From Candidatus Poribacteria bacterium (GTDB taxonomy: Bacteria; Poribacteria; WGA-4E; PCPOR2b), in NCBI GenBank assembly GCA_965208325.1, contig OZ242326.1, positions 2,272,001 through 2,336,000 of the forward strand: a stretch of 64,000 nucleotides of DNA, in the 5' to 3' direction. This document shows, one piece after another, positions 1-64,000 of the stretch; the stretch's first letter is position 1; every line of letters starts with the position of its first letter. The position numbers and the translations under genes are program-made. The notes beneath the pieces were generated by a model that was not told where the DNA came from, did no database searches, and worked only from the letters and a program-made list of their open reading frames with translations.

Positions 1-1
1 T

Positions 2-337
2 GTCCTTCCGGATGGAGCAGTGGTGAACAAGGTGGGTACACATCTGATTGCGCTTGCAGCCGAACGGCAAAATGTACCGGTATACGCCCTTTGCCAAACA
101 GACAAATTTCGGTCTTTAGCCCACAATAACGATTCAACAATCGAGTTAGAAGAAAAGGACGGTTCGGAGGTGATATCGGAGGGGATTCGAAAGGTAAAGG
201 TTAGAAACATCTACTTTGACGTAACACCAGCCGAGTTGATTCGCGGCATCGTCACAGAGCGCGGCATACTAACGACCAACGACGTATTACCGGTTGCTAA
301 GGAGATAGCTGAATATGAAAGTGTTTGGCAAATGTGA
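2..337 (+). CDS. eIF-2B alpha/beta/delta-like (IF-2B family; ribose-1,5-bisphosphate/MTR-1-P isomerase-like) protein, 5'-truncated by window edge
   Basis: Open frame from base 2 (VLPDGAVVNKVGT...). Family motifs NKVGT, NIYFDVTP and IVTERG are present. Confidence 0.8.
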   Translation, partial: VLPDGAVVNKVGTHLIALAAERQNVPVYALCQTDKFRSLAHNNDSTIELEEKDGSEVISEGIRKVKVRNIYFDVTPAELIRGIVTERGILTTNDVLPVAKEIAEYESVWQM

Positions 338-420
338 GTCGGTATAAGCGATCTGCTTTGTTAATTAGGCAGATTCATAAACAACTCTCTAATCGTAAAT
401 TATTGTCAATGTTTAATTGG

Positions 421-3024
421 TTAGTTTTGTGAAGAGCGCCTAAAATCAATTCTGCGCAGAGCGATATCAAGAAGCAGCAGAAATGCAGCGATAGCAAGTA
501 GGATGCGCCAAAGATGAATCCGAATCATAACCGGATTTTCAGGTGCGCGAAACACGTCTTCGGGCGAAGGCGCGAATTTTCCGCCTGAAGCCGCGGCAAG
601 TTGTTTCAGGAGCGATTCATTTGCCGTGTGCACGAGATACTCTTCAGGATATGAGACGACCGTGCCGGTGACTTGGGTGTTGACGGATTCCCCATGCTGC
701 TTCTGCATGATGTTGACAAAATACGCTCCCATATCATTAACCGGAAAAGAGAGTTTATATTGCCCCGGCGCCGATTGAGTCATGTCCAGCGGTGTCTTCT
801 TTAGGTTGGGTTGAATGAGGGAAACATCGTTTTCGAGTTCATTGAGAAAATCACCCTCCGCGTTCAGCGCGTCCACAGTCAGATAAGCGGCTCCCCTGTC
901 CTGTTCAATGTTTGCTTGGAAGTTGCTGGCAGCGGATTTTCGCATGGTATCGCGCACCAATTGAGTCCAGAATTTTCCGTAGCCGGGCCACTCCAGCCAA
1001 TCTGTTGCCCACCGCCTCTTTGCATCAGAGGTAAACGCAACCGACCTACCTAAGCCGTATTGCCAGCTCGCTAGAATCGGATCCCCCCGGTCTGAAACCA
1101 AATAGACTTCGGCAGTCGGACGGGGGTGTGTTGAAACATAACCAAGCAGGAACGGCGCAAAATCTAGGTCAATGCCTTGCAATACTTGTGTGAATTTGAC
1201 AACCTGCGGGACAAACGGATCGTCGATTATCGCGGACTTGGAAGCGGTAACAGTCTCTTTGGCGAATATCTGGGGGATGCTGTAGGCGTCTTGTGTAAAG
1301 TAAGCTCGCCCGTTGCCCCAATCTGCGATGTTTGACATCAAGTTCATATCGGCGCCACTGCCGATGCCCACAGTCGAAACCGTGATCCGCTCGCCGCGCA
1401 TCGAATTCACAATACCGTACCAATCGCCCTGTTGCGAATGTCCGTCGCTGAGGACGATGACGTGTTTAAGTTTGGCTTTGGTCTCGGTCAAAGCGAGATA
1501 CGCCTGTTGAAGTGCGGGATAGAGGTTGGTACCACCACTCGCGCGGATTGAGCCGATTTGGTCGGATAGATAGAGTTTGTCCGCTGCGGTGTGCATCTCG
1601 GCGATCCAGTGCGGCGACCCATCAAATGCGATTACCCCGAGTTTATCTCGCCGCCCAAGCAGTTCGACCGTTGCGCGTGCGGCTTCTTTAGCCAATTCAA
1701 CCTTAATTCCCGACATACTTCCTGACTTGTCAATTACCAGAACCATTCCAATGCTTGGGGTCTCCTTCTTCTTTTCTGTGTCGGTACGCACCGGTAAAAT
1801 CTCCTCAATCGGTGTTTTATAGTAACCCCCAAGCCCGAAGCTGTTTTCACTTCCTAACATCATGAACCCTCCGCCAAGGTCTTGGACATATGTGCGGATG
1901 AGCTCCATCTGCCTCTGATTCAATCGGTTGGCGGGCACGTCACCAAAGAGCAACAGGTCATAATTCTGAAGGTCCGACAGTTGGTTGGGAACGCCCAAAC
2001 CGTTGCGGACATTGACTTGAATGTCCACATCCTCAAGTACACGAACTAGATGCCGCGCCTGTGATTCGTTCTCATCGATTACCAGCACCTTCGGCGTGCC
2101 GGAAACAACAACGATGCCGAGCGCATGATTGTTGTCGTAGCGTGTGTCCTGAATCGAGCGGCAGATCGCGTCGAAGGTCAACATACCGCTCTCAGCCGCG
2201 GTTTGATCGAAACTGAATCGGTTTTCGCCCGCCTTTAACCGTACCTCCCTTTTGGCGACCTCGAACTTATTTTTGTGTAGGCGAATCTCCGCGAAATCCT
2301 CGCGGTTGCTGTGGATGTGCACTTCCAATTGGAAAGGTTCACCCTGTTTGACCTGCGCCGGTGCATCAAGCCGCTTCATCACAACTTCCGGCACATCGCT
2401 CGGGTAAATCGGCACGGCATCAAGTTGCACGCCGAAGGTTTTTCCGCGTAACCCTGCCCGAATTCCATTGCCGTGGGTTTCTGTTCCGTCGCTAATTAGC
2501 ACGATTCGCCTGTTTGTGTCGGCGGGGAAAATTCCCCACGCCATCTCGATACCTTGCGCGATATCGGTAGCATCTCCAGCGCCTTCATCCCCTGCCAGCC
2601 ATTCTTCCCGCGTTTCAGCCAGTTTAAATGCTCCGATCGTTGTCGGTTCGTTGTTGGTATCCCTAAAATTTTCATCGGTAAAGTCCCGAATGACCTGTAC
2701 GTGGTTAGTAAACGCCACAACACTTGCGCTGTCGCTGCCACGGTGTTCTATCGCTGTGTCAATAAATTTTTGCGCTTCTTCCAACCCATCGTCCGATATA
2801 CTGTCCGATATATCTGCGAGGAAAACGACCGCTAGTCTATCGTCAGTTTTTAAGAATTGGAGTCCAGCGAGGCTAAGGATGAGCAGGATAATGATGATAC
2901 AACGCAGAGCAAAGCTGACTCGACGCTGCCAGCGGCCTAGATCGACGAGGCTACGGCGGTGACCGTAGTAAAGCAGAGGCAATAGAAGCAGTAAGAAAAG
3001 TAGGTAGGGGCGTGCAATTTCCAT
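421..3024 (-). CDS. VWA domain membrane protein (BatA-like N-terminus, two VWA/MIDAS regions, glutamine-amidotransferase-like domain)
   Basis: DISDS and DKSGSM MIDAS motifs, SDG motifs, GGGFMMLG...SFGLGGY, and N- and C-terminal TM helices. Start set at ATG 3024 (MEIARP) rather than ORF-track 3069. Confidence 0.8.
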   Translation of the reverse strand: MEIARPYLLFLLLLLPLLYYGHRRSLVDLGRWQRRVSFALRCIIIILLILSLAGLQFLKTDDRLAVVFLADISDSISDDGLEEAQKFIDTAIEHRGSDSASVVAFTNHVQVIRDFTDENFRDTNNEPTTIGAFKLAETREEWLAGDEGAGDATDIAQGIEMAWGIFPADTNRRIVLISDGTETHGNGIRAGLRGKTFGVQLDAVPIYPSDVPEVVMKRLDAPAQVKQGEPFQLEVHIHSNREDFAEIRLHKNKFEVAKREVRLKAGENRFSFDQTAAESGMLTFDAICRSIQDTRYDNNHALGIVVVSGTPKVLVIDENESQARHLVRVLEDVDIQVNVRNGLGVPNQLSDLQNYDLLLFGDVPANRLNQRQMELIRTYVQDLGGGFMMLGSENSFGLGGYYKTPIEEILPVRTDTEKKKETPSIGMVLVIDKSGSMSGIKVELAKEAARATVELLGRRDKLGVIAFDGSPHWIAEMHTAADKLYLSDQIGSIRASGGTNLYPALQQAYLALTETKAKLKHVIVLSDGHSQQGDWYGIVNSMRGERITVSTVGIGSGADMNLMSNIADWGNGRAYFTQDAYSIPQIFAKETVTASKSAIIDDPFVPQVVKFTQVLQGIDLDFAPFLLGYVSTHPRPTAEVYLVSDRGDPILASWQYGLGRSVAFTSDAKRRWATDWLEWPGYGKFWTQLVRDTMRKSAASNFQANIEQDRGAAYLTVDALNAEGDFLNELENDVSLIQPNLKKTPLDMTQSAPGQYKLSFPVNDMGAYFVNIMQKQHGESVNTQVTGTVVSYPEEYLVHTANESLLKQLAAASGGKFAPSPEDVFRAPENPVMIRIHLWRILLAIAAFLLLLDIALRRIDFRRSSQN

Positions 3025-3259
3025 TGTAGTCTGTTGGTTTCCATTAATATAGAAACCGTTCGACAGCACTTAAGTATACTGCGAAAAATGCAGGGCATAG
3101 CTAAGGTGGGAAATTCAAAAGCGCAGCGCACTTTAATCCACCATCTTATTCGCGCAATAACCTCCCTGCCTCTTCAGCCAACTGATTTGCGACTTAAACA
3201 CGACGGTCAACTTAACTGCCGAGGCGTACTTGCTATTGCGCCCCGAATGCTGGAAAGAA

Positions 3260-3616
3260 TCATTTATGAATGATTTGGTCTTGCAAGGGGATAATCGTAT
3301 AAGGAATGCCGTAGGCCTCTCCCCTTACCGAACCTTTGGGGAGTTCGTGTACGTCCGAAAGTGGATGCGATGGAATTATAATGTGCGGCAAGGTGGGAGA
3401 TAAACTTTGTCCACTTTCAAGTCTACCGACACGTTTTTTAAGAACTTCAAGCTCTTTTTGTAGTCCATTTATCTGCGAAATGAGGTCTTTTGTTTCCGAT
3501 TCAGAGGCTTTCTCATTTCCCAATATTGTGAAATTGGATGTAATCAAGAAGACGAACAATACTATCCCGATCGCAGCCGAAATTGTAAGTAACCGCCCTG
3601 TTTTCATGTTTCCCAT
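3260..3616 (-). CDS. Small hypothetical protein with N-terminal TM/signal and short coiled coil
   Basis: 118-aa ORF co-oriented with neighbours, with a hydrophobic N-terminus and heptad segment LISQINGLQKELEVLKKRVGRLE. Confidence 0.6.
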   Translation of the reverse strand: MGNMKTGRLLTISAAIGIVLFVFLITSNFTILGNEKASESETKDLISQINGLQKELEVLKKRVGRLESGQSLSPTLPHIIIPSHPLSDVHELPKGSVRGEAYGIPYTIIPLQDQIIHK

Positions 3617-3724
3617 CCTTCGAGTTGTTTTTGAGTCCCGTGAATTCAGAGTCCATACGGTAACTTTCGACTAGTGAAGTGAATAGTGGAATACACATTT
3701 GATATATTCTGAGTCTCGCGGTTC

Positions 3725-5188
3725 CTACTCCTCAATTGGTTTGATGGACTCGAAATACCGCTTTACGTAGAACTTGTAACCCAACGGAATCTGTTCTTGA
3801 GCGAGTGCATCCTCGGAAAACTTTTGGTACTTAGTGTAAGCCTCTTCATAACTTTCCACGGTCTGCGTCCCCGCAGACTCCGGATCTTCATTGACAAGTG
3901 TTTGAGTAATCTCTTCAATTGTTGAATCTCCGTCACCTTGTACGCCGGTGATTCGCTCTAATTGAAGAGAACTATCAAGCTTGGTCAACGCGCCGAGTGG
4001 ATTGGTATCTGTTGCAGTGCCTATTCCATTGGCAGGGCGATTCCCATTCGCAGCGCATACGCCAGCAATGCCTGCTTTACAAGCCTGACATTGAGCCTTA
4101 AGCATCGCCAACAGCGAGTTACACTTTTTCGTGCCTGCGCAATCCGACAGCTTCTGAGCAGCATCCAGTAATTTCTTATTAGCGATTTTCAAATCACTCT
4201 TCCCTACTGCGCGCCCGGCTTGAGCCAGGTCTGTTCCCAATGAATCGCACTGCGTCCCTTGCAAACTTGACCCGCCGCGTTCAAGTGCGTCGGAGACATT
4301 TTGGCGTTGCTCTGCATCAAACGATTTGAGTTTTTGGGATAACTTGAACAATCTCTCGGCGGACTTTTCATATTGACCTGACTTTAACGCCTGTCCGAAG
4401 TCGCTCAAATTGGGGTTTTCGGCAAGCTGTTCGCCGAGTGACTGCAACAAGGCATCCATCTTGGCAACGTCCTCAAGATTCATCTGCGATTGCAGCGCCG
4501 CGTCAATTTCGGTCAACTTGGCGAGCGCTTCTTTCGGCGTGATGTTTTCTTTCTTTAGTTCAAGGATTCTCTCTTTAATCTCTTCTACCAAGTCTTCCAG
4601 ACCGGTTTGTTCCGCTTCTTCCTCAACCCTTTCAATTTGTTCTAGTAGGTGATCGGCTTCCGCGGCTATTTGCGGCGAAAAGTCAAGTGTCGCGGGCGCT
4701 TCAGCTGGGGTAAAAAATTCAATGTAGGAAAATGCCAACGCCATAATTATTACCAACGCGGCAAACTTGGTTTCACGCGGGATAGAATAGCTAACAACCT
4801 CACTCGCCGGCACTTTTTGCAGTCGGTCAGAGGCATCTTTGAGTTGCAACGCGGTCAAGACTTCATCGGTCTGTTGTTGCATGAACTCAAGTCCGCTCGC
4901 CGCACGATCTTTCAAGGAGGCTTTGGCATCAATAGTCTGCGCAGCGGTTTGAAGATTGATTGGACGAAATAGGCTTGCAATTATTCCAATGGCTGAGATG
5001 CCTAGTGCTACCCAAATTAGGACGACGGGGGAAACATCAAACGTCGCGATAAAGCTATCGACGACAAACAACGGCACACATAGTATCATGCCCCAAAAAA
5101 GAAATCTTGCCAGAATTTTGAACGTCCTTTGTACGTTCAGTCGGCGGCGCACTTTGCGAATTTTTTCGATAATCAATTCTTCAGGCAT
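3725..5188 (-). CDS. Membrane-anchored coiled-coil protein of the type found beside VWA/MoxR loci
   Basis: N-terminal TM helices, a long helical region and C-terminal IPLGYKFYVKRYF motif; AAGGAG RBS upstream. Confidence 0.7.
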   Translation of the reverse strand: MPEELIIEKIRKVRRRLNVQRTFKILARFLFWGMILCVPLFVVDSFIATFDVSPVVLIWVALGISAIGIIASLFRPINLQTAAQTIDAKASLKDRAASGLEFMQQQTDEVLTALQLKDASDRLQKVPASEVVSYSIPRETKFAALVIIMALAFSYIEFFTPAEAPATLDFSPQIAAEADHLLEQIERVEEEAEQTGLEDLVEEIKERILELKKENITPKEALAKLTEIDAALQSQMNLEDVAKMDALLQSLGEQLAENPNLSDFGQALKSGQYEKSAERLFKLSQKLKSFDAEQRQNVSDALERGGSSLQGTQCDSLGTDLAQAGRAVGKSDLKIANKKLLDAAQKLSDCAGTKKCNSLLAMLKAQCQACKAGIAGVCAANGNRPANGIGTATDTNPLGALTKLDSSLQLERITGVQGDGDSTIEEITQTLVNEDPESAGTQTVESYEEAYTKYQKFSEDALAQEQIPLGYKFYVKRYFESIKPIEE

Positions 5189-5357
5189 TTTGCTCTCCTT
5201 TTGGTTTCAATCGCGTGTAAAGCAGGTGCATCCGATAGTTGAGGCGAGGCGACAATCCAAATAAGGGATTTTGATGTTTAAAATACCACTTACAAACGAA
5301 CTTGTCAAATCAAATTTATGACACTCGAATTTAACTAAAACGATGACGGCCGCACGG

Positions 5358-6818
5358 TTATTTCTGTGTATCTTGTTCGCCGAGAGACAGTATAGGTTTC
5401 ATCTCAAAGTTGATGTTAGATGTCGTTTCACCTGACCTGACCAGTGTTTTGGCGCCCGCGCGAGCGTAGGGATATTTTGAAGCAATAACCTCGAATTCGC
5501 CGACGGGAACTCCTTCAACGATATACATCCCAGACTCATCTGAAGACGTTTCGAGTCCAAAAGAATAGCCACCTCGGCGAACCTCAATTTTGGCATTGGC
5601 GATTGGTGTTTGGTTTTCGGCGTCTTTGACCTCTCCAGAAATGCTGCCATGTGCAAAGACGTCTACCCAACCTACTCGTGCTTCTACAGGAATCCCAGTA
5701 TCATCCGGCGTAGATAGGCGAAGGTTTTGTAAACTGACCGCGCTTCCGCCAGCCGTTACAGGCTTAAAGGTCACAACGACAAGCGGTCCTGTGCTTTTCA
5801 CTAAACCTTCTACCCCGGATCGGCGGCATGTGATGCCTGTGATGAGTCCATCATCATTGTTTATCACGGGGGCATTCCAAATTGTTGCCGCGCCGTCCTG
5901 ATTCAAGAACGTCCCTTCCGCGATGTCGATTGCTTGTAGAATTGACGGCTCGAAAGCAATGTCGAAACTGAATTTGTGAATATTCTCACCTGGCAGTCGG
6001 GCGAAGACTGTAATGGGAATGGAGTCAGCATCAGGGCTGACTACTGTCTTCCCAACGCTCACATTCCTGGCGAAGGCACGGTTGATTCCGCCCATCAGCG
6101 TTCTAATATCGTTCTCGCTCAAGGCGACGTTGAAAACCGCGAATTCGTCTATGAGACCGTCAAATGAGGAATCTAATCGACCGCCGATTTGTAAATCCCC
6201 ATTCCGTGGAGTATAGCGACTCGCTTCACTGGTCGACGCGATTTCGGAGCCATTTCTGTAAATCTTCATGAACTTGCTTGGAATGCTGTAAGTAAATGCC
6301 CAGTGTTCCCATTTGCCGACGGAATCCAGCGGGCGATCTACTGTGACTTGATTCCAACCATATTGCCAATGAATGGCGTTATATATGGGACGGTTCCAGG
6401 GAAAGTGGATTGCGCAACGATCAATTAGCCTCGACCCGGCGGGGCTTATGCTGTTAAGCGGCATTAGGCAGATAAGGTCTTGATTCTTAACCCCCTTTAG
6501 TTTTACCCATGCCATAATGGTCACTTCCTCACTCGGGAGTGCTTCTCCAAATCTAGGAATCTCGACAATATCGCCAAATCCGTCTAAATCCAACGCCATT
6601 CCGAACTTTCCCGGAGCCCAATTCGGATCGCCAGTGAACGTCCCATCATGACCATTCCCCGAAGAATCTATGGCGATTTCACTTGAGCTGTCATCAAATA
6701 ACCAGACGCCAACCGCTGAGTCGGGATCGACAGCGCCAGTGCTAACACCAGGTAAAATCAACGTGATGGCCAACAAACATACAAGGATTAGCGTAAATTG
6801 CGCCATTATTGTTTTCAT
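5358..6818 (-). CDS. Secreted LamG-like jellyroll + cohesin-like + carboxypeptidase-regulatory-like domain protein
   Basis: Signal peptide. LamG motifs (GVWLFDD, DSSGNGHDG, WEHWAFTY, FDGLIDEFAVFNVALS). Cohesin-like FSFDIAFEPSIL...EGTFL...GPLVVVTF. C-terminal GSISGEVKDA...PIANAKI. Confidence 0.75.
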   Translation of the reverse strand: MKTIMAQFTLILVCLLAITLILPGVSTGAVDPDSAVGVWLFDDSSSEIAIDSSGNGHDGTFTGDPNWAPGKFGMALDLDGFGDIVEIPRFGEALPSEEVTIMAWVKLKGVKNQDLICLMPLNSISPAGSRLIDRCAIHFPWNRPIYNAIHWQYGWNQVTVDRPLDSVGKWEHWAFTYSIPSKFMKIYRNGSEIASTSEASRYTPRNGDLQIGGRLDSSFDGLIDEFAVFNVALSENDIRTLMGGINRAFARNVSVGKTVVSPDADSIPITVFARLPGENIHKFSFDIAFEPSILQAIDIAEGTFLNQDGAATIWNAPVINNDDGLITGITCRRSGVEGLVKSTGPLVVVTFKPVTAGGSAVSLQNLRLSTPDDTGIPVEARVGWVDVFAHGSISGEVKDAENQTPIANAKIEVRRGGYSFGLETSSDESGMYIVEGVPVGEFEVIASKYPYARAGAKTLVRSGETTSNINFEMKPILSLGEQDTQK

Positions 6819-6871
6819 GATTTCCTCCCGAATTGATAAACTATCTGTATGTCTGGAATTCTAACAAGGAT

Positions 6872-9800
6872 TTAATTTCGAGATTCAGCGAGGGCAGTTT
6901 TAATGTCCTCCTGAAAGACCGATTGATCTGTGTAACCTGCGTAGTGCTTCACGATTGTTCCATTCCTATCAATTAGGAACGTCGCGGGGAGGGAATCCAA
7001 GCCATCGAATTGCGCCGCCGCATCTTGGTCCGCGATGAGGTTGGGATAGGTCACTCCAAACTTCGCAACGAATGACTTCATGTCACCCTCCCCCTTTTCG
7101 TCCAATGAAATCCCCAATACTACCAGTCCGTGAGCATTGTATTGTTCATGAAGCGCCTGAAACTGGGGAATCCCCCGCACGGACGGGGGACACCATGCTG
7201 CCCAGAAGTTTAAAAGGACGACCTCACCACTGAAATCCGAAATCGAAATCTCTTCGCCGTTCAATTTGTTCAAGTCAATGGATGGTGCTGGCTTTCCTAC
7301 AACAACACCAACCTGACTTGAGCGAGACGCTGACTCGTAAAGTTCCCATAGTCCCCTAAGTGCCGCTTCTTGATCCGTCGGCGTAGTGGCGTGAAGGGCA
7401 TCTGTGCGGAGCATTGATTCAACATCGGCATCAATCTCTCCTAGCCGCTCGTAATGGTTAGCTAGTAACATGACCAACCCGTGCCGAACTTTCGGAGTCG
7501 CCTCCGATTGAATCAACTCCTTCACCTTTCCCGGTTGTCCATTGAAAAGGTACGCTTGTCCCAATATCGTCCTACTGTTCGGGCTAGGTTCCAGTTGTAA
7601 CGCACGTTCCGCCAATTCAAGCACCTTTTTAGGCAGCACCCGTTTTGTGAGCAGCTCGGATACAAGCTGGAAATACCCCCAACCACCGCGCCCCCGCCGA
7701 TTGAGTTCTTTTTGGCGGAGATCGACCCATTGGGTGTATGCGGCTTCCGCCTTTTCAGGGTCGGCTACCTCTTTGTAAGCGTCGCCGAGTATCTCGTGGA
7801 AGGCAGGACTGTCCGCCAATTGTGCTTTAAGCGCCTCAAGCGTTGCGATTCCTTCCGCCCTGCGCCCATGAGTGCTGTAAAGATTCCACATTGATGGGAG
7901 TAGCGCCCCGCGTTCTACTTCATCCTCGGAGGAGCGCACTGCGCTAAGCATTTCGGTGATGGCGGCGTCATGTTCACCGCTGCGAGTATACAAATCAACT
8001 AGCGACCGTCGTCTCTGAACGCGTTCAAGGGGGCTCTCCTCTAGTTCAATGAGCCGCTTGTAGAGAGGTATCGCCTTCTCGCGGTCGACACCCTCATACA
8101 GTACCGCCAACGGGGCCAAGATAACCGCGCTATCGGGATTCAATCCGCGTGCGAGTTCGTAAGAGGCGATTGCTTCGCCAGGCTTGTCGTTCCATTCGTA
8201 AGTTTGCGCCAAGGCGAAGTGAGTGTCCGGATCATCGGGGTTGTCGACAACTGCTTGTGTCCGCTCTGCAATCAAATCCTCATAAAGATTCCCGTCTCTG
8301 TATGCCCTGCGCATCGCGGCTTCTGCTGTTTTTCGTCCACTGTCATCTTGGGCAACGTTTGCCATCTGCTGATACGCATTGACGGCTTCCTCGTACCGCT
8401 TTGCACCGAGGTAGCTTTGGCCGAGCATGCCATACAAGCGCTCGCTTTCCCACGGACTGTACCAACTAATTGCGGCAATTGCGTCTTCGACGAGTTTGAT
8501 TGCCGGGGTATACATCTCGCCATCAAGACAAATTGACCCTACTGTGGCGAGGAACCACATGTCCTGATTGCGATTGCTGCCCGATAGTGCAACCTCGCCT
8601 TGATTAAGTAGCTCTTTCGCCATGTCTAGCTGGCCATCTTTATTGAAAGCGGCGGCCGCGTAGTAATAGCTGCGGACATTGCCAGGTTGTATTTTGCAGA
8701 GGGTTTGATACAATTCGGCAGCCTGATTGTGGTCTTTGGTGTTCCGGTGGATTTCAGCGAGCATTTCGACGACGGCCGGGTTTTCCGGTTCCGTTTCCAA
8801 CCTCTTTTCAAAGCGTGTATTCAACTGCTCTAGTTTCCCTTGGCTTCTATAGGCGTTAATCAGGGTCTCACGAGCTTCATCTCCGGCGAAGTTGACTTTG
8901 AAACCGGATGAACTGTGGCTGATTGACATACTCGATGAACCAGAACGAGACAGCATTTCGTAGAGTTCTACCGCAAGGTCATGCTCTCCAAGCTGAACGT
9001 AAATTTGCACTAATTCGTTGGAGAGCTGATTTCGCTCCCAGCTTTGGGAGGTCATGTCGAGCGCTTTCTTAAAAGCATCGACAGCTTCTTCTAATTTTCC
9101 ATCCTGCTGATAACGTCGAGCGCGTTCTTGCTGCATCTCTAAGGTGAGAGTCCCCTCCTCCTCAGCCTTTTGAAGCATCTCCTCTAATTTTCCCTGACGC
9201 CGGTAGATGTCCAGCAACTGCCGTTCAATATCACGTCGTTCCCACTCTTGTCCCGTATATTGAATGGCATCATCGAACGCCTTTTCGGCGGAATCCAGGT
9301 CATTCTTCCGGAGATAAAGTTGCGCCAATTCTCGGTACGCCTGCCCATCGCCCGGTCCAAATTCAATCGCTTTATTGAAGGATTCAATGGCATCATCAAT
9401 GTGATTCTCTGCCGCATAGACTCGTGCAAGGCGAATGTAGTGGATACCGCTATCTGCCTCGCCTTCAATGTATTTCTGGGCTAGGTCAAGCGCCTCGGGG
9501 AACCTGCCCGCTTCACGCAAGGAGTTGACAATGCCGTCTTGGTATTTTGTGTTTTCCGGGTCGGCCTCAAGCAAACCTTGCCAAGTGCCAATTGCCTTGT
9601 CGTGATTATTTTGGCGGGTATAGATGTTAGCAAGTTGCGCTCGAGATTCGAAATCTTCCGGCATTACTTGTGCGATTTGCTCGTAAATCTCCACCGCTTT
9701 GCTGAGTTCATTCTGCTGCATGTACTGCTGTGCTAACATCCGCTGCATGCCGAGATTTGCCCCTGCCATCTCTTCCAACTTTTCAGGCAGCCGTGTCGTG

Positions 9801-12800
9801 GTCTGGAGTCCGCCCTTACGGGATTTAACCTCAATCAAACGTTGCTGTGCTTGTTCTCTTGCCCATTTATCTGCCGACAAGTCGTTCACAATTTCCGTGA
9901 ACGTCGCTTCCGCGTCATCCCACATCTCGTGTTGCATATATAGTGTGGCGATTTCCTGTTTCTCCCAGTACCCACCACTGCCGCCATACATCATCAAACG
10001 CATCATTCCCATCTTTCGGAATGCGCCCTTTGCCTGCTCTTTCTCGCCCTTCTGAGCGTAGACTGCACCGAGTTTTCGGTAAATGTCAGATAGCTGCCAG
10101 AATCGCTGCGGATCAAGTTTTTTAGCGGCGGCTTCAAGCATCCGGAGTTCACGGTTGCGGTCGCCCGCACCACGATAAGCGTCTGCTAAACCGCTCAGTC
10201 GTTGAGCGTTCACAGACACAACGTTATCGTCAATAAGTTGATTAACCAGCGGGTCTGACCCTTCAAGGTCATTCGCCGCAATTTTCATCGACGCAACCAG
10301 ATAGAGCAGCGACGAGTCTCCCGGCTCCTCAGCGAGTTTAGCTTCATATTCCGCTAACAGTATCTCTATGTTACCTGATGACTTATAGAGTTCGGTCAGC
10401 TTGGATACAATCCCCACTTGTATTTGGGGATTCTGCGAGATTGTTGCCGACTCCGTATCTAACTTTTCGCGTAAAAACTCGATTGCTTTCTCTCGTTCAC
10501 CCGCAGCCGCATAGGCTGATGCTAGGTTTGCATAGGTGTTATGCCCATCAGGGAGAACCTCATGAATCTTTTCGTAGATTTGGACCGCAGCTTGCGCATT
10601 GTTATTCTCGATACACCGATCTGCCACGTTTTGGGCAAAATGGTTCACGTAAGTTCGCCCAACAGATGGCGCAATCATATCCTTAACGATGGAAACCAAT
10701 TCATCGACTTTACCCGCTTGGAAGAAGGTTTCCATCAACTCCCAATAGTTGTAACCGAGCGCATTCGGATTTTGCTTTAGAAGGGCAACGTATTGAACTA
10801 CTGCATCTGCCGCGTTACCGCTGCGCTGTAACATCTGGGCGTACCGCTGTCGGGTCATGCTGTCTTTTGGACGGAGGGCGAGCGCCGCATCGAATGCCGC
10901 CGAGGCTTTCTTGACCTGGTTTGTGCTTTCGTAATACGATGCCAACCGCACTTGTGCTTGGAACGAATTCGGGTTCTTTTCAGTGGCTTCGACCAACTGA
11001 GGTTCGCGTTCACGTACGGTTCTGGATCGACTCACTAGATGCGCAGCCTGCTGGAAACCCCACGAGTGCAGGGTCTGGCCATAGCGGTCGCGTTGACTTG
11101 CGAACCGCAATGCGCGTTCAGCTATGAGCGTAGCATCCTGTCCCCGGCCGAGGTCCTCCAAGTGCGAACTCAACTCCATCAAGAAATTTGGGTCGCGTTG
11201 CCCCATCGCCAATGTCACCACCTTCTTGGCGACAGCGATGGCGTATTGCGTTAAACCCGCCTGCTGGAGAGTCTGTGAAAACTGATAAAGCTCGCGGACC
11301 CCAACCGGCGAATTCAATACTTTCGTCATCAACTCCCGAACCTTCACAGTGTTGCCGGTGTGAGCGGCAAGCTGAAGGGAAAGGTCATAATACTGTCTCC
11401 GATTTCGTGGGTCAAGCCCGGCAAGCTCGTCGAGTAATTCTAATGCAGTTGCATGCAATCCCGTCTGAATTGAGACAAATACCGTGTTAACCTTGAGCGT
11501 GAGATCACGAGGGAAATCGTTTTGTAATGCGGACAGAATTTCCTGTGCTTCGTCTCGTTTACCGCCCCACCAATAGCAGTAACTTAACGCTAAACCGGGA
11601 AAGATACGGTCCCTGCCTTCAGCGTCTTCCAACTTATCCTGGAGTGTTGTGGTCAGCGCTTCCTGTTGATTTCTCGTCCAAAACTGGCTGAATACCTGTT
11701 GGAGATACTGCAAACGGGATTGATCATAGTAAATTGTGGGCGATGGATAGTTGGATTGAATGGGCGTATGTCCGCCGTAGGAATGTGACGAGTATGCTAG
11801 TGTTGCAACCTTTCGGGGATTTGTGGAATTCGGTTTGGTCCTGTCAAAAAATGTCCAGTAGAGTTCAATACTTTTGTCGGTGTGCCCTTCGCGGACATAT
11901 GCAGCTGCGAGAGACTGGTAGATACTCACATACCGCCACCATTGCTGCTGCGCGAATGAAGTCATCCCCGTTACAGTCGGGGAACCCGCCGGAGTCAACG
12001 GAATCTGTAGTTGGGCGAGAAGACGTTCCGCCGCTTCAATTCTTCCCATTTGGGTGAGCATCGTGACAAGTGCCGAAACCGTGTTTAAATCCGTCACGTT
12101 TGCAGTTTCAAGATTGTCTACTATTTCCGCGGCATCTGCCTGCCGGCCTTGATTGTAGAGCACCCCAACGTAACTTGCAGTGAACCAAAGCCGTGCTTCG
12201 GATGTCAATCCCACCATTTCTTCTAGACGTTGTTTGAACGTGTCAGGATCGAGGTTTTGCTGCATTGATTGAGTCAAACGCATCGCTTGGTACGCCAAAT
12301 CATTGGGGGAGGCAGCAATCAGCCGTTCCGTGACTTCAGCGACTTTATCGGTGTTTTGGAGGATTGTGTAGAGTTGCGCTAATCTTTCGAGGGCATTTAT
12401 GTCCTTAGGATTAGCCGCTGCCTCGGCTTCAAATTGCTGGGTGAGTTCACTCAGTTTACCGCGCTGCTGGGCAATTGTAGTCAGTTGCACGAAAGCGCCT
12501 GCTTGGGCTTCTTCAAAGCTGTTCGGCATCCACGGTGTCCCGCTTCCGCCGCCATACGGCTGTTGCTGTATCTGCCAAACGAGACGTTGAGCGAGGCTGA
12601 ATCGGTTGATGTTGATACCGGGAGGCCCGTAAGTTGGTGCAGGCGGACTTGCTTTAATAGCCTGAGCTACATTTTTCGGTGGTTTCGGCATCTCTAGAAT
12701 CCGCAAGAAATGCGGTCGCGCGAGGTCCAACTCGTTCATTTCAACCAAAGCCGCTCCGACCTGATAAACCGATTTTGCATCTTGCACCTTTTCGCCCGCT

Positions 12801-12952
12801 CGGTTGAGAGCCAATAGCGCTTCATCAAGAAGACCGTGCCGAATTAACAACGCCGCCAGTTTGATTTCTGCTTCAAGCGTTTGATTTCGCGAGTGCAGCA
12901 GCTTGGTCCACGCCTGAATCGCCTCCTGTTCCCGACCCAGATCGAACAACAA
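6872..12952 (-). CDS. Giant TPR protein, C-terminal part, ending in a TlpA/AhpC-TSA thioredoxin-like domain (CPPS)
   Basis: Many TPR-like repeats. C-terminus GKPAPSIDL...VVLLNFWAAWCPPS...LPATFLIDRNG. Continues the upstream ORF across a frameshift at ~12955. Confidence 0.85.
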   Translation of the reverse strand: MLFDLGREQEAIQAWTKLLHSRNQTLEAEIKLAALLIRHGLLDEALLALNRAGEKVQDAKSVYQVGAALVEMNELDLARPHFLRILEMPKPPKNVAQAIKASPPAPTYGPPGININRFSLAQRLVWQIQQQPYGGGSGTPWMPNSFEEAQAGAFVQLTTIAQQRGKLSELTQQFEAEAAANPKDINALERLAQLYTILQNTDKVAEVTERLIAASPNDLAYQAMRLTQSMQQNLDPDTFKQRLEEMVGLTSEARLWFTASYVGVLYNQGRQADAAEIVDNLETANVTDLNTVSALVTMLTQMGRIEAAERLLAQLQIPLTPAGSPTVTGMTSFAQQQWWRYVSIYQSLAAAYVREGHTDKSIELYWTFFDRTKPNSTNPRKVATLAYSSHSYGGHTPIQSNYPSPTIYYDQSRLQYLQQVFSQFWTRNQQEALTTTLQDKLEDAEGRDRIFPGLALSYCYWWGGKRDEAQEILSALQNDFPRDLTLKVNTVFVSIQTGLHATALELLDELAGLDPRNRRQYYDLSLQLAAHTGNTVKVRELMTKVLNSPVGVRELYQFSQTLQQAGLTQYAIAVAKKVVTLAMGQRDPNFLMELSSHLEDLGRGQDATLIAERALRFASQRDRYGQTLHSWGFQQAAHLVSRSRTVREREPQLVEATEKNPNSFQAQVRLASYYESTNQVKKASAAFDAALALRPKDSMTRQRYAQMLQRSGNAADAVVQYVALLKQNPNALGYNYWELMETFFQAGKVDELVSIVKDMIAPSVGRTYVNHFAQNVADRCIENNNAQAAVQIYEKIHEVLPDGHNTYANLASAYAAAGEREKAIEFLREKLDTESATISQNPQIQVGIVSKLTELYKSSGNIEILLAEYEAKLAEEPGDSSLLYLVASMKIAANDLEGSDPLVNQLIDDNVVSVNAQRLSGLADAYRGAGDRNRELRMLEAAAKKLDPQRFWQLSDIYRKLGAVYAQKGEKEQAKGAFRKMGMMRLMMYGGSGGYWEKQEIATLYMQHEMWDDAEATFTEIVNDLSADKWAREQAQQRLIEVKSRKGGLQTTTRLPEKLEEMAGANLGMQRMLAQQYMQQNELSKAVEIYEQIAQVMPEDFESRAQLANIYTRQNNHDKAIGTWQGLLEADPENTKYQDGIVNSLREAGRFPEALDLAQKYIEGEADSGIHYIRLARVYAAENHIDDAIESFNKAIEFGPGDGQAYRELAQLYLRKNDLDSAEKAFDDAIQYTGQEWERRDIERQLLDIYRRQGKLEEMLQKAEEEGTLTLEMQQERARRYQQDGKLEEAVDAFKKALDMTSQSWERNQLSNELVQIYVQLGEHDLAVELYEMLSRSGSSSMSISHSSSGFKVNFAGDEARETLINAYRSQGKLEQLNTRFEKRLETEPENPAVVEMLAEIHRNTKDHNQAAELYQTLCKIQPGNVRSYYYAAAAFNKDGQLDMAKELLNQGEVALSGSNRNQDMWFLATVGSICLDGEMYTPAIKLVEDAIAAISWYSPWESERLYGMLGQSYLGAKRYEEAVNAYQQMANVAQDDSGRKTAEAAMRRAYRDGNLYEDLIAERTQAVVDNPDDPDTHFALAQTYEWNDKPGEAIASYELARGLNPDSAVILAPLAVLYEGVDREKAIPLYKRLIELEESPLERVQRRRSLVDLYTRSGEHDAAITEMLSAVRSSEDEVERGALLPSMWNLYSTHGRRAEGIATLEALKAQLADSPAFHEILGDAYKEVADPEKAEAAYTQWVDLRQKELNRRGRGGWGYFQLVSELLTKRVLPKKVLELAERALQLEPSPNSRTILGQAYLFNGQPGKVKELIQSEATPKVRHGLVMLLANHYERLGEIDADVESMLRTDALHATTPTDQEAALRGLWELYESASRSSQVGVVVGKPAPSIDLNKLNGEEISISDFSGEVVLLNFWAAWCPPSVRGIPQFQALHEQYNAHGLVVLGISLDEKGEGDMKSFVAKFGVTYPNLIADQDAAAQFDGLDSLPATFLIDRNGTIVKHYAGYTDQSVFQEDIKTALAESRN

Positions 12953-15534
12953 GTCCCCAAACGCTGCTGGTGGAATGGATCGGGTTCCACCTTGACCAAC
13001 CGCTGCAGATAGGTCAGCGCATCCTGCGTATCGCCTAGATTGCGGCTGATTTCGACCAGTTGCGCCAGAAGATTCGAATCATCGCGCTCCCGGTCTAAAG
13101 CCTGCGCCAATTGGAATCGCGCACCCAGTAGGTCACCTTCAATCTGATAGAACTCAGCCAACGCCAAGACCGGGCCAATATCGGACGGATTCGCTTTTGA
13201 CATCTGCTTCAACTTGTCTTCAAACTCATCGGCCCGCCCCAAGTCGTAGTATGCGTCGGATAGCGGTTTAACGAAGGTGAGCTTGTCGTCCACACTTTCC
13301 CCCAACTCCCAGCAGCGCCAGTATTGTTCGATTGCCTGACGAACATTCCCCGATAGTTTGTAAATTTCTGCAAGCTCCTCCCTGATGTCGGTGTCTTCTG
13401 GACGAAGGCGGATTGCCTGCTTGAGACTGTCGGAGGAGGTTTCATAGTTCCCAATCTGTTTTGCAATTTCCGCCAACATTTGATGTCCTTCTGGGTTGCG
13501 CGGACTGTGCGCGACCGTTTGCTTCGCCGCCGCTGTCGCCGCATCAAAATCCATCGCGTCCAAATGGGAACGCGCAATTTTCGCATAATGTTCCCGTGAG
13601 TTCGCGCTGTCAATCTGAACGAGGTGTTCAAAAATGGCGACCGCTTCGTGGCGCAGGCCTTGCTGGACATAGATGTCGGCAAGCCAACGGGTGATCTGCA
13701 CATCATCTGGCTTGAGTTCTTTCGCCCGAATAAGAGTTTCAAGCGCATTGGTCAAGTTCCCCAATTTTAAATACATCTTGGCAAGTTGTTTCCGCTGGTC
13801 GAAAGATTCGGGTTCTGCTTCCAGTTCGTCAATTTTCCCCGCAAGCGTTCCCTGCTGCCGAAAGATTTCAATCCGTTGGTCTCCCATCTGCTCCGCAAAG
13901 AATTCGTTTGGTGCAAGTTTCGTCGCTTCAACATATTCAGTTAATGCCTCTTCGTAATCCTTGTTTTCCATCAATCGCCGCGCGAATGCCTCACGATATC
14001 GGTATTCTTCGGGCGCTAACTCCACGGCTTTTCGGCTCGCGCTAATCGCGTCGGTTTGAAAGTCCTTCGCATCAAGCAACTGTGCAAGCCTATCATAATT
14101 CTCAGCCATTGCACGCTCTCCGTCAACCATCCGATTCCACGTTGCCGCAGCCTTCTGGCGGGAACCCTGACGGAAGTAGAATTCGCCAAAATATTCGATG
14201 TAATCGAGATTGTCCGGCGCAAGCGAAATCGCCTTTTCATATGCCGCAATTGCATCGTCCAGCCAATCATGACCCGCGTAAATCTCTGCGAGAATAAGAT
14301 GCGTCCCAGCGTTCTCAGGATCTCGGTCTATCATCCGCTGGTACGCACCCTTCGCCCGTACTTTGTCCTCAAGCTGCAGATACAACTCTCCAAGTTCCCG
14401 GTAAATGCCAAAACCGTCAGGCTGTTCTTCACTGAGGATTTCATACTCCGCCGCCGCATCTTCAAATCTTTCAGCGGTGCGAAATGCGGCGATTAGGTTT
14501 AGGCGTAATCCAGCGTCCGTCGGGGCGAGTTCCAATGCCTTTCGATATGAATCAATTCCGTCGTCAAGTTGTTGATTCTCAATATACGCTGAAGCCAGTA
14601 GGCCGATGAGTTCTGGGGCATTCGGCGTCCCGCTGAGTTTGTCTTGATAGTACGCGATTAATCCTTCCCAATCCCCGTCGGCAGCGTAGATGCCGATGAT
14701 ACGATGCTGAAGGTCTTTCCGCAGCCAATTGCCCTGTCCCGTCAATGCAAGCGCAGCGTCATAACGTTGGATGGCGCCAGCATAGTCCCCCTGCTCTTCC
14801 TGTATCTTCCCAATTTCCCGACGACTCAGACACACGCGGTAAGGGTCATCGGATTTGAGCTGAATTATCGCTTCGTGTTGTTTAATGGCTTGGCCATAGA
14901 ATTCTTGTTCGCGGAACAGGTCGGCGAGTTCGATGCGGGCGAAGATGTTCTCCGGTTCAAGTTCAGAGATTTTCCCCCACGCCAAAATCGCTTCGTCCAC
15001 ACGGTCTCTGCTGAAATAGGCGCGGCCAAGGGTTTTATAGAGTGCAGTCAGGTCATCAAGCGTAGCAGACTTGGTTTCAATTGCGTATTCAGCCGATTGC
15101 GTCAATGCGGCAATTGCCTTCTCGTATTGGCGCAGCGCGGCATACGTTTGTCCAAGCGCAAAGTGGGGATAGTAGTTTTTCGGGGCAAGTTCAACAGCGC
15201 GTTGATACGCTGATACGGCCTCATTGTCCTTACCGAGCCGTTTGTAGATGTGTCCTAGAATCAACTGAAGGTTGGGGTTGTTCGGGTTGGCTAGTGCTGC
15301 TGTTTGATAATCGGCGGCCATGGCGTCCAAGCCGGCGCCTTCGAGGTAGAATTGGTACAAGCGGTCGAAGGTGCTTCCCGCTTTCGGCTTACGCTCAAGC
15401 ATCTGCTTGTAGCGGGCAATGACTTTGTCGCCGTTAGTCTCATCTTGGGCAATGGTGAGTGATGAGGGAAACAAGATGCAGCAGACGAGATACAATATGC
15501 AAGGGACACTACGGCAAAATCTTGGGACAAACAT
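12844..15534 (-). CDS. Giant TPR protein, N-terminal part (signal peptide + TPRs), frameshifted relative to 6872..12952
   Basis: Signal peptide, AGGAGG RBS and TPR repeats. TPR sense is lost after HQQRLG and resumes in the next frame (DLLFDLGREQEA). Confidence 0.85.
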   Translation of the reverse strand: MFVPRFCRSVPCILYLVCCILFPSSLTIAQDETNGDKVIARYKQMLERKPKAGSTFDRLYQFYLEGAGLDAMAADYQTAALANPNNPNLQLILGHIYKRLGKDNEAVSAYQRAVELAPKNYYPHFALGQTYAALRQYEKAIAALTQSAEYAIETKSATLDDLTALYKTLGRAYFSRDRVDEAILAWGKISELEPENIFARIELADLFREQEFYGQAIKQHEAIIQLKSDDPYRVCLSRREIGKIQEEQGDYAGAIQRYDAALALTGQGNWLRKDLQHRIIGIYAADGDWEGLIAYYQDKLSGTPNAPELIGLLASAYIENQQLDDGIDSYRKALELAPTDAGLRLNLIAAFRTAERFEDAAAEYEILSEEQPDGFGIYRELGELYLQLEDKVRAKGAYQRMIDRDPENAGTHLILAEIYAGHDWLDDAIAAYEKAISLAPDNLDYIEYFGEFYFRQGSRQKAAATWNRMVDGERAMAENYDRLAQLLDAKDFQTDAISASRKAVELAPEEYRYREAFARRLMENKDYEEALTEYVEATKLAPNEFFAEQMGDQRIEIFRQQGTLAGKIDELEAEPESFDQRKQLAKMYLKLGNLTNALETLIRAKELKPDDVQITRWLADIYVQQGLRHEAVAIFEHLVQIDSANSREHYAKIARSHLDAMDFDAATAAAKQTVAHSPRNPEGHQMLAEIAKQIGNYETSSDSLKQAIRLRPEDTDIREELAEIYKLSGNVRQAIEQYWRCWELGESVDDKLTFVKPLSDAYYDLGRADEFEDKLKQMSKANPSDIGPVLALAEFYQIEGDLLGARFQLAQALDRERDDSNLLAQLVEISRNLGDTQDALTYLQRLVKVEPDPFHQQRLGTCCSIWVGNRRRFRRGPSCCTREIKRLKQKSNWRRC

Positions 15535-15762
15535 GAAGAATCCTCCTTGAGAGCGTGGACACGATTGGAAGGCGGCACAAAACGCCTTAAAGTGTTAAGA
15601 CGTGAAATTAGAAAGTTGCGTTTAATTGGCTAAGTTGTTTCCCAAACGTCAAACCCTCAAACATAGCCGCCGTGTGTGATGCGCTCGACCGAATAAATGT
15701 GGCTTGTCTCTTTCGCAGAATTCTGCCTGGACTGTTGCCAAATTGATCCGGTGGGTATGGAA

Positions 15763-17625
15763 TCATCGCGTTGCCTGTTCCATAATGTCCGTCATCCGGG
15801 CGACAAAGTCAGTCGGAGTTTCCATATTTCCATCAATTAATAACGCTCCTTCATATAGTTGCAGGGCGCAGCTTTTGAGAATTGCCTCGTCGCTTTTGCT
15901 CCGGTGGAGCTGCGCCAAATTTTTAATCAACGGATGCGTGGGGTTAATCTCCAAGATTTTCTTGGATTCGCCAATCTGCCCGCCCATCATTTTCATCATC
16001 CGTTCCATCTGCCTGTCCATACCGCTCGCGCCAACAACCAGGGTCGCCGCCGAATCAACCAGCCTTTTAGAAGCAACAACATCCTCCACCTTGTCGCCAA
16101 GCTGTTCATTGAAAAAAGAAATCAGCGATTTTATATCTTCTTCAGACAGAGTATCGTTAGGGCTATCCTCGTCAGGTTTAAAATCTATGTCCGCCTTTTC
16201 GATGCTCTTCAGCGGCTTACCGTCATACTCGTGAAGATGCGGGATGTTGAAGACATCGCCTGCATCAACGAAAAACAGTACTTCGATGTCCTTTTTTCTA
16301 AAGTATTCCAAACTAGGGTTTCGTTCAACCGCATCTCTGTTGTCGCCTGAAAGGTAATAAATCTCCGTCTGATCCTCCGGCATACCGTCAACATATTCCT
16401 TTAAAGAAGTGAACTTCCCTTTTTCGGCCTTGGAGGATTCGAACCGTAAGAGATTTATCAATCGGTCTCTATTGGCGAAATCCGAACCTGCTCCTGTTTT
16501 AAAGAGCAGTCCAAAGTTCTTAAAAAACTTCTCATATTTCTCCGATTCATTTTCTGCCCAGTCTTCCAACAGCGAAAGAATCCTACCCGTTATCACGTCC
16601 TTAATTTTCGCCATGACCGGACTGGACTGTGTCACCTCGCGGGACACATTTAAGGGTAAATCTTCCGTATCAACAACACCCGACACAAAATGGAGGTATT
16701 CAGGAAGCAATTCTTTACAATCGTCTTGGATAAAGATTCTACTGGAATACAAATGCAGCGACCTCAAGTCTTCCACTCTAAAATAGTTAAGCGGCGGCGT
16801 GTCAGGAAAAAAAATTAATGCTTTGAAATTTACACGTCCTTCAATTGATAGGTGCAGATAGCCAAGCGGCGGATTATAGTCGTTGGAAATGAACTTATAA
16901 AACTCAGTTCGTTCTTCTTCTGTTATTTCATTCTTGTTCTTATGCCATAACGCACTTATGGTATTCACTTCCTCCCCGCCGACATAGATGGGAAAGTCGG
17001 CAAAGTTGGAGTATTTCTTGATGACGCCTTTAACCCGATCGTCATCGCTAAAATCCTTAGCGTCGTCTTTCAATTTGAAGAATATTTTCGTCCCTCGCTC
17101 TTCGAGCGGGATTTCCTCAATGGTAAATTTGCCTTCGCCAGTAGATTCCCACTGGTACCCAATTGAGTCTGGATCGGCATGGCGAGTTTGAATCGTCACC
17201 TTATCCGTGACCATGAATACCGAATAAAAACCGATGCCAAACTCACCTATCAGATTGCCGTCGAACGGCTTGTTCTCGGTCTTCAATCTCTGAAAAAACT
17301 CTAACGTTCCTGAACTTGCTACTGTGCCGATTCTGTCAATTAAATCAGACTTTGTCATACCGACGCCCGAATCCGTAATGGAAAACGTCTGTTCCTCGGC
17401 GTCAAGCGCAATGTTAATCCGCAGCGGAACGTCAGGGTTCAAAATATTGCGGTCCGTCAACTGTTGGAAACGAACTTTGTTCAAGGCATCGGAAGCGTTG
17501 GAAATTAGCTCGCGAAGAAATACTTCGGGATGCGTGTAAAGTGAGTGTACAATGAGATGAAGGAGCTGTTTCATCTCAGCCTTATATTCAAACTCTTGGG
17601 AATGTTCAGTGTCAATGTTAGACAT
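15763..17625 (-). CDS. htpG: Molecular chaperone HtpG (Hsp90)
   Basis: VFLRELISNASDAL, DSGVGMT, IGEFGIGFYS, DLPLNVSRE, LEINPTHPLI. Confidence 0.97.
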   Translation of the reverse strand: MSNIDTEHSQEFEYKAEMKQLLHLIVHSLYTHPEVFLRELISNASDALNKVRFQQLTDRNILNPDVPLRINIALDAEEQTFSITDSGVGMTKSDLIDRIGTVASSGTLEFFQRLKTENKPFDGNLIGEFGIGFYSVFMVTDKVTIQTRHADPDSIGYQWESTGEGKFTIEEIPLEERGTKIFFKLKDDAKDFSDDDRVKGVIKKYSNFADFPIYVGGEEVNTISALWHKNKNEITEEERTEFYKFISNDYNPPLGYLHLSIEGRVNFKALIFFPDTPPLNYFRVEDLRSLHLYSSRIFIQDDCKELLPEYLHFVSGVVDTEDLPLNVSREVTQSSPVMAKIKDVITGRILSLLEDWAENESEKYEKFFKNFGLLFKTGAGSDFANRDRLINLLRFESSKAEKGKFTSLKEYVDGMPEDQTEIYYLSGDNRDAVERNPSLEYFRKKDIEVLFFVDAGDVFNIPHLHEYDGKPLKSIEKADIDFKPDEDSPNDTLSEEDIKSLISFFNEQLGDKVEDVVASKRLVDSAATLVVGASGMDRQMERMMKMMGGQIGESKKILEINPTHPLIKNLAQLHRSKSDEAILKSCALQLYEGALLIDGNMETPTDFVARMTDIMEQATR

Positions 17626-17802
17626 GATTCTAAATTCTCCTCTTAATTAGGCAAACCTCGCCGAAATCTCCCTTAAATTATTGCTGTGACATGATGTGTT
17701 GAATCTTTAAATCGTGCTGTATGGAACGGGAAACCAAGATTTAACCTACATTTTTATCCTTGTCCTAATAGCTGGAAGTCCGGATTTAATTTTGTTTGGC
17801 CC

Positions 17803-18642
17803 TCAGAACCGCAATTCGCCTGTGATGAAGTCTGACGCGAAATGACTTTCATAAATACGCGCGTAGTCAACCTTTAAAATCTTCCAATCGAACCCAATAC
17901 CGACGGTCCAATCCTGGTCTGACAATCCTGCCCGCACGCGTAGAAATGAAACCACTTTACATTCAACCCCAAGGTAGAATTCCGCTCGGCGAAGAGGCAG
18001 CCCCGGCAGTGCAGTATCCCAAGCGAACAACACAGCCCGCCAGCGATATGCTACTCCGAGCGTTAACCATTGAATGCCGGACCGGTTGGGCAAATTTTGT
18101 GCGAGGAGTCCAAATGTCAGATTGGTGTAGGGTTTAATTAGCAGGGCAACATCGTAGGAGGGGTGGCTGCCGAAGAATTGATAACGTCGACTTGGGTGTT
18201 TGCGTTTGAATTTTATACTAGTGCCAACTGCACCGTAGGCAGTAAATTGACGGGCAAATGCGTAGTAGTTAAAATCGGGCGTTCCCGACTCAACTCCCAA
18301 TGCAATCTTATTCCCCCAGAACAACCCATACCCGCGATAGGTGTAGCCAATTCCTTTTGGATCAAAGGCATAGTCGTTTCGGTCGTTAAATTTGTTGGCA
18401 CCGAAAATTTTTACGCCTTGGCCTTGAATCAATCCCGCGGGATTCCAGAAACCCGCTGTTGCGCCGTCAGCGATTGCCGTGAAGGCGTTACCCATACCCA
18501 ATGCTCTCGCACCGACGTACAACGGACGCGCGGTTTCAAACGGAAAATTCGCCAAGGCTCTAGGTATGCAAATAAATAACACCACGACGGTCGCCGATAC
18601 GTATCGCAACCAATCCGAGGTAAAGTATTTCCTTTTCCTCAA
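17803..18642 (-). CDS. PorV/PorQ-like (UPF0164/FadL-related) outer-membrane beta-barrel protein
   Basis: Signal peptide, GARALGMGNAFTAIAD..A.FWNPAGL motif, amphipathic beta-strands and terminal Phe. Confidence 0.75.
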   Translation of the reverse strand: MRKRKYFTSDWLRYVSATVVVLFICIPRALANFPFETARPLYVGARALGMGNAFTAIADGATAGFWNPAGLIQGQGVKIFGANKFNDRNDYAFDPKGIGYTYRGYGLFWGNKIALGVESGTPDFNYYAFARQFTAYGAVGTSIKFKRKHPSRRYQFFGSHPSYDVALLIKPYTNLTFGLLAQNLPNRSGIQWLTLGVAYRWRAVLFAWDTALPGLPLRRAEFYLGVECKVVSFLRVRAGLSDQDWTVGIGFDWKILKVDYARIYESHFASDFITGELRF

Positions 18643-18659
18643 TTCCCACTTGAGAATAC

Positions 18660-19598
18660 TTAGTCCTCAATTTTGAACCGATACGGAATAATTATACGAA
18701 TTGCGACCGGTTTACCGTCTTTTTGAGCTGGCGTAAATCGTGACCGTTTCAACGCCTCAATTGCTTCTTCATCGCAACCATAGCCTAAAGGTTCGAGAAC
18801 CTCAATATCGCTTGCTTTGCCGTCAGTTCCAATCGTGGCTTTTAACTTCACAACCCCTTCTTTTCCGGCATTCCGGGCACGTTCCGGGTATTTCGGCTTC
18901 GGTTTATGCAGGGCTTTAGGCGGAACGGTGTTTTCCGTTATGTCCACGACTGGCACTTCGACTGGGTCTTCTAGCTCAAGATCGGCACCGGGGATATCTG
19001 CCTCAAACTTGTCAAAAATTTCTGGTCTTTCTGCCCTCTTAGGGGCGATCGTCGGCATCTCAGGTGTAATGCTTGGGCGATTCCCAGCGGCTATTGGCGG
19101 TCTTTCAATCGTCGGTATTTCTGGGGGCGCCCCAGATGAGCCAATATCAACATTGTCTGAAGGAATAGTAATTCCACCACGGCCGGATGGAATATCCACC
19201 GGCCTTACCGGCTGACGGGGTTGGATCGTCTCAACCCGCTGTATATCGGGTTCAGGTTTCTGGGCTACACGTTTGCGTAGACGCCGTTTTTCCGGGGGAT
19301 CTTCCGCTTCATACATTGCAGCTACCACTGCATCATCATCGTTAATCGCCACATTTTTGGCAATGTGAAATGCGACAACCAACAGTATGAGCAAATGAAA
19401 AGCAAGAGATACCATCCACGCAAGAGATTTAGACGCGCGCGCACCCTTTCTCTTTCGCCGCTCTAAAATCGGCTCAACCACAGGAATTGGGCGATTACGT
19501 TCATGTTCTAGCGAATTCGACTTCAATTGAAATTCCTCGGTGTTTTCAACGTTACCGTTGGACATGGCTCGAAAATCTCCTCTCTGTTGCACGCTCAT
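18660..19598 (-). CDS. tonB: Energy transducer TonB family protein
   Basis: TM helix SLAFH, Pro-rich linker and TonB C-terminal domain PKYPERARNAGKEGVV...FTPAQKDGKPV. Confidence 0.9.
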   Translation of the reverse strand: MSVQQRGDFRAMSNGNVENTEEFQLKSNSLEHERNRPIPVVEPILERRKRKGARASKSLAWMVSLAFHLLILLVVAFHIAKNVAINDDDAVVAAMYEAEDPPEKRRLRKRVAQKPEPDIQRVETIQPRQPVRPVDIPSGRGGITIPSDNVDIGSSGAPPEIPTIERPPIAAGNRPSITPEMPTIAPKRAERPEIFDKFEADIPGADLELEDPVEVPVVDITENTVPPKALHKPKPKYPERARNAGKEGVVKLKATIGTDGKASDIEVLEPLGYGCDEEAIEALKRSRFTPAQKDGKPVAIRIIIPYRFKIED

Positions 19599-20242
19599 TA
19601 AAATGTCGACTGAGCTGAATTGCTATTCTACCGAGTATAGTCGGGATGTAGGAAATAGGATAAGTTCAAGAGAAGGGTTGGTAGTCTTTGCCGATTAAGA
19701 TTTCCGATTCTGAATTATTTACAGCCGTTTTCTGTACCTGTTTTAGTAAACGAAATCCGCAGGGGTTGGTTTAGTTGGCTTTAAGCATTCCCATACAACC
19801 GCCTGACCTTTTATCTTGGCAACCATACACTTATGTTTAAACTCAAACGGAGCGGAATTATCGAATGTGCCGTTTTTGAGGCGGCGGTCTACTTCAAACT
19901 ATAGCCGGATATGAACAATACGCCGCCGCACAAGAACCCAAATGATTCTGGACGCCATTAATGCTTTACTAAAGAATGATAGCCGTGGCGGTTGGAACGG
20001 ACTCCCTAATTCTGTAAGATGAGAACGTGACAACTCTTTATTAGACCGCTACCATATTTGGAATCGGATGACCAACATATAATGTACCAGATAATATCGC
20101 CGATTTCAACTAAAAATGTTGGCAGACGCGTGAAGTATTAGCAATTCCACCGGTATTCGGTAGAATGACATCGCTCATGCGCACCGCCGCTCCGAATCAT
20201 CGGCTGGTGCATTAAAGATTGCAGGCGAAAACCTTGTGCCAG

Positions 20243-21325
20243 TTATCGTTCTCTTTGCCCCGCTACAAATTCGTCCAACTGCTGAACCGCGAGTGAATCG
20301 TCGTCTATCGTGACTGGCGGATGCTTGGTCAACCATGCGGATGCGGCATTGAGTACGCCCGATGTCCCGCGATCAAGCGCTAGTTTCATGTATCGGATCA
20401 TATCAACCATTACGCCGCCAAAGTTTGCGCTGTCTTCTACCTCCAATTTGGCTTCAAAGCGCAGCGGCGCATCTCCATAGTTGCTGGCATCAATATAGAA
20501 AAGCGCCGTTTTGCGGTCCCCCATAAAATCAACGTAGGAAAACCCTGTCGAGATTTCTGAGTCCGAAGATACTAGTGTTTCAAGAGCTTCTTGCTTGGTC
20601 TTGTGCTTCGACTGTCCCCGGTTGACGAGGTTGTAAAAATCGGTATTGCCAGCGTAGTTTACCTGATAGGTACGATTGACGTGGATACCTCTCGCGCGCA
20701 GCAGTTGAAGCAATGCACGGTGGATAGCTGTGCCGCCAAGCTGACTCTTCACATCGTCGCCTATTAACGGCACACCGTTTTCGGCAGCCGTCTTCTGGTA
20801 AGCCGGATCGCAGACTATGAGTTCTGGCATCCCATTGATAAATCCAATTTTAGCCTCTTTTATGGCGGCATCGGCGTAAAATCTCGCCGCTTGCGCCGAA
20901 GCGGTCGGCAGGAAGTTCAGCAACATCTCTGCCCCACTGTCCTTCAAGATTTGCGCGACATCCGCGGCCGGTTGGTCGGCAACTTCTACAAAGTCAGACA
21001 GCGCAGCACTGATACCATCCATCGGCGGTCCCATATGGACTTCCACACCACAGTTTGGGACATCTACACCGGGATAGTGATAGGCGATATTCGCGCCGGA
21101 AAAAATTGCTTGAGATAAGTCTTGTCCAACACGCCGGGCGTCAATATCAAAAGCCGCGACAGGCACAATGTCAGTGACCTTGTAGCCTCCAATATCAACA
21201 TTCATGAGTCCCGGCGCATCTGCGCCGAATTTTCGATAATATGCCATGCCCTGGATTAGGGCACTGGTGCAGTTGCCGACACCGACAATCGCTACGCGTA
21301 TCGGACTTTTCGTCTCCCATGCCAT
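20243..21325 (-). CDS. ino1: myo-inositol-1-phosphate (inositol-3-phosphate) synthase, short bacterial/archaeal type
   Basis: IVGVGNC, GDDVKSQLG, GNTDFYNL, LEVEDSANFGG, KHPP. Confidence 0.92.
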   Translation of the reverse strand: MAWETKSPIRVAIVGVGNCTSALIQGMAYYRKFGADAPGLMNVDIGGYKVTDIVPVAAFDIDARRVGQDLSQAIFSGANIAYHYPGVDVPNCGVEVHMGPPMDGISAALSDFVEVADQPAADVAQILKDSGAEMLLNFLPTASAQAARFYADAAIKEAKIGFINGMPELIVCDPAYQKTAAENGVPLIGDDVKSQLGGTAIHRALLQLLRARGIHVNRTYQVNYAGNTDFYNLVNRGQSKHKTKQEALETLVSSDSEISTGFSYVDFMGDRKTALFYIDASNYGDAPLRFEAKLEVEDSANFGGVMVDMIRYMKLALDRGTSGVLNAASAWLTKHPPVTIDDDSLAVQQLDEFVAGQRER

Positions 21326-21376
21326 GGTTTTCTCCTTTAGAATCTTAATAAACCCTCAACAAACAGAGTTCAGTTA

Positions 21377-22111
21377 TTATGCTCTACGAATCCATTGCAG
21401 TGCAGTTTCTAAAACTTTTTCATTGCTGTATTTAGAGACTATCCGTTGTAAGGTAAGCGGCGAAGCGTCCGCTAATTCACGAATCTCCCGAATCAGCAAC
21501 GGCAAAGCTCTGACCACGTTGTCCACGATGGTGGCGCTCGATCTGCTTGCCGTTCGAGACATTGGGTTGAGGTCTACTGAAATGACATCTTTACCCATTT
21601 TCCGCAGTGCTTCACAACGATCGCCGTCTTCAAGCGGCACAAATACGACATCCGCCCTAAAAATGCCGTCTGCGTGGACGTACTTTCGGTTTGAATCGAT
21701 AAACGAAAGCCGGATATCGGGAGAAGGTATCAACACCTGAACGGCGCCGCGATTCAACAAATATTCTTGTATCGTCTCTTCCCGCCCTTTTGAAGTGTGA
21801 AAGAGGTTCACTTCCAAAGGCGCCTTTAGCAACTTGCCTAATGCTATCAATTCATCAGGGACAAGCGCCGCAGCATTCCCATTTACGGAAACTACAGGGT
21901 ACTCGGCCAGCAATAGCATGGCAGCGCTTGTATGAATAGCCTGTGCGGCGAATTGCTGTGTTGCTTCTCCGATGAGATAGTCGAACGCCTCCCCGCGGCC
22001 GTGCGCAATCAGACCGTGGACGGAGGTAATGCCCCTCTCCACGCCGGCGGTAATATCATCTCGTAATTTCAGCGATTGATACCGTGGATGGCTTTCAGGA
22101 ACATCGCTCAT
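21377..22111 (-). CDS. Archaeal-type 4-phosphopantoate--beta-alanine ligase (phosphopantothenate synthetase, PPS)
   Basis: HPRYQSL, GLIAHGRGEAFDYLIGE, SVNGNAAAL, VPLEDGDRCEAL and DLNPMSRT motifs of the COG1701 family. Confidence 0.92.
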   Translation of the reverse strand: MSDVPESHPRYQSLKLRDDITAGVERGITSVHGLIAHGRGEAFDYLIGEATQQFAAQAIHTSAAMLLLAEYPVVSVNGNAAALVPDELIALGKLLKAPLEVNLFHTSKGREETIQEYLLNRGAVQVLIPSPDIRLSFIDSNRKYVHADGIFRADVVFVPLEDGDRCEALRKMGKDVISVDLNPMSRTASRSSATIVDNVVRALPLLIREIRELADASPLTLQRIVSKYSNEKVLETALQWIRRA

Positions 22112-22941
22112 AACAACCTCGCCCGTTCCATAGAGATCGCCGTCTCTTTCGCACCTTCAAATGGTTGTGTGCTGAATACGGCGTTTCCCAGCATAATCAT
22201 CGACGCAAACCCGTTCTCGCTTTCAATCTGATTGATAACACACCGGACATTTTTATCCCTTAACAGTCCGCTTTCGATAGCGAATGCCTTGGAAAATCTG
22301 ATGCAAGTATTGAAGTCTACCGCTTCAGAATTAACGAGCGCTCCTAGATAATTCAACGCTTTATCAGCCGATTTGTTGATGCTGTCCGTTTGCTTGGAAT
22401 CTGTGAGGACGTCTCTGGTCTGAATGGGACCGAAATACTTATAGTAAATGGGTTGTTTTCGAACAGGCAGCCGTTCTGCCGAAAGCGGATGGCCTGCCTT
22501 TAATTTGACGAGGCAGCCGCCGTGATATTGCGCGCAGACATCGCCCAAACCGGTCAGATTTTCCACCTCTGCCACGTGAGCTATCATCGCAAGGCGCCTC
22601 GAAGATTTGCCTAAGCTCAGCAAAGCATTAACTGCATACGCCACGGCTAACGCAGAAGCACCGCTCAATCCAAAACCGCACCCTAACGGCTGCGGCGAGG
22701 TGATATCGATGAGCATTGATTCGGGCGTTAATTTTTGAAGGGTTGACACCACTGTGGGGAAATGTATCTCGACGCCATTAAACAGAATACTCGTCTGGCT
22801 ATGTGGCGATACCGTCACCACGACACCCTCATTAATGGTAAACCCCATCCCCAGCGAGTGCATTTTGGCCGCGTCCTCATGCGGTACAACCCTGAAAACA
22901 CATGAGATGTTGCTGGGTGCGAACGCGCTGACCTGTTCCAT
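22108..22941 (-). CDS. Archaeal-type pantoate kinase (PoK, GHMP kinase family)
   Basis: AFAPSNISCVF, PLGCGFGLSGASAL, AHVAEV..TGLGDV, SMIMLGNAVF. 4-bp ATGA overlap with PPS. Confidence 0.88.
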   Translation of the reverse strand: MEQVSAFAPSNISCVFRVVPHEDAAKMHSLGMGFTINEGVVVTVSPHSQTSILFNGVEIHFPTVVSTLQKLTPESMLIDITSPQPLGCGFGLSGASALAVAYAVNALLSLGKSSRRLAMIAHVAEVENLTGLGDVCAQYHGGCLVKLKAGHPLSAERLPVRKQPIYYKYFGPIQTRDVLTDSKQTDSINKSADKALNYLGALVNSEAVDFNTCIRFSKAFAIESGLLRDKNVRCVINQIESENGFASMIMLGNAVFSTQPFEGAKETAISMERARLL

Positions 22942-23269
22942 TCTCTTTATTGGCGTTTATTTGACTTTGGCGGGATAGCTTGGCGGCGGACGGAATGGGC
23001 ATTAACGTTCCAACCAATAGACCATTCGCTTCATGCCGCAAGTTGCGATGCCTAATGTTTATTGTATGTTCCAGAGACGAATTATACAAGAGGGTACTAA
23101 CTCGGTCAAGCAAAAAACTGTCGCACAAGGAGAGCAACTCCCGGATCAAGTAAGCGCTTCAAAGGGCGTTGACTACCGGTCAAACTCGTAAACTAGAGCG
23201 GATTTCGCTAACGGAGGTTTTGAAACATCTCCAAAATGGCTTTTCCTAAATAAACCATCCATTTGCAAC

Positions 23270-25216
23270 CTAAAACATAAAGCGGTACATCGGGCGTCCT
23301 AGGATGACGCCGGCTAAACTCCAGAGCGCTCCGACAAAGAATTCACCCAGTACCAACCCGGTAAAAAACGGCACGCCTTTACGATAAGCGTGAATTCCGC
23401 CAATACGGACTAAAATCAGCTTCATCAACCAACTCAGAAGGATTGAAACCCAATACCAATTCATGGTTTGGTAGCCAATCCCGATTGCGTAACCGGCGGG
23501 ATGCAAGGGCCACCAGATAAACCACCGGTGCAATCCGGTGAGCAGTCCGGTAAAAGCGAACGCTCCAATAGATGCCGCAATCTCTAGGGGCGCCGCATCT
23601 TGAGGGGTTGTCAACCATACGCGTAACTGACCCAGAAATGCCCCTCGAATCCAATGCTCGCCGTAAATCGCGGCGCCATAACGGTACCCCTGTGCATAGT
23701 ATGCCCAAGCTGATGAGATGGTACCGACCACAGCTACTAGCATGATTGCTGGAACTAACCTGCTCGGAGCGACGCTGCGCAATTCAGCCGCTTTGAATCC
23801 TTCGAGCATGACCGGCATCGGGTGGCAGCGGTATGATCGGTTGAAGCCGCGAAAAAACGTGAATAGTGTCAAGCTTTTTCCGCCGAATCTACGTGTTCCC
23901 AAAACGGAGACTAGCGCACCGCCGGGATGCCAAAGGACATCATGCGTGGGCGGACCAAGTTCAGCGCGGACACGAGTAATCGCAATTGCAAGCGCAAAAA
24001 ATAGACCAAAATATGCAAGGGCATGGATAGGCGAAACCCCAGCACTAAAACAGAATAACAAGACAAACAGTACGCCTAAGGTTAAGCCAATCGCCGCCTG
24101 CCTTACGATACGGACATGCTCAATTTCTTCGCCGCGGCGCCGAAATGCCGCCTTTATTTGCTCATAAAGAAATTTTCGGCTTACCCATACAGCAAAAATG
24201 CCGAGAGCGAACCATGCACCGAACAACTGCTCATGCGCAAAGGGAAAGCCCGGAAGGTGTCCGAGCCCTAGCATGGTTCCCCATACCAAAACTATCTTTC
24301 GAAACAGATAGAAAAACCAGATGGAGAACGACAGATTGAGCGGAATGAAAAAACTCAAGCCAACCACGAAAGGATAGACCGCCAGCGGCGTATAGCCAAT
24401 AGCGTTTAAGGGTTTTTCTGTAAAGAGTTGACCCAAGTCAAATCCTACTTTAGAAGGATTGTGGCCAATCCCCCCGACGCTGGGTACAACCGGAAACAAA
24501 AAATGGAGGCCGTTGATTAGGTTCATACTGCCCGCCAAGGTGAACCCTATCCAGAACAACCTGTTTCTGAACAACGCGGACCCGTTCCGTTCGGTAAGCT
24601 GCATCGGAATCCGGATGATGGGATACGTCAGTTTTTCCCGATAGACCCATTGCCGCTGCACAAGCACCGTCAAACAGAGCATCATCCACGTCAAAACGAC
24701 AATTAAAGCAGACCACCAGAACACGGGTCTAATCCAAAGCCATAGATGGCTCCAAATGTGCAGCGTTGATTCCCCTTGATAAAAAGGGACGAGTGCATCC
24801 CGATTTTTTACCGTCAGCCAATCAGGAATATGATGGTGGAATAACTCCGCCCACTCGTTTTCTGGCGTTGCAAACCAGATTGAATGGGGTATGAGAGGCC
24901 AGAGCAACTGGAGCATATCGTGCCCGGCGATAGAAGATGCTACCGCAAGAAGCAGATAGACAACGGTCAACTCGCCATCACTAAACTGCGCGCGGGGGGC
25001 AGCGAAACGAATTAGATAGTTCCACCCAATCAATAGCAGAAGGATGAAAACGGCGTTAAAATACAACGAAACAACGGTGGGAAAACTTTGGCCGCTGTCA
25101 TAGCCGCCTGTTCCCCAGCTAATCATCAACCAGTAGGAGTTGGGGACGGTAAGTATGAGCGCAATCAGCACCGCGCGGAAGGTAACACTTCTCGTTGATG
25201 AAGGAGATGCCATCAT
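23270..25216 (-). CDS. Multi-pass membrane protein, DUF6785/DUF6784-like (putative peptide-transporter-like)
   Basis: Many TM helices; QWVYREKLTYPI, RVRAELGPP, WWPLHPAGY, PFFTGLVLGE motifs. Confidence 0.65.
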   Translation of the reverse strand: MMASPSSTRSVTFRAVLIALILTVPNSYWLMISWGTGGYDSGQSFPTVVSLYFNAVFILLLLIGWNYLIRFAAPRAQFSDGELTVVYLLLAVASSIAGHDMLQLLWPLIPHSIWFATPENEWAELFHHHIPDWLTVKNRDALVPFYQGESTLHIWSHLWLWIRPVFWWSALIVVLTWMMLCLTVLVQRQWVYREKLTYPIIRIPMQLTERNGSALFRNRLFWIGFTLAGSMNLINGLHFLFPVVPSVGGIGHNPSKVGFDLGQLFTEKPLNAIGYTPLAVYPFVVGLSFFIPLNLSFSIWFFYLFRKIVLVWGTMLGLGHLPGFPFAHEQLFGAWFALGIFAVWVSRKFLYEQIKAAFRRRGEEIEHVRIVRQAAIGLTLGVLFVLLFCFSAGVSPIHALAYFGLFFALAIAITRVRAELGPPTHDVLWHPGGALVSVLGTRRFGGKSLTLFTFFRGFNRSYRCHPMPVMLEGFKAAELRSVAPSRLVPAIMLVAVVGTISSAWAYYAQGYRYGAAIYGEHWIRGAFLGQLRVWLTTPQDAAPLEIAASIGAFAFTGLLTGLHRWFIWWPLHPAGYAIGIGYQTMNWYWVSILLSWLMKLILVRIGGIHAYRKGVPFFTGLVLGEFFVGALWSLAGVILGRPMYRFMF

Positions 25217-25360
25217 TCGAATATGCTAACAATTCTTAGCGTCGGTGGGGAGTATAAAGCGGTGGATTCAAGTTGGCTGCCGCATGCCGAAGAAGATTGA
25301 AACCGTCGATAAATCCGGATTAGTTGGAGTATATTTTTTTCTACGGTCGCCCGGCTTCAA

Positions 25361-25900
25361 TTATGGCTGTGAATCGGCGCGCCCAAACTCAAGCTTGGCA
25401 TAGCGAAGGAAAATTCCGCCGCCCGGGAAAGCGATTGGACCGTTAACTGCGAGACAAGCAATGATGTGCCGTTCGCCTGGCAAAGCATTCTCGCAGACGC
25501 TCACGCGTTGTGGTGCGTTGTGGCCCGATATCGCGCCGCGCCCCGTATTGCCAATCGCAATGTCGCACTCGCCGTTAATCCAGATTTCGCCGTAATCGTC
25601 TACACAGGTTGTAAACCACACCTGGGTACCGCGAATGTCCGCATTGCCGACCCGTTCAGGCAGTGTTACTCCGATGCGGTACCAACCGAAGCAAAAACCC
25701 TCTGAAACGGATTCTTGTATGTTCTCGCATACCGTCCAGCCGGTATCGTCATAGTCCGCCAGCCGCGCTGGGGATTGTTTGAGTTGGTCCGCTAGACCGC
25801 CGTTAGGCTCTCCCGGAACCAACCCGCCGGCGTATCGCCACTGCCCTTTGACCAATTGCAGGTGGTCGGGGTTTTCCAAATCCAACGTTGCGACAATCAT
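25361..25900 (-). CDS. Hypothetical protein with galactose-binding-like beta-sandwich (GH2 sugar-binding-like)
   Basis: DYDDTGW, GWYRIGVTLP, VDDYGEIWING; GGAGG RBS. Confidence 0.6.
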   Translation of the reverse strand: MIVATLDLENPDHLQLVKGQWRYAGGLVPGEPNGGLADQLKQSPARLADYDDTGWTVCENIQESVSEGFCFGWYRIGVTLPERVGNADIRGTQVWFTTCVDDYGEIWINGECDIAIGNTGRGAISGHNAPQRVSVCENALPGERHIIACLAVNGPIAFPGGGIFLRYAKLEFGRADSQP

Positions 25901-26414
25901 AGCAGCCTCCTAGATTCTTTTCGTGATCCTTGGGATCGTTCACGTTCCGGTTGTCTTGTATACCAACCTTGGAGTAGAATCAACCTAGAGAAAACGGCTT
26001 GACAAATTCATTTGAATGCGGTAGGAATCGGGAAGAAAAACATCTGGCGCGGATTTCAGGAAGGACGAGGAGAAATGGTCTTCGTATCTACAATCTTCAA
26101 CCTCAACGAGTGCGCGGTTCTGAGCATAACAATGCAAGTGGAGAACTCAACGTACTTTGCGGCTTGACCGTAGATAGGATTGCTTACTGCAACACTAGCA
26201 CGATTAGTAGTATGCGCTTCTTGAGAGGGAAGGAAAAACGCGGCAAATAGATAAACGGATCTGCTCTTGCCTTAAAGGCGGGCATTCACGAAAGGATTGC
26301 CCGCCACACATGAATTACAGTCCGTCACCCAAAACTAGGTTTAATCAGCATCTAGTTGCGGCATCGTTTAAAATTCAGTCGCATCCGCAATTTACATTTT
26401 GCACAGCGCAGGCA

Positions 26415-27170
26415 TTAAGGTACGTGTTTTATCGCACCCCATGTCGTGGTGATTGAATTGCGGGGTTTTACGGATTGTTCTCCCGGCACTAATTCAAACA
26501 ACTCCAATACTTCATCTTCGTCAAATCCGCGGTTGTAAATTCGAAGTTCATCCATTGCGCCGACATACGAATTCAAGCTCATGAACCCAATTTGGATATC
26601 TGATTCAAAGGGGTCAATTTTGAAAATCCCTTGAACCTGACCTTGTCGGACACCATCGGTGTAGTAAGTTCCTGTCTCTTCAATTACAGTGCACACGATG
26701 AGGTGCCACTCGTTCACGCCCATCACATTTCCCACACCAGTGCCTCTCCAGGCGTTCGCGACCCGGATTTCCATCCTGCCGCCGCCATGAAGCAGGTCAA
26801 CGTTGTATTGTTGGTGTTTGTAAATCGCTCGGTTTTCGCCGGCTAGGTCGAATTTTTCCGGATACGCCCAAAAGGCAACGGTAAATTCTTTATCCTTGAC
26901 CATTAAAGAATCCGATCTCGGAATTATGGCGCCCTGCTGATTGGTTTTAAAACGTATTGCCTTGCCAAACTTGCCATCGTCTGTCCGCTCGGCAGTCTGG
27001 AGTCTCCCGTGGTTGTCGTTACCGCTAGAGTCTTTGAGACCATCGTCATTCCCCTCGAACTGATAATAACCTACGAGTCCGTCTTCCAGTGCGGCTGGAA
27101 CAGGCGATACCCAACTTCCTAACAGCAAAACAACCGCCGCCGCAACATAGAACAGGAATTGGAATTTCAT
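26415..27170 (-). CDS. Secreted LamG-like jellyroll protein with C-terminal TTWGAIK tail
   Basis: Signal peptide, GLVGYYQFE, DSSGNDNHG, WHLIVCT, GAMDELRIYNR; tail SVKPRNSITTTWGAIK. Confidence 0.85.
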   Translation of the reverse strand: MKFQFLFYVAAAVVLLLGSWVSPVPAALEDGLVGYYQFEGNDDGLKDSSGNDNHGRLQTAERTDDGKFGKAIRFKTNQQGAIIPRSDSLMVKDKEFTVAFWAYPEKFDLAGENRAIYKHQQYNVDLLHGGGRMEIRVANAWRGTGVGNVMGVNEWHLIVCTVIEETGTYYTDGVRQGQVQGIFKIDPFESDIQIGFMSLNSYVGAMDELRIYNRGFDEDEVLELFELVPGEQSVKPRNSITTTWGAIKHVP

Positions 27171-27235
27171 TTTATCTCCTCCACAATCTGAATTATAAAC
27201 TAATCAATAGCATCATCCACACAAATGCGTAAGCG

Positions 27236-27287
27236 TCCAATAGATCGAGAATCAGCAAATAATCCTACCTTCTCTCGATCTATTGGA
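27236..27287. repeat. 15-bp perfect inverted repeat between the LamG paralogues
   Basis: TCCAATAGATCGAGA (27236-27250) and TCTCGATCTATTGGA (27273-27287). Confidence 0.85.
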
Positions 27288-27306
27288 TGGTGAGGATGGG
27301 AGCCCA

Positions 27307-28074
27307 TTACGGGGCGTGTTTGATTGTTGCCCATGTGGTCACTAGCGACCCTTCGGGCGATACAGCTTCCCCGTCGCTGCCTAAAAACAGCGTCGATACT
27401 TCGTCTGCACTGAGCGCACGATTATAGACACGCAAATTGTCCATGCAACCCACGAACGAATTCAATCCGATATTCCCAAGCCAAAGGTCGGATTCGTTTT
27501 GTTCGATTGGTCCAGGGATTCCGTCGTTGCCGCCGACGACTTCGCCGTCAATGTAGTGAGTCGATACTTGTCCGTCCAACGTCGCCGTAACAAGATGCCA
27601 CTCGTTCAAACTCAACGGCTCTGCGGGAGCTGTACCGTGCCAACTGCCTTCTGCTCGGATTTCAAGGCGGCCGCCTCCCCTAAGCAGATCGAAGTTGTAT
27701 TGTTGGTGTTTGTAAACCAGTCGGTTCTCACCTTCGGGGTCAAAGTCTTCCAGATTGACCCAGACTGCAACCGTGAACGCGTTTGTAACCAGAAGACCGG
27801 CGCCAGAAATTGTCGCCTTTCGGTCGGGGTCGGCAAAGCGCAAGCATTTGCCGCCCTGATAGCCGTCATCTGACCGCTCGGCGGTTTGAAGCGTCCCGTC
27901 ATTTCCATTTCCGGTGATATCCATCAGGACATCCCCATCGCCCTCAAAGTCGAAGTGTGCGAGGAGCCCCGCTTCAAGGTCGGCGGATACCGGCGAAACC
28001 ATCCCCCACGCCAATACAGTAAGGGCAGAAATCAAACTCAACACCATGTGACGTTGCATAAATTTTACCTCCAA
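27307..28074 (-). CDS. Secreted LamG-like jellyroll protein with C-terminal TTWATIK tail (paralogue of 26415..27170; start may be ATG 28059)
   Basis: Same motifs as its neighbour and a shared ENRxxYKHQQYNxDLLxGGGRxEIR segment; tail AVSPEGSLVTTWATIK. Confidence 0.85.
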   Translation of the reverse strand: MEVKFMQRHMVLSLISALTVLAWGMVSPVSADLEAGLLAHFDFEGDGDVLMDITGNGNDGTLQTAERSDDGYQGGKCLRFADPDRKATISGAGLLVTNAFTVAVWVNLEDFDPEGENRLVYKHQQYNFDLLRGGGRLEIRAEGSWHGTAPAEPLSLNEWHLVTATLDGQVSTHYIDGEVVGGNDGIPGPIEQNESDLWLGNIGLNSFVGCMDNLRVYNRALSADEVSTLFLGSDGEAVSPEGSLVTTWATIKHAP

Positions 28075-28169
28075 ATGGGTTATTATTCGCTATGTGCTTC
28101 AAGATACGTGAAATTAAAATTATAGCATGATTTATTGGATACTCGCCACAAAAAAACTCTCGCCATATT

Positions 28170-29048
28170 TCACAGCTTCGTGGCGGCAATACCCACCCAA
28201 CTATCTTGCTCCTGAATCTCAATACATTGAAAACCGTTCGCTGCCAACTGCATTTCAATCTCAACCGCTTCCTTCCCCAAAATTCCTGACAATACAACTT
28301 TCCCTTCACTTTTGAGATATTGCGGACAGCGAGGAATCATGGGTAGAATTTCCTCCGAAAGCGTGTTGGATATGATGAGGTGATATGTACCGCACAGCGC
28401 ATTCAGCCCGTCGCCCTGCTTCAGATGGACGATGGGCTCGACGCCATTTTGTAGAATATTTTCCGACGCAATCGGCATCACTGCCTCATCTATATCTGTG
28501 GCATCGACCCGCGCGGCGCCGAGCTTGGCTGCCGCAATCGATAAGATGCCGGTTCCGGTGCCAACGTCGGCGGCAATGTCACCCTTCCTGATAATCTTTT
28601 CCAACAATTCCATTGATACTTGGGTCGTGGGGTGATGCCCAGTCCCAAACGCCATCCCCGGATCTAATCGGATTAGGATTTCCGAATCATCGGGCATAAA
28701 CTCATGCCATGTTGGGGCGATAACGATGCGTTTTCCGATGCGGTGAGGGTGGAAGCCGGATCGCCATTTCGCAGCCCAATCTTCTTCTTCAACCTCGCTC
28801 AACCAAACTTCCGCCGGATGAGGATTCATCCCGATTTCGGGTAGCTGCGCTAGAAATTTTTGTACCGCCTGAACACGATCACTAACAACATCGTCCGCGC
28901 GAAAGTAGGAAATTAGCTTCACCGCGGGTTGAGGCGAGGTCGAATCTTCTTTAACCTCAATGCCGTTCGCATTCAACTCAAACAAGTAATTCGAGACAGC
29001 GTCAACTGCTTCATGAGAGGTTACCACGGTGAGCTGCGTCCATCTCAT
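28170..29048 (-). CDS. prmA: Ribosomal protein L11 methyltransferase
   Basis: EEEDWAAKW, LDPGMAFGTGHHPTT, DVGTGTGILSIAA, LSGIL. Start set at MRWTQL (29048). Confidence 0.92.
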   Translation of the reverse strand: MRWTQLTVVTSHEAVDAVSNYLFELNANGIEVKEDSTSPQPAVKLISYFRADDVVSDRVQAVQKFLAQLPEIGMNPHPAEVWLSEVEEEDWAAKWRSGFHPHRIGKRIVIAPTWHEFMPDDSEILIRLDPGMAFGTGHHPTTQVSMELLEKIIRKGDIAADVGTGTGILSIAAAKLGAARVDATDIDEAVMPIASENILQNGVEPIVHLKQGDGLNALCGTYHLIISNTLSEEILPMIPRCPQYLKSEGKVVLSGILGKEAVEIEMQLAANGFQCIEIQEQDSWVGIAATKL

Positions 29049-29113
29049 AATACTAACTTCATCATAGTTTGAGTCCGGCGAACTTTTTTCTGCGCTGCCG
29101 ATAGACGAACGCA

Positions 29114-30004
29114 TTAGATGGAGCCGGGTTGTGATTCCCCTTTGTAATATGGACCGTAGTGAGGACCGATTAGGTTTTCGCTAACCCCGGGCCCCGATTG
29201 ACCGCCTGTGATTAGAAAATCGTCGCCTATGCCGCACAACCAATTGTACATGTCAGCGACATACTTGGTTAGGTGTCGAGGAATTCGATCAGAAAGCGCC
29301 GTCCCCAAATTGAAGTCCGGCTCAATAATCCAATCCCTTTCCGGGCTTACTGTGCGCCAGTAGTCGTATTTCAGCATGTGCCGCACACCCGATGCTGTAG
29401 CGTCGCTTTTTCGATGCAGAATGCTTTGGGAATGGACAGCAAGCGTGCCAGCGGGTCCGGCGGAGGAAACCCCTTGAGCCAGTTCCGGCGCATAAGGCGG
29501 ATCAAGATGCGATGTTGGTACAATTTCGGTAGGCCCCATCTCAGGCGGCGTATCCTGCGGAACGTAAAATACCTCAATGAAGTTGATTTTTGGACCGCTG
29601 ACGAATCCACCGTCATGATGCCATCCTTGTGACGGAGACGGACAGTTTGTGGAATGCCGGCTCATGAGGACCGGCAGCCCGACATTTCTGCCCAACAGCG
29701 AACGTAACACACCGGTCACTTGAGGATTGAGAATCACATTGTCAATGAACCACTCCTCTAGATAGAGCGTGCTAGGTTCATGCGAGTTGCGGATTCTCTC
29801 CAAATCCCGGCGGGTGCGTCCCTCAGGAATATAACTCGGGTTCGAAGGCAGCTCCCCATTCAGATAGGCGCACGTGCGTTGATTCGTTTCATCATCAATC
29901 ACACCTTCTAGGATTAGGTACCCGTCTCGGCAGAAATCCAGAATCTGCGTGTCGGTTAGGGTCGGTTCACAGTCAAACGTTCTATTGATTTTGTCGTAAT
30001 TCAT
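29114..30004 (-). CDS. Phytanoyl-CoA dioxygenase (PhyH) family Fe(II)/2OG oxygenase
   Basis: FCRDGYL, WHHD (HxD), MGPTEIVPTSH, distal His in ILHR. Confidence 0.8.
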   Translation of the reverse strand: MNYDKINRTFDCEPTLTDTQILDFCRDGYLILEGVIDDETNQRTCAYLNGELPSNPSYIPEGRTRRDLERIRNSHEPSTLYLEEWFIDNVILNPQVTGVLRSLLGRNVGLPVLMSRHSTNCPSPSQGWHHDGGFVSGPKINFIEVFYVPQDTPPEMGPTEIVPTSHLDPPYAPELAQGVSSAGPAGTLAVHSQSILHRKSDATASGVRHMLKYDYWRTVSPERDWIIEPDFNLGTALSDRIPRHLTKYVADMYNWLCGIGDDFLITGGQSGPGVSENLIGPHYGPYYKGESQPGSI

Positions 30005-30132
30005 CGTGGATCACCCCAATCAAGTTTGAAGTCTCTTCGCTCGTCTGCATGCCAGCCGAAACTCAAACCAGCCGTATTAGTTATTATTACGTATTGACGA
30101 TTCTCCGTCAACCCATAAATACGTGTATGTCA

Positions 30133-31113
30133 TTACCCAATTTCCCAATCGAGCAGTACCCCCATGGCTTGATTCATCCGGTTGTAGAGTAAATCAAACG
30201 CGTCCGCAGCCTGGCTGAATGGAAATCGGTGAGTTGTCATCTGCTCTGTCCGGACGATTCCGGATCCGAGAAGTTCCATCGCGCGGCGAGAAATCCCCGC
30301 TCCAACCGTCTGGCCGTAGTAACCCCCGAGTATCTGCCGCCGCTGAATTTTCCCGCTCCACAGCGGCAGGGGCGCATCTTCGTACAGTCCAATCAAATGC
30401 AATAAACCCCCAACAGCGAGCATATCTAACCCCTGGTCAAACGCGTCGGGTCCCCCAGGACCGCCGACGGCGTACACAACAATATCGGCGCCAATGCCGT
30501 TGGTTAGCCGGCGGACAGCTCGAACTGCATCTTCATCAGACGCGTTGATGACAACGTCGGCGCCCAATGTTTCAGCTAACTGACACCGGTTGTCCAATGT
30601 GTCAATTGCAATTACACGCCCATTGCCGTTGGCTTTTGCGACCTGCATGATTAGGCTGCCGACCAGTCCCTGCCCCACTATTACAACCGTGTCATTCGAT
30701 TGAATGTTTTCGATGTCCACCCATGCTACCGCGCCCGACACCAGGGGATAGTAGGGAGCCTGATCGAAATTCACGGTCGATAGCATGGGAACCACTTGCG
30801 CGTGCTCCTGCGGCGAACTTACACGCGCGGGCCGAACAACATATTGAGCGTGCGGCGCCGAAGCAACCACCCGATCGCCGACCGCGAAGTGCTCAACGCC
30901 CGCACCGACAGCGTCAACAACTCCCGCCAGCGAATATCCCATCCGTTCCGGGTCAATCGCTGATGCTCGTGTATACCGTCCACCCATCTCCGATCCCCGG
31001 CTGATAAGGCTCCGTACCGCTTTGACACGAACCTCGCCGTGGCCCGGTTCAGGTGTGGGAACCTCCTCTATGACGATATTAAACTTGCCTTCCGGTTTGC
31101 AAACCCGTTTCAC
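30133..31113 (-). CDS. Medium-chain dehydrogenase/reductase (zinc-binding dehydrogenase superfamily)
   Basis: GEVRVK..SLISRGSE, GYSLAGVV..VG.GV..F.VGDRV, GQGLVG Rossmann motif, THRFPF. Confidence 0.85.
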   Translation of the reverse strand: MKRVCKPEGKFNIVIEEVPTPEPGHGEVRVKAVRSLISRGSEMGGRYTRASAIDPERMGYSLAGVVDAVGAGVEHFAVGDRVVASAPHAQYVVRPARVSSPQEHAQVVPMLSTVNFDQAPYYPLVSGAVAWVDIENIQSNDTVVIVGQGLVGSLIMQVAKANGNGRVIAIDTLDNRCQLAETLGADVVINASDEDAVRAVRRLTNGIGADIVVYAVGGPGGPDAFDQGLDMLAVGGLLHLIGLYEDAPLPLWSGKIQRRQILGGYYGQTVGAGISRRAMELLGSGIVRTEQMTTHRFPFSQAADAFDLLYNRMNQAMGVLLDWEIG

Positions 31114-31348
31114 AGTCCGTCCTTTCTACGACAAACTTTAGACGAATATTCCTAACAAACGGTTGAATTGATGGGACACGCCGCGCCGTGGTTCTAGGTC
31201 GTTTTTATGGTATGCTCACTCGTCGTGTGCGTTCACGCGGTTCGCAATTTAGCAAAGACAATATATGATGTCAACCCAAAAATCGAAATTTTACCGTTTT
31301 ATCTATGCCGTCCAAAAGACTTTAGCGACAGATTGAGTTTCTTTCAAC

Positions 31349-31377
31349 TTGACAACGCAATCCAGTTATGATATTAT
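31349..31377 (+). promoter_or_regulatory. Sigma70-type promoter of rplM
   Basis: TTGACA (31349-54), 17-bp spacer, extended -10 TGnTATTAT (31369-77). Confidence 0.75.
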
Positions 31378-31477
31378 TTCGGGCTGTGCTCAACATCAAT
31401 GTTGCTTCATCTATAGAAGTTGGATCGCTAGTAAAGTGCAGGGCACACATTCTTGTGATTACGCGTAGGAGCAGATT

Positions 31478-31915
31478 ATGCTTACAATGAAATCATACGT
31501 TTTTAAAGAATCGGACTGGGAAATCAAGTGGTATGTCGTAGACGCAAATGGAAAAGTGCTCGGGCGTTTGGCGACTCAAATTGCGACCATTCTTCGGGGA
31601 AAGCACCGTCCGACTTTTACGCCGCATGCCGATATGGGGTATCGCGTCGCCGTTGTTAATGCCGAGAAGGTCATCGTCACGGGAAAGAAAGCCGAACAGA
31701 AAACCTACTTTCGTTACAGCGGCTATCCAAGCGGGGACAAATACACCACCTTCAAAGAGCAGATGCAGAAAAAACCGGAAGAAATTATAAGACATGCCGT
31801 GAAGGGAATGCTGCCGAAAAATCGCTTGGGACGAAAATTGATTAAAAAGTTAAAGGTTTACGCCGGTCCGAATCATCCGCACGATGCGCAGCTACCCGAA
31901 ATAGTGGAGATTTAA
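31478..31915 (+). CDS. rplM: 50S ribosomal protein L13
   Basis: [51 protein letters not shown]. Confidence 0.98.
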
Positions 31916-32207
31916 CCTTCAGCAAAGGCGATGTGTTCACTAATGCTCCGATTCGCCTGTCAATTAAACCAGAGACGGGCAGTTTTCGGCTAAAATCTTT
32001 TTCACGTACTCACTTCACAATGCGTTTGTCCGAATCATGAGCGTAGATGTCCATGTTAAAACGCTACGCCGTCGTAGGCGGCGCATCTTACCCTGCATTC
32101 GTGATGAAGCAGCGTATTACAACGCCTGTACGTTATCAGCGAAATTCCAATCAGCAATAGACTAACAGCAGATGACTAGGCTACACACTTGAAACTGAGG
32201 AGACGGT

Positions 32208-32603
32208 ATGGCAGTGGAACAATATTGGGGAACAGGGCGGCGTAAAACCTCCGTGGCACGGGTTAGGCTAGTCGCGGATGGATCTGGACAGTTCGTAGTC
32301 AATAGAAAACCCATTGAGGAATACTTCGATCGGGCAGACCACGTTCAGATTGCAAAACAACCGTTCGGGGTTATTGAAAGAAGCAGTGAATATGATGTCT
32401 TCGTGAACGCACATGGCGGCGGTATTTCGGGGCAAGCGGGAGCGATTCTTCACGGTCTTGCCCGCGCCCTCGTTAAGGCGGATGAGTCTTTCAAACCCAC
32501 CCTGAAAAAAGCAGGCTTCCTGACCCGAGATGCGCGAATGGTTGAACGCAAAAAATATGGACAGAAAGGTGCACGCGCGCGGTTCCAATTCTCCAAACGC
32601 TAG
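32208..32603 (+). CDS. rpsI: 30S ribosomal protein S9
   Basis: [42 protein letters not shown]. Confidence 0.98.
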
Positions 32604-32643
32604 ATTCTTCTTATTGTTGGGAATCTTATTGAGGATGTAAATC

Positions 32644-33936
32644 ATGCCAAATATCGCTATATTGGGTGCCCAATGGGGCGATGAAAGCAAAGGCAAAACC
32701 ACGGATTTTCTCGCTGAAAAAGCCGATATTGTTGCAAGGTATCAAGGCGGTGATAACGCCGGGCATACTATCGTTATCGGGGACGAGAAATACATTCTTC
32801 ATCTGCTTCCGTCCGGTATTCTACAGCCCCATACCGTAAATGTGATTGGCAACGGTGTGGTCATCAATCTGGAAACGCTTTTCGCTGAAATCAATGAGCT
32901 CGTTGCACGTGGAATTGAGGTTGGCGGACGTCTGAAGATAAGTTCCCGAGCCCACTTAATCCTCCCTTATCACAAGATAATGGAATCGTGGGACGACTTA
33001 GGAAGCGGGTTAAAGATAGGCACCACCTCGCGCGGAATTGGACCAACATACGTCGATAAGATGAATCGCCATTCGGGAATACGGGTCGCGGATCTGCTTG
33101 AGTTCGACCTGTTTCAGAAGAAATTTGACTTTAATCTTGAAGCCAAAGATTACGTCCTCAATCAGATCGGCGGCGAGATTGATAGAAATGCCTTACTTGA
33201 GAAATACTACGAATACGCTCAGCAGCTTGCGCCCTATGTCATTGATACCCCTGAATTCATGCACCGAGAGATGAAATCCGGGAAGCGGGTGCTCTTTGAA
33301 GGGGCGCAGGGGACGATGCTAGATATCGATTTTGGGACATATCCGTACGTCACGTCGTCCAATACTACCGTCGGTGCGGTATGTACAGGGCTGGGCGTCG
33401 CGCCCAAGGCGATTGATCATGTTTTGGGAGTCTCAAAAGCATACGTGACGCGTGTCGGGGGCGGCCCATTCCCGACAGAGATGCCGCCAGATTTGGATGA
33501 AGAGATTCGCCGTATCGGCGAAGAATACGGCGCAACGACGCAGCGCCCGCGCCGCTGCGGCTGGCTCGATCTTGTCGCACTGCGCTATGCAACCCAAATT
33601 AACGGCTTTACCGGTATTGTTCTGACGAAATTTGATGTCTTGGACGGCCTTGACGAAATCCAAATATGCGTTGCGTATCAGCGTGATGGCGAGGAAGTAT
33701 CGGCGTTTCCGGCGAACTTACGGACTCTCGCTGAATGTGAGCCTGTTTACGAAACACTGCCCGGCTGGAAACAGTCAACCGCCGATGTTCGCCGATACGA
33801 AGATTTGCCAACGAACGCAAAGCGATACATCTCATACGTCGCTGAATTCTTAGGCGTGCCCATTGTTATGGCTTCCGTAGGTAAGGATCGGGCACAAACG
33901 GTAATTTGCGATTCAGATTTCCTCGCATCTGATTGA
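32644..33936 (+). CDS. purA: Adenylosuccinate synthetase
   Basis: GAQWGDESKGK, RYQGGDNAGHT, FEGAQGTMLDIDFGTYPYVTSS, GATTQRPRRCGWLD. Confidence 0.98.
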   Translation: MPNIAILGAQWGDESKGKTTDFLAEKADIVARYQGGDNAGHTIVIGDEKYILHLLPSGILQPHTVNVIGNGVVINLETLFAEINELVARGIEVGGRLKISSRAHLILPYHKIMESWDDLGSGLKIGTTSRGIGPTYVDKMNRHSGIRVADLLEFDLFQKKFDFNLEAKDYVLNQIGGEIDRNALLEKYYEYAQQLAPYVIDTPEFMHREMKSGKRVLFEGAQGTMLDIDFGTYPYVTSSNTTVGAVCTGLGVAPKAIDHVLGVSKAYVTRVGGGPFPTEMPPDLDEEIRRIGEEYGATTQRPRRCGWLDLVALRYATQINGFTGIVLTKFDVLDGLDEIQICVAYQRDGEEVSAFPANLRTLAECEPVYETLPGWKQSTADVRRYEDLPTNAKRYISYVAEFLGVPIVMASVGKDRAQTVICDSDFLASD

Positions 33937-33982
33937 TCGCCCGCTGGTTGAGATACGGCCGTACCAATGTCAATACGCAGCC

Positions 33983-34012
33983 TTGACATTTTGGGTCACA
34001 ATTCGGTATCAT
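33983..34012 (+). promoter_or_regulatory. Sigma70-type promoter for tRNA pair
   Basis: TTGACA (33983-88), 18-bp spacer, TATCAT (34007-12), 35 bp upstream of tRNA-Lys. Confidence 0.6.
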
Positions 34013-34047
34013 TTATCGCTATCTACAATAGCGGCACCGCCAACTTA

Positions 34048-34120
34048 GGGCCGTTAGCTCAGTTGGTAGAGCATCTGACTTTTAATCAGGTGGTCACAGG
34101 TTCGACCCCTGTACGGCCCA
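34048..34120 (+). tRNA. tRNA-Lys (anticodon TTT)
   Basis: Cloverleaf: GGGCCGT/ACGGCCC acceptor stem, TCTGA-CTTTTAA-TCAGG anticodon arm, GGTTCGA T-loop. No encoded CCA. Confidence 0.97.
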
Positions 34121-34126
34121 CCTATC

Positions 34127-34201
34127 GTCCCCGTCGTCTAGCCTGGCCAAGGACACCAGCCTTTCACGCTGGCGACACGGGTTCAAATCCCGTCGGGGAC
34201 G
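34127..34201 (+). tRNA. tRNA-Glu (anticodon TTC)
   Basis: GTCCCCG/CGGGGAC acceptor stem, CCAGC-CTTTCAC-GCTGG anticodon arm, GGTTCAA T-loop. No CCA directly after the discriminator. Confidence 0.97.
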
Positions 34202-34211
34202 TCCAATCTTT

Positions 34212-34246
34212 AGCCCCTTCCACACGATGTGGTAGGGGCTTTTTTT
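34212..34246 (+). terminator. Rho-independent terminator after tRNA-Glu
   Basis: AGCCCCTTCCACA-CGA-TGTGGTAGGGGCT hairpin followed by a T-run. Confidence 0.85.
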
Positions 34247-34461
34247 CTAGCAATGAGTCGCCGCGGGCTATGCTCTTGGAACCTGTTTGATCGTTTATTT
34301 TATACCGCACCAGTTTCCTTGATCCAAGCCCCAGAGGGGCGACAGGTTATCGCAACTCAACCACCCATTATTCAATCTGGCTTATCATTTAACCCAAATT
34401 TCAATGGTCAGTAAAAAAACAAGCGGCTAATTACCCGGCAAACGGAAAGGAACGCAACCAA

Positions 34462-35940
34462 TTGAACGAAGACCGAGAACTAGGCAAGGTAGACATCCCA
34501 CCCATCAGCGGTGTCTTTGGAGAATCGTGGTCGCCCAAGAAACTGCTCGGACTGCTCGCCGTGTTTGGCCCCGCAGCAATTGTGGCGTCGGTCAGCATCG
34601 GCGCGGGTGAGACCATTGTCGTCGTGCGCGCCGGAGCTTGGGCAGGCTATAGGTTGCTGTGGCTCGTACTGCTCAGTTGCGTAGTCAAGGGTGTATTTGT
34701 CACGTATCTGCTGGGCCGCTACACTGCCGTCAGTGGCGAACACATCGGACACCGCTTGGCTCGGCTGCCCGGTCCCCGCGGTTGGCTGCCGCTGGCGATT
34801 GTGGCGATGGAAATGCTCGGCGCACCGCTCGCTTGGGTTCCGATTGCCAAACCGTGCGGCGATCTGTTCCATTTTTTATTTCAAAGTTCGCTGTCACAGT
34901 CTATCGCTGAACCCATCTGGGAGAATATCTTCACCTCCTGTTTTATCACGCTCGCGCTTGCGTTCGGCTTGCGGCTCTCGTTTGAAAGGCTGGAAAAACA
35001 GCAAATAATCATCTGCCTTATCCTCGTCACCGGTACACTGATCGGCACGCTGATTGTGCGTCCCAATTTTAGGGAAGCGGTCATCGGCAGCATTAGTTTC
35101 GGACACATTCCGCCGTTTCCTGCATGGGCGCCGCAGGACGCTATAAAAAATCCGCTGCTGACGATGGCAACCGCCTTCGGATACGTCGGCGGTTCCGTCA
35201 TGGGGTACGTGGTTTATGCAAACTGGGTTGGGATGCACAGATGGGGTTTGACAGGTCACCAGAACATTGACGCCATCCGCCGTCACGCGTTCACGCGCGA
35301 CAAAATCGACTACCTGCCCGACTCACCGGAGCAAGTGAGCCAGTTACGAAAGCTGGTAGCGCCGCTGCGGTGGGATGCCGGCATCGGAGCCGTCGTGCTT
35401 TTCATTGTGACGGGCGCGTTTATGTTATCCGGCGCCGCGGTGCTGTATCCCCTGCAAACCACGTTTGAAGGGTGGGGACTGCTTACCAACCAAGCCTATG
35501 TTTGGAGCAACATTCATGCGTCGTTGGTCTGGGTCTACTACATCTGCATCATTGTAGCGCTTTGGGGTACTCTGCAAGCGCTGCCCGAAATCTACGCCCG
35601 TGTGATTCAGGAGTTCTTCCAAGCGGTCTGGCACCGACGCAAGTGGGACTATCATAAAATCCGGCATGTCGTCTGCGTCTACATCTTTGTCGCCACAATC
35701 GTCCTCGTTTGGCTAAACGTCCCGTTCGACATTTTGACCCAAATCGCAGGCTTCATTCTGGCGAACTTCTCTATCGCGGTGATGATGATCGCCGCGCTGT
35801 ATCTAAACTTCAAACTGCCCGCCGCCTATCGGACGCATCCGTTCATGCTAATTGGCGCCATCATATCGGCAGGCGTACTCATCATCTCCGCCGGGAGCAG
35901 CGGCTGGGGCTTGGCGGTAAAACTGTTCGGCGGTGCTTAA
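34462..35940 (+). CDS. Nramp/APC-superfamily membrane transporter
   Basis: FGPAAIVASVSIGAGE..V..RAGA..GY.LLW motif and multiple TM helices. Confidence 0.8.
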   Translation: MNEDRELGKVDIPPISGVFGESWSPKKLLGLLAVFGPAAIVASVSIGAGETIVVVRAGAWAGYRLLWLVLLSCVVKGVFVTYLLGRYTAVSGEHIGHRLARLPGPRGWLPLAIVAMEMLGAPLAWVPIAKPCGDLFHFLFQSSLSQSIAEPIWENIFTSCFITLALAFGLRLSFERLEKQQIIICLILVTGTLIGTLIVRPNFREAVIGSISFGHIPPFPAWAPQDAIKNPLLTMATAFGYVGGSVMGYVVYANWVGMHRWGLTGHQNIDAIRRHAFTRDKIDYLPDSPEQVSQLRKLVAPLRWDAGIGAVVLFIVTGAFMLSGAAVLYPLQTTFEGWGLLTNQAYVWSNIHASLVWVYYICIIVALWGTLQALPEIYARVIQEFFQAVWHRRKWDYHKIRHVVCVYIFVATIVLVWLNVPFDILTQIAGFILANFSIAVMMIAALYLNFKLPAAYRTHPFMLIGAIISAGVLIISAGSSGWGLAVKLFGGA

Positions 35941-35960
35941 GCTATAGCATAACGATGAAA

Positions 35961-35994
35961 AGAAACCGAGTTTTTTCTTCAAAACTCGGTTTCT
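35961..35994. repeat. Palindromic intergenic element, copy 1 (possible bidirectional terminator/REP-like)
   Basis: AGAAACCGAGTTTT-TTCTTC-AAAACTCGGTTTCT; second copy at 37662-37694. Confidence 0.85.
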
Positions 35995-36056
35995 TCTGAC
36001 CGCTGTCGAAGAACTTATAAGATGTGTTAAGCAACAAACTGCCCGAATACAAACGT

Positions 36057-36090
36057 CCTCCCCCTTACCAAGGGGGAGCTAGAGGGGGTA
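36057..36090. repeat. CCCCCTTACCAAGGGGG-type palindromic repeat
   Basis: CTCCCCCTTACCAAGGGGGAG hairpin; degenerate copy CCCTCCTTACCAAGGACGGG near 61811. Confidence 0.6.
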
Positions 36091-36099
36091 CACCAAAAA

Positions 36100-37653
36100 T
36101 TGAAACAATTTCCCACCGCATTTTCAGTTCTAATAACCATAGCTGCCTTAGCTTGCCTCCAACTGGTTCCTCCAACCTACGCATCTGAAAAATCAGTATT
36201 AGAAAGCAAAGTAGATGCCTTTCTTAAAGTGGGAGACTATGACCGGGCCTTCAAATTGGTTGATAGTTTTCTTCAGGAACAGTCGGACACACCGATTGGG
36301 CATACCATGTTGGAGCGGGTGATTACTGAAGGAAGCGGCTTCCTAAACGCGGCGGACCGAAAGCGAGCCCTAAAATTGATTGATGGCTATATTCAGGAAT
36401 TCCCAGCGAAACCGATTGGACGTGCCATGATGGTGAGGGTGCTTGCTGCAGACGGACAAACCGACAGGGCATTCACGGAGTATTATCGGTTTTATAAGCT
36501 GAGTGAAACGAATTCTCCCGAGTTGCTAATGGAGATCGTGCGGGGCGCCCTCAATCATAGCAATAAAGCTGTGCGAGCGATCGCGGCGGAATCTGTCCAG
36601 AATATGAGGGATAAAGGGGCGGTTCCCGCCCTCATAAATGCCTTCCGCGAAATGAGAGACCCATATAAAGTGAACAACTTACATCTGTTGCTTAGTGTTA
36701 CAAGTGCGTTGGGTACGTTCGGCGATAAACAAGCTACCCCAGTATTGATAGATGGGCTAAAAAACCGTGATGTCGAAGCACGAATATCCGCTGCCAGTGC
36801 ATTAGGCAGGTTGGGCGATAAAGATGCCGTTCCACATCTGATAATTGCACTCAACAAGGGCAATGACGGAGAGAGGGATGACTATTTTCAAGACAGTGTC
36901 GTTGAAGCGTTGGGAGAGTTGGGAGATAAGCGAGCGAGTTCAGTATTGCTTAAAGCGCTGCACGTGAGCGAAAGTTTTAGCAAAGTTCGTGTCGCGTTAG
37001 CGCTTGCAAAGGTAGGAAACGGGGTTTATAAGGAACATGCAATTTTCGCCTTGATGGAAATTCTCAATGATGACGGCAGTACCGCCCAAAGACGTGCCGG
37101 AAAAGCTTTGGCGGAGTTAGGAGATGAGCGGGGTGTCATCGCCCTGATAGACGCCCTCAACAATAATATCAACGTCTCGCGGGGGAGTGCCGCTCAGATA
37201 CAGTTGGGAGAAAATGGTGATAAGCGCGCAATTCCTTATTTGATAGGAATACTCAACGGGCGTTACAATAACTTTGTAAGAGCTAAAGTCGCAAGGGTGT
37301 TGGGAATGTTGGGGGACGATCGCGCTATTTCTGCCTTAGCAAGTGCACTCAGTAATGACGGCACTACCTGGTCGATGGATGGGAATTTGAACGAATTCGA
37401 CATGCTAACAGGCGAACACTTTCGAGTGCACGCCGCCAAGGCATTGGCAAAGTTAGGGGATGCGCGGGGTATTCCACACTTGATAAGCGCATTCAACTCT
37501 AGCAATGAGGACATAAAAGGATATGCTGCAGTCGCATTGGCCGAGTTGGGTGACGCTAGCATTGCTCCAAAATTAGTCGAAATCCTCGGCGGCGACGAGA
37601 GCATTGGATTGAAATTCTGGGCGGCAGAGGCATTGGTGAAGCTAAGCCGATAA
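36100..37653 (+). CDS. Secreted HEAT (PBS lyase-like) repeat protein
   Basis: Signal peptide and repeated ALG.LGD..A.P.LI.AL units. Confidence 0.88.
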   Translation: MKQFPTAFSVLITIAALACLQLVPPTYASEKSVLESKVDAFLKVGDYDRAFKLVDSFLQEQSDTPIGHTMLERVITEGSGFLNAADRKRALKLIDGYIQEFPAKPIGRAMMVRVLAADGQTDRAFTEYYRFYKLSETNSPELLMEIVRGALNHSNKAVRAIAAESVQNMRDKGAVPALINAFREMRDPYKVNNLHLLLSVTSALGTFGDKQATPVLIDGLKNRDVEARISAASALGRLGDKDAVPHLIIALNKGNDGERDDYFQDSVVEALGELGDKRASSVLLKALHVSESFSKVRVALALAKVGNGVYKEHAIFALMEILNDDGSTAQRRAGKALAELGDERGVIALIDALNNNINVSRGSAAQIQLGENGDKRAIPYLIGILNGRYNNFVRAKVARVLGMLGDDRAISALASALSNDGTTWSMDGNLNEFDMLTGEHFRVHAAKALAKLGDARGIPHLISAFNSSNEDIKGYAAVALAELGDASIAPKLVEILGGDESIGLKFWAAEALVKLSR

Positions 37654-37661
37654 ACAACTAC

Positions 37662-37694
37662 AGAAACCGAGTTTTTCGAAAAAACTCGGTTTCT
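37662..37694. repeat. Palindromic intergenic element, copy 2
   Basis: AGAAACCGAGTTTTT-CGA-AAAAACTCGGTTTCT, directly after the HEAT gene stop. Confidence 0.85.
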
Positions 37695-37820
37695 CCTATC
37701 CTATTAACAACGGGATCAACCGACCAAATAAGGAGGGCGATAGTCTTAGTTCTTTTGGGTTGGAATCAGCAATCTACTAACCGAATACAAACACTCGCTC
37801 CCTCAAATAGAGGTCCGAGC

Positions 37821-39575
37821 CTACTCACCCCCCTTTTCCACCACAACAATCTCCCGATTCACCTCAAGATTTTCCAACACCTGCACAATCCCGCTTGGCC
37901 AGCGAATTTCAAGGCGGTCAATGCGAGTATGATCGCCTAGACCAAAGATTTCCCGCGGATCGTTGCTGCTCAGATAACTCAAGCCAGTGCGCACCTCTTG
38001 CATCTGCGATTTGGCACCTGCTGTCACCGTTACCCGCGCGCCAATGCCGTCCCGATTGCTGGCCGTCCCTACCAACTTAATTCGAACCCAGTTGCGCCGA
38101 TTACCACCGTCGTTTCGCAGCAGTTCTGCCGGCTGGTTCGACTGCGTCACGACGATGTCGGTGTCTCCGTCGTTGTCATAGTCCCCAAAGATTGCCCCGC
38201 GGCTGACGCCTTCGCGGCGGAAATACGGACCGGATTTGAATGACACCTCCGTAAATGTGCCGTCGCCGTTGTTATGAAACAGCTGATTGCGCTGCGCGTA
38301 GGTGAGAACGTCCGTTACTTGGGCGATTGCCTCGATAATATGCCCGTTGGCGATGAAGATGTCGGAGTAACCGTCATTGTCGTAATCGAAGAAGCGCGTA
38401 CCGAACCCCACAAATAGATAACTCTCCTTTCCTAAGTTCGCCTCGTAAACGATATCAGAGAACGTCCCGTCGCCGTTGTTGCGGTAGAGCGCGTTCGTCT
38501 CATGCGACAGATTGGTGACAAAAATATCAAGATTGCCGTCACCGTCGAAATCCCCGGCATCAACCCCCATTCCCGCTTGAGCCACACCGTCGAAGCTAAA
38601 GGCGCAGCCCGCTAGAAGCCCCGTTTCTGTAAAAGTGCCATCCCCGTTGTTGTAGAACAGGAAGTTTGGCGTGTCATCATTCGCGACGTACACATCTGGC
38701 TCGCCGTCATTGTTAAAATCCGCCGCGACAACGCCCAAACCCTTTCCGCTGTGCGGACCGCCGATGCCGCCGAATCCCGCTGCTTGAGTGGCATCTGTAA
38801 ACGTTCCGTCCCCATTGTTGCGGTAAAGGCGGTCAGGCGCCCCGTCAAAGTTTTTCGGGTGGCAGTGCGTGCGGATGCCGTGAACCCCGCAGGGACGATA
38901 AGGAACATCCAGTGAATAAAGCACATAATTGGCAACGTAAAGGTCGAGGTAACTGTCACGGTCGTAATCAAAAAAGGTTGCGCTAGTGCCCCACAGCGCG
39001 TCTCCTACGCCCGCAGTTTCGGTCACAATTGTAAACGTACCATCTCCATTGTTTCGATAGAGCACATTTGCGCCAAAATTCGTCACGTAAAGGTCGGAAT
39101 CGCCGTCGTTGTCGTAATCGCCGCACGCAGCGCCCATCCCGTAATTGCCGGAGTTTCCCACCCCAGCCGTGTCGGTCACGTCCGTGAACGTCCCGTCGCC
39201 GTTGTTGCGGTAAAGGATGCTAGTATCCGTACCGTCCGAGTCGGTACCGGTTAAGTCCCCGCTGTTCACCAGATATAGGTCCAGGTCGCCGTCAATATCG
39301 TAGTCAAAGAATGCCCCGCCGGAACCGATAGTCTCGGGCAAATGGTAGTCGCCCTTAGCGCCGTTCACATGCCGAAAACGGATTCCCGAATCAGCGGTGA
39401 CATCAATGAACCGGATTTCATGATTGTCCGCGTTAAGACTGGCGCATTTCAACAGAAGAATCAAGAACGAAAACCACGTAATGTACGTGCTCAACCGCCT
39501 GTACGATGACCTAAAGTTTCTGCCATTTTTGAAAAACGCACGGGCGCCGATGCTCCGATGATACTGAATTGACAT
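37821..39575 (-). CDS. CRTAC1 family protein (FG-GAP/VCBS repeats + ASPIC/UnbV domain)
   Basis: Repeated DYDNDGD.DLYV and LYRNNGDGTF; C-terminal SNRDGIGARV...FGLG...IRWPSG. Confidence 0.92.
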   Translation of the reverse strand: MSIQYHRSIGARAFFKNGRNFRSSYRRLSTYITWFSFLILLLKCASLNADNHEIRFIDVTADSGIRFRHVNGAKGDYHLPETIGSGGAFFDYDIDGDLDLYLVNSGDLTGTDSDGTDTSILYRNNGDGTFTDVTDTAGVGNSGNYGMGAACGDYDNDGDSDLYVTNFGANVLYRNNGDGTFTIVTETAGVGDALWGTSATFFDYDRDSYLDLYVANYVLYSLDVPYRPCGVHGIRTHCHPKNFDGAPDRLYRNNGDGTFTDATQAAGFGGIGGPHSGKGLGVVAADFNNDGEPDVYVANDDTPNFLFYNNGDGTFTETGLLAGCAFSFDGVAQAGMGVDAGDFDGDGNLDIFVTNLSHETNALYRNNGDGTFSDIVYEANLGKESYLFVGFGTRFFDYDNDGYSDIFIANGHIIEAIAQVTDVLTYAQRNQLFHNNGDGTFTEVSFKSGPYFRREGVSRGAIFGDYDNDGDTDIVVTQSNQPAELLRNDGGNRRNWVRIKLVGTASNRDGIGARVTVTAGAKSQMQEVRTGLSYLSSNDPREIFGLGDHTRIDRLEIRWPSGIVQVLENLEVNREIVVVEKGGE

Positions 39576-39637
39576 TGACAGAATAACCTCTTGCTTCTCT
39601 CCGGACGCGTATTCTACCGCCTCATCTGCTCACGTTT

Positions 39638-40912
39638 TCACTTGCCTGACGGTTCATCTTTTTGGGACTTGAGCTGCTGATAGGTATGAAACGCTTCTTC
39701 CGCTTTTGCGGAGAAACCCGCGCGTTTGTAGATTTGCGCCAGAGTTAGGCGGAAGGCAGGCTCGGATGGTCTCAACTGGACCGCTGCTTCTAGTTGCTCA
39801 ATCGCCTTGGGATAGTTCTCTATCGTCATATAAACCGTGCCGAGGCTGTTTCGATACTGCGGAATATCGGGGTGCCGTTTAACAACATCCTCAAATATCT
39901 GCAGTGCTTTCCGATAAGCTTTTAGCTGGAAATATAGGTACCCGAGCGCATCATATCCCCGCGCTTCACTGGGTCTGAGTGTGATGCACTTCTTGAACGC
40001 ACCCGCGGCGGTTTCCCACTGGCGCCGCGCCATTTGAAGCCGCCCCAACTGATACCACGCCTCAACATCCGTATCGTCGTGGCGCACCGCACGCTCAAGC
40101 CGCGCTATCTGTTCCTCATCTTTGCTGAGCCTTGCAAACGTCTCTAACGCCTTGCCGCTGTTTTCTGCTTGACCCATGCGGCGATAACAGTTTCCGAGGT
40201 TCAGGTAGGCCTTCGCGTAGAAGGGGTCCAGTTCGATAATCTTTTTGAAGTGCAGACTCGCAGCCTCGTTTTCGCCGCGCCGAAAGTGTGCCAGTCCGAG
40301 CGTATAGAGGGCGTCGGTACTAGAAGGATCCAGTTCAACAGCGTGTTGCAGCTCACGGATTGCTTCTTCGAGGCGGTTCTGGCGAAAGTAAGCTGTCCCC
40401 AAAAGCGAACGCGCCTGGGCATGGTGCGGGTCCATCTGAGCCGCACGCTCAAGCGGTTCAACTGCCTCGTTCACGCGCGCCAGTTCTACCAGGTAAGTCT
40501 CACCCATTCTGCAGTAGGCTTCGATGTAAGCCGGGTCTGCTGCCGTAGCGTTTTGGAATGCAGCCAACGCCTTGTTCCATCCGTCCCGCGCACCATATAG
40601 TATCCCGAGATAATAATGCGCGTCTGCCAATGATGAATCGAGCTTAATGGCGCGATGCAGCGCTGCAAGCGCTTGTTGATGTTCTTGACGGAAAGCCGCG
40701 CGCAAGCCCTCGTCGTAGGCGCGCGCTGCTTGCTCATCATCGGCATCTACCCCCATTGCGACCAGTATACCCAATGAAAGCATCATCCCAATAACATTCT
40801 GCTGTAAGTGCGTGTACTTAATTGCGCTCTTGCTTTTACTAATCACTCTCCACTCTCCACTAATTACTGCTTCTGTGACTCTCCACTTACCACTATCCCT
40901 ATCGCTCTCCAC
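39638..40912 (-). CDS. Tetratricopeptide repeat protein (true start probably downstream of 40912)
   Basis: Canonical TPRs (AHYYLGILY, AYLNLGNCY, AWYQLGRL); usual partner of CRTAC1-family genes. Confidence 0.88.
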   Translation of the reverse strand: MESDRDSGKWRVTEAVISGEWRVISKSKSAIKYTHLQQNVIGMMLSLGILVAMGVDADDEQAARAYDEGLRAAFRQEHQQALAALHRAIKLDSSLADAHYYLGILYGARDGWNKALAAFQNATAADPAYIEAYCRMGETYLVELARVNEAVEPLERAAQMDPHHAQARSLLGTAYFRQNRLEEAIRELQHAVELDPSSTDALYTLGLAHFRRGENEAASLHFKKIIELDPFYAKAYLNLGNCYRRMGQAENSGKALETFARLSKDEEQIARLERAVRHDDTDVEAWYQLGRLQMARRQWETAAGAFKKCITLRPSEARGYDALGYLYFQLKAYRKALQIFEDVVKRHPDIPQYRNSLGTVYMTIENYPKAIEQLEAAVQLRPSEPAFRLTLAQIYKRAGFSAKAEEAFHTYQQLKSQKDEPSGK

Positions 40913-41022
40913 CGTGTTTCCGCTCGCAAAAAGTATAGATTGATTTCAGAATATATTGCAAGGGAAAACCTGTCCTGCCGCCAAATGCCAAACCGAACAC
41001 TGAAACTAGCGTATAGTCATGC

Positions 41023-41051
41023 TTGACATGATTGCCCCGCTTCGACATAAT
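41023..41051 (+). promoter_or_regulatory. Sigma70-type promoter
   Basis: TTGACA (41023-28), 17-bp spacer, CATAAT (41046-51), upstream of a REP cluster and the nuclease gene. Confidence 0.55.
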
Positions 41052-41078
41052 TACTGTGAACACAAATGTCCGCGCGGC

Positions 41079-41150
41079 GTAGGTTGGGTTTTACTGTAGG
41101 AGGGACATCCCTGTCCCGATAATCGGGGCTAGGAAGCCCCTCCCACAGGG
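41079..41150. repeat. Cluster of GTAG-type REP-like palindromes
   Basis: GTAGGTTGGGTT; GTAGGAGGGACATCCCTGTCCC; GGGGCTAGGAAGCCCCTCCCAC. Confidence 0.6.
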
Positions 41151-41373
41151 GCTTCGCAGCATGGTTACGTCAAGAATGACGGGAGAATACCCGTACACTA
41201 TCCGACCGTGCGGACCTGTGGGTAATTGTAAGCCTGATAAAGAATCATCTGAGCGAATAGCGAATAGTGAGTGCGATAGTTTTGGGGTTAACATCCCTTT
41301 TTAAATTGGATAAATATGTGTAATTTTTGGCTGCAACGACTATAAATGGCGTTTGCACGCATAGCGAGGACGC

Positions 41374-41859
41374 ATGAAAAAGGTATGCGCGTGGCTACTA
41401 TTTGTGGCGTTCGTCGCCGCCATCGGGATAGGCATCAGACTGCGCTGTGATTACAAAGCGCCGGGACACGTCGTTCTGGGTGTGGTCGATGGCGACACAA
41501 TAAAGATTCGTTACGGCGGAGTGGAAGAATCGGTACGGCTCCTCGGCGTCGACACGCCGGAGACGGTTCACCCGGACATTCCGCCGGAGCCTTTCGGCGC
41601 AGAGGCTACGGCGTTTACGAAGCGGCTTCTGCAGGGAGAAAAGGTCGTCCTCCGCTTTGGGCGTAAGCAGCGTGACCGGTACGGGCGCCTGCTCGCATTT
41701 GTCTATCGTACGTCCGATAATCAGCTCGTCAATCTCGAAATTATACGGTGCGGATTCGGGCGCGTATACGGCGACGACTTTCCTAAACGCGGGCAATTCA
41801 TCAAAGCGCAACGAGAAGCTCAAGCCGCGAAAAAGGGGATATGGGGATCAAGCGACTGA
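41374..41859 (+). CDS. Thermonuclease (staphylococcal nuclease-like) family protein
   Basis: VVDGDTI, VRLLGVDTPET, RDRYGRLLAFVY, AQAAKKGIW; N-terminal TM/signal. Confidence 0.92.
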   Translation: MKKVCAWLLFVAFVAAIGIGIRLRCDYKAPGHVVLGVVDGDTIKIRYGGVEESVRLLGVDTPETVHPDIPPEPFGAEATAFTKRLLQGEKVVLRFGRKQRDRYGRLLAFVYRTSDNQLVNLEIIRCGFGRVYGDDFPKRGQFIKAQREAQAAKKGIWGSSD

Positions 41860-42023
41860 ATAAGGAGTGCGATAGTCTTCAAGTCTTCACCTCCCGACAT
41901 CAGAAAGATGTTCGGCGTCGTTATGTTATCGCCAACTGATAAGAGCGCTTTTTTGCCTTTACTGGCCACTGTCCACAGACCACTGGTCACTGCCTTTACA
42001 TTCTTTCTACAGAACGTGGAACA

Positions 42024-42800
42024 ATGACTGAGATGCAACTAGTTTGGCAGATTCCCTTAATTTTAATCACCGGAATCGCTGCAGGTTTCATAAACTCAAT
42101 GGCAGGCGGCGGTTCGTTACTAACGCTGCCGATTTTAATCTTTCTCGGCTTGCCCGCTGTGAAAGCGAACGGCACCAATCGAATAGCTATCGCCATTCAG
42201 TGTGCAAGCGGCGTCGCGGGATTTCATCGCAAAGGGTTTTCCGACTTTCGCTTTAGCGCATTGCTGGTGCTGCCAGCCATCGCTGGCGCCTTAATTGGGG
42301 CGAACATCGCGGTTGACATGCCGGACGTTATGTTCAAAAGGGTGTTGGCGGCAATCATGGTAGGGGTGTTGGGTTTAATACTCGTTAGTTCGGCGAGACA
42401 ATCGCAAGGCGAGCGTGTGATTCCGCGCGTCAGTTGGAACCGCAAGATTGCCGCAATGGTTGTTTACTTTTTTATTGGTATTTACGGCGGTTTTATCCAA
42501 GCGGGCGTGGGTTTTATGATCATTGCTGCACTGACATCAATAAACGGTTATGACCTCGTTCGTGCAAATGCGATAAAGCTGTTTGTCAGCATCTTTTACA
42601 ACTTGGTTGCGCTTGCGGTCTTCATTAAAAGCGGCAATGCCGACCTGTTTTTTGGGTTAACACTCGCGCTTGGTAACGCCGCTGGTGCCTGGTTTGGCAG
42701 TCATTGGGCGGTTGACAGAGGAGAAAAATGGATTAAAGTTGTGCTTGTTGTCACGTCATTGGCATTTGCAATTCGCCTCGTTTGGCAAACCCTTGATTAG
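42024..42800 (+). CDS. Sulfite exporter TauE/SafE family membrane protein
   Basis: AGFINSMAGGGSLLTLP, ANGTNR, GIYGGFIQAGVG. Confidence 0.9.
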   Translation: MTEMQLVWQIPLILITGIAAGFINSMAGGGSLLTLPILIFLGLPAVKANGTNRIAIAIQCASGVAGFHRKGFSDFRFSALLVLPAIAGALIGANIAVDMPDVMFKRVLAAIMVGVLGLILVSSARQSQGERVIPRVSWNRKIAAMVVYFFIGIYGGFIQAGVGFMIIAALTSINGYDLVRANAIKLFVSIFYNLVALAVFIKSGNADLFFGLTLALGNAAGAWFGSHWAVDRGEKWIKVVLVVTSLAFAIRLVWQTLD

Positions 42801-43040
42801 GCGAATAAACACAACTCATTGACCTGCGGCCGCTGGTCGCGGCTTTTGAATTTTGGTGAAGCGATTATTTGAGTAACGGGACTAGCCCGAAAACCCCGAC
42901 ATACGGCAACTCCTATACTTCCAATGCTAACACCATTTCCCTCGACATTTGACCGAATCCCTTTATATTGCTTGCCACCATCGCCTCGTATTTCCTATTC
43001 ACTTCAATAGACATTTTTCCAAAATAATTCCATCGCCCGA

Positions 43041-43176
43041 TAGCCCCAGAGGGGCGACAGGTATATAGAAAACACTGTTACACATCAACATCTAGCCCCA
43101 GCGGGGCGGCAGGTGTATCACGACTACCCTCAAATTGGGCTAATACGCTGTAGGGGCAACCCTTGTGGTTGCCCTT
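43041..43176. repeat. REP-like cluster (two AGCCCCAG.GGGGCG.CAGGT copies plus GTAGGGGCAACCCTTGTGGTTGCCC)
   Basis: Copies at ~43042 and ~43093, a third at ~34328, and a GTAG palindrome at ~43151. Confidence 0.7.
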
Positions 43177-43227
43177 AACCCTTCGGTTTTGTCAACCACG
43201 TTGAGTTAAATAGGAAAGATGTCTAAT

Positions 43228-43255
43228 AAAAAAAAAGGGGAGTTGATAACTCCCC
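43228..43255 (-). terminator. Rho-independent terminator of hicB-hicA
   Basis: On the minus strand GGGGAGTT-ATC-AACTCCCC followed by T9. Confidence 0.85.
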
Positions 43256-43262
43256 CGGTAGA

Positions 43263-43476
43263 TTAGGCTTTTTTGAAATCTTTCCAAGATAGCCCTAATG
43301 ATTTAATTGCATTACGGAGCGTTCCTTCTTCTATATCTCTAGAACCGTGATCTGGAATAACTGCGATTTTGTTGTTTTTGTGGATTAAGCCATTTTCGGT
43401 GCGAACCTCCGGAACGACGCCTTTTTGCGACACAGCCTTAATTCCGTAACTTCGTTGAAACTTTTCTGTAGTTCAT
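43263..43476 (-). pseudogene. hicA: HicA-family toxin pseudogene (premature stop + frameshift)
   Basis: Hand translation: MNYRKVSTKLRN*GCVAKRRRSGGSHRKWLNP, then frameshift at ~43380 to KNNKIAVIPDHGSRDIEEGTLRNAIKSLGLSWKDFKKA*. GSH and P.H..D...GTL motifs present. Confidence 0.85.
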
Positions 43477-43493
43477 TCATAAATCAATCCACT

Positions 43494-43796
43494 TTATTGC
43501 GCCATAGCTGCCTCTAGAGTTGTTTCCAGCACTAAAGGCTTGTGGCCATAGCTTTTCCTTTCTGATGTCATTGTCCCACGATGAAAGATGCCGGCCGGTA
43601 TTTTTCTGTTAGTATCCTCATATAGCTCTAAAGTAGCAATAAGCGCATCCTCTACGTTATGTAACGCTTCATCTACAGTTCTACCATCGGTGAATAATTC
43701 GGGCAATTCTTTACACGTTACAGTGTAGCCGCCTGATGGCTGAAGGGTTAATTTAACTGTAATTCTAATAAAAGAGGATTGGCGTGCATTTTTCAT
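43494..43796 (-). CDS. hicB: HicB-family antitoxin
   Basis: GGYTVTCKELPELFTDGRTVDEALHNVEDAL motif; immediately upstream of the hicA remnant. Confidence 0.88.
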   Translation of the reverse strand: MKNARQSSFIRITVKLTLQPSGGYTVTCKELPELFTDGRTVDEALHNVEDALIATLELYEDTNRKIPAGIFHRGTMTSERKSYGHKPLVLETTLEAAMAQ

Positions 43797-44264
43797 TCTT
43801 TCACTCTAGTCCGATAAAAATTTTGAACTACGGTATTCTCCGATTCTGTTGTAATAGGCGCTATAATAACTTGCAAAACTTCGTAATGTCAAGAGATTTT
43901 GGTGGTACCTCTGCTGCCATCGTTAAATCAGACCACAAATGTAAAGAAGTCTTTTGTAGGTTGGAATCATTTGAGCGGATAGGTCAAACAACTGAATAAG
44001 GAGCGAACAGCGGCTGCGATAGTTTTCAAGTGTCTTCACTAGTCTTATACAACAAAGTCCACCGCTTTTATGCCCTGCCTAGGAAAATTTTGTGATTTTT
44101 TACGCTTAATCCTCGTTACCTCCATCTCCCATGTCCTTCCTGAGAACGAATATACTTTCCAATTCACGCTTGACGCCATATCCGCCGTTTGTTAAACTGC
44201 CTACGGATTACTTTCTGGTTCGGCGAGTTTTGAATGAATTCCGCATTTGTTTCGTGATAGCGAA

Positions 44265-44307
44265 ACCCAACGCTTTTTTCGGTCCAGATACCCAAAAAGC
44301 GTTGGGT
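44265..44307. repeat. 14-bp perfect inverted repeat upstream of giant gene 1
   Basis: ACCCAACGCTTTTT (44265-78) and AAAAAGCGTTGGGT (44294-307). Confidence 0.8.
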
Positions 44308-44460
44308 ATTGCGCCATGTATAAATGTTGACGTGCATTGTTTGGTAATTGACACCACGAATGACATAAGAATTTGATTTTCTAATGCTTAGGAATCGGCA
44401 GCTGATAGGGTTTGGAATAAAGGGATAGTAGAGAGCACAACTAACATCGACAGGGATGAA

Positions 44461-47400
44461 ATGGACCTTCTAGCGAAACGTCAGATTGTAATTTTAGCTG
44501 CATTTATGTTTCTTTTAGTTCAGAGTTTGACTTATGGCGAAACAACGGTTTCAATGAGTCCGTCTACCGTGGAGTCCCCCGCCGTTGGGCAGCAGTTGAG
44601 TTTCAGTATCAACATTACGGGCGGAATAGATGTATCGTATTTTAGGGTAACCTTGACATTTGATCCAACGGCGCTCTCGTATGTCAGCATTTCATCCGGA
44701 GGTTACCTCGGCAATACGGTGTCTGACGATACCCAGACCACTTATGATTCAATAAGATACCGAGAATCAATCAGCACTGGGGTAGACGGGGACGGCACGT
44801 TTGCCACTGTTACCTTTACAGTCCTTGAGGCCAAAGACTCCACAATCGGACTGTCAGCCGGTCTTATTAACTCAACGAACAATTTAATAGATAAAACAGT
44901 CGAAGGTGCTACCATTACTAGTCCGCAAACGACTGGAATATCCATCAGTATAGTAAGCAGCCCGGGGTCTGGAAATCCCGGCGACGATTTGACGTATACG
45001 GTTGAGGTTCAGGAGGACGGAACCGCCGCCTCTGGTAAAACAGTCTCCTTTAGCATCACTTCCGGCGATGGGAATGCGTCTCTGAACCCCGCAAGCGCAA
45101 CAACCGACACCGATGGACAAGCTTCCACGACTATAACGCTTGGACAAAATGCGTCCGGATTCTATACAGTTACGGCAACCGTCGACTCCAAATCTATCAG
45201 CGGTGCTGCAAAAGTTATCCCTCTGCCCGCAGAAATTTCAATGAGTCCGTCTAGTGTGGAGTCCCCCGCCGTTGGACAGCAGTTGAGTTTCAGTATCAAT
45301 ATTAAGGGCGGAATAGATGTGTCGTATTTTAGGGTAACCTTGACATTTGATCCAACGGCGCTCTCGTATGTCAGCATTTCATCCGGAGGTTACCTCGGCA
45401 ATACGGTGTCTGACGATACCCAGACCACCAATGATTCAGTAAAATACCGAGAATCAATCAGCACTGGGGTAGACGGGGACGGCACGTTTGCCACTGTTAC
45501 CTTTACAGTCCTTGAGGCCAAAGACTCCACAATCGGACTGTCAGCCGGTCTTATTAACTCAACGAACAATTTAATAGATAAAACAGTCGAAGGTGCTACC
45601 ATTACTAGTCCGCAAACGACTGGAATATCCATCAGTATAGTAAGCAGCCCGGGGTCTGGAAATCCCGGTGACGATTTGACGTATACGGTTGAGGTTCAGG
45701 AGGACGGAACCGCCGCCTCTGGTAAAACAGTCTCCTTTAGCATCACTTCCGGCGATGGGAATGCGTCTCTGAACCCCGCAAGCGCAACAACCGACACCGA
45801 TGGACAAGCTTCCACGACTATAACGCTTGGACAAAATGCGTCCGGATTCTATACAGTTACGGCAACCGTCGACTCCAAATCTATCAGCGGTGCTGCAAAA
45901 GTTATCCCTCTGCCCGCAGAAATTTCAATGAGTCCGTCTAGTGTGGAGTCCCCCGCCGTTGGACAGCAGTTGAGTTTCAGTATCAATATTAAGGGCGGAA
46001 TAGATGTGTCGTATTTTAGGGTAACCTTGACATTTGATCCAACGGCGCTCTCGTATGTCAGCATTTCATCCGGAGGTTACCTCGGCAATACGGTGTCTGA
46101 CGATACCCAGACCACCAATGATTCAATAAGATACCGAGAATCAATCAGCACTGGGGTAAACGGGGACGGCACGTTTGCCACTGTTACCTTTACAGTCCTT
46201 GAGGCCAAAGACTCCACAATCGGACTGTCAGCCGGTCTTATTAACTCAACGAACAATTTTATAGATAAAACAGTCGAAGGCGCTGCGATTACTAGTCCGC
46301 AAACGACTGGATTATCCATCAGTATAGTAAGCAGCCCGGGGTCTGGAAATCCCGGTGACGATTTGACGTATACGGTTGAGGTTAAGGAGGACGGTAGCGC
46401 CGCTTCAGGAAAAACAGTCTCCTTTAGCATCACTTCCGGCGATGGGAATGCGTCTCTGAACCCCGCAAGCGCAACAACCGACACCGATGGACAAGCTTCC
46501 ACGACCATAACGCTTGGACAAAATGCTTCCGGCTCATATACAGTTACTGCAACCGTCGGCTCCAAATCTATCACAGGTACGGCAACGGTTAACCCGCCGC
46601 CTACGGGAGTTACCATCAGTGTAGTGACTGCACCAGGATCTGGCGACCCCGGCGACGAATTGACGTTTACAGTTGAGGTGCAGGAGGACGGAAGTGCCGC
46701 CTCTGGAAAAACAGTGTCATTCAGTATCACTTCAGGCGATGGAAATGCGTCTCTGAACCCTACAAGCTCAACAACCGACACCAATGGACAGGCTTCCACT
46801 ACGATAACACTCGGAAACAATGCGTCCGGAATCTATATGGTTACTGCAACCGTCGACTCCGAATCCGTTAACGGTGCCGCAACAGTTACCCATCCGCCTG
46901 CGCAAATTTCAATGAGTCCGTCAACCGTAGAGTCCCCCGCCGTTGGACAGCAGTTGACTTTCAGTATCAATATTAAGGGCGGGATAGATGTGATGAGTTA
47001 TAGCACAACCGTGAGATTTGACTCCACGGCGCTCTCGTATGTCAGCCTTACGTCGGGAAATTACCTCAGCAGTTCGCAGATTAACGCTACCTCCGTCACC
47101 AATGATGTATTAAGGCACTCTGGATCACTCTCACTGGGTGAGCCAAGGGTTGGAGTAGATGGCGATGGCACGATTGCCACAGTGACCTTTACAGTCCTTG
47201 AGGTCAAGGATTCTACGCTAAGCCTGTCAGCCCGCCTTAGAGACTCATCGTCACAGTTAATAGATGAAACAACCACAGGCGCTACCATTACCAGTCCGAC
47301 AGTATCACAGACAGGATTATCAATATCTGTAGTAACCAGCCCGGGGTCAGGTAACCCCGGCGACGAGTTGACGTTCTCTGTCGAGGTGCAGGAGGACGGG

Positions 47401-50400
47401 AGCGCCGCATCAGGAAAAACAGTGACCTTTAGTATCACTTCAGGCGATGCCAATGCGTCTCTGAACCCCGCCAGCGCAACCACCGACACCGACGGCCAGG
47501 CTTCCACGACAATAACACTTGGCAACAATGCCGCCGGAATCTATATAATTACTGCGACCGTCGACTCCGAATCTATCAATGGAGCTGCAAAGGTTATCCC
47601 CCCGCCCGCAGAACTTTCACTGAGTCCGTCTAGCGTGGAGTCCCCGGCTGTTGGACAGCAGTTGACTTTCAGTATCAATATTAAGGGCGGAATAGATGTG
47701 GTGAGTTATACCACAACCGTGAGATTTGATCCAACGGCGCTCTCGTATGTCAGCCTTACATCGAGCAATTACCTCAGCAGTTCGCAGATTAACTCTACCT
47801 CCACCACCAATGATTCAGTACGTCACTCCGGATTTCTCCCGCTGGGTGAGCCAAGGGTTGGAGTAGATGGCGACGGCACGATTGCCACAGTGACCTTTAC
47901 GGTCCTTGAGGTCAAGGACTCCACACTAAGTCTGACAGCCGGCCTTAGTGACACATCGGTGCATACAACAGAGGAAACAACCAAAGGCGCTACCATTACC
48001 AGTCCGACAGTATCACAGACAGGATTATCAATAAATGTAGTAACCAGTCCCGGCTCTGGCAACCCCGGCGACGAGTTGACGTTCACAGTGGAGGTGCAGG
48101 AGGACGGGAGCGCCGTATCAGGAAAGACAGTCTCCTTTAGTATCACATCCGGAGACGGCAATGCATCGCTGAATCCCGCAAGTACAACGACGGACTCCAA
48201 TGGGCAGGCTTCCACCACCATAACACTTGGAAACAATGCGTCCGGAATCTATATAGTTACGGCGACCGTCGACTCCGAATCCATTAACGGTGCCGCAAAA
48301 GCGACCCCTCCGCCTCCGCAAATTTCAATGAGTCCGTCAACCGTGGAGTCCCCCGCCGTTGGACAGCAGTTGACTTTCAGTATCAATATTAAGGGCGGGA
48401 TAGATGTAAAAAGATTCTCTACAACTGTGAGATTTGATCCAACTGCGCTCTCGTATGTCAGCCTTACATCGGGAAACTACATCGGCACCTCGCAGTCTAA
48501 AATTACCTCTACCACCAATAATTCAGTACGTCACTCCGAATTTTTCTTACTGGATGAGGGTGAGGCTGGTGTAGATGGGGACGGCACGCTTGCCACAGTG
48601 ACCTTTACGGTCCTTGAGGTCAAGGATTCCACGCTAAGCCTGTCAGCCAGGCTTAGAAACTCATCGTCACATGAAATTGATACAACGGTGGAAGGCGCTG
48701 CGATTACCAGTCCGACAGAAACAGGATTATTGATAAGTGTTGTAACCAGCCCGGGGTCAGGTAACCCCGGCGACGAATTGACCTTCACCGTTGAGGTGCA
48801 GGAGGACGGAAGTGCCGCGTCAGGAAAAACGGTGTCGTTTAGCATCACTTCAGGCGATGGAAATGCGTCCCTGAATCCTGCAAGCGCAACAACCGATACC
48901 GCCGGGCAGGCTTCCACTACGATAACACTCGGCGACAATGCTTCAGGCTCATATGCAGTTACGGCTACCGTTGACTCAAAATCTACCACCGGTACCGCAA
49001 CGGTTAACCCCCCGCCTCAAGGAATTACCATCAGTGTAGTAACTGCCCCTGGATCCGGCGACCCCGGTGACGAATTGACCTTCACTGTTGAGGTGCAGGA
49101 GGACGGAAGTGCCGCCTCTGGAAAAACAGTGTCATTCAGTATTACTTCCGGCGATGGAAATGCGTCGCTGAGCCCCGCTAGCGCAACAACCGACACCAAC
49201 GGTCAGGCTTCCACTACGATAACGCTTGGGGCAAACGCGACCGGCTCATATACAGTTACGGCTACCGCCGACGCAACATCTACCAGTGGTATTGCAACGG
49301 TTAACACCACGTCGCCGCAAATAATCCTCAGTGTAGTAACTGCCCCTGGTTCCGGCAACCCGGGTGACGCGTTGACGTTCACTGTTGAGGTGCAGGAGGA
49401 CGGAAACGCCGCATCAGGAAAAACAGTGGCGTTCAGTATTACTTCAGGCGATGGAAATGCGTCTCTGAGCCCTGCAAGCGCAACAACCGACACCAACGGA
49501 CAAGCTTCCACCACTATAACACTTGGAAATAATGCGTCCGGAATCTATATAGTTACTGCGACCGTCGACTCCGAATCTGTCAACGGCGCCGCAACAGCTA
49601 CCCCCCCGCCAGTAGAACTTTCACTGAGTCCGTCAACCGTAGAGTCCCCCGCCGTTGGACAGCAGTTGACTTTCAGTATCAATATTAAGGGCGGGATAGA
49701 TGTGCTGAGTTATAGGACAATCGTGAGATTTGACTCAACTGCGCTCTCGTATGTCAGCCTTACATCGGGAAATTACCTCGGCAGTTCGCAGATTAACACT
49801 ACCTCCACCACCAATGATTCAGTAACCCACTCTGGATCGCTCACACTGGCTGAGCCAAGGGTTGGAGTAGATGGCGACGGCACGATTGCCACAGTGACCT
49901 TTACAGTCCTTGAAGTCAAGGACTCCACGATACGCCTGTCAGCCAGCCTTAGTAATTCATCAAGTCGTTTAATAGATAAAACAACCACTGGCGCTGCCAT
50001 TACCAGTCCGATGGTATCCCAGACAGGATTATCGATAAGTGTAGTCAGCAGTCCCGGCTCTGGCAACCCCGGCGACGAGTTGACGTTTACCGTTGAGGTG
50101 CAGGAGGACGGAAACGCCGCCTCGGGAAAATCAGTCTCTTTCAATATCACCTCCGGCGATGGAAATGCGTCTCTGAGCCCTGCAAGCGCAACAACCGACA
50201 CCAACGGACAAGCTTCCACCACTATAACACTTGGAAATAATGCGTCCGGAATCTATATAGTTACTGCGACCGTCGACTCCGAATCTGTCAACGGCGCCGC
50301 AACAGCTACCCCCCCGCCAGTAGAACTTTCACTGAGTCCGTCAACCGTAGAGTCCCCCGCCGTTGGACAGCAGTTGACTTTCAGTATCAATATTAAGGGC

Positions 50401-53400
50401 GGGATAGATGTGCTGAGTTATACCACAATCGTGAGATTTGACTCAACTGCGCTCTCGTATGTCAGCCTTACATCGGGAAATTACCTCGGCAGTTCGCAGA
50501 TTAACACTACCTCCACCACCAATGATTCAGTAACCCACTCTGGATCGCTCACACTGGCTGAGCCAAGGGTTGGAGTAGATGGCGACGGCACGATTGCCAC
50601 AGTGACCTTTACAGTCCTTGAAGTCAAGGACTCCACGATACGCCTGTCAGCCAGCCTTAGTAATTCATCAAGTCGTTTAATAGATAAAACAACCACTGGC
50701 GCTGCCATTACCAGTCCGATGGTATCCCAGACAGGATTATCGATAAGTGTAGTCAGCAGTCCCGGCTCTGGCAACCCCGGCGACGAGTTGACGTTTACCG
50801 TTGAGGTGCAGGAGGACGGAAACGCCGCCTCGGGAAAATCAGTCTCTTTCAATATCACCTCCGGCGATGGAAATGCGTCTCTGAGCCCTGCAAGCGCAAC
50901 AACCGACACCAACGGACAAGCTTCCACCACTATAACACTTGGAAATAATGCGTCCGGAATCTATATAGTTACTGCGACCGTCGACTCCGAATCTGTCAAC
51001 GGCGCCGCAACAGCTACCCCCCCGCCAGTAGAACTTTCACTGAGTCCGTCAACCGTAGAGTCCCCCGCCGTTGGACAGCAGTTGACTTTCAGTATCAATA
51101 TTAAGGGCGGGATAGATGTGCTGAGTTATAGGACAATCGTGAGATTTGACTCAACTGCGCTCTCGTATGTCAGCCTTACATCGGGAAATTACCTCGGCAG
51201 TTCGCAGATTAACACTACCTCCACCACCAATGATTCAGTAACCCACTCTGGATCGCTCACACTGGCTGAGCCAAGGGTTGGAGTAGATGGCGACGGCACG
51301 ATTGCCACAGTGACCTTTACAGTCCTTGAAGTCAAGGACTCCACGATACGCCTGTCAGCCAGCCTTAGTAATTCATCAAGTCGTTTAATAGATAAAACAA
51401 CCACTGGCGCTGCCATTACCAGTCCGATGGTATCCCAGACAGGATTATCAATAAGTGTAGTAACCAGCCCGGGGTCAGGTAACCCCGGCGACGAGTTGAC
51501 GTTCACAGTTCGGGTGCAGGAGGACGGAAGCGCCGCTTCAGGAAAATCAGTGTCATTCAGTATCACTTCCGGCGATGGAAATGCGTCCCTGAATCCAAGC
51601 AGTGCAACAACTGGCACCAATGGACAGGCTTCCACTACATTAACGCTCGGAAACAATGCCGCCGGTTCCTACACAGTTACTGCGGAGGTCGGCACGGAGT
51701 CTGTCAGTGCAGCCGCAACGGTTCAATCGGCAATGACCGATCAGAAGAAGGACAATCAACAACAACCGCAGGCAGGATTAACGATTAGTGTAGTAAGCAG
51801 TCCCGGGGCTGGCAATCCCGGTGACACATTGACGTTTGCTGTCGAGGTGCAGGCGGACGGGAGCGCCGCTTCAGGAAAAACAGTGTCGTTTAGTATCACC
51901 TCCGGCGATAGTAATGCGTCTTTGAATCCCGAAAGCGCTGCGACAGATAGCAAAGGGCGGGCTTCAACAACAATAACACTCGGAGAAAATGCTGCTGGCT
52001 CATACAGAGTTACTGCGGCGGTCGGTACGGAGACTGTCAGCTCGACAGTAACCGTTGAAACGTCAACAACTACCTCGCCGACGCCCAAAACTCTGGCGGA
52101 GGTTTCCGGCAATAATCAGAGCGCCTTGACCGGTAAAGCGTTGGCTAATCCCTTCGTCGTTAAAATTCTAGATCAGCATGACAACCTGATGGAAGGAGTC
52201 ACTGTAACTTTTTCTGTCACCGCAGGCGGCGGTTCGTTGAGCCGTACAAGCTTAGACACGGATGCCGACGGATTAGCAAAAAGCACCCTGGCGCTTGGCA
52301 GCGAGCCGGGTACAAACACGGTTACGGCAAGTGTCGAAGGAATCGCCGAAACCGTAACCTTTTCCGCTGTCGCTGAACTACTCGAATTTGACCTCTCAGT
52401 GCCTTCCGGTACTAGCTTGATTCACGTGCCGCTAAAAACCAGGACGGTTGACGGGACAACTGCCGCCATCAATTCAATTGCTGATCTGTACGAAGCGCTT
52501 GGCGGCGCAGATACGGTTAAGCTCCTTATTACATATAACCGAAATACGCAACAGTGGAATAGCTACCTCGGTGCGGGAAGTAAAGGAGGTACGGCGGATA
52601 GAGCCTTGGCGGCGGACCTAGGAATCGTCGCCAGCTTGAAATCATCCGTAACGGTTCGTATCGGAGGCGACCAACTCGGTTCGGGCGGAACGAGCACGAT
52701 AGGCTTAATCCAAGGCAAGAATCTAATCGGATTGCCGTTGAGAGATTCAATGATATCTCGTGTTAGCGACTTGCTTACGCTTGACGGCATTGCCGACAAC
52801 GCGGATGCCATTACTGTTTCGGTTGGCGGAAAGTTCAATACGGTCGAGCAAACCGGCGATGCAGGAGACATCTCAATTACGGGCGGACAAGCCTTTATCC
52901 TCGACGTTTCAAATGATGCGTCGGTTTCTATCTCCGGTGCAGGGTGGGATAACACTCCCGCCAACACTATGGCTGCACCGTTTTTGGCGGCGGAGGACAT
53001 TAACGTAACTGAAACCACGCCTGTGTTAGCGATGACCGGTGCGATTGTTCACCGTGTCGAAAATATTAACGGCAAAACTCTAACTGTTGTCGTCAAAAAC
53101 CTCTCAACAGGCCGCACAGTTACCGCGCTAATTGGAGATACCGGTGGCGTTTCATCGCGGGCTGATTACCAGCTCACTGTCGTTGATATAAAGCACGGAC
53201 GAGCAGCGGCTATAGGTGATATCCTTAAAATGTCCGCCGTTTCTGCCGATAACTCTATCAGCGCGCCGCCGCTGCGATACACTGTTACGGCTGAAGATAT
53301 CAAGTTGAACCGGATTCAGTTGCCCGAACTAATAGTCCAAGCCATACCTAAGGAAACGCAACTGTTGCCGAACTACCCGAACCCGTTCAACCCGGAGACC

Positions 53401-53643
53401 TGGATTCCCTACCGGTTATCGAAAGCTGCCGAAGTGACGTTGGAGATTTACGACGCCGCGGGCAACTTGGTGCGGACCATTGATGTCGGCTTCAAACCAG
53501 CCGCTGCGTACGATTCGCGTGCCTCGGCGATATACTGGGATGGCCGCAACAACTATGGTGAACCCATCGCCAGCGGCGTATATTTCTATCACTTGTTTAC
53601 GGACGCCTTTTCTGCCGCGCGCAAGATGCTCATTTTAAAGTAG
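44461..53643 (+). CDS. Giant secreted scaffoldin/invasin-like protein: 9 cohesin-like + ~14 Big_1-like Ig modules + C-terminal FlgD-Ig/T9SS-CTD-like domain
   Basis: Signal peptide. Cohesin-like units SPAVGQQL.F.I.I.GG.DV...FD..AL.Y...G.YL...GDGT.ATVTF.V. Ig units GKTVSFSITSGDG...ATTD.NGQASTT.TLG...G.Y.VTATV. Tail LLPNYPNPFNPETWIPY...WDGRN...SGVYFY...RKMLILK. Confidence 0.85.
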   Translation: MDLLAKRQIVILAAFMFLLVQSLTYGETTVSMSPSTVESPAVGQQLSFSINITGGIDVSYFRVTLTFDPTALSYVSISSGGYLGNTVSDDTQTTYDSIRYRESISTGVDGDGTFATVTFTVLEAKDSTIGLSAGLINSTNNLIDKTVEGATITSPQTTGISISIVSSPGSGNPGDDLTYTVEVQEDGTAASGKTVSFSITSGDGNASLNPASATTDTDGQASTTITLGQNASGFYTVTATVDSKSISGAAKVIPLPAEISMSPSSVESPAVGQQLSFSINIKGGIDVSYFRVTLTFDPTALSYVSISSGGYLGNTVSDDTQTTNDSVKYRESISTGVDGDGTFATVTFTVLEAKDSTIGLSAGLINSTNNLIDKTVEGATITSPQTTGISISIVSSPGSGNPGDDLTYTVEVQEDGTAASGKTVSFSITSGDGNASLNPASATTDTDGQASTTITLGQNASGFYTVTATVDSKSISGAAKVIPLPAEISMSPSSVESPAVGQQLSFSINIKGGIDVSYFRVTLTFDPTALSYVSISSGGYLGNTVSDDTQTTNDSIRYRESISTGVNGDGTFATVTFTVLEAKDSTIGLSAGLINSTNNFIDKTVEGAAITSPQTTGLSISIVSSPGSGNPGDDLTYTVEVKEDGSAASGKTVSFSITSGDGNASLNPASATTDTDGQASTTITLGQNASGSYTVTATVGSKSITGTATVNPPPTGVTISVVTAPGSGDPGDELTFTVEVQEDGSAASGKTVSFSITSGDGNASLNPTSSTTDTNGQASTTITLGNNASGIYMVTATVDSESVNGAATVTHPPAQISMSPSTVESPAVGQQLTFSINIKGGIDVMSYSTTVRFDSTALSYVSLTSGNYLSSSQINATSVTNDVLRHSGSLSLGEPRVGVDGDGTIATVTFTVLEVKDSTLSLSARLRDSSSQLIDETTTGATITSPTVSQTGLSISVVTSPGSGNPGDELTFSVEVQEDGSAASGKTVTFSITSGDANASLNPASATTDTDGQASTTITLGNNAAGIYIITATVDSESINGAAKVIPPPAELSLSPSSVESPAVGQQLTFSINIKGGIDVVSYTTTVRFDPTALSYVSLTSSNYLSSSQINSTSTTNDSVRHSGFLPLGEPRVGVDGDGTIATVTFTVLEVKDSTLSLTAGLSDTSVHTTEETTKGATITSPTVSQTGLSINVVTSPGSGNPGDELTFTVEVQEDGSAVSGKTVSFSITSGDGNASLNPASTTTDSNGQASTTITLGNNASGIYIVTATVDSESINGAAKATPPPPQISMSPSTVESPAVGQQLTFSINIKGGIDVKRFSTTVRFDPTALSYVSLTSGNYIGTSQSKITSTTNNSVRHSEFFLLDEGEAGVDGDGTLATVTFTVLEVKDSTLSLSARLRNSSSHEIDTTVEGAAITSPTETGLLISVVTSPGSGNPGDELTFTVEVQEDGSAASGKTVSFSITSGDGNASLNPASATTDTAGQASTTITLGDNASGSYAVTATVDSKSTTGTATVNPPPQGITISVVTAPGSGDPGDELTFTVEVQEDGSAASGKTVSFSITSGDGNASLSPASATTDTNGQASTTITLGANATGSYTVTATADATSTSGIATVNTTSPQIILSVVTAPGSGNPGDALTFTVEVQEDGNAASGKTVAFSITSGDGNASLSPASATTDTNGQASTTITLGNNASGIYIVTATVDSESVNGAATATPPPVELSLSPSTVESPAVGQQLTFSINIKGGIDVLSYRTIVRFDSTALSYVSLTSGNYLGSSQINTTSTTNDSVTHSGSLTLAEPRVGVDGDGTIATVTFTVLEVKDSTIRLSASLSNSSSRLIDKTTTGAAITSPMVSQTGLSISVVSSPGSGNPGDELTFTVEVQEDGNAASGKSVSFNITSGDGNASLSPASATTDTNGQASTTITLGNNASGIYIVTATVDSESVNGAATATPPPVELSLSPSTVESPAVGQQLTFSINIKGGIDVLSYTTIVRFDSTALSYVSLTSGNYLGSSQINTTSTTNDSVTHSGSLTLAEPRVGVDGDGTIATVTFTVLEVKDSTIRLSASLSNSSSRLIDKTTTGAAITSPMVSQTGLSISVVSSPGSGNPGDELTFTVEVQEDGNAASGKSVSFNITSGDGNASLSPASATTDTNGQASTTITLGNNASGIYIVTATVDSESVNGAATATPPPVELSLSPSTVESPAVGQQLTFSINIKGGIDVLSYRTIVRFDSTALSYVSLTSGNYLGSSQINTTSTTNDSVTHSGSLTLAEPRVGVDGDGTIATVTFTVLEVKDSTIRLSASLSNSSSRLIDKTTTGAAITSPMVSQTGLSISVVTSPGSGNPGDELTFTVRVQEDGSAASGKSVSFSITSGDGNASLNPSSATTGTNGQASTTLTLGNNAAGSYTVTAEVGTESVSAAATVQSAMTDQKKDNQQQPQAGLTISVVSSPGAGNPGDTLTFAVEVQADGSAASGKTVSFSITSGDSNASLNPESAATDSKGRASTTITLGENAAGSYRVTAAVGTETVSSTVTVETSTTTSPTPKTLAEVSGNNQSALTGKALANPFVVKILDQHDNLMEGVTVTFSVTAGGGSLSRTSLDTDADGLAKSTLALGSEPGTNTVTASVEGIAETVTFSAVAELLEFDLSVPSGTSLIHVPLKTRTVDGTTAAINSIADLYEALGGADTVKLLITYNRNTQQWNSYLGAGSKGGTADRALAADLGIVASLKSSVTVRIGGDQLGSGGTSTIGLIQGKNLIGLPLRDSMISRVSDLLTLDGIADNADAITVSVGGKFNTVEQTGDAGDISITGGQAFILDVSNDASVSISGAGWDNTPANTMAAPFLAAEDINVTETTPVLAMTGAIVHRVENINGKTLTVVVKNLSTGRTVTALIGDTGGVSSRADYQLTVVDIKHGRAAAIGDILKMSAVSADNSISAPPLRYTVTAEDIKLNRIQLPELIVQAIPKETQLLPNYPNPFNPETWIPYRLSKAAEVTLEIYDAAGNLVRTIDVGFKPAAAYDSRASAIYWDGRNNYGEPIASGVYFYHLFTDAFSAARKMLILK
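44551..46530 (+). repeat. ~3 near-identical 687-bp tandem units (cohesin-like + Ig)
   Basis: Matching DNA at 44551/45238/45925; antisense ORFs recur at 687-bp offsets. Confidence 0.9.
49448..51450 (+). repeat. ~3 near-identical 708-bp tandem units (cohesin-like + Ig)
   Basis: Matching DNA at 49448/50156/50864; antisense ORFs at 49773/50481/51189. Confidence 0.9.
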
Positions 53644-54200
53644 TATCAGATGACCATATGACGGCTGCAATGCTGATGAATAGCGAGTTTCCGTCATCAC
53701 TCGTGAGTCGGTTGGATAGTAATTGTAGGTTGGGTTAAGTGGGAAACACCGAATAGCTAGCCTTCCTGTCAATGCCTAAAGCCTTTGCAGGTAGCGCGAA
53801 CAGATCAATCAAACGAATAGGGAGGGCGATAGTTTTCTAGGCGCTTCGATAGCATGTGCAGTTCTTCATCATATAAATCTTAGTCCCTATTCTTCACCGA
53901 AACCAAAATCAAGAACTTTCGCGCCTTTTGTTCGGACACCTAAAAAATGTTGGGTATTGCGTCATGAATATAGATGGATATTTCACGCAGTTGGGCAAAA
54001 GATTCCGCGGCACATATCGGTACAAAATACAACAAAACAACCTCAATCTTTAGCTTTATGCATTAACCGTCAAATGTGCAGGAAAGTCAAGACATTGTAT
54101 GCGATTTTAAGCGCTCGATTAATAATGCTTCAGCTCGATATTCAACAGTAGATTTGGCTTGGAATAAAGAGATAGTCGAGAGCGCAATCAAAAGATTCAT

Positions 54201-57200
54201 GTGCATGAAAGGAAATATCTATTGAAACGTCAGATTGGCATTTTAGCTGCACTTATCTTACTTGTAAATTACAGTGTGATTTATGGCGCAACAACGGTTT
54301 CAATGAGTCCGTCTACCGTAGCGTCCCCCGCCGTTGGCCAGCAGTTGAGTTTTAGTATCAACATTACGGGCGGATTGGATGTGGGGAATTTTAGACTAGT
54401 CGTGACATTTGATTCAAATGCGCTCTCATATACCAGCACCACCTCTGGAAGTTACCTCGGCAGTTCGGCGGCTAGCTCAACCAGAGCCACCAGTAATTCA
54501 GTAACACATAGTGAAGGACTAATCAGCACGGGGGTAGATGGCGACGGTACGCTTGCCACAGTTACCTTTTCCGTCCTTGAGGTCAAGGGCTCCACTATCG
54601 GTCTGTCAGCCACCCTTTATAACCCACAATGGGAATCAATAAGTACAACAGCAGAAGGCGCAACGATTACAAGTGCGGGATTATCCATAAGTAACGTAAG
54701 TGAGCCCGGGGCTGGCGACCCCGGTGACGAGTTGACGTATACGGTTGAGGTTCAAGAGGACGGAAGCGCAGCGTCAGGAAAAACAGTGTCGTTTAGTATC
54801 ACCGCCGGAGACGGAAATGCATCTCTGAGTCCCGCAAGCGCAACAACTGACACCGATGGGCAGGCTTCCACCACAATAACACTTGGTGCCAGTGCGTCCG
54901 GCTCATATACAGTTACAGCAACCGTCGACTCCAAATCCACCACCGGTACGGCAACAGTCAATCCACCGCCTCCGAAAATTTCAATGAGCCCGTCTACCGT
55001 GGCGTCTCCAGCCGTTGGCCAGCAGTTGAACTTTAGTATTAGCATTAACGGCGGAATGGATGTGGCGGGTTATTTAGTAAAAGTGACATTTGATTCAAAT
55101 GCGCTCTCGTATGCAAGCATTTCATCTGGAGGTTACCTCGGTAGTTCGGCGACTAGCTCAACCACAACCACGAGTGATTCAGTAACATTCATCGAAGCAA
55201 TTGGCGCCACGACCGGGGTAAATGGGAACGGTACGCTTGCCACCGTAACCTTTACAGTCCTTGAGGTCAAGGCCTCCACTATCGGGCTGTCAGCTACTCT
55301 CAGCAACCCGCGTATCGAAACAATAACTTCAACAGCCGAAGGCGCTGTGGTTACCAATCCAGGATTATCAATAAGTAACGTAACCGGTCCTGGGTCTGGA
55401 GATCCCGGCGATGAGTTGACGTATACGGTTGAGGTTCAGCAGGACGGGAGCGCCGCTTCAGGAAAAACGGTGTCGTTCAGCATCACTTCCGGCGACGGAA
55501 ATGCGTCTCTGAGCCCCGAAAGCGCAACAACCGATACCGACGGTCAGGCTTCCACTACGATAACACTTGGAGAAAATGCGTCAGGCTCATATACAGTTAC
55601 GGCAACCGTTGACTCAAAATCTACCACCGGTACGGCAACGGTTAACCCCCCGCCTCCGGAAATTACCATCAGTGTAGTTACTGCCCCTGGCTCCGGCGAC
55701 CCCGGCGACGAGCTGACCTTCACCGTTGAGGTGCAGGAGGACGGGAGCGCCGCTTCAGGAAAAACAGTGTCGTTTAGCATTACTTCCGGTGATGGAAATG
55801 CCACTCTGAACCCCGAAAGCGCAACAACCGACACCGATGGACAAGCTTCCACTACGATAACACTTGGGAACAATGCGTCAGGCTCATATACAGTTACGGC
55901 AACCGTCGACTCAAAATCTACAACCGGTACGGCGACCGTTAACTCCACATCCCCGGGAATTTCGATTAGCGTTGTAACTGCCCCTGGATCCGGTAACCCC
56001 GGCGACGAATTGACGTTCACTGTTGAGGTGCAGGAGGACGGAAGTGCCGCGTCGGGAAAAACAGTGTCGTTTAGCATCACTTCCGGCGACAGCAATGCGT
56101 CTCTGAACCCCGAAAGCGCAACGACCGATACCAACGGTCAGGCTTCCACCACGATAACGCTTGGGGCAAACGCATCCGGCTCATATACAGTTACGGCAAC
56201 CGTTGACTCCAAATCCACCACCGGTACCGCAACCGTTAACCCCCCGCCTCCGGAAATTACCATCAGTGTAGTAACTGCCCCTGGATCCGGCGACCCCGGC
56301 GACGAGCTGACCTTCACCGTTGAGGTGCAGGAGGACGGAAGCGCCGCATCAGGCAAAACTGTCTCGTTTAGTATCACATCGGGAGACGGCAATGCCTCTC
56401 TGAGCCCTGAAAGCGCAACAACCGATACCAACGGTCAGGCTTCCACCACGATAACGCTTGGAGAAAATGCGTCAGGCTCATATACAGTTACGGCAACCGC
56501 CGACTCCAAATCCACCACCGGTACCGCAACCGTTAACCCCCCGCCTCCGGAAATTACCATCAGTGTAGTTACTGCCCCTGGCTCCGGCGACCCCGGCGAC
56601 GAGCTGACCTTCACCGTTGAGGTGCAGGAGGACGGAAGCGCCGCGTCAGGAAAAACGGTGTCGTTCAGCATCACTTCCGGCGATGGAAATGCGTCTCTGA
56701 GCCCTGAAAGTGCAACAACCGATACCAACGGTCAGGCTTCCACTACGATAACGCTTGGAGAAAATGCGTCAGGCTCATATACAGTTACGGCAGCCGCCGA
56801 CTCCAAATCCACCAGCGGTACCGCAACCGTTAACCCCCCGCCGCCGGAAATTACCATCAGTGTAGTAACTGCCCCTGGATCCGGCGACCCCGGTGACGAA
56901 TTGACGTTCACTGTTGAGGTGCAGGAGGATGGAAGCGCCGCGTCAGGAAAAACGGTGTCGTTCAGCATCACTTCCGGCGATGGAAATGCGTCTCTGAGCC
57001 CTGAAAGCGCAACAACCGATACCAACGGTCAGGCTTCCACCACGATAACGCTTGGGGCAAACGCATCCGGCTCATATACAGTTACGGCATCCGTCGACTC
57101 CAAATCCACCAGCGGTACCGCAACCGTTAACTCCACATCTCCGGCAACTACGATCACGGTAATAACTGCTCCTGGATCCGGCGACCCCGGCGACGAGTTG

Positions 57201-60200
57201 ACGTTTACTGTCGAGGTGCAGGAGGACGGAAGTGCTGCCTCCGGAAAAACTGTGTCGTTTAGCATTACCTCCGGCGATGGAAATGCGTCTCTGAACCCTA
57301 CAGACGCAACAACCGACACCAATGGGCAGGCTTCCACCACTATAACACTTGGCAACAATGCGTCCGGAATCTACATAATTACTGCAACCGTCGACTCCGA
57401 ATCCATTAACGGTGCCGCAACAGTTACCCATCCGCCTGCGCAAATTTCAATGAGCCCGTCTAGTGTGGAGTCCCCCGCTGTCGGGCAGCAGTTGCGTTTT
57501 AGTATCAACATTACAGGCGGACTGGATGTGAAGAGTTTCGGATTACACGTGAGATTTGATTCATCTGCACTCTCGTATGTCAGCATGGCATCCGGAGGTT
57601 ACCTCGGTAGTGATTCGAATGTCTTTTCCTTTTCCGCCAATGATCAGGTAACATACAGCGAAAGAACCAGCAATGGTGGGGTAGACGGGGACGGCACGCT
57701 TGCCACGGTAACCTTTACAGTCCTTGAGATTAAGGACTCCACAATAAGGCTGTCAGCCAGTCTAACCAATTCGTCGTCAAATTCAATTGATAATACAGTC
57801 GAAGGCGCTGCCATTACCCGCCCGGCAGTATCACAGACGGGATTATCCATAAGTGTAGTAAGCAGCCCGGGGTCTGGAAATCCCGGCGACGAGTTGACGT
57901 TTACTATTGAGGTCCAAGAGGACGAAAGCGCCGCAACCGGAAAAACGGTGACCTTTAGTATCACTTCAGGCGATGGAAATGCATCTCTGAACCCCGCAAG
58001 CGCAACCACGGACAGCAACGGACAGGCTTCCACGACAATAACGCTTGGAAACAATGCGTCCGGCATCTATATAGTTACTGCAACCGTTGACTCAGAATCT
58101 ATCAACGGGGCCGCAACAGTCATCCCCCCGCCTGCAGAAATTTCAATGAGTCCGTCTAGCGTGGAATCCCCAGCCGTTGGACAGCAGGTGACTTTTGATA
58201 TCAATATTAAGGGCGGTCTGGATGTGAAGGACTATGGAGTCACCGTGGGGTTCGATGCAACGGCACTCTCGTATGACAGCATTGCCTCTGGAGGTTATCT
58301 CGGAAATACGGCGCGCGACAGTACCAGCACCACCAATAATTCCGTATCGTACGGCGAATCTATCACCACTGGCGGGGTGGATGGGGACGGCACGCTTGCC
58401 ACCGTAACTTTTACCGTCCTTGACGTCAAGGACTCCACGCTAGCGCTGTCAGCCAGCCTTAGTAATTCATTGAGACAAATAATATATACAACAGTCGAAG
58501 GCGCCGCGATTACGATTCCGCCGCCGCCAGTATCACCCGCAGGATTATCCATAAGTGTAGTCAGCAGTCCCGGTTCTGGTAATCCCGGCGATGAGTTGAC
58601 GTTTACTATCGAGGTCCAAGAGGACGGAAGCGCCGCTTCAGGAAAAACGGTGTCGTTCAGCATCACTTCCGGCGATGGAAATGCGTCTCTGAACCCTGCA
58701 AGCGCAACGACGGACATCAACGGACAGGCTTCCACGGCTATAACGCTTGGAAACAATGCGTCCGGCATCTTTATAGTTACTGCAACCGTGGACTCAGAAT
58801 CCATCAACGGCGCCGCACTAGTTATCCCCCCGCCTGCGCAAATTTCCATGAGTCCGTCAACCGTAGAGTCACCCGCCGTTGGACAGCAGTTGACTTTTGA
58901 TATCAACATTAAGGGCGGAATTGATGTCGCGAGATTTGGGTTTACCGTGAGATTTGATTCAACTGCACTCTCGTATGTCAGCATCACGTCTGGAAATTAC
59001 CTCGGCAGTGGGGCGCGCGATAGCACCAGCACCATAAACAATTCCGTATTGTACAGCGAACAAATTACCACTGGTGCAGGAGGGGATGGGGATGGCACAC
59101 TTGCCACAGTGACCTTTACCGTCCTAGAGGTCAAGGACTCCACACTAACGCTCGAAGCCAACCTAAGCAACTCATCGTCACATGCAATAGATAAAACCGT
59201 AGAAGGCGCCGCGATTACGATTCCGCCGGAGCCAGTAACACCGTCAGGATTATCAATAAGTGTAGTAACCAGTCCGGGGTCAGGTAACCCCGGTGACGAG
59301 CTGACGTTCACTGTTCAGGTGCAGGAGGACGGAAGCGCCGCATCAGGAAAATCAGTGTCATTCAGTATCACTTCCGGCGATGGAAATGCATCTCTGAACC
59401 CCGCCAGCGCAACCACCGATACCAATGGACAAGCTTCCACTACATTAACGCTCGGAAACAATGCCGCCGGTTCCTACACAGTTACTGCGGCGGTCGGCAC
59501 GGAGTCTGTCAGTGCAGCCGCAACGGTTCAAACGACAATGACCGATCAGAAGAAGGACAATCAACAACAACCGCAGACAGGATTAACGATTAGTGTAGTA
59601 AGCAGTCCCGGAACTGGCAATCCCGGTGACACATTGACGTTTGCTGTCGAGGTTCAGGCGGACGGGAGCGCCGCTTCAGGAAAAACAGTGTCGTTTAGTA
59701 TCACCTCCAGCGATGGTAATGCGTCTTTGAATCCCGAAAGCGCTGCGACGGATACCAAAGGGCGGGCTTCAACAACAATAACACTTGGGGAAAATGCTGC
59801 TGGCTCATACAGAGTTACTGCGGCGGTCGGTACGGAGACTGTCAGCTCGACAGTAACCGTTGAAACGTCAACAACTACCTCGCCGACGCCCAAAACTCTG
59901 GCGGAGGTTTCCGGCAATAATCAGAGCGCCTTGACCGGTAAAGCGTTGGCTAATCCCTTCGTCGTTAAAATTCTAGATCAGCATGACAACCTGTTGGAAG
60001 GAGTCACTGTAACTTTTTCTGTCACCGCAGGCGGCGGTTCGTTGAGCCGTACAAGCTTAGACACGGATGCCGACGGATTAGCAAAAAGCACCCTGGCGCT
60101 TGGCAGCGAGCCGGGTACAAACACGGTTACGGCAAGTGTCGAAGGAATCGCCGAAACCGTAACCTTTAACGCTGTCGCTGAACTGCTCGAATTTGACCTC

Positions 60201-61448
60201 TCAGTGCCTTCCGGTACTAGCTTGATTCACGTGCCGCTAAAAACCAGGACGGTTGACGGGACAACTGCCGCCATCAATTCAATCGCTGACCTGTACGACG
60301 CGCTTGGCGGCGCAGATACGGTTAAGCTCCTTATTACATATAACCGAAATACGCAACAGTGGAATAGCTACCTCGGTGCGGGAAGTAAAGGAGGTACGGC
60401 GGATAGAGCCTTGGCGGCGGACCTTGGAATCGTCGCCAGCTTGAAGTCATCCGTAACCATTCGTATCGGAGGCGACCAACTCGGTTCGGGCGGAACGAGC
60501 ACGATAGGCTTAATCCAAGGCAAGAATCTAATCGGATTGCCGCTGAGGGATTCAAGGATTTCTCGTGTTAGCGACTTGCTTACGCTTGACGGCATTGCCG
60601 ACAACGCGGATGCCGTTACTGTTTCGGTTAACGGATCATTCACGCCGGTTGCGCAAGCCGGCGATGCAGGAGATACTGCAATCACGGGCGGACAAGCCTT
60701 TATCCTCGACGTTTCAAATAATGCGTCGGTTTCTATCTCCGGCAAGGGGTGGGGTAACACTCCCGCCAACACTATGGCTGCGCCGCTGTTGGCGGCGGAG
60801 GACATTAACGTAACTGGAACCACGCCTGTGTTAGCGATGACCGGTGCGATTGTCCACCGTGTGAAAACTACCAATGGAAGAATATTGCGTGTTATCGTCA
60901 AAAACCTCTCAACCGGCATTACCGTAAACAAGGTTATTGAAGTGGCAGGCGGTACTGCATCGTACGTCGCTTATCAACTTACTGTTGTTGATATAAAGCA
61001 CGGACGAGCAGCGGCGATAGGTGATATCCTTGAAATATCCGCCGTTTCTACCGATAACTCTATCAGCGCGCCGCCGCTGCGATACACTGTTACGGCTGAA
61101 GATGTCAAGACCAACCGGATTCAGTCGCCCGAACTAATAGTCCAAGCCATACCTAAGGAAACGCAACTGTTGCCGAACTACCCGAATCCGTTCAACCCGG
61201 AGACCTGGATTCCCTACCGGTTAGCCAACGCTGCCGAGGTGACGTTGGAAATCTACGACGCCGCGGGCAACTTGGTGCGGACCATTGATGTCGGCTTCAA
61301 ACCCGCCGCTGCGTACGATTCGCGTGCCTCGGCGATATACTGGGATGGCCGCAACAACTATGGTGAACCCATCGCCAGCGGCGTGTATTTCTATCACCTG
61401 TTTACGGACGCCTTTTCTGCCGCGCGCAAGATGCTCATCTTGAAATAG
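54201..61448 (+). CDS. Second giant scaffoldin/invasin-like paralogue: 5 cohesin-like + ~13 Big_1-like Ig modules + same C-terminal domain (start may be TTG 54222)
   Basis: Same module motifs as 44461..53643. The last ~730 aa are nearly identical to gene 1. Confidence 0.85.
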   Translation: MHERKYLLKRQIGILAALILLVNYSVIYGATTVSMSPSTVASPAVGQQLSFSINITGGLDVGNFRLVVTFDSNALSYTSTTSGSYLGSSAASSTRATSNSVTHSEGLISTGVDGDGTLATVTFSVLEVKGSTIGLSATLYNPQWESISTTAEGATITSAGLSISNVSEPGAGDPGDELTYTVEVQEDGSAASGKTVSFSITAGDGNASLSPASATTDTDGQASTTITLGASASGSYTVTATVDSKSTTGTATVNPPPPKISMSPSTVASPAVGQQLNFSISINGGMDVAGYLVKVTFDSNALSYASISSGGYLGSSATSSTTTTSDSVTFIEAIGATTGVNGNGTLATVTFTVLEVKASTIGLSATLSNPRIETITSTAEGAVVTNPGLSISNVTGPGSGDPGDELTYTVEVQQDGSAASGKTVSFSITSGDGNASLSPESATTDTDGQASTTITLGENASGSYTVTATVDSKSTTGTATVNPPPPEITISVVTAPGSGDPGDELTFTVEVQEDGSAASGKTVSFSITSGDGNATLNPESATTDTDGQASTTITLGNNASGSYTVTATVDSKSTTGTATVNSTSPGISISVVTAPGSGNPGDELTFTVEVQEDGSAASGKTVSFSITSGDSNASLNPESATTDTNGQASTTITLGANASGSYTVTATVDSKSTTGTATVNPPPPEITISVVTAPGSGDPGDELTFTVEVQEDGSAASGKTVSFSITSGDGNASLSPESATTDTNGQASTTITLGENASGSYTVTATADSKSTTGTATVNPPPPEITISVVTAPGSGDPGDELTFTVEVQEDGSAASGKTVSFSITSGDGNASLSPESATTDTNGQASTTITLGENASGSYTVTAAADSKSTSGTATVNPPPPEITISVVTAPGSGDPGDELTFTVEVQEDGSAASGKTVSFSITSGDGNASLSPESATTDTNGQASTTITLGANASGSYTVTASVDSKSTSGTATVNSTSPATTITVITAPGSGDPGDELTFTVEVQEDGSAASGKTVSFSITSGDGNASLNPTDATTDTNGQASTTITLGNNASGIYIITATVDSESINGAATVTHPPAQISMSPSSVESPAVGQQLRFSINITGGLDVKSFGLHVRFDSSALSYVSMASGGYLGSDSNVFSFSANDQVTYSERTSNGGVDGDGTLATVTFTVLEIKDSTIRLSASLTNSSSNSIDNTVEGAAITRPAVSQTGLSISVVSSPGSGNPGDELTFTIEVQEDESAATGKTVTFSITSGDGNASLNPASATTDSNGQASTTITLGNNASGIYIVTATVDSESINGAATVIPPPAEISMSPSSVESPAVGQQVTFDINIKGGLDVKDYGVTVGFDATALSYDSIASGGYLGNTARDSTSTTNNSVSYGESITTGGVDGDGTLATVTFTVLDVKDSTLALSASLSNSLRQIIYTTVEGAAITIPPPPVSPAGLSISVVSSPGSGNPGDELTFTIEVQEDGSAASGKTVSFSITSGDGNASLNPASATTDINGQASTAITLGNNASGIFIVTATVDSESINGAALVIPPPAQISMSPSTVESPAVGQQLTFDINIKGGIDVARFGFTVRFDSTALSYVSITSGNYLGSGARDSTSTINNSVLYSEQITTGAGGDGDGTLATVTFTVLEVKDSTLTLEANLSNSSSHAIDKTVEGAAITIPPEPVTPSGLSISVVTSPGSGNPGDELTFTVQVQEDGSAASGKSVSFSITSGDGNASLNPASATTDTNGQASTTLTLGNNAAGSYTVTAAVGTESVSAAATVQTTMTDQKKDNQQQPQTGLTISVVSSPGTGNPGDTLTFAVEVQADGSAASGKTVSFSITSSDGNASLNPESAATDTKGRASTTITLGENAAGSYRVTAAVGTETVSSTVTVETSTTTSPTPKTLAEVSGNNQSALTGKALANPFVVKILDQHDNLLEGVTVTFSVTAGGGSLSRTSLDTDADGLAKSTLALGSEPGTNTVTASVEGIAETVTFNAVAELLEFDLSVPSGTSLIHVPLKTRTVDGTTAAINSIADLYDALGGADTVKLLITYNRNTQQWNSYLGAGSKGGTADRALAADLGIVASLKSSVTIRIGGDQLGSGGTSTIGLIQGKNLIGLPLRDSRISRVSDLLTLDGIADNADAVTVSVNGSFTPVAQAGDAGDTAITGGQAFILDVSNNASVSISGKGWGNTPANTMAAPLLAAEDINVTGTTPVLAMTGAIVHRVKTTNGRILRVIVKNLSTGITVNKVIEVAGGTASYVAYQLTVVDIKHGRAAAIGDILEISAVSTDNSISAPPLRYTVTAEDVKTNRIQSPELIVQAIPKETQLLPNYPNPFNPETWIPYRLANAAEVTLEIYDAAGNLVRTIDVGFKPAAAYDSRASAIYWDGRNNYGEPIASGVYFYHLFTDAFSAARKMLILK
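55400..57420 (+). repeat. Seven 297-bp tandem Ig (Big_1-like) units forming a cohesin-free stalk
   Basis: 99-aa period; antisense ORFs at 56138/56435/56732/57029. Confidence 0.9.
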
Positions 61449-62152
61449 TATCAGTTCCCCATTTGAGTGAATGGGATAGACTCCTCTAGCCTTCTCCGAA
61501 ACCCAACGCGTTTTAAAACTCTGGACAACCCCACGGCAAATCAAGCCACCTCAAACACCAAAACTGCTCGTGAAAGAGCGTTTTGCCAGCCCGCCACTTT
61601 AATGGACTGCCCAGGTTTTGGGGATGATTTCCCTCAATCATACAAATCACAGTTCAGACAGTTCCTGCAGGTTGAGATTAACCGAGCGAATGAGCTGCAA
61701 ATGAGCTAATAACGAAGGATCAACCAAATGAATAGTGAGGACGCCTTCATTAGTTTAAAAATGCTTCTCCCACAGTGAGAACGCCTCGTCGGTTCATCCA
61801 ATCTTCATTCCCCTCCTTACCAAGGACGGGTTAGGGGAGGTCAAAAGTTTGGGGTAGGTTCAATCAAACCCCACTTGAATTCTTGTAGGTTGGGATCAAA
61901 TGAGCGAATAGCGAATGCGATAGTTTACCTTAGGGTTAAGCGATCAACCGACCGAATAGCGAGCGATCAAAGGAGCGAACAGCGACCGCGATAGTTTTTT
62001 AGCTCTTGCTAGGGGTCTTTGGTCGAATGAACCCCAAAATAAATCCACATTTTTATCGTAAAGATTCGCGCTCGGGGTCCTAGAATTTCTCGCTACCGGG
62101 CCTTGCTAGCGATAAAGACCAAATACAACCGCTGCGCTCATTAACAAATAGC

Positions 62153-62425
62153 CTATCGCTCCTGCTGTGCTAGAAGTCGGTTTAATTTTTCATCCAGAAC
62201 GTCCAGCCTCTTGTTTCGGGCGTCGGTGCTGTATTTGAACACAATAGCCCAATGAATTGGAATCCAAATGCCGTTCATCACGATTACCGCTAGTAAAGAA
62301 TATATTACAGAATTGGGACTAGTGAGTGAAGTGAGTGAGTGGAAAAGCAAGACTACATTGAACGTGAAGAGCAAGCTCAGGAACACACCGAGACCTATAT
62401 TGATATTGATAAATTTTCGTTTCAC
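62153..62425 (-). CDS. Small two-TM hypothetical membrane protein
   Basis: GTG start with AAGGAG RBS, two hydrophobic helices and a short coiled-coil tail. Confidence 0.6.
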   Translation of the reverse strand: MKRKFININIGLGVFLSLLFTFNVVLLFHSLTSLTSPNSVIYSLLAVIVMNGIWIPIHWAIVFKYSTDARNKRLDVLDEKLNRLLAQQER

Positions 62426-62723
62426 AGCTTGGCTCCTTTCATTTCTTGGCTGGCAGGATTGAGGTATTTAAACCTATACCATGTTACATCTGCGGCAATC
62501 GCCATTTTACGCGGCAACACGGAACGTGTCAAGGTTTTTGCCGGTTTGGGCGTGCAATCAATCGCACGGGTGAATCAAGGGCGCTATCGGCGACTGCGAC
62601 AGAAATTCCATGGGCATCGTGCGCAATCCAAACGCGAATAACTTGAAAAAAGGGTTGCGAAAGCGCAGGTTGCAATGGTACATTTTAACAATAGGGTAAT
62701 TGCAACTTTACAGATACTCAACA

Positions 62724-62865
62724 TTTTCATAGTTTTCATAGTTTCGCGCCGTTCCGATGCGGATTTGATGCGGCGCGAAAACGGGCGGCAGTCCAGTCGT
62801 GGTCGGATCTTCGCGCGGTTTTTATCGGTTCGGACGCGGCACCCTACTATGAAAAACTATGAAAA
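62724..62865. repeat. Inverted pairs of TTTTCATAG repeats enclosing a GC hairpin
   Basis: TTTTCATAG x2 (62724-41), ACTATGAAAA x2 (62846-65), inner TTTCGCGCCG/CGGCGCGAAA (62742-80). Confidence 0.75.
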
Positions 62866-62898
62866 ATTTCAAACCTTACTAAAATATGAGGTGGAACA

Positions 62899-63852
62899 AT
62901 GGCGGAAGAAAAGTCGAAGGCTACACTAAAGGCGGCGCTACTTTCGGATTCAGCGCAGGTAGACCCTTCGGAGCTTAGGTCAGATGTAAGTGAGTTGTTT
63001 AATACATTGAGCGGCTATGACCTTGCAAATTCAGTTGTTGAACGGATTCATCGATATGCGCGGGACACAATGGTAGCTGCACACGGCGGGAGCGGAGGCA
63101 TCGATTTTGACGACTTTAGCTCGTTGGGTCCGCATTACATGGATAAAATACGAGATATAATTCGGCTTAGTTTGGGGTGGTACTTTTCGTCATTTATCTC
63201 TGATTCGCACCGCGAGTATTTTGTTCGCGCTCACGCGCAAGGGATATCCACATCTGATGCAGTTACAGAGTTGATGATGTCAGACCATACGATGAATCGA
63301 TTGGCGCAGCAGGACGCTATGGGGGTGCAGGGACTGCGGAATGCGTTAATTCCGCGTGTAGCCTATCTGAAACCGGGCTCGGCGCGGTGGCCCGAAAAGA
63401 AATACGGAGCGGTGTGGCGCGACGCACGGGAGTCGCATAAGCAGATGGTGAGCGATTTACCGTTGACTTCTAAAGAGGAGCAGATGGCGCTTTTAGCCAA
63501 ACACGCTGAGCGAACCGACCGGAAATTGGAGAAGAATTCGTGTGACGCAAAAGAATATCAACTGCTCACAAATTCGTTGACGCAAACTTTGAAGAACCTG
63601 CGAGAGCTTTCGGAAGTGGAGGTACCGGTTACTGAGAACCTTTCTGCGCTACAGCTAGTCGCCGTATTGGAGAGGCTGACGCTTGCGCTGGGAACACCTG
63701 ATCTAAAGGCGATTGGAAGCGACGCTGAAGAAATTGTTGCGGTTTTGCAGAAATTAACGCTTGCGCTTAAAGCGCCCGAACAGAAGACTGATGGCAATGG
63801 GGCAAAAGCTCTGCCGGCGCCGAATGGTAATGGCGGGGATAACGCAGACTAA
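62899..63852 (+). CDS. Hypothetical protein with DUF2280/phage terminase-small-subunit-like central region
   Basis: GAGGTGG RBS. YFVRAHAQGISTSDAVTEL...KKYGAVWRDARESHKQMVSDLPLTSKEEQMALL resembles by eye the DUF2280 pattern as I recall it. Confidence 0.5.
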   Translation: MAEEKSKATLKAALLSDSAQVDPSELRSDVSELFNTLSGYDLANSVVERIHRYARDTMVAAHGGSGGIDFDDFSSLGPHYMDKIRDIIRLSLGWYFSSFISDSHREYFVRAHAQGISTSDAVTELMMSDHTMNRLAQQDAMGVQGLRNALIPRVAYLKPGSARWPEKKYGAVWRDARESHKQMVSDLPLTSKEEQMALLAKHAERTDRKLEKNSCDAKEYQLLTNSLTQTLKNLRELSEVEVPVTENLSALQLVAVLERLTLALGTPDLKAIGSDAEEIVAVLQKLTLALKAPEQKTDGNGAKALPAPNGNGGDNAD

Positions 63853-64000
63853 AACGCTTGCGCGGCGGATTGGGAATTTGGACGTTGGGGGAGTAGCTGA
63901 AGGGCAATTTTATTCATATACTTTACCCTGTTTAGTATATATCGGTCTAATGCGTTCATTTGTGCTGGCGGGTGTCCGAATGTAAGATTGACTACTTGGG

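Follow-up and report, generated by a model that had tools for sequence, protein, structure and literature searches.

The locus described here lies in a 64,000-nt window of a Candidatus Poribacteria contig (OZ242326.1, assembly GCA_965208325.1; positions 2,272,001 to 2,336,000 of the forward strand), to which all coordinates below refer, and holds two adjacent forward-strand genes for giant proteins: gene 1 (44461..53643), which starts with ATG and encodes 3060 aa, and its paralogue gene 2 (54201..61448), with a GTG start and 2415 aa. These positions and lengths agree exactly between the ORF list and the original prediction made from this DNA. Each product combines a putative signal peptide with cohesin modules (C; nine in gene 1, five in gene 2), Big_1 Ig domains (B; 14 and 13), a stalk region (T) and a C-terminal sorting domain (CTD). 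Motif carving, together with HMMs built from the proteins' own modules, yielded the order C-B-C-B-C-B-B-C-B-C-B-C-B-B-B-C-B-C-B-C-B-B-B-T-CTD for gene 1 and C-B-C-B7-C-B-C-B-C-B-B-B-T-CTD for gene 2, reproducing to the module the predicted succession of C and B. The 3' 4.9 kb of gene 2 are collinear with gene 1 at 86% DNA identity. Searches of Pfam and NCBIfam revealed no catalytic family in either protein, again as predicted. The two giants also lack any CBM family (Pfam, E≤0.01), and no SLH domain, sortase motif or type II dockerin was found in them, their C-terminus being a Por_Secre_tail/FlgD_ig domain.

Upstream, a stretch of ~60–80 nt is conserved ahead of both genes (44380..44460 for gene 1 and 54120..54200 for gene 2) and is possibly a common promoter or 5' leader; promoter and terminator scans 5' of the two genes gave counts not above those of shuffled sequence, and Rfam matched only two tRNAs in the 64-kb window. 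By inspection, both N-termini carry a basic stretch and a hydrophobic core ahead of the first cohesin, and in gene 1 a putative Sec signal peptide occupies aa 1–26 (44461..44538), with a basic n-region, a hydrophobic core and a candidate cleavage site at TYG/ETT.

At 9.2 and 7.2 kb, the two open frames are much longer than expected by chance. An assembly artefact was considered and rejected: the internal repeats are 95–97% rather than 100% identical in DNA, the frames are intact, the locus recurs in independent metagenomes, and a relative (P0004), in which the modules follow another order, is 91% identical. The DNA of this poribacterial genome recurs in sponge metagenomes, and contigs from other studies cover the locus at an identity of at least 95%, those of the set X8 in 30 of 30 bins; empty bins in the cover by two further sets, X5 and X6, carry no meaning. 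One contig of X6 joins position 47302 to 51439, skipping 4136 bases with two letters between and staying in frame, a joint that may reflect either a shorter allele or short reads collapsed over the repeats.

The cohesins fall into blocks of related copies. In gene 1, C1 (44542–44931), C2 (45229–45618) and C3 (45916–46305) are of one type, 93–96% identical and separated by Big_1 spacers (block 44542..46305); C4 (46900–47310), C5 (47608–48018) and C6 (48316–48720) share 71–82% mutual identity (46900..48720); and C7 (49612–50022), C8 (50320–50730) and C9 (51028–51438) are 99–100% identical as protein (49612..51438), in a region where a 708-bp C-B unit recurs at about 95% DNA identity. In gene 2, C1 (54291–54674) and C2 (54972–55358) are 69% identical to each other (54291..55358), and C3 (57438–57836), C4 (58134–58538) and C5 (58836–59243) are 64–76% identical (57438..59243). 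Pfam Cohesin (PF00963) recognised nine stretches in gene 1 (178.7 bits) and five in gene 2 (93.8 bits), and lone modules also passed its cut-off of 24.1 bits: 47 bits for one of the C4–C6 set and 38.8 for C1 of gene 1, and 36.6 for one of the C1–C2 set of gene 2. When a profile of the C modules was compared with the PDB, 12 of the 13 matches at E≤1 were cohesin or scaffoldin chains (best 3l8q, E 2e-6). An AlphaFold model of C6 from gene 1 (pLDDT 94.8) has nine strands, two of them split, and the top 50 PDB matches listed by Foldseek were all cohesins, at TM 0.73–0.81 (best E 2.4e-9, TM 0.79). The second-best was the non-cellulosomal cohesin 2xdh from A. fulgidus (E 3.1e-9, TM 0.78); 1aoh, which we take to belong with the CipA-type scaffoldins, is also among the matches. 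The core signature of the family is kept in all 14 copies, with 31 invariant columns over 15 sequences. By sequence and predicted fold, the C modules, which had been called only cohesin-like, are confirmed as true cohesins, and the C6 model has the cohesin jelly roll rather than the ordinary Ig or CBM fold that had been set beforehand as the outcome speaking against this assignment.

The intervening modules are, by their sequence profile, Big_1 Ig domains, as the prediction of Big_1/invasin-like repeats had it: Pfam Big_1 (PF02369) matched 14 stretches in gene 1 (269.7 bits) and 13 in gene 2 (265.1 bits), and a lone B module reached 36.8 bits against a cut-off of 34.9, with 43.6 bits for the terminal B of gene 1. 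The array of gene 1 closes with two B modules and a divergent domain (52114–52359) that matches both Big_1 and Invasin_D3 in Pfam (block 51439..52359), and gene 2 has an uninterrupted run of seven Big_1 domains (55359..57437) that emerged alike from Pfam, motif carving and our own HMMs. Like the invasin and intimin adhesins, the giants carry Pfam-recognised Big_1 domains, the last also Invasin_D3, in rod-like tandem Ig arrays; unlike those adhesins, they have interleaved cohesins, neither a beta-barrel anchor nor a C-type-lectin tip, and probably CTD-dependent export.

Between the array and the CTD lies the ~340-aa region T (52360..53385 in gene 1, aa 2634–2975; 60165..61190 in gene 2, 87% identical), a part of the architecture that was absent from the original description. 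Found whole or in part in 21 ORFs of the genome, it matches no Pfam family, and its best Atlas score is 0.87, likewise without a family. Foldseek related it at a TM of about 0.2 to multi-domain adhesin and pilin chains; the best VIA-align match (Z 8.3, residues 221–332 only) lies within the chance range for beta-sandwiches, and the stalk is predicted to consist of stacked beta-sandwiches, with nothing more specific assigned. The CTD itself (53374..53640 in gene 1, 61179..61445 in gene 2) is of the Por_Secre_tail/FlgD_ig type. Por_Secre_tail (PF18962) scored 58.8 bits in gene 1 and 67.7 in gene 2 and FlgD_ig 34.6 bits, present in both genes (cut-off 27 for each family), bearing out the predicted FlgD-Ig/T9SS-like ends; TIGR04183 exceeded its cut-off of 23 in gene 1 (34.2 bits) and fell slightly below it in gene 2 (21.0 bits).

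CTDs of this T9SS type occur in 61 ORFs of the genome. Candidate components of the matching export machinery score below the curated cut-offs: two ORFs resemble PorU (282 and 257 bits; cut-off 420), others resemble PorV (at most 104 bits; cut-off 250), and a 2196-aa ORF aligns collinearly with SprA in four pieces (65, 57, 27 and 20 bits; cut-off 200). A search for GldM (TIGR03517) gave no match in this genome and none in control genomes either, and is hence uninformative.

What could the cohesins hold? A genome without dockerin proteins had been named in advance as an outcome against the scaffoldin reading. Pfam (PF00404) and an HMM of our own, searched against every six-frame ORF of at least 80 aa (15,099 in total), both found exactly ten dockerin ORFs, one of which passes the Pfam cut-off only when summed with its in-frame neighbours. 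All ten dockerins consist of two DxNxDGxxDxxD F-hand repeats with the D/N/D/D positions invariant or nearly so in both, and all ten proteins follow the layout passenger-dockerin-helical linker-CTD. No ORF of this genome has both a cohesin and a dockerin, so the socket and plug proteins are separate here, and the genome has more cohesins (16, two of them stand-alone) than dockerins (10), whereas cellulosomal systems and other Poribacteria show the opposite balance. Since each dockerin protein has a CTD of its own, it could arrive at the surface and remain there unaided by a scaffold. A prediction of a complex of one cohesin, one dockerin and two Ca, made without control runs, returned a score of 0.02 (mark 0.32) and counts neither way.

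The passengers are WD40, YVTN and YWTD propellers, cadherin, LRR/Big_1, TIG, fn3 and FGE-sulfatase-like domains. As these are binding or repeat domains, adhesion is favoured over degradation, and the cargo that the giants display on the cell most likely consists of binding proteins instead of enzymes. We propose, with a probability of about 0.55, that the two genes encode a non-cellulolytic cohesin–dockerin surface scaffold, in which cohesin–dockerin binding would be the central interaction. The original prediction had offered a cellulosome-like complex for host-matrix degradation or adhesion; the first of these branches is not supported, and the passengers favour the second. A multi-enzyme complex that degrades the sponge matrix or other polymers would suit the scaffoldin-like architecture, and two of the ten dockerin proteins have weak metalloprotease-like matches, namely an N-terminal NF038122 match in a 2533-aa cadherin giant (52 bits; cut-off 80) and a borderline Metallopep match in another (27.2 bits; cut-off 27). 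We nevertheless regard such a complex as unlikely, as no catalytic family of glycoside hydrolases, polysaccharide lyases, esterases or sulfatases occurs in any of the ten dockerin proteins, and the scaffolds are free of CBMs.

The proposed surface scaffold can be set beside known systems. CipA of C. thermocellum, with nine type I cohesins, is an example of the primary scaffoldins of cellulosomes. The two giants share with scaffoldins of the CipA type a non-catalytic polypeptide with many tandem cohesins (here nine and five) of the same jelly-roll fold, and presumed dockerin partners that have two Ca-binding repeats and are encoded at other loci. They differ in that the organism is a poribacterium, presumably diderm, and not a Firmicute; that Big_1 Ig domains take the place of flexible linkers; that a CBM is absent; that a T9SS-type CTD stands where a type II dockerin or SLH anchor would be; that the partners are binding and repeat proteins instead of plant-cell-wall enzymes; and that the cohesins vary on the binding face, which is near-uniform in the CipA type. 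Non-cellulosomal cohesins (2xdh of A. fulgidus and the cohesin-like 2jh2 and 2w1n of C. perfringens) likewise present the fold outside a cellulosome. They do so as lone modules of proteins that are small or carry enzymes, whereas the cohesins described here form arrays on a giant surface stalk.

A similar protein comes from Ca. Stygibacter (Cloacimonadota), for which Williams et al. (2021, PMC8542988) proposed a CTD-bearing cohesin scaffoldin of 3,755 aa. That protein, too, is a giant and non-catalytic, comes from an uncultured candidate phylum other than the Firmicutes, and joins tandem cohesins to a conserved cell-surface CTD, and its genome likewise encodes dockerin proteins; both systems are inferred in silico. 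Its cohesins are interspersed with CBM2/CBM3, and enzymes (GH18, GH57, S8, C25) make up the dockerin proteins of that genome, which makes it a comparable published proposal for a multi-enzyme complex; the giants described here have Big_1 spacers, a ~340-aa stalk before the CTD, and no clear dockerin-bearing enzyme (PMC8542988). The novelty implied by the original prediction of scaffoldin-like proteins outside the cellulosome-producing Firmicutes is overstated in view of the Ca. Stygibacter protein (PMC8542988) and of P0066. The latter, with nine cohesin stretches, SprB repeats and CHU_C, is one of further multi-cohesin T9SS proteins in a library of 1.84 billion proteins.

Both kinds of module run through the whole phylum Poribacteria: of 121 genomes sampled from it, every one has dockerins and 120 have matches to the cohesin profile. 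A set of 78 related loci, of which 75 bear the title Poribacteria, includes 76 non-archaeal ones; over these, cohesin identity to the giants is 35–47%, save for 7 loci at 31–34%. The cohesin ORFs of the 78 loci mostly have a single cohesin (80 of 89; two in seven and three in two), often with a dockerin as well, in forms such as C-DOC-CTD, C-C-DOC-CTD and C-C-C-DOC-CTD. These passenger-cohesin-(dockerin)-CTD cassettes share with the giants the cohesin subfamily, the dockerin type, the CTD and, in part, the stalk module; they carry one to three cohesins, whereas the giants have nine and five and no dockerin, and would for that reason act as pure scaffolds. Cohesin arrays of such length were found neither at the 78 related loci nor in three genomes of the same genus. 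The latter have 12–18 dockerin matches and no multi-cohesin giant, so dockerins do not depend on these scaffolds, and the closest relatives of the giants in them are cohesin-free proteins of the forms B11-T-CTD, B15-T-CTD and B4-T-CTD.

These relatives bear on a second reading, in which the giants are repetitive adhesins or surface-layer stalks whose cohesin-fold modules serve as spacers or bind a ligand other than a dockerin, such as a host glycan, a matrix protein or a particle. Since the same-genus relatives are pure Big_1 arrays with the same stalk and CTD, the cohesins look like insertions in the chassis of an adhesin; the stalk weakly resembles adhesin and pilin beta-sandwiches, and dockerins persist in relatives without such giants. 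Against this, cohesin and dockerin occur on single polypeptides across the Poribacteria, and their genes adjoin within the genus: one dockerin gene sits directly next to a stand-alone cohesin gene here, as do its orthologues in two of the three same-genus genomes (G003 and G007); in the third, G038, ~31 kb separate the two, the orthologue being at the opposite end of the single-cohesin gene cluster. The co-occurrence on polypeptides, the gene adjacency and the phylum-wide co-presence link cohesin and dockerin within the lineage, and we consider the adhesin or stalk reading a serious but rather doubtful alternative to the cohesin–dockerin scaffold.

It is also conceivable, albeit improbable, that the cohesins engage in trans dockerins anchored on the same or a neighbouring cell, the giants then being cross-linkers between cells or within the envelope that keep microcolonies or a surface lattice together, instead of carrying soluble cargo. 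Every dockerin protein has its own CTD and may be surface-anchored, and the many proteins of other Poribacteria with cohesin and dockerin together would suit lattice formation; yet in Poribacteria a CTD may lead to anchoring or to release of the cargo, and the genome studied here has no protein with both modules. Cargo held on a scaffold remains our preferred account.

How do the cohesins of such a scaffold differ from one another? Those of both giants sort into about eight sequence types, and the differences are distributed unevenly over the two sheets, whose membership was assigned by strand order and canonical topology, not from the coordinates of the model. Among ten non-redundant C modules, mean entropy is 1.30 bits on strands 3, 5, 6 and 8 and 0.46 bits on strands 1, 2, 4, 7 and 9. 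Between paralogous modules, the former have a median dN of 0.57 and dS of 0.55, and the opposite sheet a dN of 0.13 and dS of 0.57, so that dN/dS is ~1 on the 8-3-6-5 sheet versus ~0.23 on the other; omega exceeds 1 on strands 3, 5, 6 and 8 in 21 of 45 module pairs. In solved cohesin–dockerin complexes, the interface is formed mainly by the 8-3-6-5 sheet (PMC8063739). Amino-acid change among the paralogous cohesins is concentrated on the face that binds dockerin in those complexes.

The low dN relative to dS on the conserved sheet (0.13 vs 0.57) indicates purifying selection on that part of the C modules. An omega of ~1 on the 8-3-6-5 sheet is fitted as well by relaxed constraint as by diversification of specificity; an unused canonical binding face would accord with the adhesin or stalk reading, and the strongly conserved sheet, not 8-3-6-5, could be the functional one. 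Strand 8, however, alternates between invariant (109, 111 and 113) and variable residues (108, 112 and 114), which fits a maintained surface and not decay, and the strict core signature in all 14 copies likewise speaks against the adhesin or stalk reading.

In conjunction with these observations, we propose the following model for the cohesin–dockerin scaffold. The giants would be exported by way of their Sec signal peptide, and the T9SS-type CTD would then let them pass the outer membrane with the help of a divergent system resembling SprA/PorV/PorU. Retained on the cell surface, each would form a rod of ~25 beta-sandwich domains, the two kinds of rod presenting nine and five cohesins at intervals of one to seven Big_1 Ig domains. 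The cohesins, of about eight types that differ mainly on the dockerin-binding 8-3-6-5 sheet, may catch, each with its own specificity, the two-F-hand dockerins that precede the CTD in ten other secreted proteins. The product would be a surface 'adhesome' for contact with the host, with particles or with neighbouring cells, and not a polysaccharide-degrading cellulosome.

What is the relevance of such a scaffold? Poribacteria are widespread, uncultured sponge symbionts with many eukaryote-like repeat proteins. Our searches found no paper tying Poribacteria to cohesins, dockerins or T9SS cargo, nor one on Latescibacteria with cohesin and dockerin, in a literature collection that covers few subscription journals. 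With equal dS on both sheets, a neutral-to-positive binding sheet and a conserved opposite sheet, the array is a natural case of docking specificity possibly diversifying after tandem duplication, and could yield orthogonal cohesin–dockerin pairs for protein engineering. We speculate further, and tentatively, since we would place the odds against it, that rapid change of the binding face after tandem duplication has given rise to about eight cohesin specificities, each recruiting a defined one of the ten dockerin-tagged, eukaryote-like binding proteins (WD40, cadherin, YWTD, LRR), so that the giants act as a multi-specific rail for an ordered, programmable surface 'adhesome' that serves recognition by, or attachment to, the sponge host, a use in symbiosis instead of biomass breakdown that may extend across the Poribacteria. 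If the cohesin–dockerin reading is true, the repeat proteins of these symbionts would be plugged into giant scaffolds instead of being loose, which would provide a concrete, testable model of the symbiont surface.

Our analyses of two adjacent giant genes confirmed the original prediction of their architecture down to the single module. Gene 1 (44461-53643, plus strand) is an open frame of 3060 aa with an ATG start and gene 2 (54201-61448, plus strand) one of 2415 aa with a GTG start, exactly as claimed. By Pfam, gene 1 contains nine Cohesin (178.7 bits) and 14 Big_1 stretches (269.7 bits), and gene 2 five (93.8 bits) and 13 (265.1 bits), respectively. Modules were delimited via two conserved motifs, and the whole genome was then re-scanned with HMMs built from them; both approaches yield the predicted order of cohesin (C) and Big_1 Ig (B) modules, C-B-C-B-C-B-B-C-B-C-B-C-B-B-B-C-B-C-B-C-B-B-B in gene 1 and C-B-C-B7-C-B-C-B-C-B-B-B in gene 2, each followed by a stalk (T) and a T9SS-type C-terminal domain (CTD). 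The Big_1 identity of the B modules holds for whole proteins and single modules, with 36.8 bits for a lone B module and 43.6 bits for the terminal one (Pfam cut-off 34.9); among the 25 regular B modules, identity ranges from 63 to 100% (median 79%). The predicted FlgD-Ig/T9SS-CTD-like ends were recovered by Pfam in both proteins (Por_Secre_tail, 58.8 bits in gene 1 and 67.7 bits in gene 2; FlgD_ig, 34.6 bits in both; cut-off 27), whereas TIGR04183 (cut-off 23) recognized gene 1 (34.2 bits) and narrowly missed gene 2 (21.0 bits). Pfam, NCBIfam and single-module Pfam scans detected no catalytic family in either giant, as had been claimed. By sequence the two genes form a tandem duplicate: over their 3' 4.9 kb they align collinearly with 86% DNA identity, and some 60-80 nt ahead of both start codons are conserved too. 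Their modules belong to the cohesin, Big_1 and T9SS-CTD families, and the giants are predicted to work like scaffoldins. We propose, with a probability of roughly 55%, that they form a non-cellulolytic cohesin-dockerin surface scaffold, in which the C modules would bind dockerins.

Taken singly, C modules reach 47, 38.8 and 36.6 bits (Pfam Cohesin cut-off 24.1), and the 14 copies share 53-100% identity (median 65%). A cohesin profile, A1, built from 13 of the 14 and the genome's two other cohesins, gave 13 matches among solved sequences at E<=1, 12 of them cohesin or scaffoldin chains, led by 3l8q (E 2e-6). The sixth cohesin of gene 1 (C6), folded with a 35-row alignment, was modeled with high confidence (pLDDT 94.8, pTM 0.88) as a fold of nine beta strands, of which two are split. 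In a Foldseek search of the PDB, the best 50 matches listed were all cohesins, including CaCohA2 (6kgf, E 2.4e-9, TM 0.79), a non-cellulosomal Archaeoglobus cohesin (2xdh, E 3.1e-9, TM 0.78), ScaC (4uyp) and CipA (1aoh). The C6 model thus matches cohesins and not an ordinary Ig or CBM fold.

What would such a scaffold bind? Across the whole genome, Pfam Dockerin_1 has 11 matches in 10 open frames, and an HMM made from these recovered the same 10 and none further among 15,099 six-frame ORFs of at least 80 aa, so the scaffold proposal does not fail for want of dockerins. All 10 proteins share one tail, in which a dockerin with two DxNxDGxxDxxD repeats is followed by a linker of about 35 residues, helical in appearance as judged by eye, and a CTD of the giants' family. 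The passengers comprise a WD40 propeller (two proteins), a 2533-aa cadherin protein whose N-terminal part gives a weak metalloprotease-like match (52 bits vs 80), an FGE-sulfatase/GldK/EgtB-like domain (two proteins), TIG repeats, Big_1/LRR with a borderline Metallopep match (27.2 bits vs 27), YWTD (Ldl_recept_b)/CARDB, fn3/Big_7 and a YVTN-type propeller. None of the 10 carries a glycoside hydrolase, lyase or esterase, and the cellulosome-like degradative complex originally envisaged is therefore not borne out; we regard it as improbable. Two features of this partner set speak against the proposed non-cellulolytic scaffold as well: the partners bear a CTD of their own, and cohesins outnumber dockerins in this genome. 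A trans-acting cross-linker, joining cells or building a lattice, is a further reading of proteins in which cohesin and dockerin partners both end in a CTD, and we give it an equally small chance.

Further indications that the two module types are linked come from gene neighborhoods. In this genome, the own-HMM scan found no ORF combining cohesin and dockerin, and the only cohesin proteins besides the giants are two stand-alone ones of 349 aa each. Outside the window, the gene for the YVTN-propeller-dockerin-CTD protein (C1:3481704-3483521) lies directly upstream of one of these (C1:3481704-3484845 for the pair; loci L030 and L036), whose C-terminal ~190 aa belong to no family. Orthologues of the propeller-dockerin gene, 76-84% identical, likewise sit immediately upstream of a stand-alone cohesin gene in two same-genus genomes (G003 and G007). 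In a third, G038, orthologue and stand-alone cohesin gene are about 31 kb apart, flanking five passenger-cohesin-CTD genes in tandem (ORFs of 962-1077 aa; C1:573371-606733); G003 has a similar three-gene cluster (3805100-3810707). This pattern, together with the co-occurrence of both modules on single polypeptides, links cohesins to dockerins, and makes the propeller-dockerin and its neighbor a candidate cognate pair.

In solved complexes, cohesins are nine-stranded jelly rolls with sheets 8-3-6-5 and 9-1-2-7, and the dockerin sits mainly on the 8-3-6-5 sheet (PMC8063739). We numbered strands in order along the model, assigned sheets from topology rather than coordinates, and compared 10 non-redundant C modules, dropping the near-duplicates C2, C3, C8 and C9 of gene 1. 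Mean column entropy is 1.30 bits over the 30 columns of strands 3, 5, 6 and 8 and 0.46 bits over the 51 columns of strands 1, 2, 4, 7 and 9 (Mann-Whitney p 6e-6, with columns and modules non-independent). Within strand 8, residues 109, 111 and 113 are invariant and 108, 112 and 114 reach 2.0-2.2 bits. Over 45 pairs, median dN is 0.57 for the first set vs 0.13 for the second, at a median dS of 0.55 and 0.57; with synonymous divergence equal, neither differing age nor gene conversion can account for the contrast. For strands 3, 5, 6 and 8, 21 of the 45 pairs have omega above 1. The pattern is compatible with a binding surface diversified into about eight types and equally with a face simply free of constraint, an ambiguity that counts against the scaffold reading.

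How might the giants reach the surface? Their CTD family occurs in 61 ORFs of this genome, in 52 of which no more than 10 residues follow it. Two ORFs resembling the C25 peptidase PorU (2114 and 2130 aa; C1:4022118-4027856 and 3715233-3721457; L038 and L039), each with its own CTD and roughly double the 1095 positions of the PorU model in length, score 282 and 257 bits against a curated cut-off of 420. Several PorV-like barrels reach at most 104 bits (cut-off 250), and a 2196-aa ORF aligns collinearly with positions 133-1502 of the SprA model, under the curated cut-off; GldM has no match in this genome, nor in the control genomes of the same search. A divergent T9SS-like export route would be plausible. 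The ~340-residue stalk preceding the CTD matches no Pfam family. It recurs, whole or in part, in 21 ORFs of this genome and in many of three same-genus genomes, and its model is almost all beta (pLDDT 82.7). Foldseek matches have a TM of only ~0.2, and the best VIA-align match (Z 8.3) covers residues 221-332; as modeled, the likeness is that of a generic beta-sandwich and no more. The element is a non-enzymatic stalk that commonly precedes the CTD.

The window corresponds to bases 2,272,001-2,336,000 of a Candidatus Poribacteria genome consisting of a single 4.71-Mb contig (completeness 95.6%). Gene 1 has word matches in 19 public runs from 12 studies, mostly labelled sponge metagenome, and contigs from four runs cover the locus at >=95% identity. 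Error-free pieces cover 29 of 30 bins in run X1, and 30 of 30 are covered in X8, from another study. P0004, a relative that is 91% identical and covers the last 1646 residues, differs in module order, with C4-, C5- and C6-type cohesins in place of C7-C9 of gene 1; strains may therefore differ in array structure. A contig from run X6 joins C4 (47302) to the end of C9 (51439), losing 1378 aa in frame; with P0004, this points either to a repeat array that is polymorphic among strains or to the collapse of short reads. The 1.66 kb ahead of gene 1 (42801-44460) has no ORF of at least 120 aa, and its G+C is lower (0.45); direct repeats of 26 nt (43041, 43093) and an inverted repeat of 19 nt (44260-44312) lie within it. 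Contigs "jump" via short matches among this and two other intergenic regions (53723-53838 and 61636-61965).

Within the window, the neighbors (TPR giants, Laminin_G_3, VWA, FG-GAP/ASPIC, HtpG, L13/S9, PurA, a nuclease, TauE) are housekeeping or other surface-type genes and provide no operon context. Three Laminin_G_3 (concanavalin-like) proteins (5358-6818, 26415-27170 and 27307-28074, minus strand), one fused to CarboxypepD_reg, are possible surface or host-interaction genes. At 6872-15534 (minus), a 2026-aa TPR-repeat protein has a C-terminal AhpC/TSA-redoxin domain, its start overlapped by ~100 bases by an 896-aa TPR protein directly upstream on the same strand. A 648-aa DUF6785/DUF6784 protein (487.5 bits) is encoded at 23270-25216 (minus). 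The archaeal coenzyme A route employs pantoate kinase and phosphopantothenate synthetase; an archaeal-type phosphopantothenate/pantothenate synthetase gene (PF02006, 222.5 bits) adjoining a GHMP-family kinase gene (21377-22941, minus) is reminiscent of that route, here in a bacterium.

Unlike cellulosomal scaffoldins, the giants lack the defining enzyme partners, CBM, and SLH or type II dockerin anchor. The closest case in print (PMC8542988) is an in-silico scaffoldin of Ca. Stygibacter with cohesins, CBM2/3, a CTD and enzyme dockerins. We found no publications linking Poribacteria with cohesins, dockerins or T9SS cargo within a coverage that excludes most subscription journals. In a library of 1.84 billion proteins, the cohesin profile finds 4542 representatives at E<=1e-3, among them P0066 (nine Pfam cohesin stretches, 12 by our own profile, with SprB repeats and CHU_C), P0083 (eight cohesins and a C-terminal dockerin) and P0005 (WD40 and five cohesins).

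A1-subfamily cohesins occur in 120 of 121 sampled phylum genomes (1-27 matches each) and dockerins in all 121 (3 to at least 48-49 each); genomes with few profile matches still have 2-5 Pfam cohesins. Given this near-universal occurrence, the predicted cohesin and dockerin pair is a phylum-wide trait in Poribacteria. Long arrays are not, within the loci and genomes covered here. A scan of species-representative genomes, leaving out the window's own, gave 78 loci, 75 titled Candidatus or uncultured Poribacteria, whose 89 cohesin ORFs hold one (80), two (7) or three (2) cohesins, usually, with X a passenger and DOC a dockerin, as X-C-T-CTD, X-C-CTD, X-C-DOC-CTD or C-C(-C)-DOC-CTD. In the three same-genus genomes, cohesins are confined to CTD proteins with one copy each and to the two stand-alone proteins, and there the nearest relatives of the giants' stalk are the cohesin-free B11-T-CTD, B15-T-CTD and B4-T-CTD. 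It is conceivable, if rather unlikely, that the giants are likewise plain adhesins or stalks; that dockerins are kept in relatives without such scaffolds also weighs against a scaffold, and the cohesin fold of the C modules and the 10 dockerin proteins accord with one. Since long arrays were not found in the 78 related loci and the same-genus stalk relatives are cohesin-free, the scaffolds with 9 and 5 cohesins seem to be a recent innovation of this lineage, in which cohesins appear to have been inserted in a Big_1 adhesin chassis and amplified afterwards.

Follow-up and report, generated by a model that had tools for sequence, protein, structure and literature searches.

Two neighboring genes in the 64,000-nucleotide stretch of poribacterial DNA analyzed here (the window) encode proteins in which cohesin modules alternate with immunoglobulin-like domains. 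An earlier note, made from the letters of the window, had described these modules as a constant framework with three hypervariable segments on the dockerin-binding face. The question that the locus raises is whether such modules hold one class of partner, hold many different ones, or bind something other than dockerins.

Two paralogous multicohesin proteins

The product of gene A comprises a signal peptide, nine cohesin modules alternating with 13 Big_1 Ig domains, additional domains of Big_1/invasin-like type, an uncharacterized domain before the C-terminal one, and a type IX secretion (T9SS) C-terminal sorting domain (Table 1); the signal peptide is a putative one, read by eye from the N terminus. 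Its paralogue B shares the C-terminal region and the sorting domain with A. As annotated publicly, B has 2408 aa and starts 7 codons further in; over that length, protein P0003 and B are identical at 2407 of 2408 residues. The Pfam Cohesin family (PF00963, cut-off 24.1 bits) matched nine stretches in A (178.7 bits) and five in B (93.8 bits), and 14 of its 16 matches in the genome lie inside these two genes. All 14 modules of the earlier note were recovered, the first at 44548-44919 and the last at 58842-59219, and represent 13 distinct amino acid sequences; they are spread over two polypeptides, not over the "one scaffold" that the note had proposed. In the Pfam search neither A nor B matched a catalytic family, which makes them noncatalytic tandem-cohesin proteins, as scaffoldins are, and neither matched a CBM family.

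Table 1. Positions of the two genes, their domains, and the variable segments of module Ac4 in the window
Feature	Position	Strand	Description
Gene A	44461..53643	+	Scaffoldin-like protein, 3060 aa, predicted secreted (ORF, translation, Pfam, NCBIfam)
Cohesin Ac1	44548..44919	+	Type 1
Big_1 Ig span of A	44938..52050	+	13 motif-bearing domains between cohesins (Pfam)
Cohesin Ac2	45235..45606	+	Type 1
Cohesin Ac3	45922..46293	+	Type 1
Cohesin Ac4	46906..47292	+	Type 2; without alignment gaps; structure model mccf69abc1df4, pLDDT 92.2
Ac4 V1	46993-47016	+	Strand 3
Ac4 V2	47068-47157	+	Loop 4/5, strands 5 and 6, loop 6/7
Ac4 V3	47218-47268	+	Strand 8, loop 8/9, start of strand 9
Cohesin Ac5	47614..48000	+	Type 3
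Cohesin Ac6	48322..48708	+	Type 4
Cohesin Ac7	49618..50004	+	Type 5
Cohesin Ac8	50326..50712	+	Type 5
Cohesin Ac9	51034..51420	+	Type 5; DNA of module identical to Ac7
Pre-sorting-domain conserved region of A	52378..53370	+	About 330 aa, without Pfam family
T9SS type A C-terminal sorting domain of A	53374..53634	+	TIGR04183, 34.2 bits (cut-off 23), residues 2972-3058; PF18962, 58.8 bits
Gene B	54201..61448	+	Paralogue of A, 2415 aa; 5 cohesin modules and 12 motif-bearing Big_1 domains
Cohesin Bc1	54297..54671	+	Type 6
Big_1 Ig span of B	54681..59855	+	12 motif-bearing domains, seven in a run between Bc2 and Bc3 (Pfam)
Cohesin Bc2	54978..55355	+	Type 7; sole module with the family's AGY on strand 3
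Cohesin Bc3	57444..57818	+	Type 8
Cohesin Bc4	58140..58514	+	Type 9
Cohesin Bc5	58842..59219	+	Type 10; structure model m47aeb51a8011, pLDDT 91.5
T9SS C-terminal sorting domain of B	61179..61439	+	PF18962, 67.7 bits (cut-off 27); TIGR04183, 21 bits, slightly below cut-off 23

The sorting domain is carried by A, B, and the dockerin proteins of the genome alike. PorV has two matches in the genome (best, 63.8 bits, above the cut-off), and SprA_N has a weak match only, at 23.4 bits (cut-off 27) in a 2196-aa frame. A and B are paralogous scaffoldin-like surface proteins of a sponge symbiont, with type IX secretion as the probable route of export. The domain of about 330 aa that precedes the sorting domain in A is common to B and to P0008, another poribacterial multicohesin protein; its matches in the Atlas are uncharacterized clusters only (best score, 0.87), some of them with Por_Secre_tail.

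Every genome of the order (41 of 41) has the module family. The 148 representative proteins comprise 74 with one cohesin, 47 with two, 18 with three, 7 with four, and 2 with five. A and B differ from these mostly one- to few-cohesin proteins in their nine and five modules, in the alternation with Big_1 domains, and in the contrast between framework and face, and no other protein combining cohesins and Big_1 domains in this way was found outside this species. Divergent modules on a single chain are common, however, since in 7 of 11 other multicohesin proteins with at least three modules the modules diverge further from one another than those of A or B do (identity of 0.37-0.64 versus 0.75 and 0.65).

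Distribution of variation over the cohesin fold

Per-column entropy in the 14-module alignment is approximately zero in the framework quoted by the earlier note and high in columns 30-37, 55-84, and 105-121, which bears out the description of a constant framework with three hypervariable segments (V1 to V3); every string quoted in its support is present, and Ac8 gives an additional segment 1 variant, LSYTTIVR. Identity among modules averages 0.84 in the framework (minimum, 0.69) and 0.45 in the three segments (minimum, 0.24). With a threshold of at least 70% segment identity, the modules sort into 10 types, between which face identity drops to 24-69%. Types 1 and 5 each comprise three nearly identical copies. 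The 708-bp repeat units of Ac7 and Ac8 show a single difference, GG>CC at 50423-50424 (49715-49716 in Ac7), which changes R to T at an outward-facing position of strand 3.

Both structure models (Ac4 and Bc5) display nine strands at the same alignment columns, that is, the nine-stranded, flattened jelly-roll beta-sandwich, and the Bc5 model matches cohesins in Foldseek and VIA. As aligned and modeled, the A and B modules have an unmodified cohesin fold. Strands delimited independently from these models agree with the by-eye assignment of the earlier note: V1 is strand 3 (columns 29-37), and V2 and V3 occupy the strands and loops listed for Ac4 in Table 1, V3 taking in most of strand 8. With sheet membership taken from the published cohesin topology, mean entropy is 1.25 in strands 8, 3, 6, and 5 versus 0.49 in strands 9, 1, 2, 7, and 4 (Mann-Whitney p = 4.5e-5), and at polar, surface-like positions, where solvent exposure is deduced from strand alternation only, it is 1.48 in the 8-3-6-5 sheet versus 0.45 in the other (p = 1.4e-5). 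Variation is unevenly distributed over the fold, contrary to the even spread that would have refuted the earlier note, with values of 1.51 (b3), 1.54 (b5), 1.34 (b6), and 0.78 (b8) in the front sheet and 0.25 (b1), 0.46 (b2), 0.52 (b4), 0.24 (b7), and 0.97 (b9) in the back sheet. Variable columns alternate with invariant hydrophobic ones in strand 8, and the loops that vary most are 8/9 (1.80) and 6/7 (1.20). According to the accessible text of two studies, sheet 8-3-6-5 is the dockerin contact surface and the place where differently specific cohesins chiefly differ (PMC8063739, PMC5429695); one of them also counts loops 6/7 and 8/9 among the contacts and describes affinity as dominated by single residues of the flat 8-3-6-5 surface (PMC5429695). 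The location of the variation on the usual gripping face suggests a docking scaffold of many specificities.

Alternatively, all modules might bind the same dockerin class with one or broadly overlapping specificities, as in Clostridium thermocellum CipA, the variable positions being peripheral and tolerant of change. CipA cohesins share one dockerin class. Like A, CipA is a noncatalytic scaffold with nine tandem cohesins and a comparable identity spread: in the available part of a recent preprint, its cohesins are about 61-94% identical, thus differing by up to about 39%, with about 61-76% identity between subsets (bioRxiv 10.64898/2026.01.19.700288). Across 93 other poribacterial cohesins, too, the columns of V2 and V3 vary most (Spearman 0.53), so that the pattern is in part generic to the family. 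Unlike that of CipA, however, the divergence in A and B is concentrated on the binding platform, its central strand included: the ratio of the entropy in the 13 distinct modules to that in 93 unrelated family members is 1.03 for strand 3 and 0.15-0.58 for the other strands. By this measure, only the diversification of strand 3 is unusual relative to the poribacterial family. Together with the low face identity between types and the weight of single 8-3-6-5 residues in affinity, this argues against a CipA-like scaffold, which we consider unlikely.

The GYQ motif of strand 3 (family entropies 0.68, 0.34, and 1.47) is conserved in the family and replaced in the A and B modules, and strands 5-6, hydrophobic in the family consensus, are rich in Ser, Thr, Asn, and Asp in A and B. 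Given these two changes, the A and B modules may no longer bind the usual poribacterial dockerins. The same changes would suit a variable face that binds a nondockerin target (sponge matrix, cell surface molecules, glycans, or other microbes) or that is exposed to phages or host recognition, in which case an adhesin or antigen under diversifying or frequency-dependent selection would account for the types and for the cassette changes between strains. We regard this as somewhat unlikely, because the cohesin fold is unmodified, the variation lies on the classical dockerin platform, the genome has dockerin proteins, and cohesins and dockerins occur together on the same proteins in the wider family (e.g., P0006).

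Candidate partners and known scaffoldins

Dockerin_1 matched the genome 11 times, in 10 ORFs, a count that records their presence and implies no pairing with A or B. All 10 show the duplicated pattern of calcium loop and helix (F-hand), with helices that differ (mean column identity, 48%). Their proteins carry WD40 (2), cadherin, FGE-sulfatase (2), TIG, LRR/Big_1, LDL-receptor class B/CARDB, and fn3/Ig domains, and one has no further family. Where a cellulosome has dockerins on carbohydrate-active enzymes and a CBM on the scaffold, the dockerins here accompany these other families and A and B have no CBM match. Sister species without A and B have 15, 12, and 20 dockerin matches versus 11 here; such equal or higher counts indicate that the dockerins do not depend on the A/B scaffold, a point in favor of the adhesin or antigen.

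Our best explanation, still a tentative one, is that A and B are paralogous surface scaffoldins whose face has diverged into 10 types with different predicted dockerin preferences. The core and back sheet (9-1-2-7-4) of the 14 cohesins are kept by purifying selection, and it is the front sheet (8-3-6-5), together with the neighboring loops 6/7 and 8/9, that has diverged. Each type would prefer its own dockerin or dockerin subset among the dockerin-tagged proteins of the genome, with the WD40, cadherin, LRR, LDL-receptor-type propeller, TIG, and FGE-sulfatase proteins as candidate partners, and A and B together would gather such "eukaryote-like" binding proteins at the cell surface into a complex of defined, mixed composition. 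Designer cellulosomes are engineered chimeric scaffoldins in which differently specific cohesins place partners at set positions; with the specificities predicted here, A and B would work in the same way but be natural.

Among known scaffoldins, Ruminococcus flavefaciens ScaB likewise has more than one cohesin class in tandem on one polypeptide, with differences on sheet 8-3-6-5; in the sections available of its description, cohesins 1-4 bind group 1 dockerins and cohesins 5-9 bind only the ScaA dockerin (PMC5429695), two specificities compared with the 10 face types that we distinguish in A and B from sequence only. The ScaB system is Gram positive, sortase/ScaE anchored, and directed at plant fiber, with dockerins on glycoside hydrolases, whereas A and B combine a T9SS sorting domain with Big_1 spacers and lack a CBM, and the dockerins here belong to proteins with WD40, cadherin, LRR, LDLR-type, TIG, and FGE-sulfatase domains. 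The scaffoldin-like protein of "Ca. Stygibacter" (Cloacimonadota) differs as well, with CBM2/CBM3 modules and with dockerins on chitinase, amylase, and peptidases in a degradative complex; face-specific diversification is not reported in its paper. A literature search of openly accessible papers found none that, by title or abstract, treats cohesin-dockerin systems of Poribacteria or of sponge symbionts. Should the partners indeed differ from type to type, A and B would be the most multispecific natural scaffoldin described and the first whose role lies in displaying eukaryote-like binding proteins instead of in polysaccharide breakdown. They would also offer a concrete model of host-facing surface organization in uncultured sponge symbionts and, for use in protein assembly, orthogonal cohesin-dockerin pairs that are close relatives and have one constant framework in common. 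Should all modules bind alike or bind no dockerin, the locus would still be a clean natural case of face-restricted divergence in a repeat protein.

Selection and variation between strains

From five phylogenetically independent module pairs, dN/dS was 0.19 in the framework and 1.49, 0.84, and 0.66 in V1, V2, and V3, each above the framework (Fisher p = 2.6e-6, 1.3e-6, and 1.7e-4, respectively), with comparable dS in the two classes (0.36 vs 0.41). The segments also lie well over the Ig spacers (0.13), a contrast on which the earlier note had staked its reading. The 25 Big_1 copies of A and B have a mean dS of 0.84 and a mean dN of 0.11; the claim that the spacers barely change therefore holds for the protein and not beyond it, and by these rates the copies are old, did not arise by recent duplication, and have been under strong purifying selection. 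Segment dN/dS is not different from 1 in V1, V2, or V3 (binomial p 0.23-0.50), so that positive selection is not demonstrated. Values not exceeding 1 would fit a CipA-like scaffold and, being statistically inseparable from 1, also relaxed constraint, under which the front face is functionless and drifting, the fold alone is selected, and the modules are spacers like the Ig domains.

Relaxed constraint nevertheless appears very unlikely in view of variation within the species, for which the statistics come from one partial allele of A (P0153, from another Poribacteria MAG) and from the 40 best-supported of 183 read variants on short assembled contigs, where strains or paralogues may be mixed: amino acid differences between P0153 and A number 0/24 in V1, 2/90 in V2, and 4/222 in the framework, the read variants in V2 comprise 6 synonymous and 2 nonsynonymous changes (binomial p = 0.005 versus neutrality), and an MK-like contrast of read variants with between-type divergence (V1 plus V2, 113 N and 39 S) gives p = 0.007. 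The retention of three near-identical copies each of types 1 and 5 also argues against drift.

V3 is a hot spot between strains, with 9/51 positions differing versus 6/336 elsewhere in the cohesins (p = 1.7e-5), and in a second strain array position 1, after the same signal peptide, is occupied by an eleventh type of module, with identities of 65/75 in the framework, 1/8 in V1, 10/25 in V2, and 6/17 in V3. Array composition varies between strains. Both observations would suit an adhesin or antigen, as would the finding that a sister species lacks A and B at the syntenic site, whereas the stability of V1 and V2 between the two strains, where comparable, is unlike a fast arms race. Within the multispecific docking reading, it is tempting to speculate, doubtful as this remains, that A and B are a natural "designer scaffoldin," in which at least 10 cohesin types, arranged in a fixed order, would each bring one particular eukaryote-like protein with a dockerin tag (WD40, cadherin, LRR, LDLR-type propeller, and others) into an ordered host interaction organelle on the sponge symbiont surface, retuned by strains through swaps of whole module types, like the one at array position 1, and through changes in the strand 8/9 hairpin.

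The term "antibody-like" in the earlier note overstates the case, since it implies a generating mechanism and none was found. A search of the 4.7-Mb single-contig genome (95.6% complete) for RVT_1 (PF00078) gave 0 matches, and with no reverse transcriptase match there and V1 and V2 types stable between strains, a diversity-generating retroelement target was rejected. As a separate observation on the position 1 module of the second strain, the loose ends of run X3, read by eye, encode the V2 of that type.

Modular anatomy and the face on which the modules differ

Genes A and B, two neighbouring paralogous genes for giant surface proteins, have the anatomy of scaffoldins, with a docking platform of about 10 divergent forms set in an almost unchanging framework. 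Both proteins start with what reads by eye like a signal peptide, and Pfam places nine cohesin stretches in A (Ac1 to Ac9) and five in B (Bc1 to Bc5), together with 14 and 13 Big_1 immunoglobulin (Ig) stretches, respectively. Each ends in a Por_Secre_tail sorting domain (Pfam), to which NCBIfam adds a T9SS type A sorting domain. Fourteen of the 16 cohesin matches in the single-contig 4.7-Mb genome lie within these two proteins; the single scaffold assumed in an earlier note is in fact a pair. A conserved domain precedes the tail in both; it also occurs in P0008, another poribacterial multi-cohesin protein, and its Atlas neighbours are uncharacterised clusters, some with Por_Secre_tail, one of these being commonest in Poribacteria.

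Features of the window and of the two genomes compared (window positions unless marked G000, this genome, or G002, the sister species)
Feature	Coordinates	Strand	Size	Remark
Gene A	44461-53643	+	3060 aa	
Gene B	54201-61448	+	2415 aa	adjoins A
Pre-tail conserved domain	52378-53370 (A)		~330 aa	no Pfam family; equivalent region in B
Big_1 copies compared	44938-52050 and 54681-59855			25 copies
Stretch surveyed for read variants	46700-49000			
Ac7/Ac8 GG>CC difference	49715-49716 vs 50423-50424			
Stretch upstream of A	42801-44460	+	~1.66 kb	without ORF of at least 100 aa
Lower-GC stretch	42001-44000			GC 0.45
Two TPR-repeat proteins	6872-15534	-	2026 aa and 896 aa	larger with C-terminal AhpC/redoxin domain
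Stretch compared with sister species	39638-63852			
Sister-species locus L035	G002:C1:2411500-2420500			
Single-cohesin secreted protein	G000:C1:1622950-1624053		~350 aa	
Single-cohesin secreted protein	G000:C1:3483748-3484842		~350 aa	
Dockerin-bearing gene	G000:C1:3481704-3483521			

When the 14 modules were extracted and aligned over 129 columns, per-column entropy was concentrated in three segments (V1 to V3), and mean identity was 0.84 in the framework and 0.45 in the segments. This profile agrees with the near-invariant frame and three variable segments that had been described by eye. At 70% segment identity, the modules fall into 10 types (Ac1-3, Ac4, Ac5, Ac6, Ac7-9, Bc1, Bc2, Bc3, Bc4, and Bc5). 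An assembly artefact was rejected as their source, since the modules carry synonymous differences from one another and 19 of the 36 contigs of sponge-metagenome run X1 show matches of at least 99%.

Structure models of Bc5 (pLDDT 91.5) and Ac4 (pLDDT 92.2) contain the same nine strands at identical alignment columns (b1, 2-8; b2, 16-24; b3, 29-37; b4, 43-50; b5, 59-65; b6, 68-74; b7, 84-97; b8, 103-113; b9, 118-128), and because of this correspondence the segments can be mapped onto the fold. V1 corresponds to strand 3; V2 covers strands 5 and 6 with the adjoining loops 4/5 and 6/7, the latter carrying a 5-residue insertion in the Ac4-Ac9 group; V3 takes in the greater part of strand 8 together with loop 8/9 and the beginning of strand 9. 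The by-eye assignment of the segments to strands 3, 5-6, and 8 in the earlier note agrees with this mapping. With sheet membership taken from the published cohesin topology, mean entropy is 1.25 in the model-defined strands of the 8-3-6-5 sheet versus 0.49 in those of the 9-1-2-7-4 sheet (p = 4.5e-5), and 1.48 versus 0.45 at polar positions only (p = 1.4e-5). Strand positions and hydrophobic alternation stand in here for solvent exposure; strand 8 shows such an alternation, its variable columns being interleaved with hydrophobic columns that do not vary. Excerpts of two published reports (PMC8063739, PMC5429695) describe the 8-3-6-5 sheet as the dockerin-binding plateau, with loops 8/9 and 6/7 rising towards dockerin helix 1, and locate the differences between cohesins of differing specificity mainly on this sheet. 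The same excerpts have affinity dominated by single residues of the flat cohesin surface, and Gln37 of BcCohScaA11 is an example of a published contact residue (PMC8063739, in part).

Constraint among modules, spacers, and the wider cohesin family

Over the 45 pairs of the 10 types, Nei-Gojobori estimates were dS 0.51 and dN 0.10 for the framework and dS 0.62 and dN 0.56 for the segments. Region-specific ratios were obtained from five phylogenetically independent sister pairs chosen on a plain maximum-likelihood tree; none of the three segments departs from neutrality (dN/dS = 1) in these five pairs (p 0.23-0.50). Since dS is alike in framework (0.36-0.51) and segments (0.41-0.62), the framework is kept by purifying selection, and gene conversion was rejected as the cause of its uniformity.

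Variation by region among modules and between strains
Region	Alignment columns	dN/dS (five independent pairs)	Fisher p vs framework	Two-strain differences	Synonymous/non-synonymous read variants (40 best-supported of 183)
Framework		0.19		4/222 (Ac4-Ac6 block)	6/3
V1	30-37	1.49	2.6e-6	0/24 (Ac4-Ac6 block)	0/0
V2	55-84	0.84	1.3e-6	2/90 (Ac4-Ac6 block)	6/2
V3	105-121	0.66	1.7e-4	9/51 (Ac4-Ac6 block)	2/5
Big_1/linker				9/216 (Ac4-Ac6 block)	11/5
C-terminal region				5/736 (P0153 comparison)	

The 25 Big_1 copies have a mean dS of 0.84 (up to about 2), higher than that of the cohesin framework, and a dN of 0.11, which gives a ratio of 0.13; the segment ratios (0.66-1.49) lie above it, as predicted. 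The earlier description of the Ig spacers as barely changing therefore stands at the protein level, where they are near-identical, but not at synonymous sites, which are strongly scrambled. These are long-standing copies under strong constraint, and their mean dS rejects recent duplication. Their high synonymous divergence may reflect selection against inter-repeat recombination, or the copies may simply be old and under very strong constraint.

A profile of the module matched 1,678 proteins (E <= 0.001) among 1.84 billion representatives and all 41 genomes of the order; the four confirmed loci with the same module type all belong to Candidatus Poribacteria. A family survey covered the 150 matches listed plus some further proteins, and 148 of all these gave 260 module hits: 74 with one module, 47 with two, 18 with three, seven with four, and two with five. 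Family entropy was computed from one near-full-length module of each of 93 proteins, 55 of the 148 being left out for want of a hit spanning profile positions 8 to 115. It correlates with that of the A/B modules (Spearman 0.53), and V2 and V3 are the most variable stretches of the whole family too. Strand 3 departs from this agreement: it is conserved as V-A-G-Y-Q in the family (entropy 0.68 for G, 0.34 for Y, and 1.47 for Q), and the two further single-cohesin proteins of this genome retain GYQ. The ratio of A/B to family entropy is 1.03 for strand 3, where the A/B modules equal the entire family in diversity, and 0.15-0.58 for every other strand. Strands 5 and 6 are rich in Ser, Thr, Asn, and Asp in A/B versus hydrophobic in the family consensus. 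Divergence within one protein is not unusual per se: 7 of 11 other proteins with at least three modules exceed that of A (identity 0.75) and B (0.65).

Among searched proteins of 30-4227 aa, none outside this species has cohesins of this type together with Big_1 arrays. Other Poribacteria have long, similarly built Big_1-array proteins in which a dockerin takes the place of the cohesins (P0154, P0156, P0157, P0168, and others), and the Ig array may thus serve plug and socket alike as a shared stalk.

Alleles and strain-level exchange

A partial allele of A from another strain was found on one 302,695-bp contig of a Poribacteria MAG, as P0153 (1731 aa) and P0172 (492 aa). Differences between the two strains are concentrated in V3 relative to all other cohesin positions (p = 1.7e-5). 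P0153 appears to be without the Ab7-Ac9 block, which may be a short-read assembly collapse and is given no weight here. Among metagenome contigs scanned for alleles of the Ac4-Ac6 block, none of 137 pattern matches was confirmed.

Read variants were taken from contigs of four sponge-metagenome runs (four studies), short assemblies no piece of which spans the surveyed stretch; two of the runs, X2 and X3, share one alternative allele. The reading is confined to covered parts and leaves aside two joints, each backed by a single contig with short sides. The excess of synonymous variants in V2 (p = 0.005 versus neutrality) places this segment under purifying selection within the species. Taken together, V1 and V2 show 113 non-synonymous and 39 synonymous changes between types versus 2 and 6 among alleles (p = 0.007), a contrast that resembles a McDonald-Kreitman excess. 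Both results come from small counts on short contigs and from the best 40 of 183 variants. Drift of the variable face, which we regard as improbable, is disfavoured by these allele data.

Behind the same signal peptide as in A, P0172 carries two modules belonging to an eleventh type; strains thus differ in module type at array position 1. Compared with Ac1, the P0172 module matches at 65/75 framework positions, 1/8 in V1, 10/25 in V2, and 6/17 in V3, and two loose ends of run X3, read by eye, encode the V2 of this type. Within this genome, the 708-bp repeats that Ac7 and Ac8 form with their Big_1 domains are identical apart from a GG>CC change in a single strand-3 codon (R>T). An identical local string in Ac5 makes a micro-conversion from a very short tract possible; a long-read consensus error is possible as well.

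The genome holds no RVT_1 match, and hypervariation of the DGR type was rejected. Given that a generating mechanism is absent and that V1 and V2 are stable between strains, the likening of these modules to an antibody repertoire is unwarranted.

Candidate partners and genomic setting

The genome encodes 11 dockerin matches in 10 ORFs (L025-L034). Pfam assigns to these proteins WD40 propellers (two), cadherin repeats, FGE-sulfatase (two), TIG, LRR with Big_1, LDL-receptor class B with CARDB, and fn3/Ig, one being without a further family; a glycoside hydrolase family is found on none of the 10. In each, the dockerin lies about 200 residues from the C terminus, and the last 60 residues follow a common pattern. 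Eight carry a tail-domain family (FlgD_ig, Por_Secre_tail, or CHU_C; Pfam), and the two WD40 proteins have none among the matches listed. A genome profile search gave two matches to PorV and one weak match to SprA_N. The duplicated calcium-loop and helix pattern is present in all 10 dockerins; the helices differ.

The function we hold most likely, if tentatively, is that A and B would recruit these dockerin-tagged eukaryote-like proteins in a type-specific manner. ScaB, as presented in part of PMC5429695, is a precedent for a cohesin-dockerin scaffold with more than one specificity. All modules might instead share one specificity, as in CipA, which seems rather unlikely. Somewhat less unlikely, though still doubtful, is that the variable face is an adhesin or antigen surface that does not engage dockerins. 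A further precedent, according to part of PMC8542988, is the occurrence in Gram-negative lineages of scaffoldin-like proteins whose C-terminal domain (CTD) attaches them to the surface. New here are the array size of A and B, the face-restricted divergence that extends to strand 3, otherwise conserved in the family, the exchange of module types between strains, and the non-enzymatic nature of the putative cargo.

In one sister species, synteny with the stretch 39638-63852 is kept for the TPR, SNase, TauE, and downstream genes, but only 5.8 kb separates the two flanking genes, and this interval holds no cohesin gene. Dockerin matches number 15, 12, and 20 in the three sister species, against only 3, 5, and 7 cohesin matches. 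A and B are therefore an addition of this lineage to a dockerin set already present, and the 17-kb pair is a lineage-specific insertion or expansion.

GC is lower in the ORF-poor stretch upstream of A. Farther upstream lie two very large TPR-repeat proteins, and HEAT-repeat, FG-GAP/ASPIC, and VWA proteins occur elsewhere in the window; a link of any of these to the cohesin genes is not apparent. The two single-cohesin proteins are close paralogues with few differing positions by eye and have an unknown C-terminal domain and no sorting tail; the gene for one of them (3483748-3484842) immediately follows a dockerin-bearing gene.
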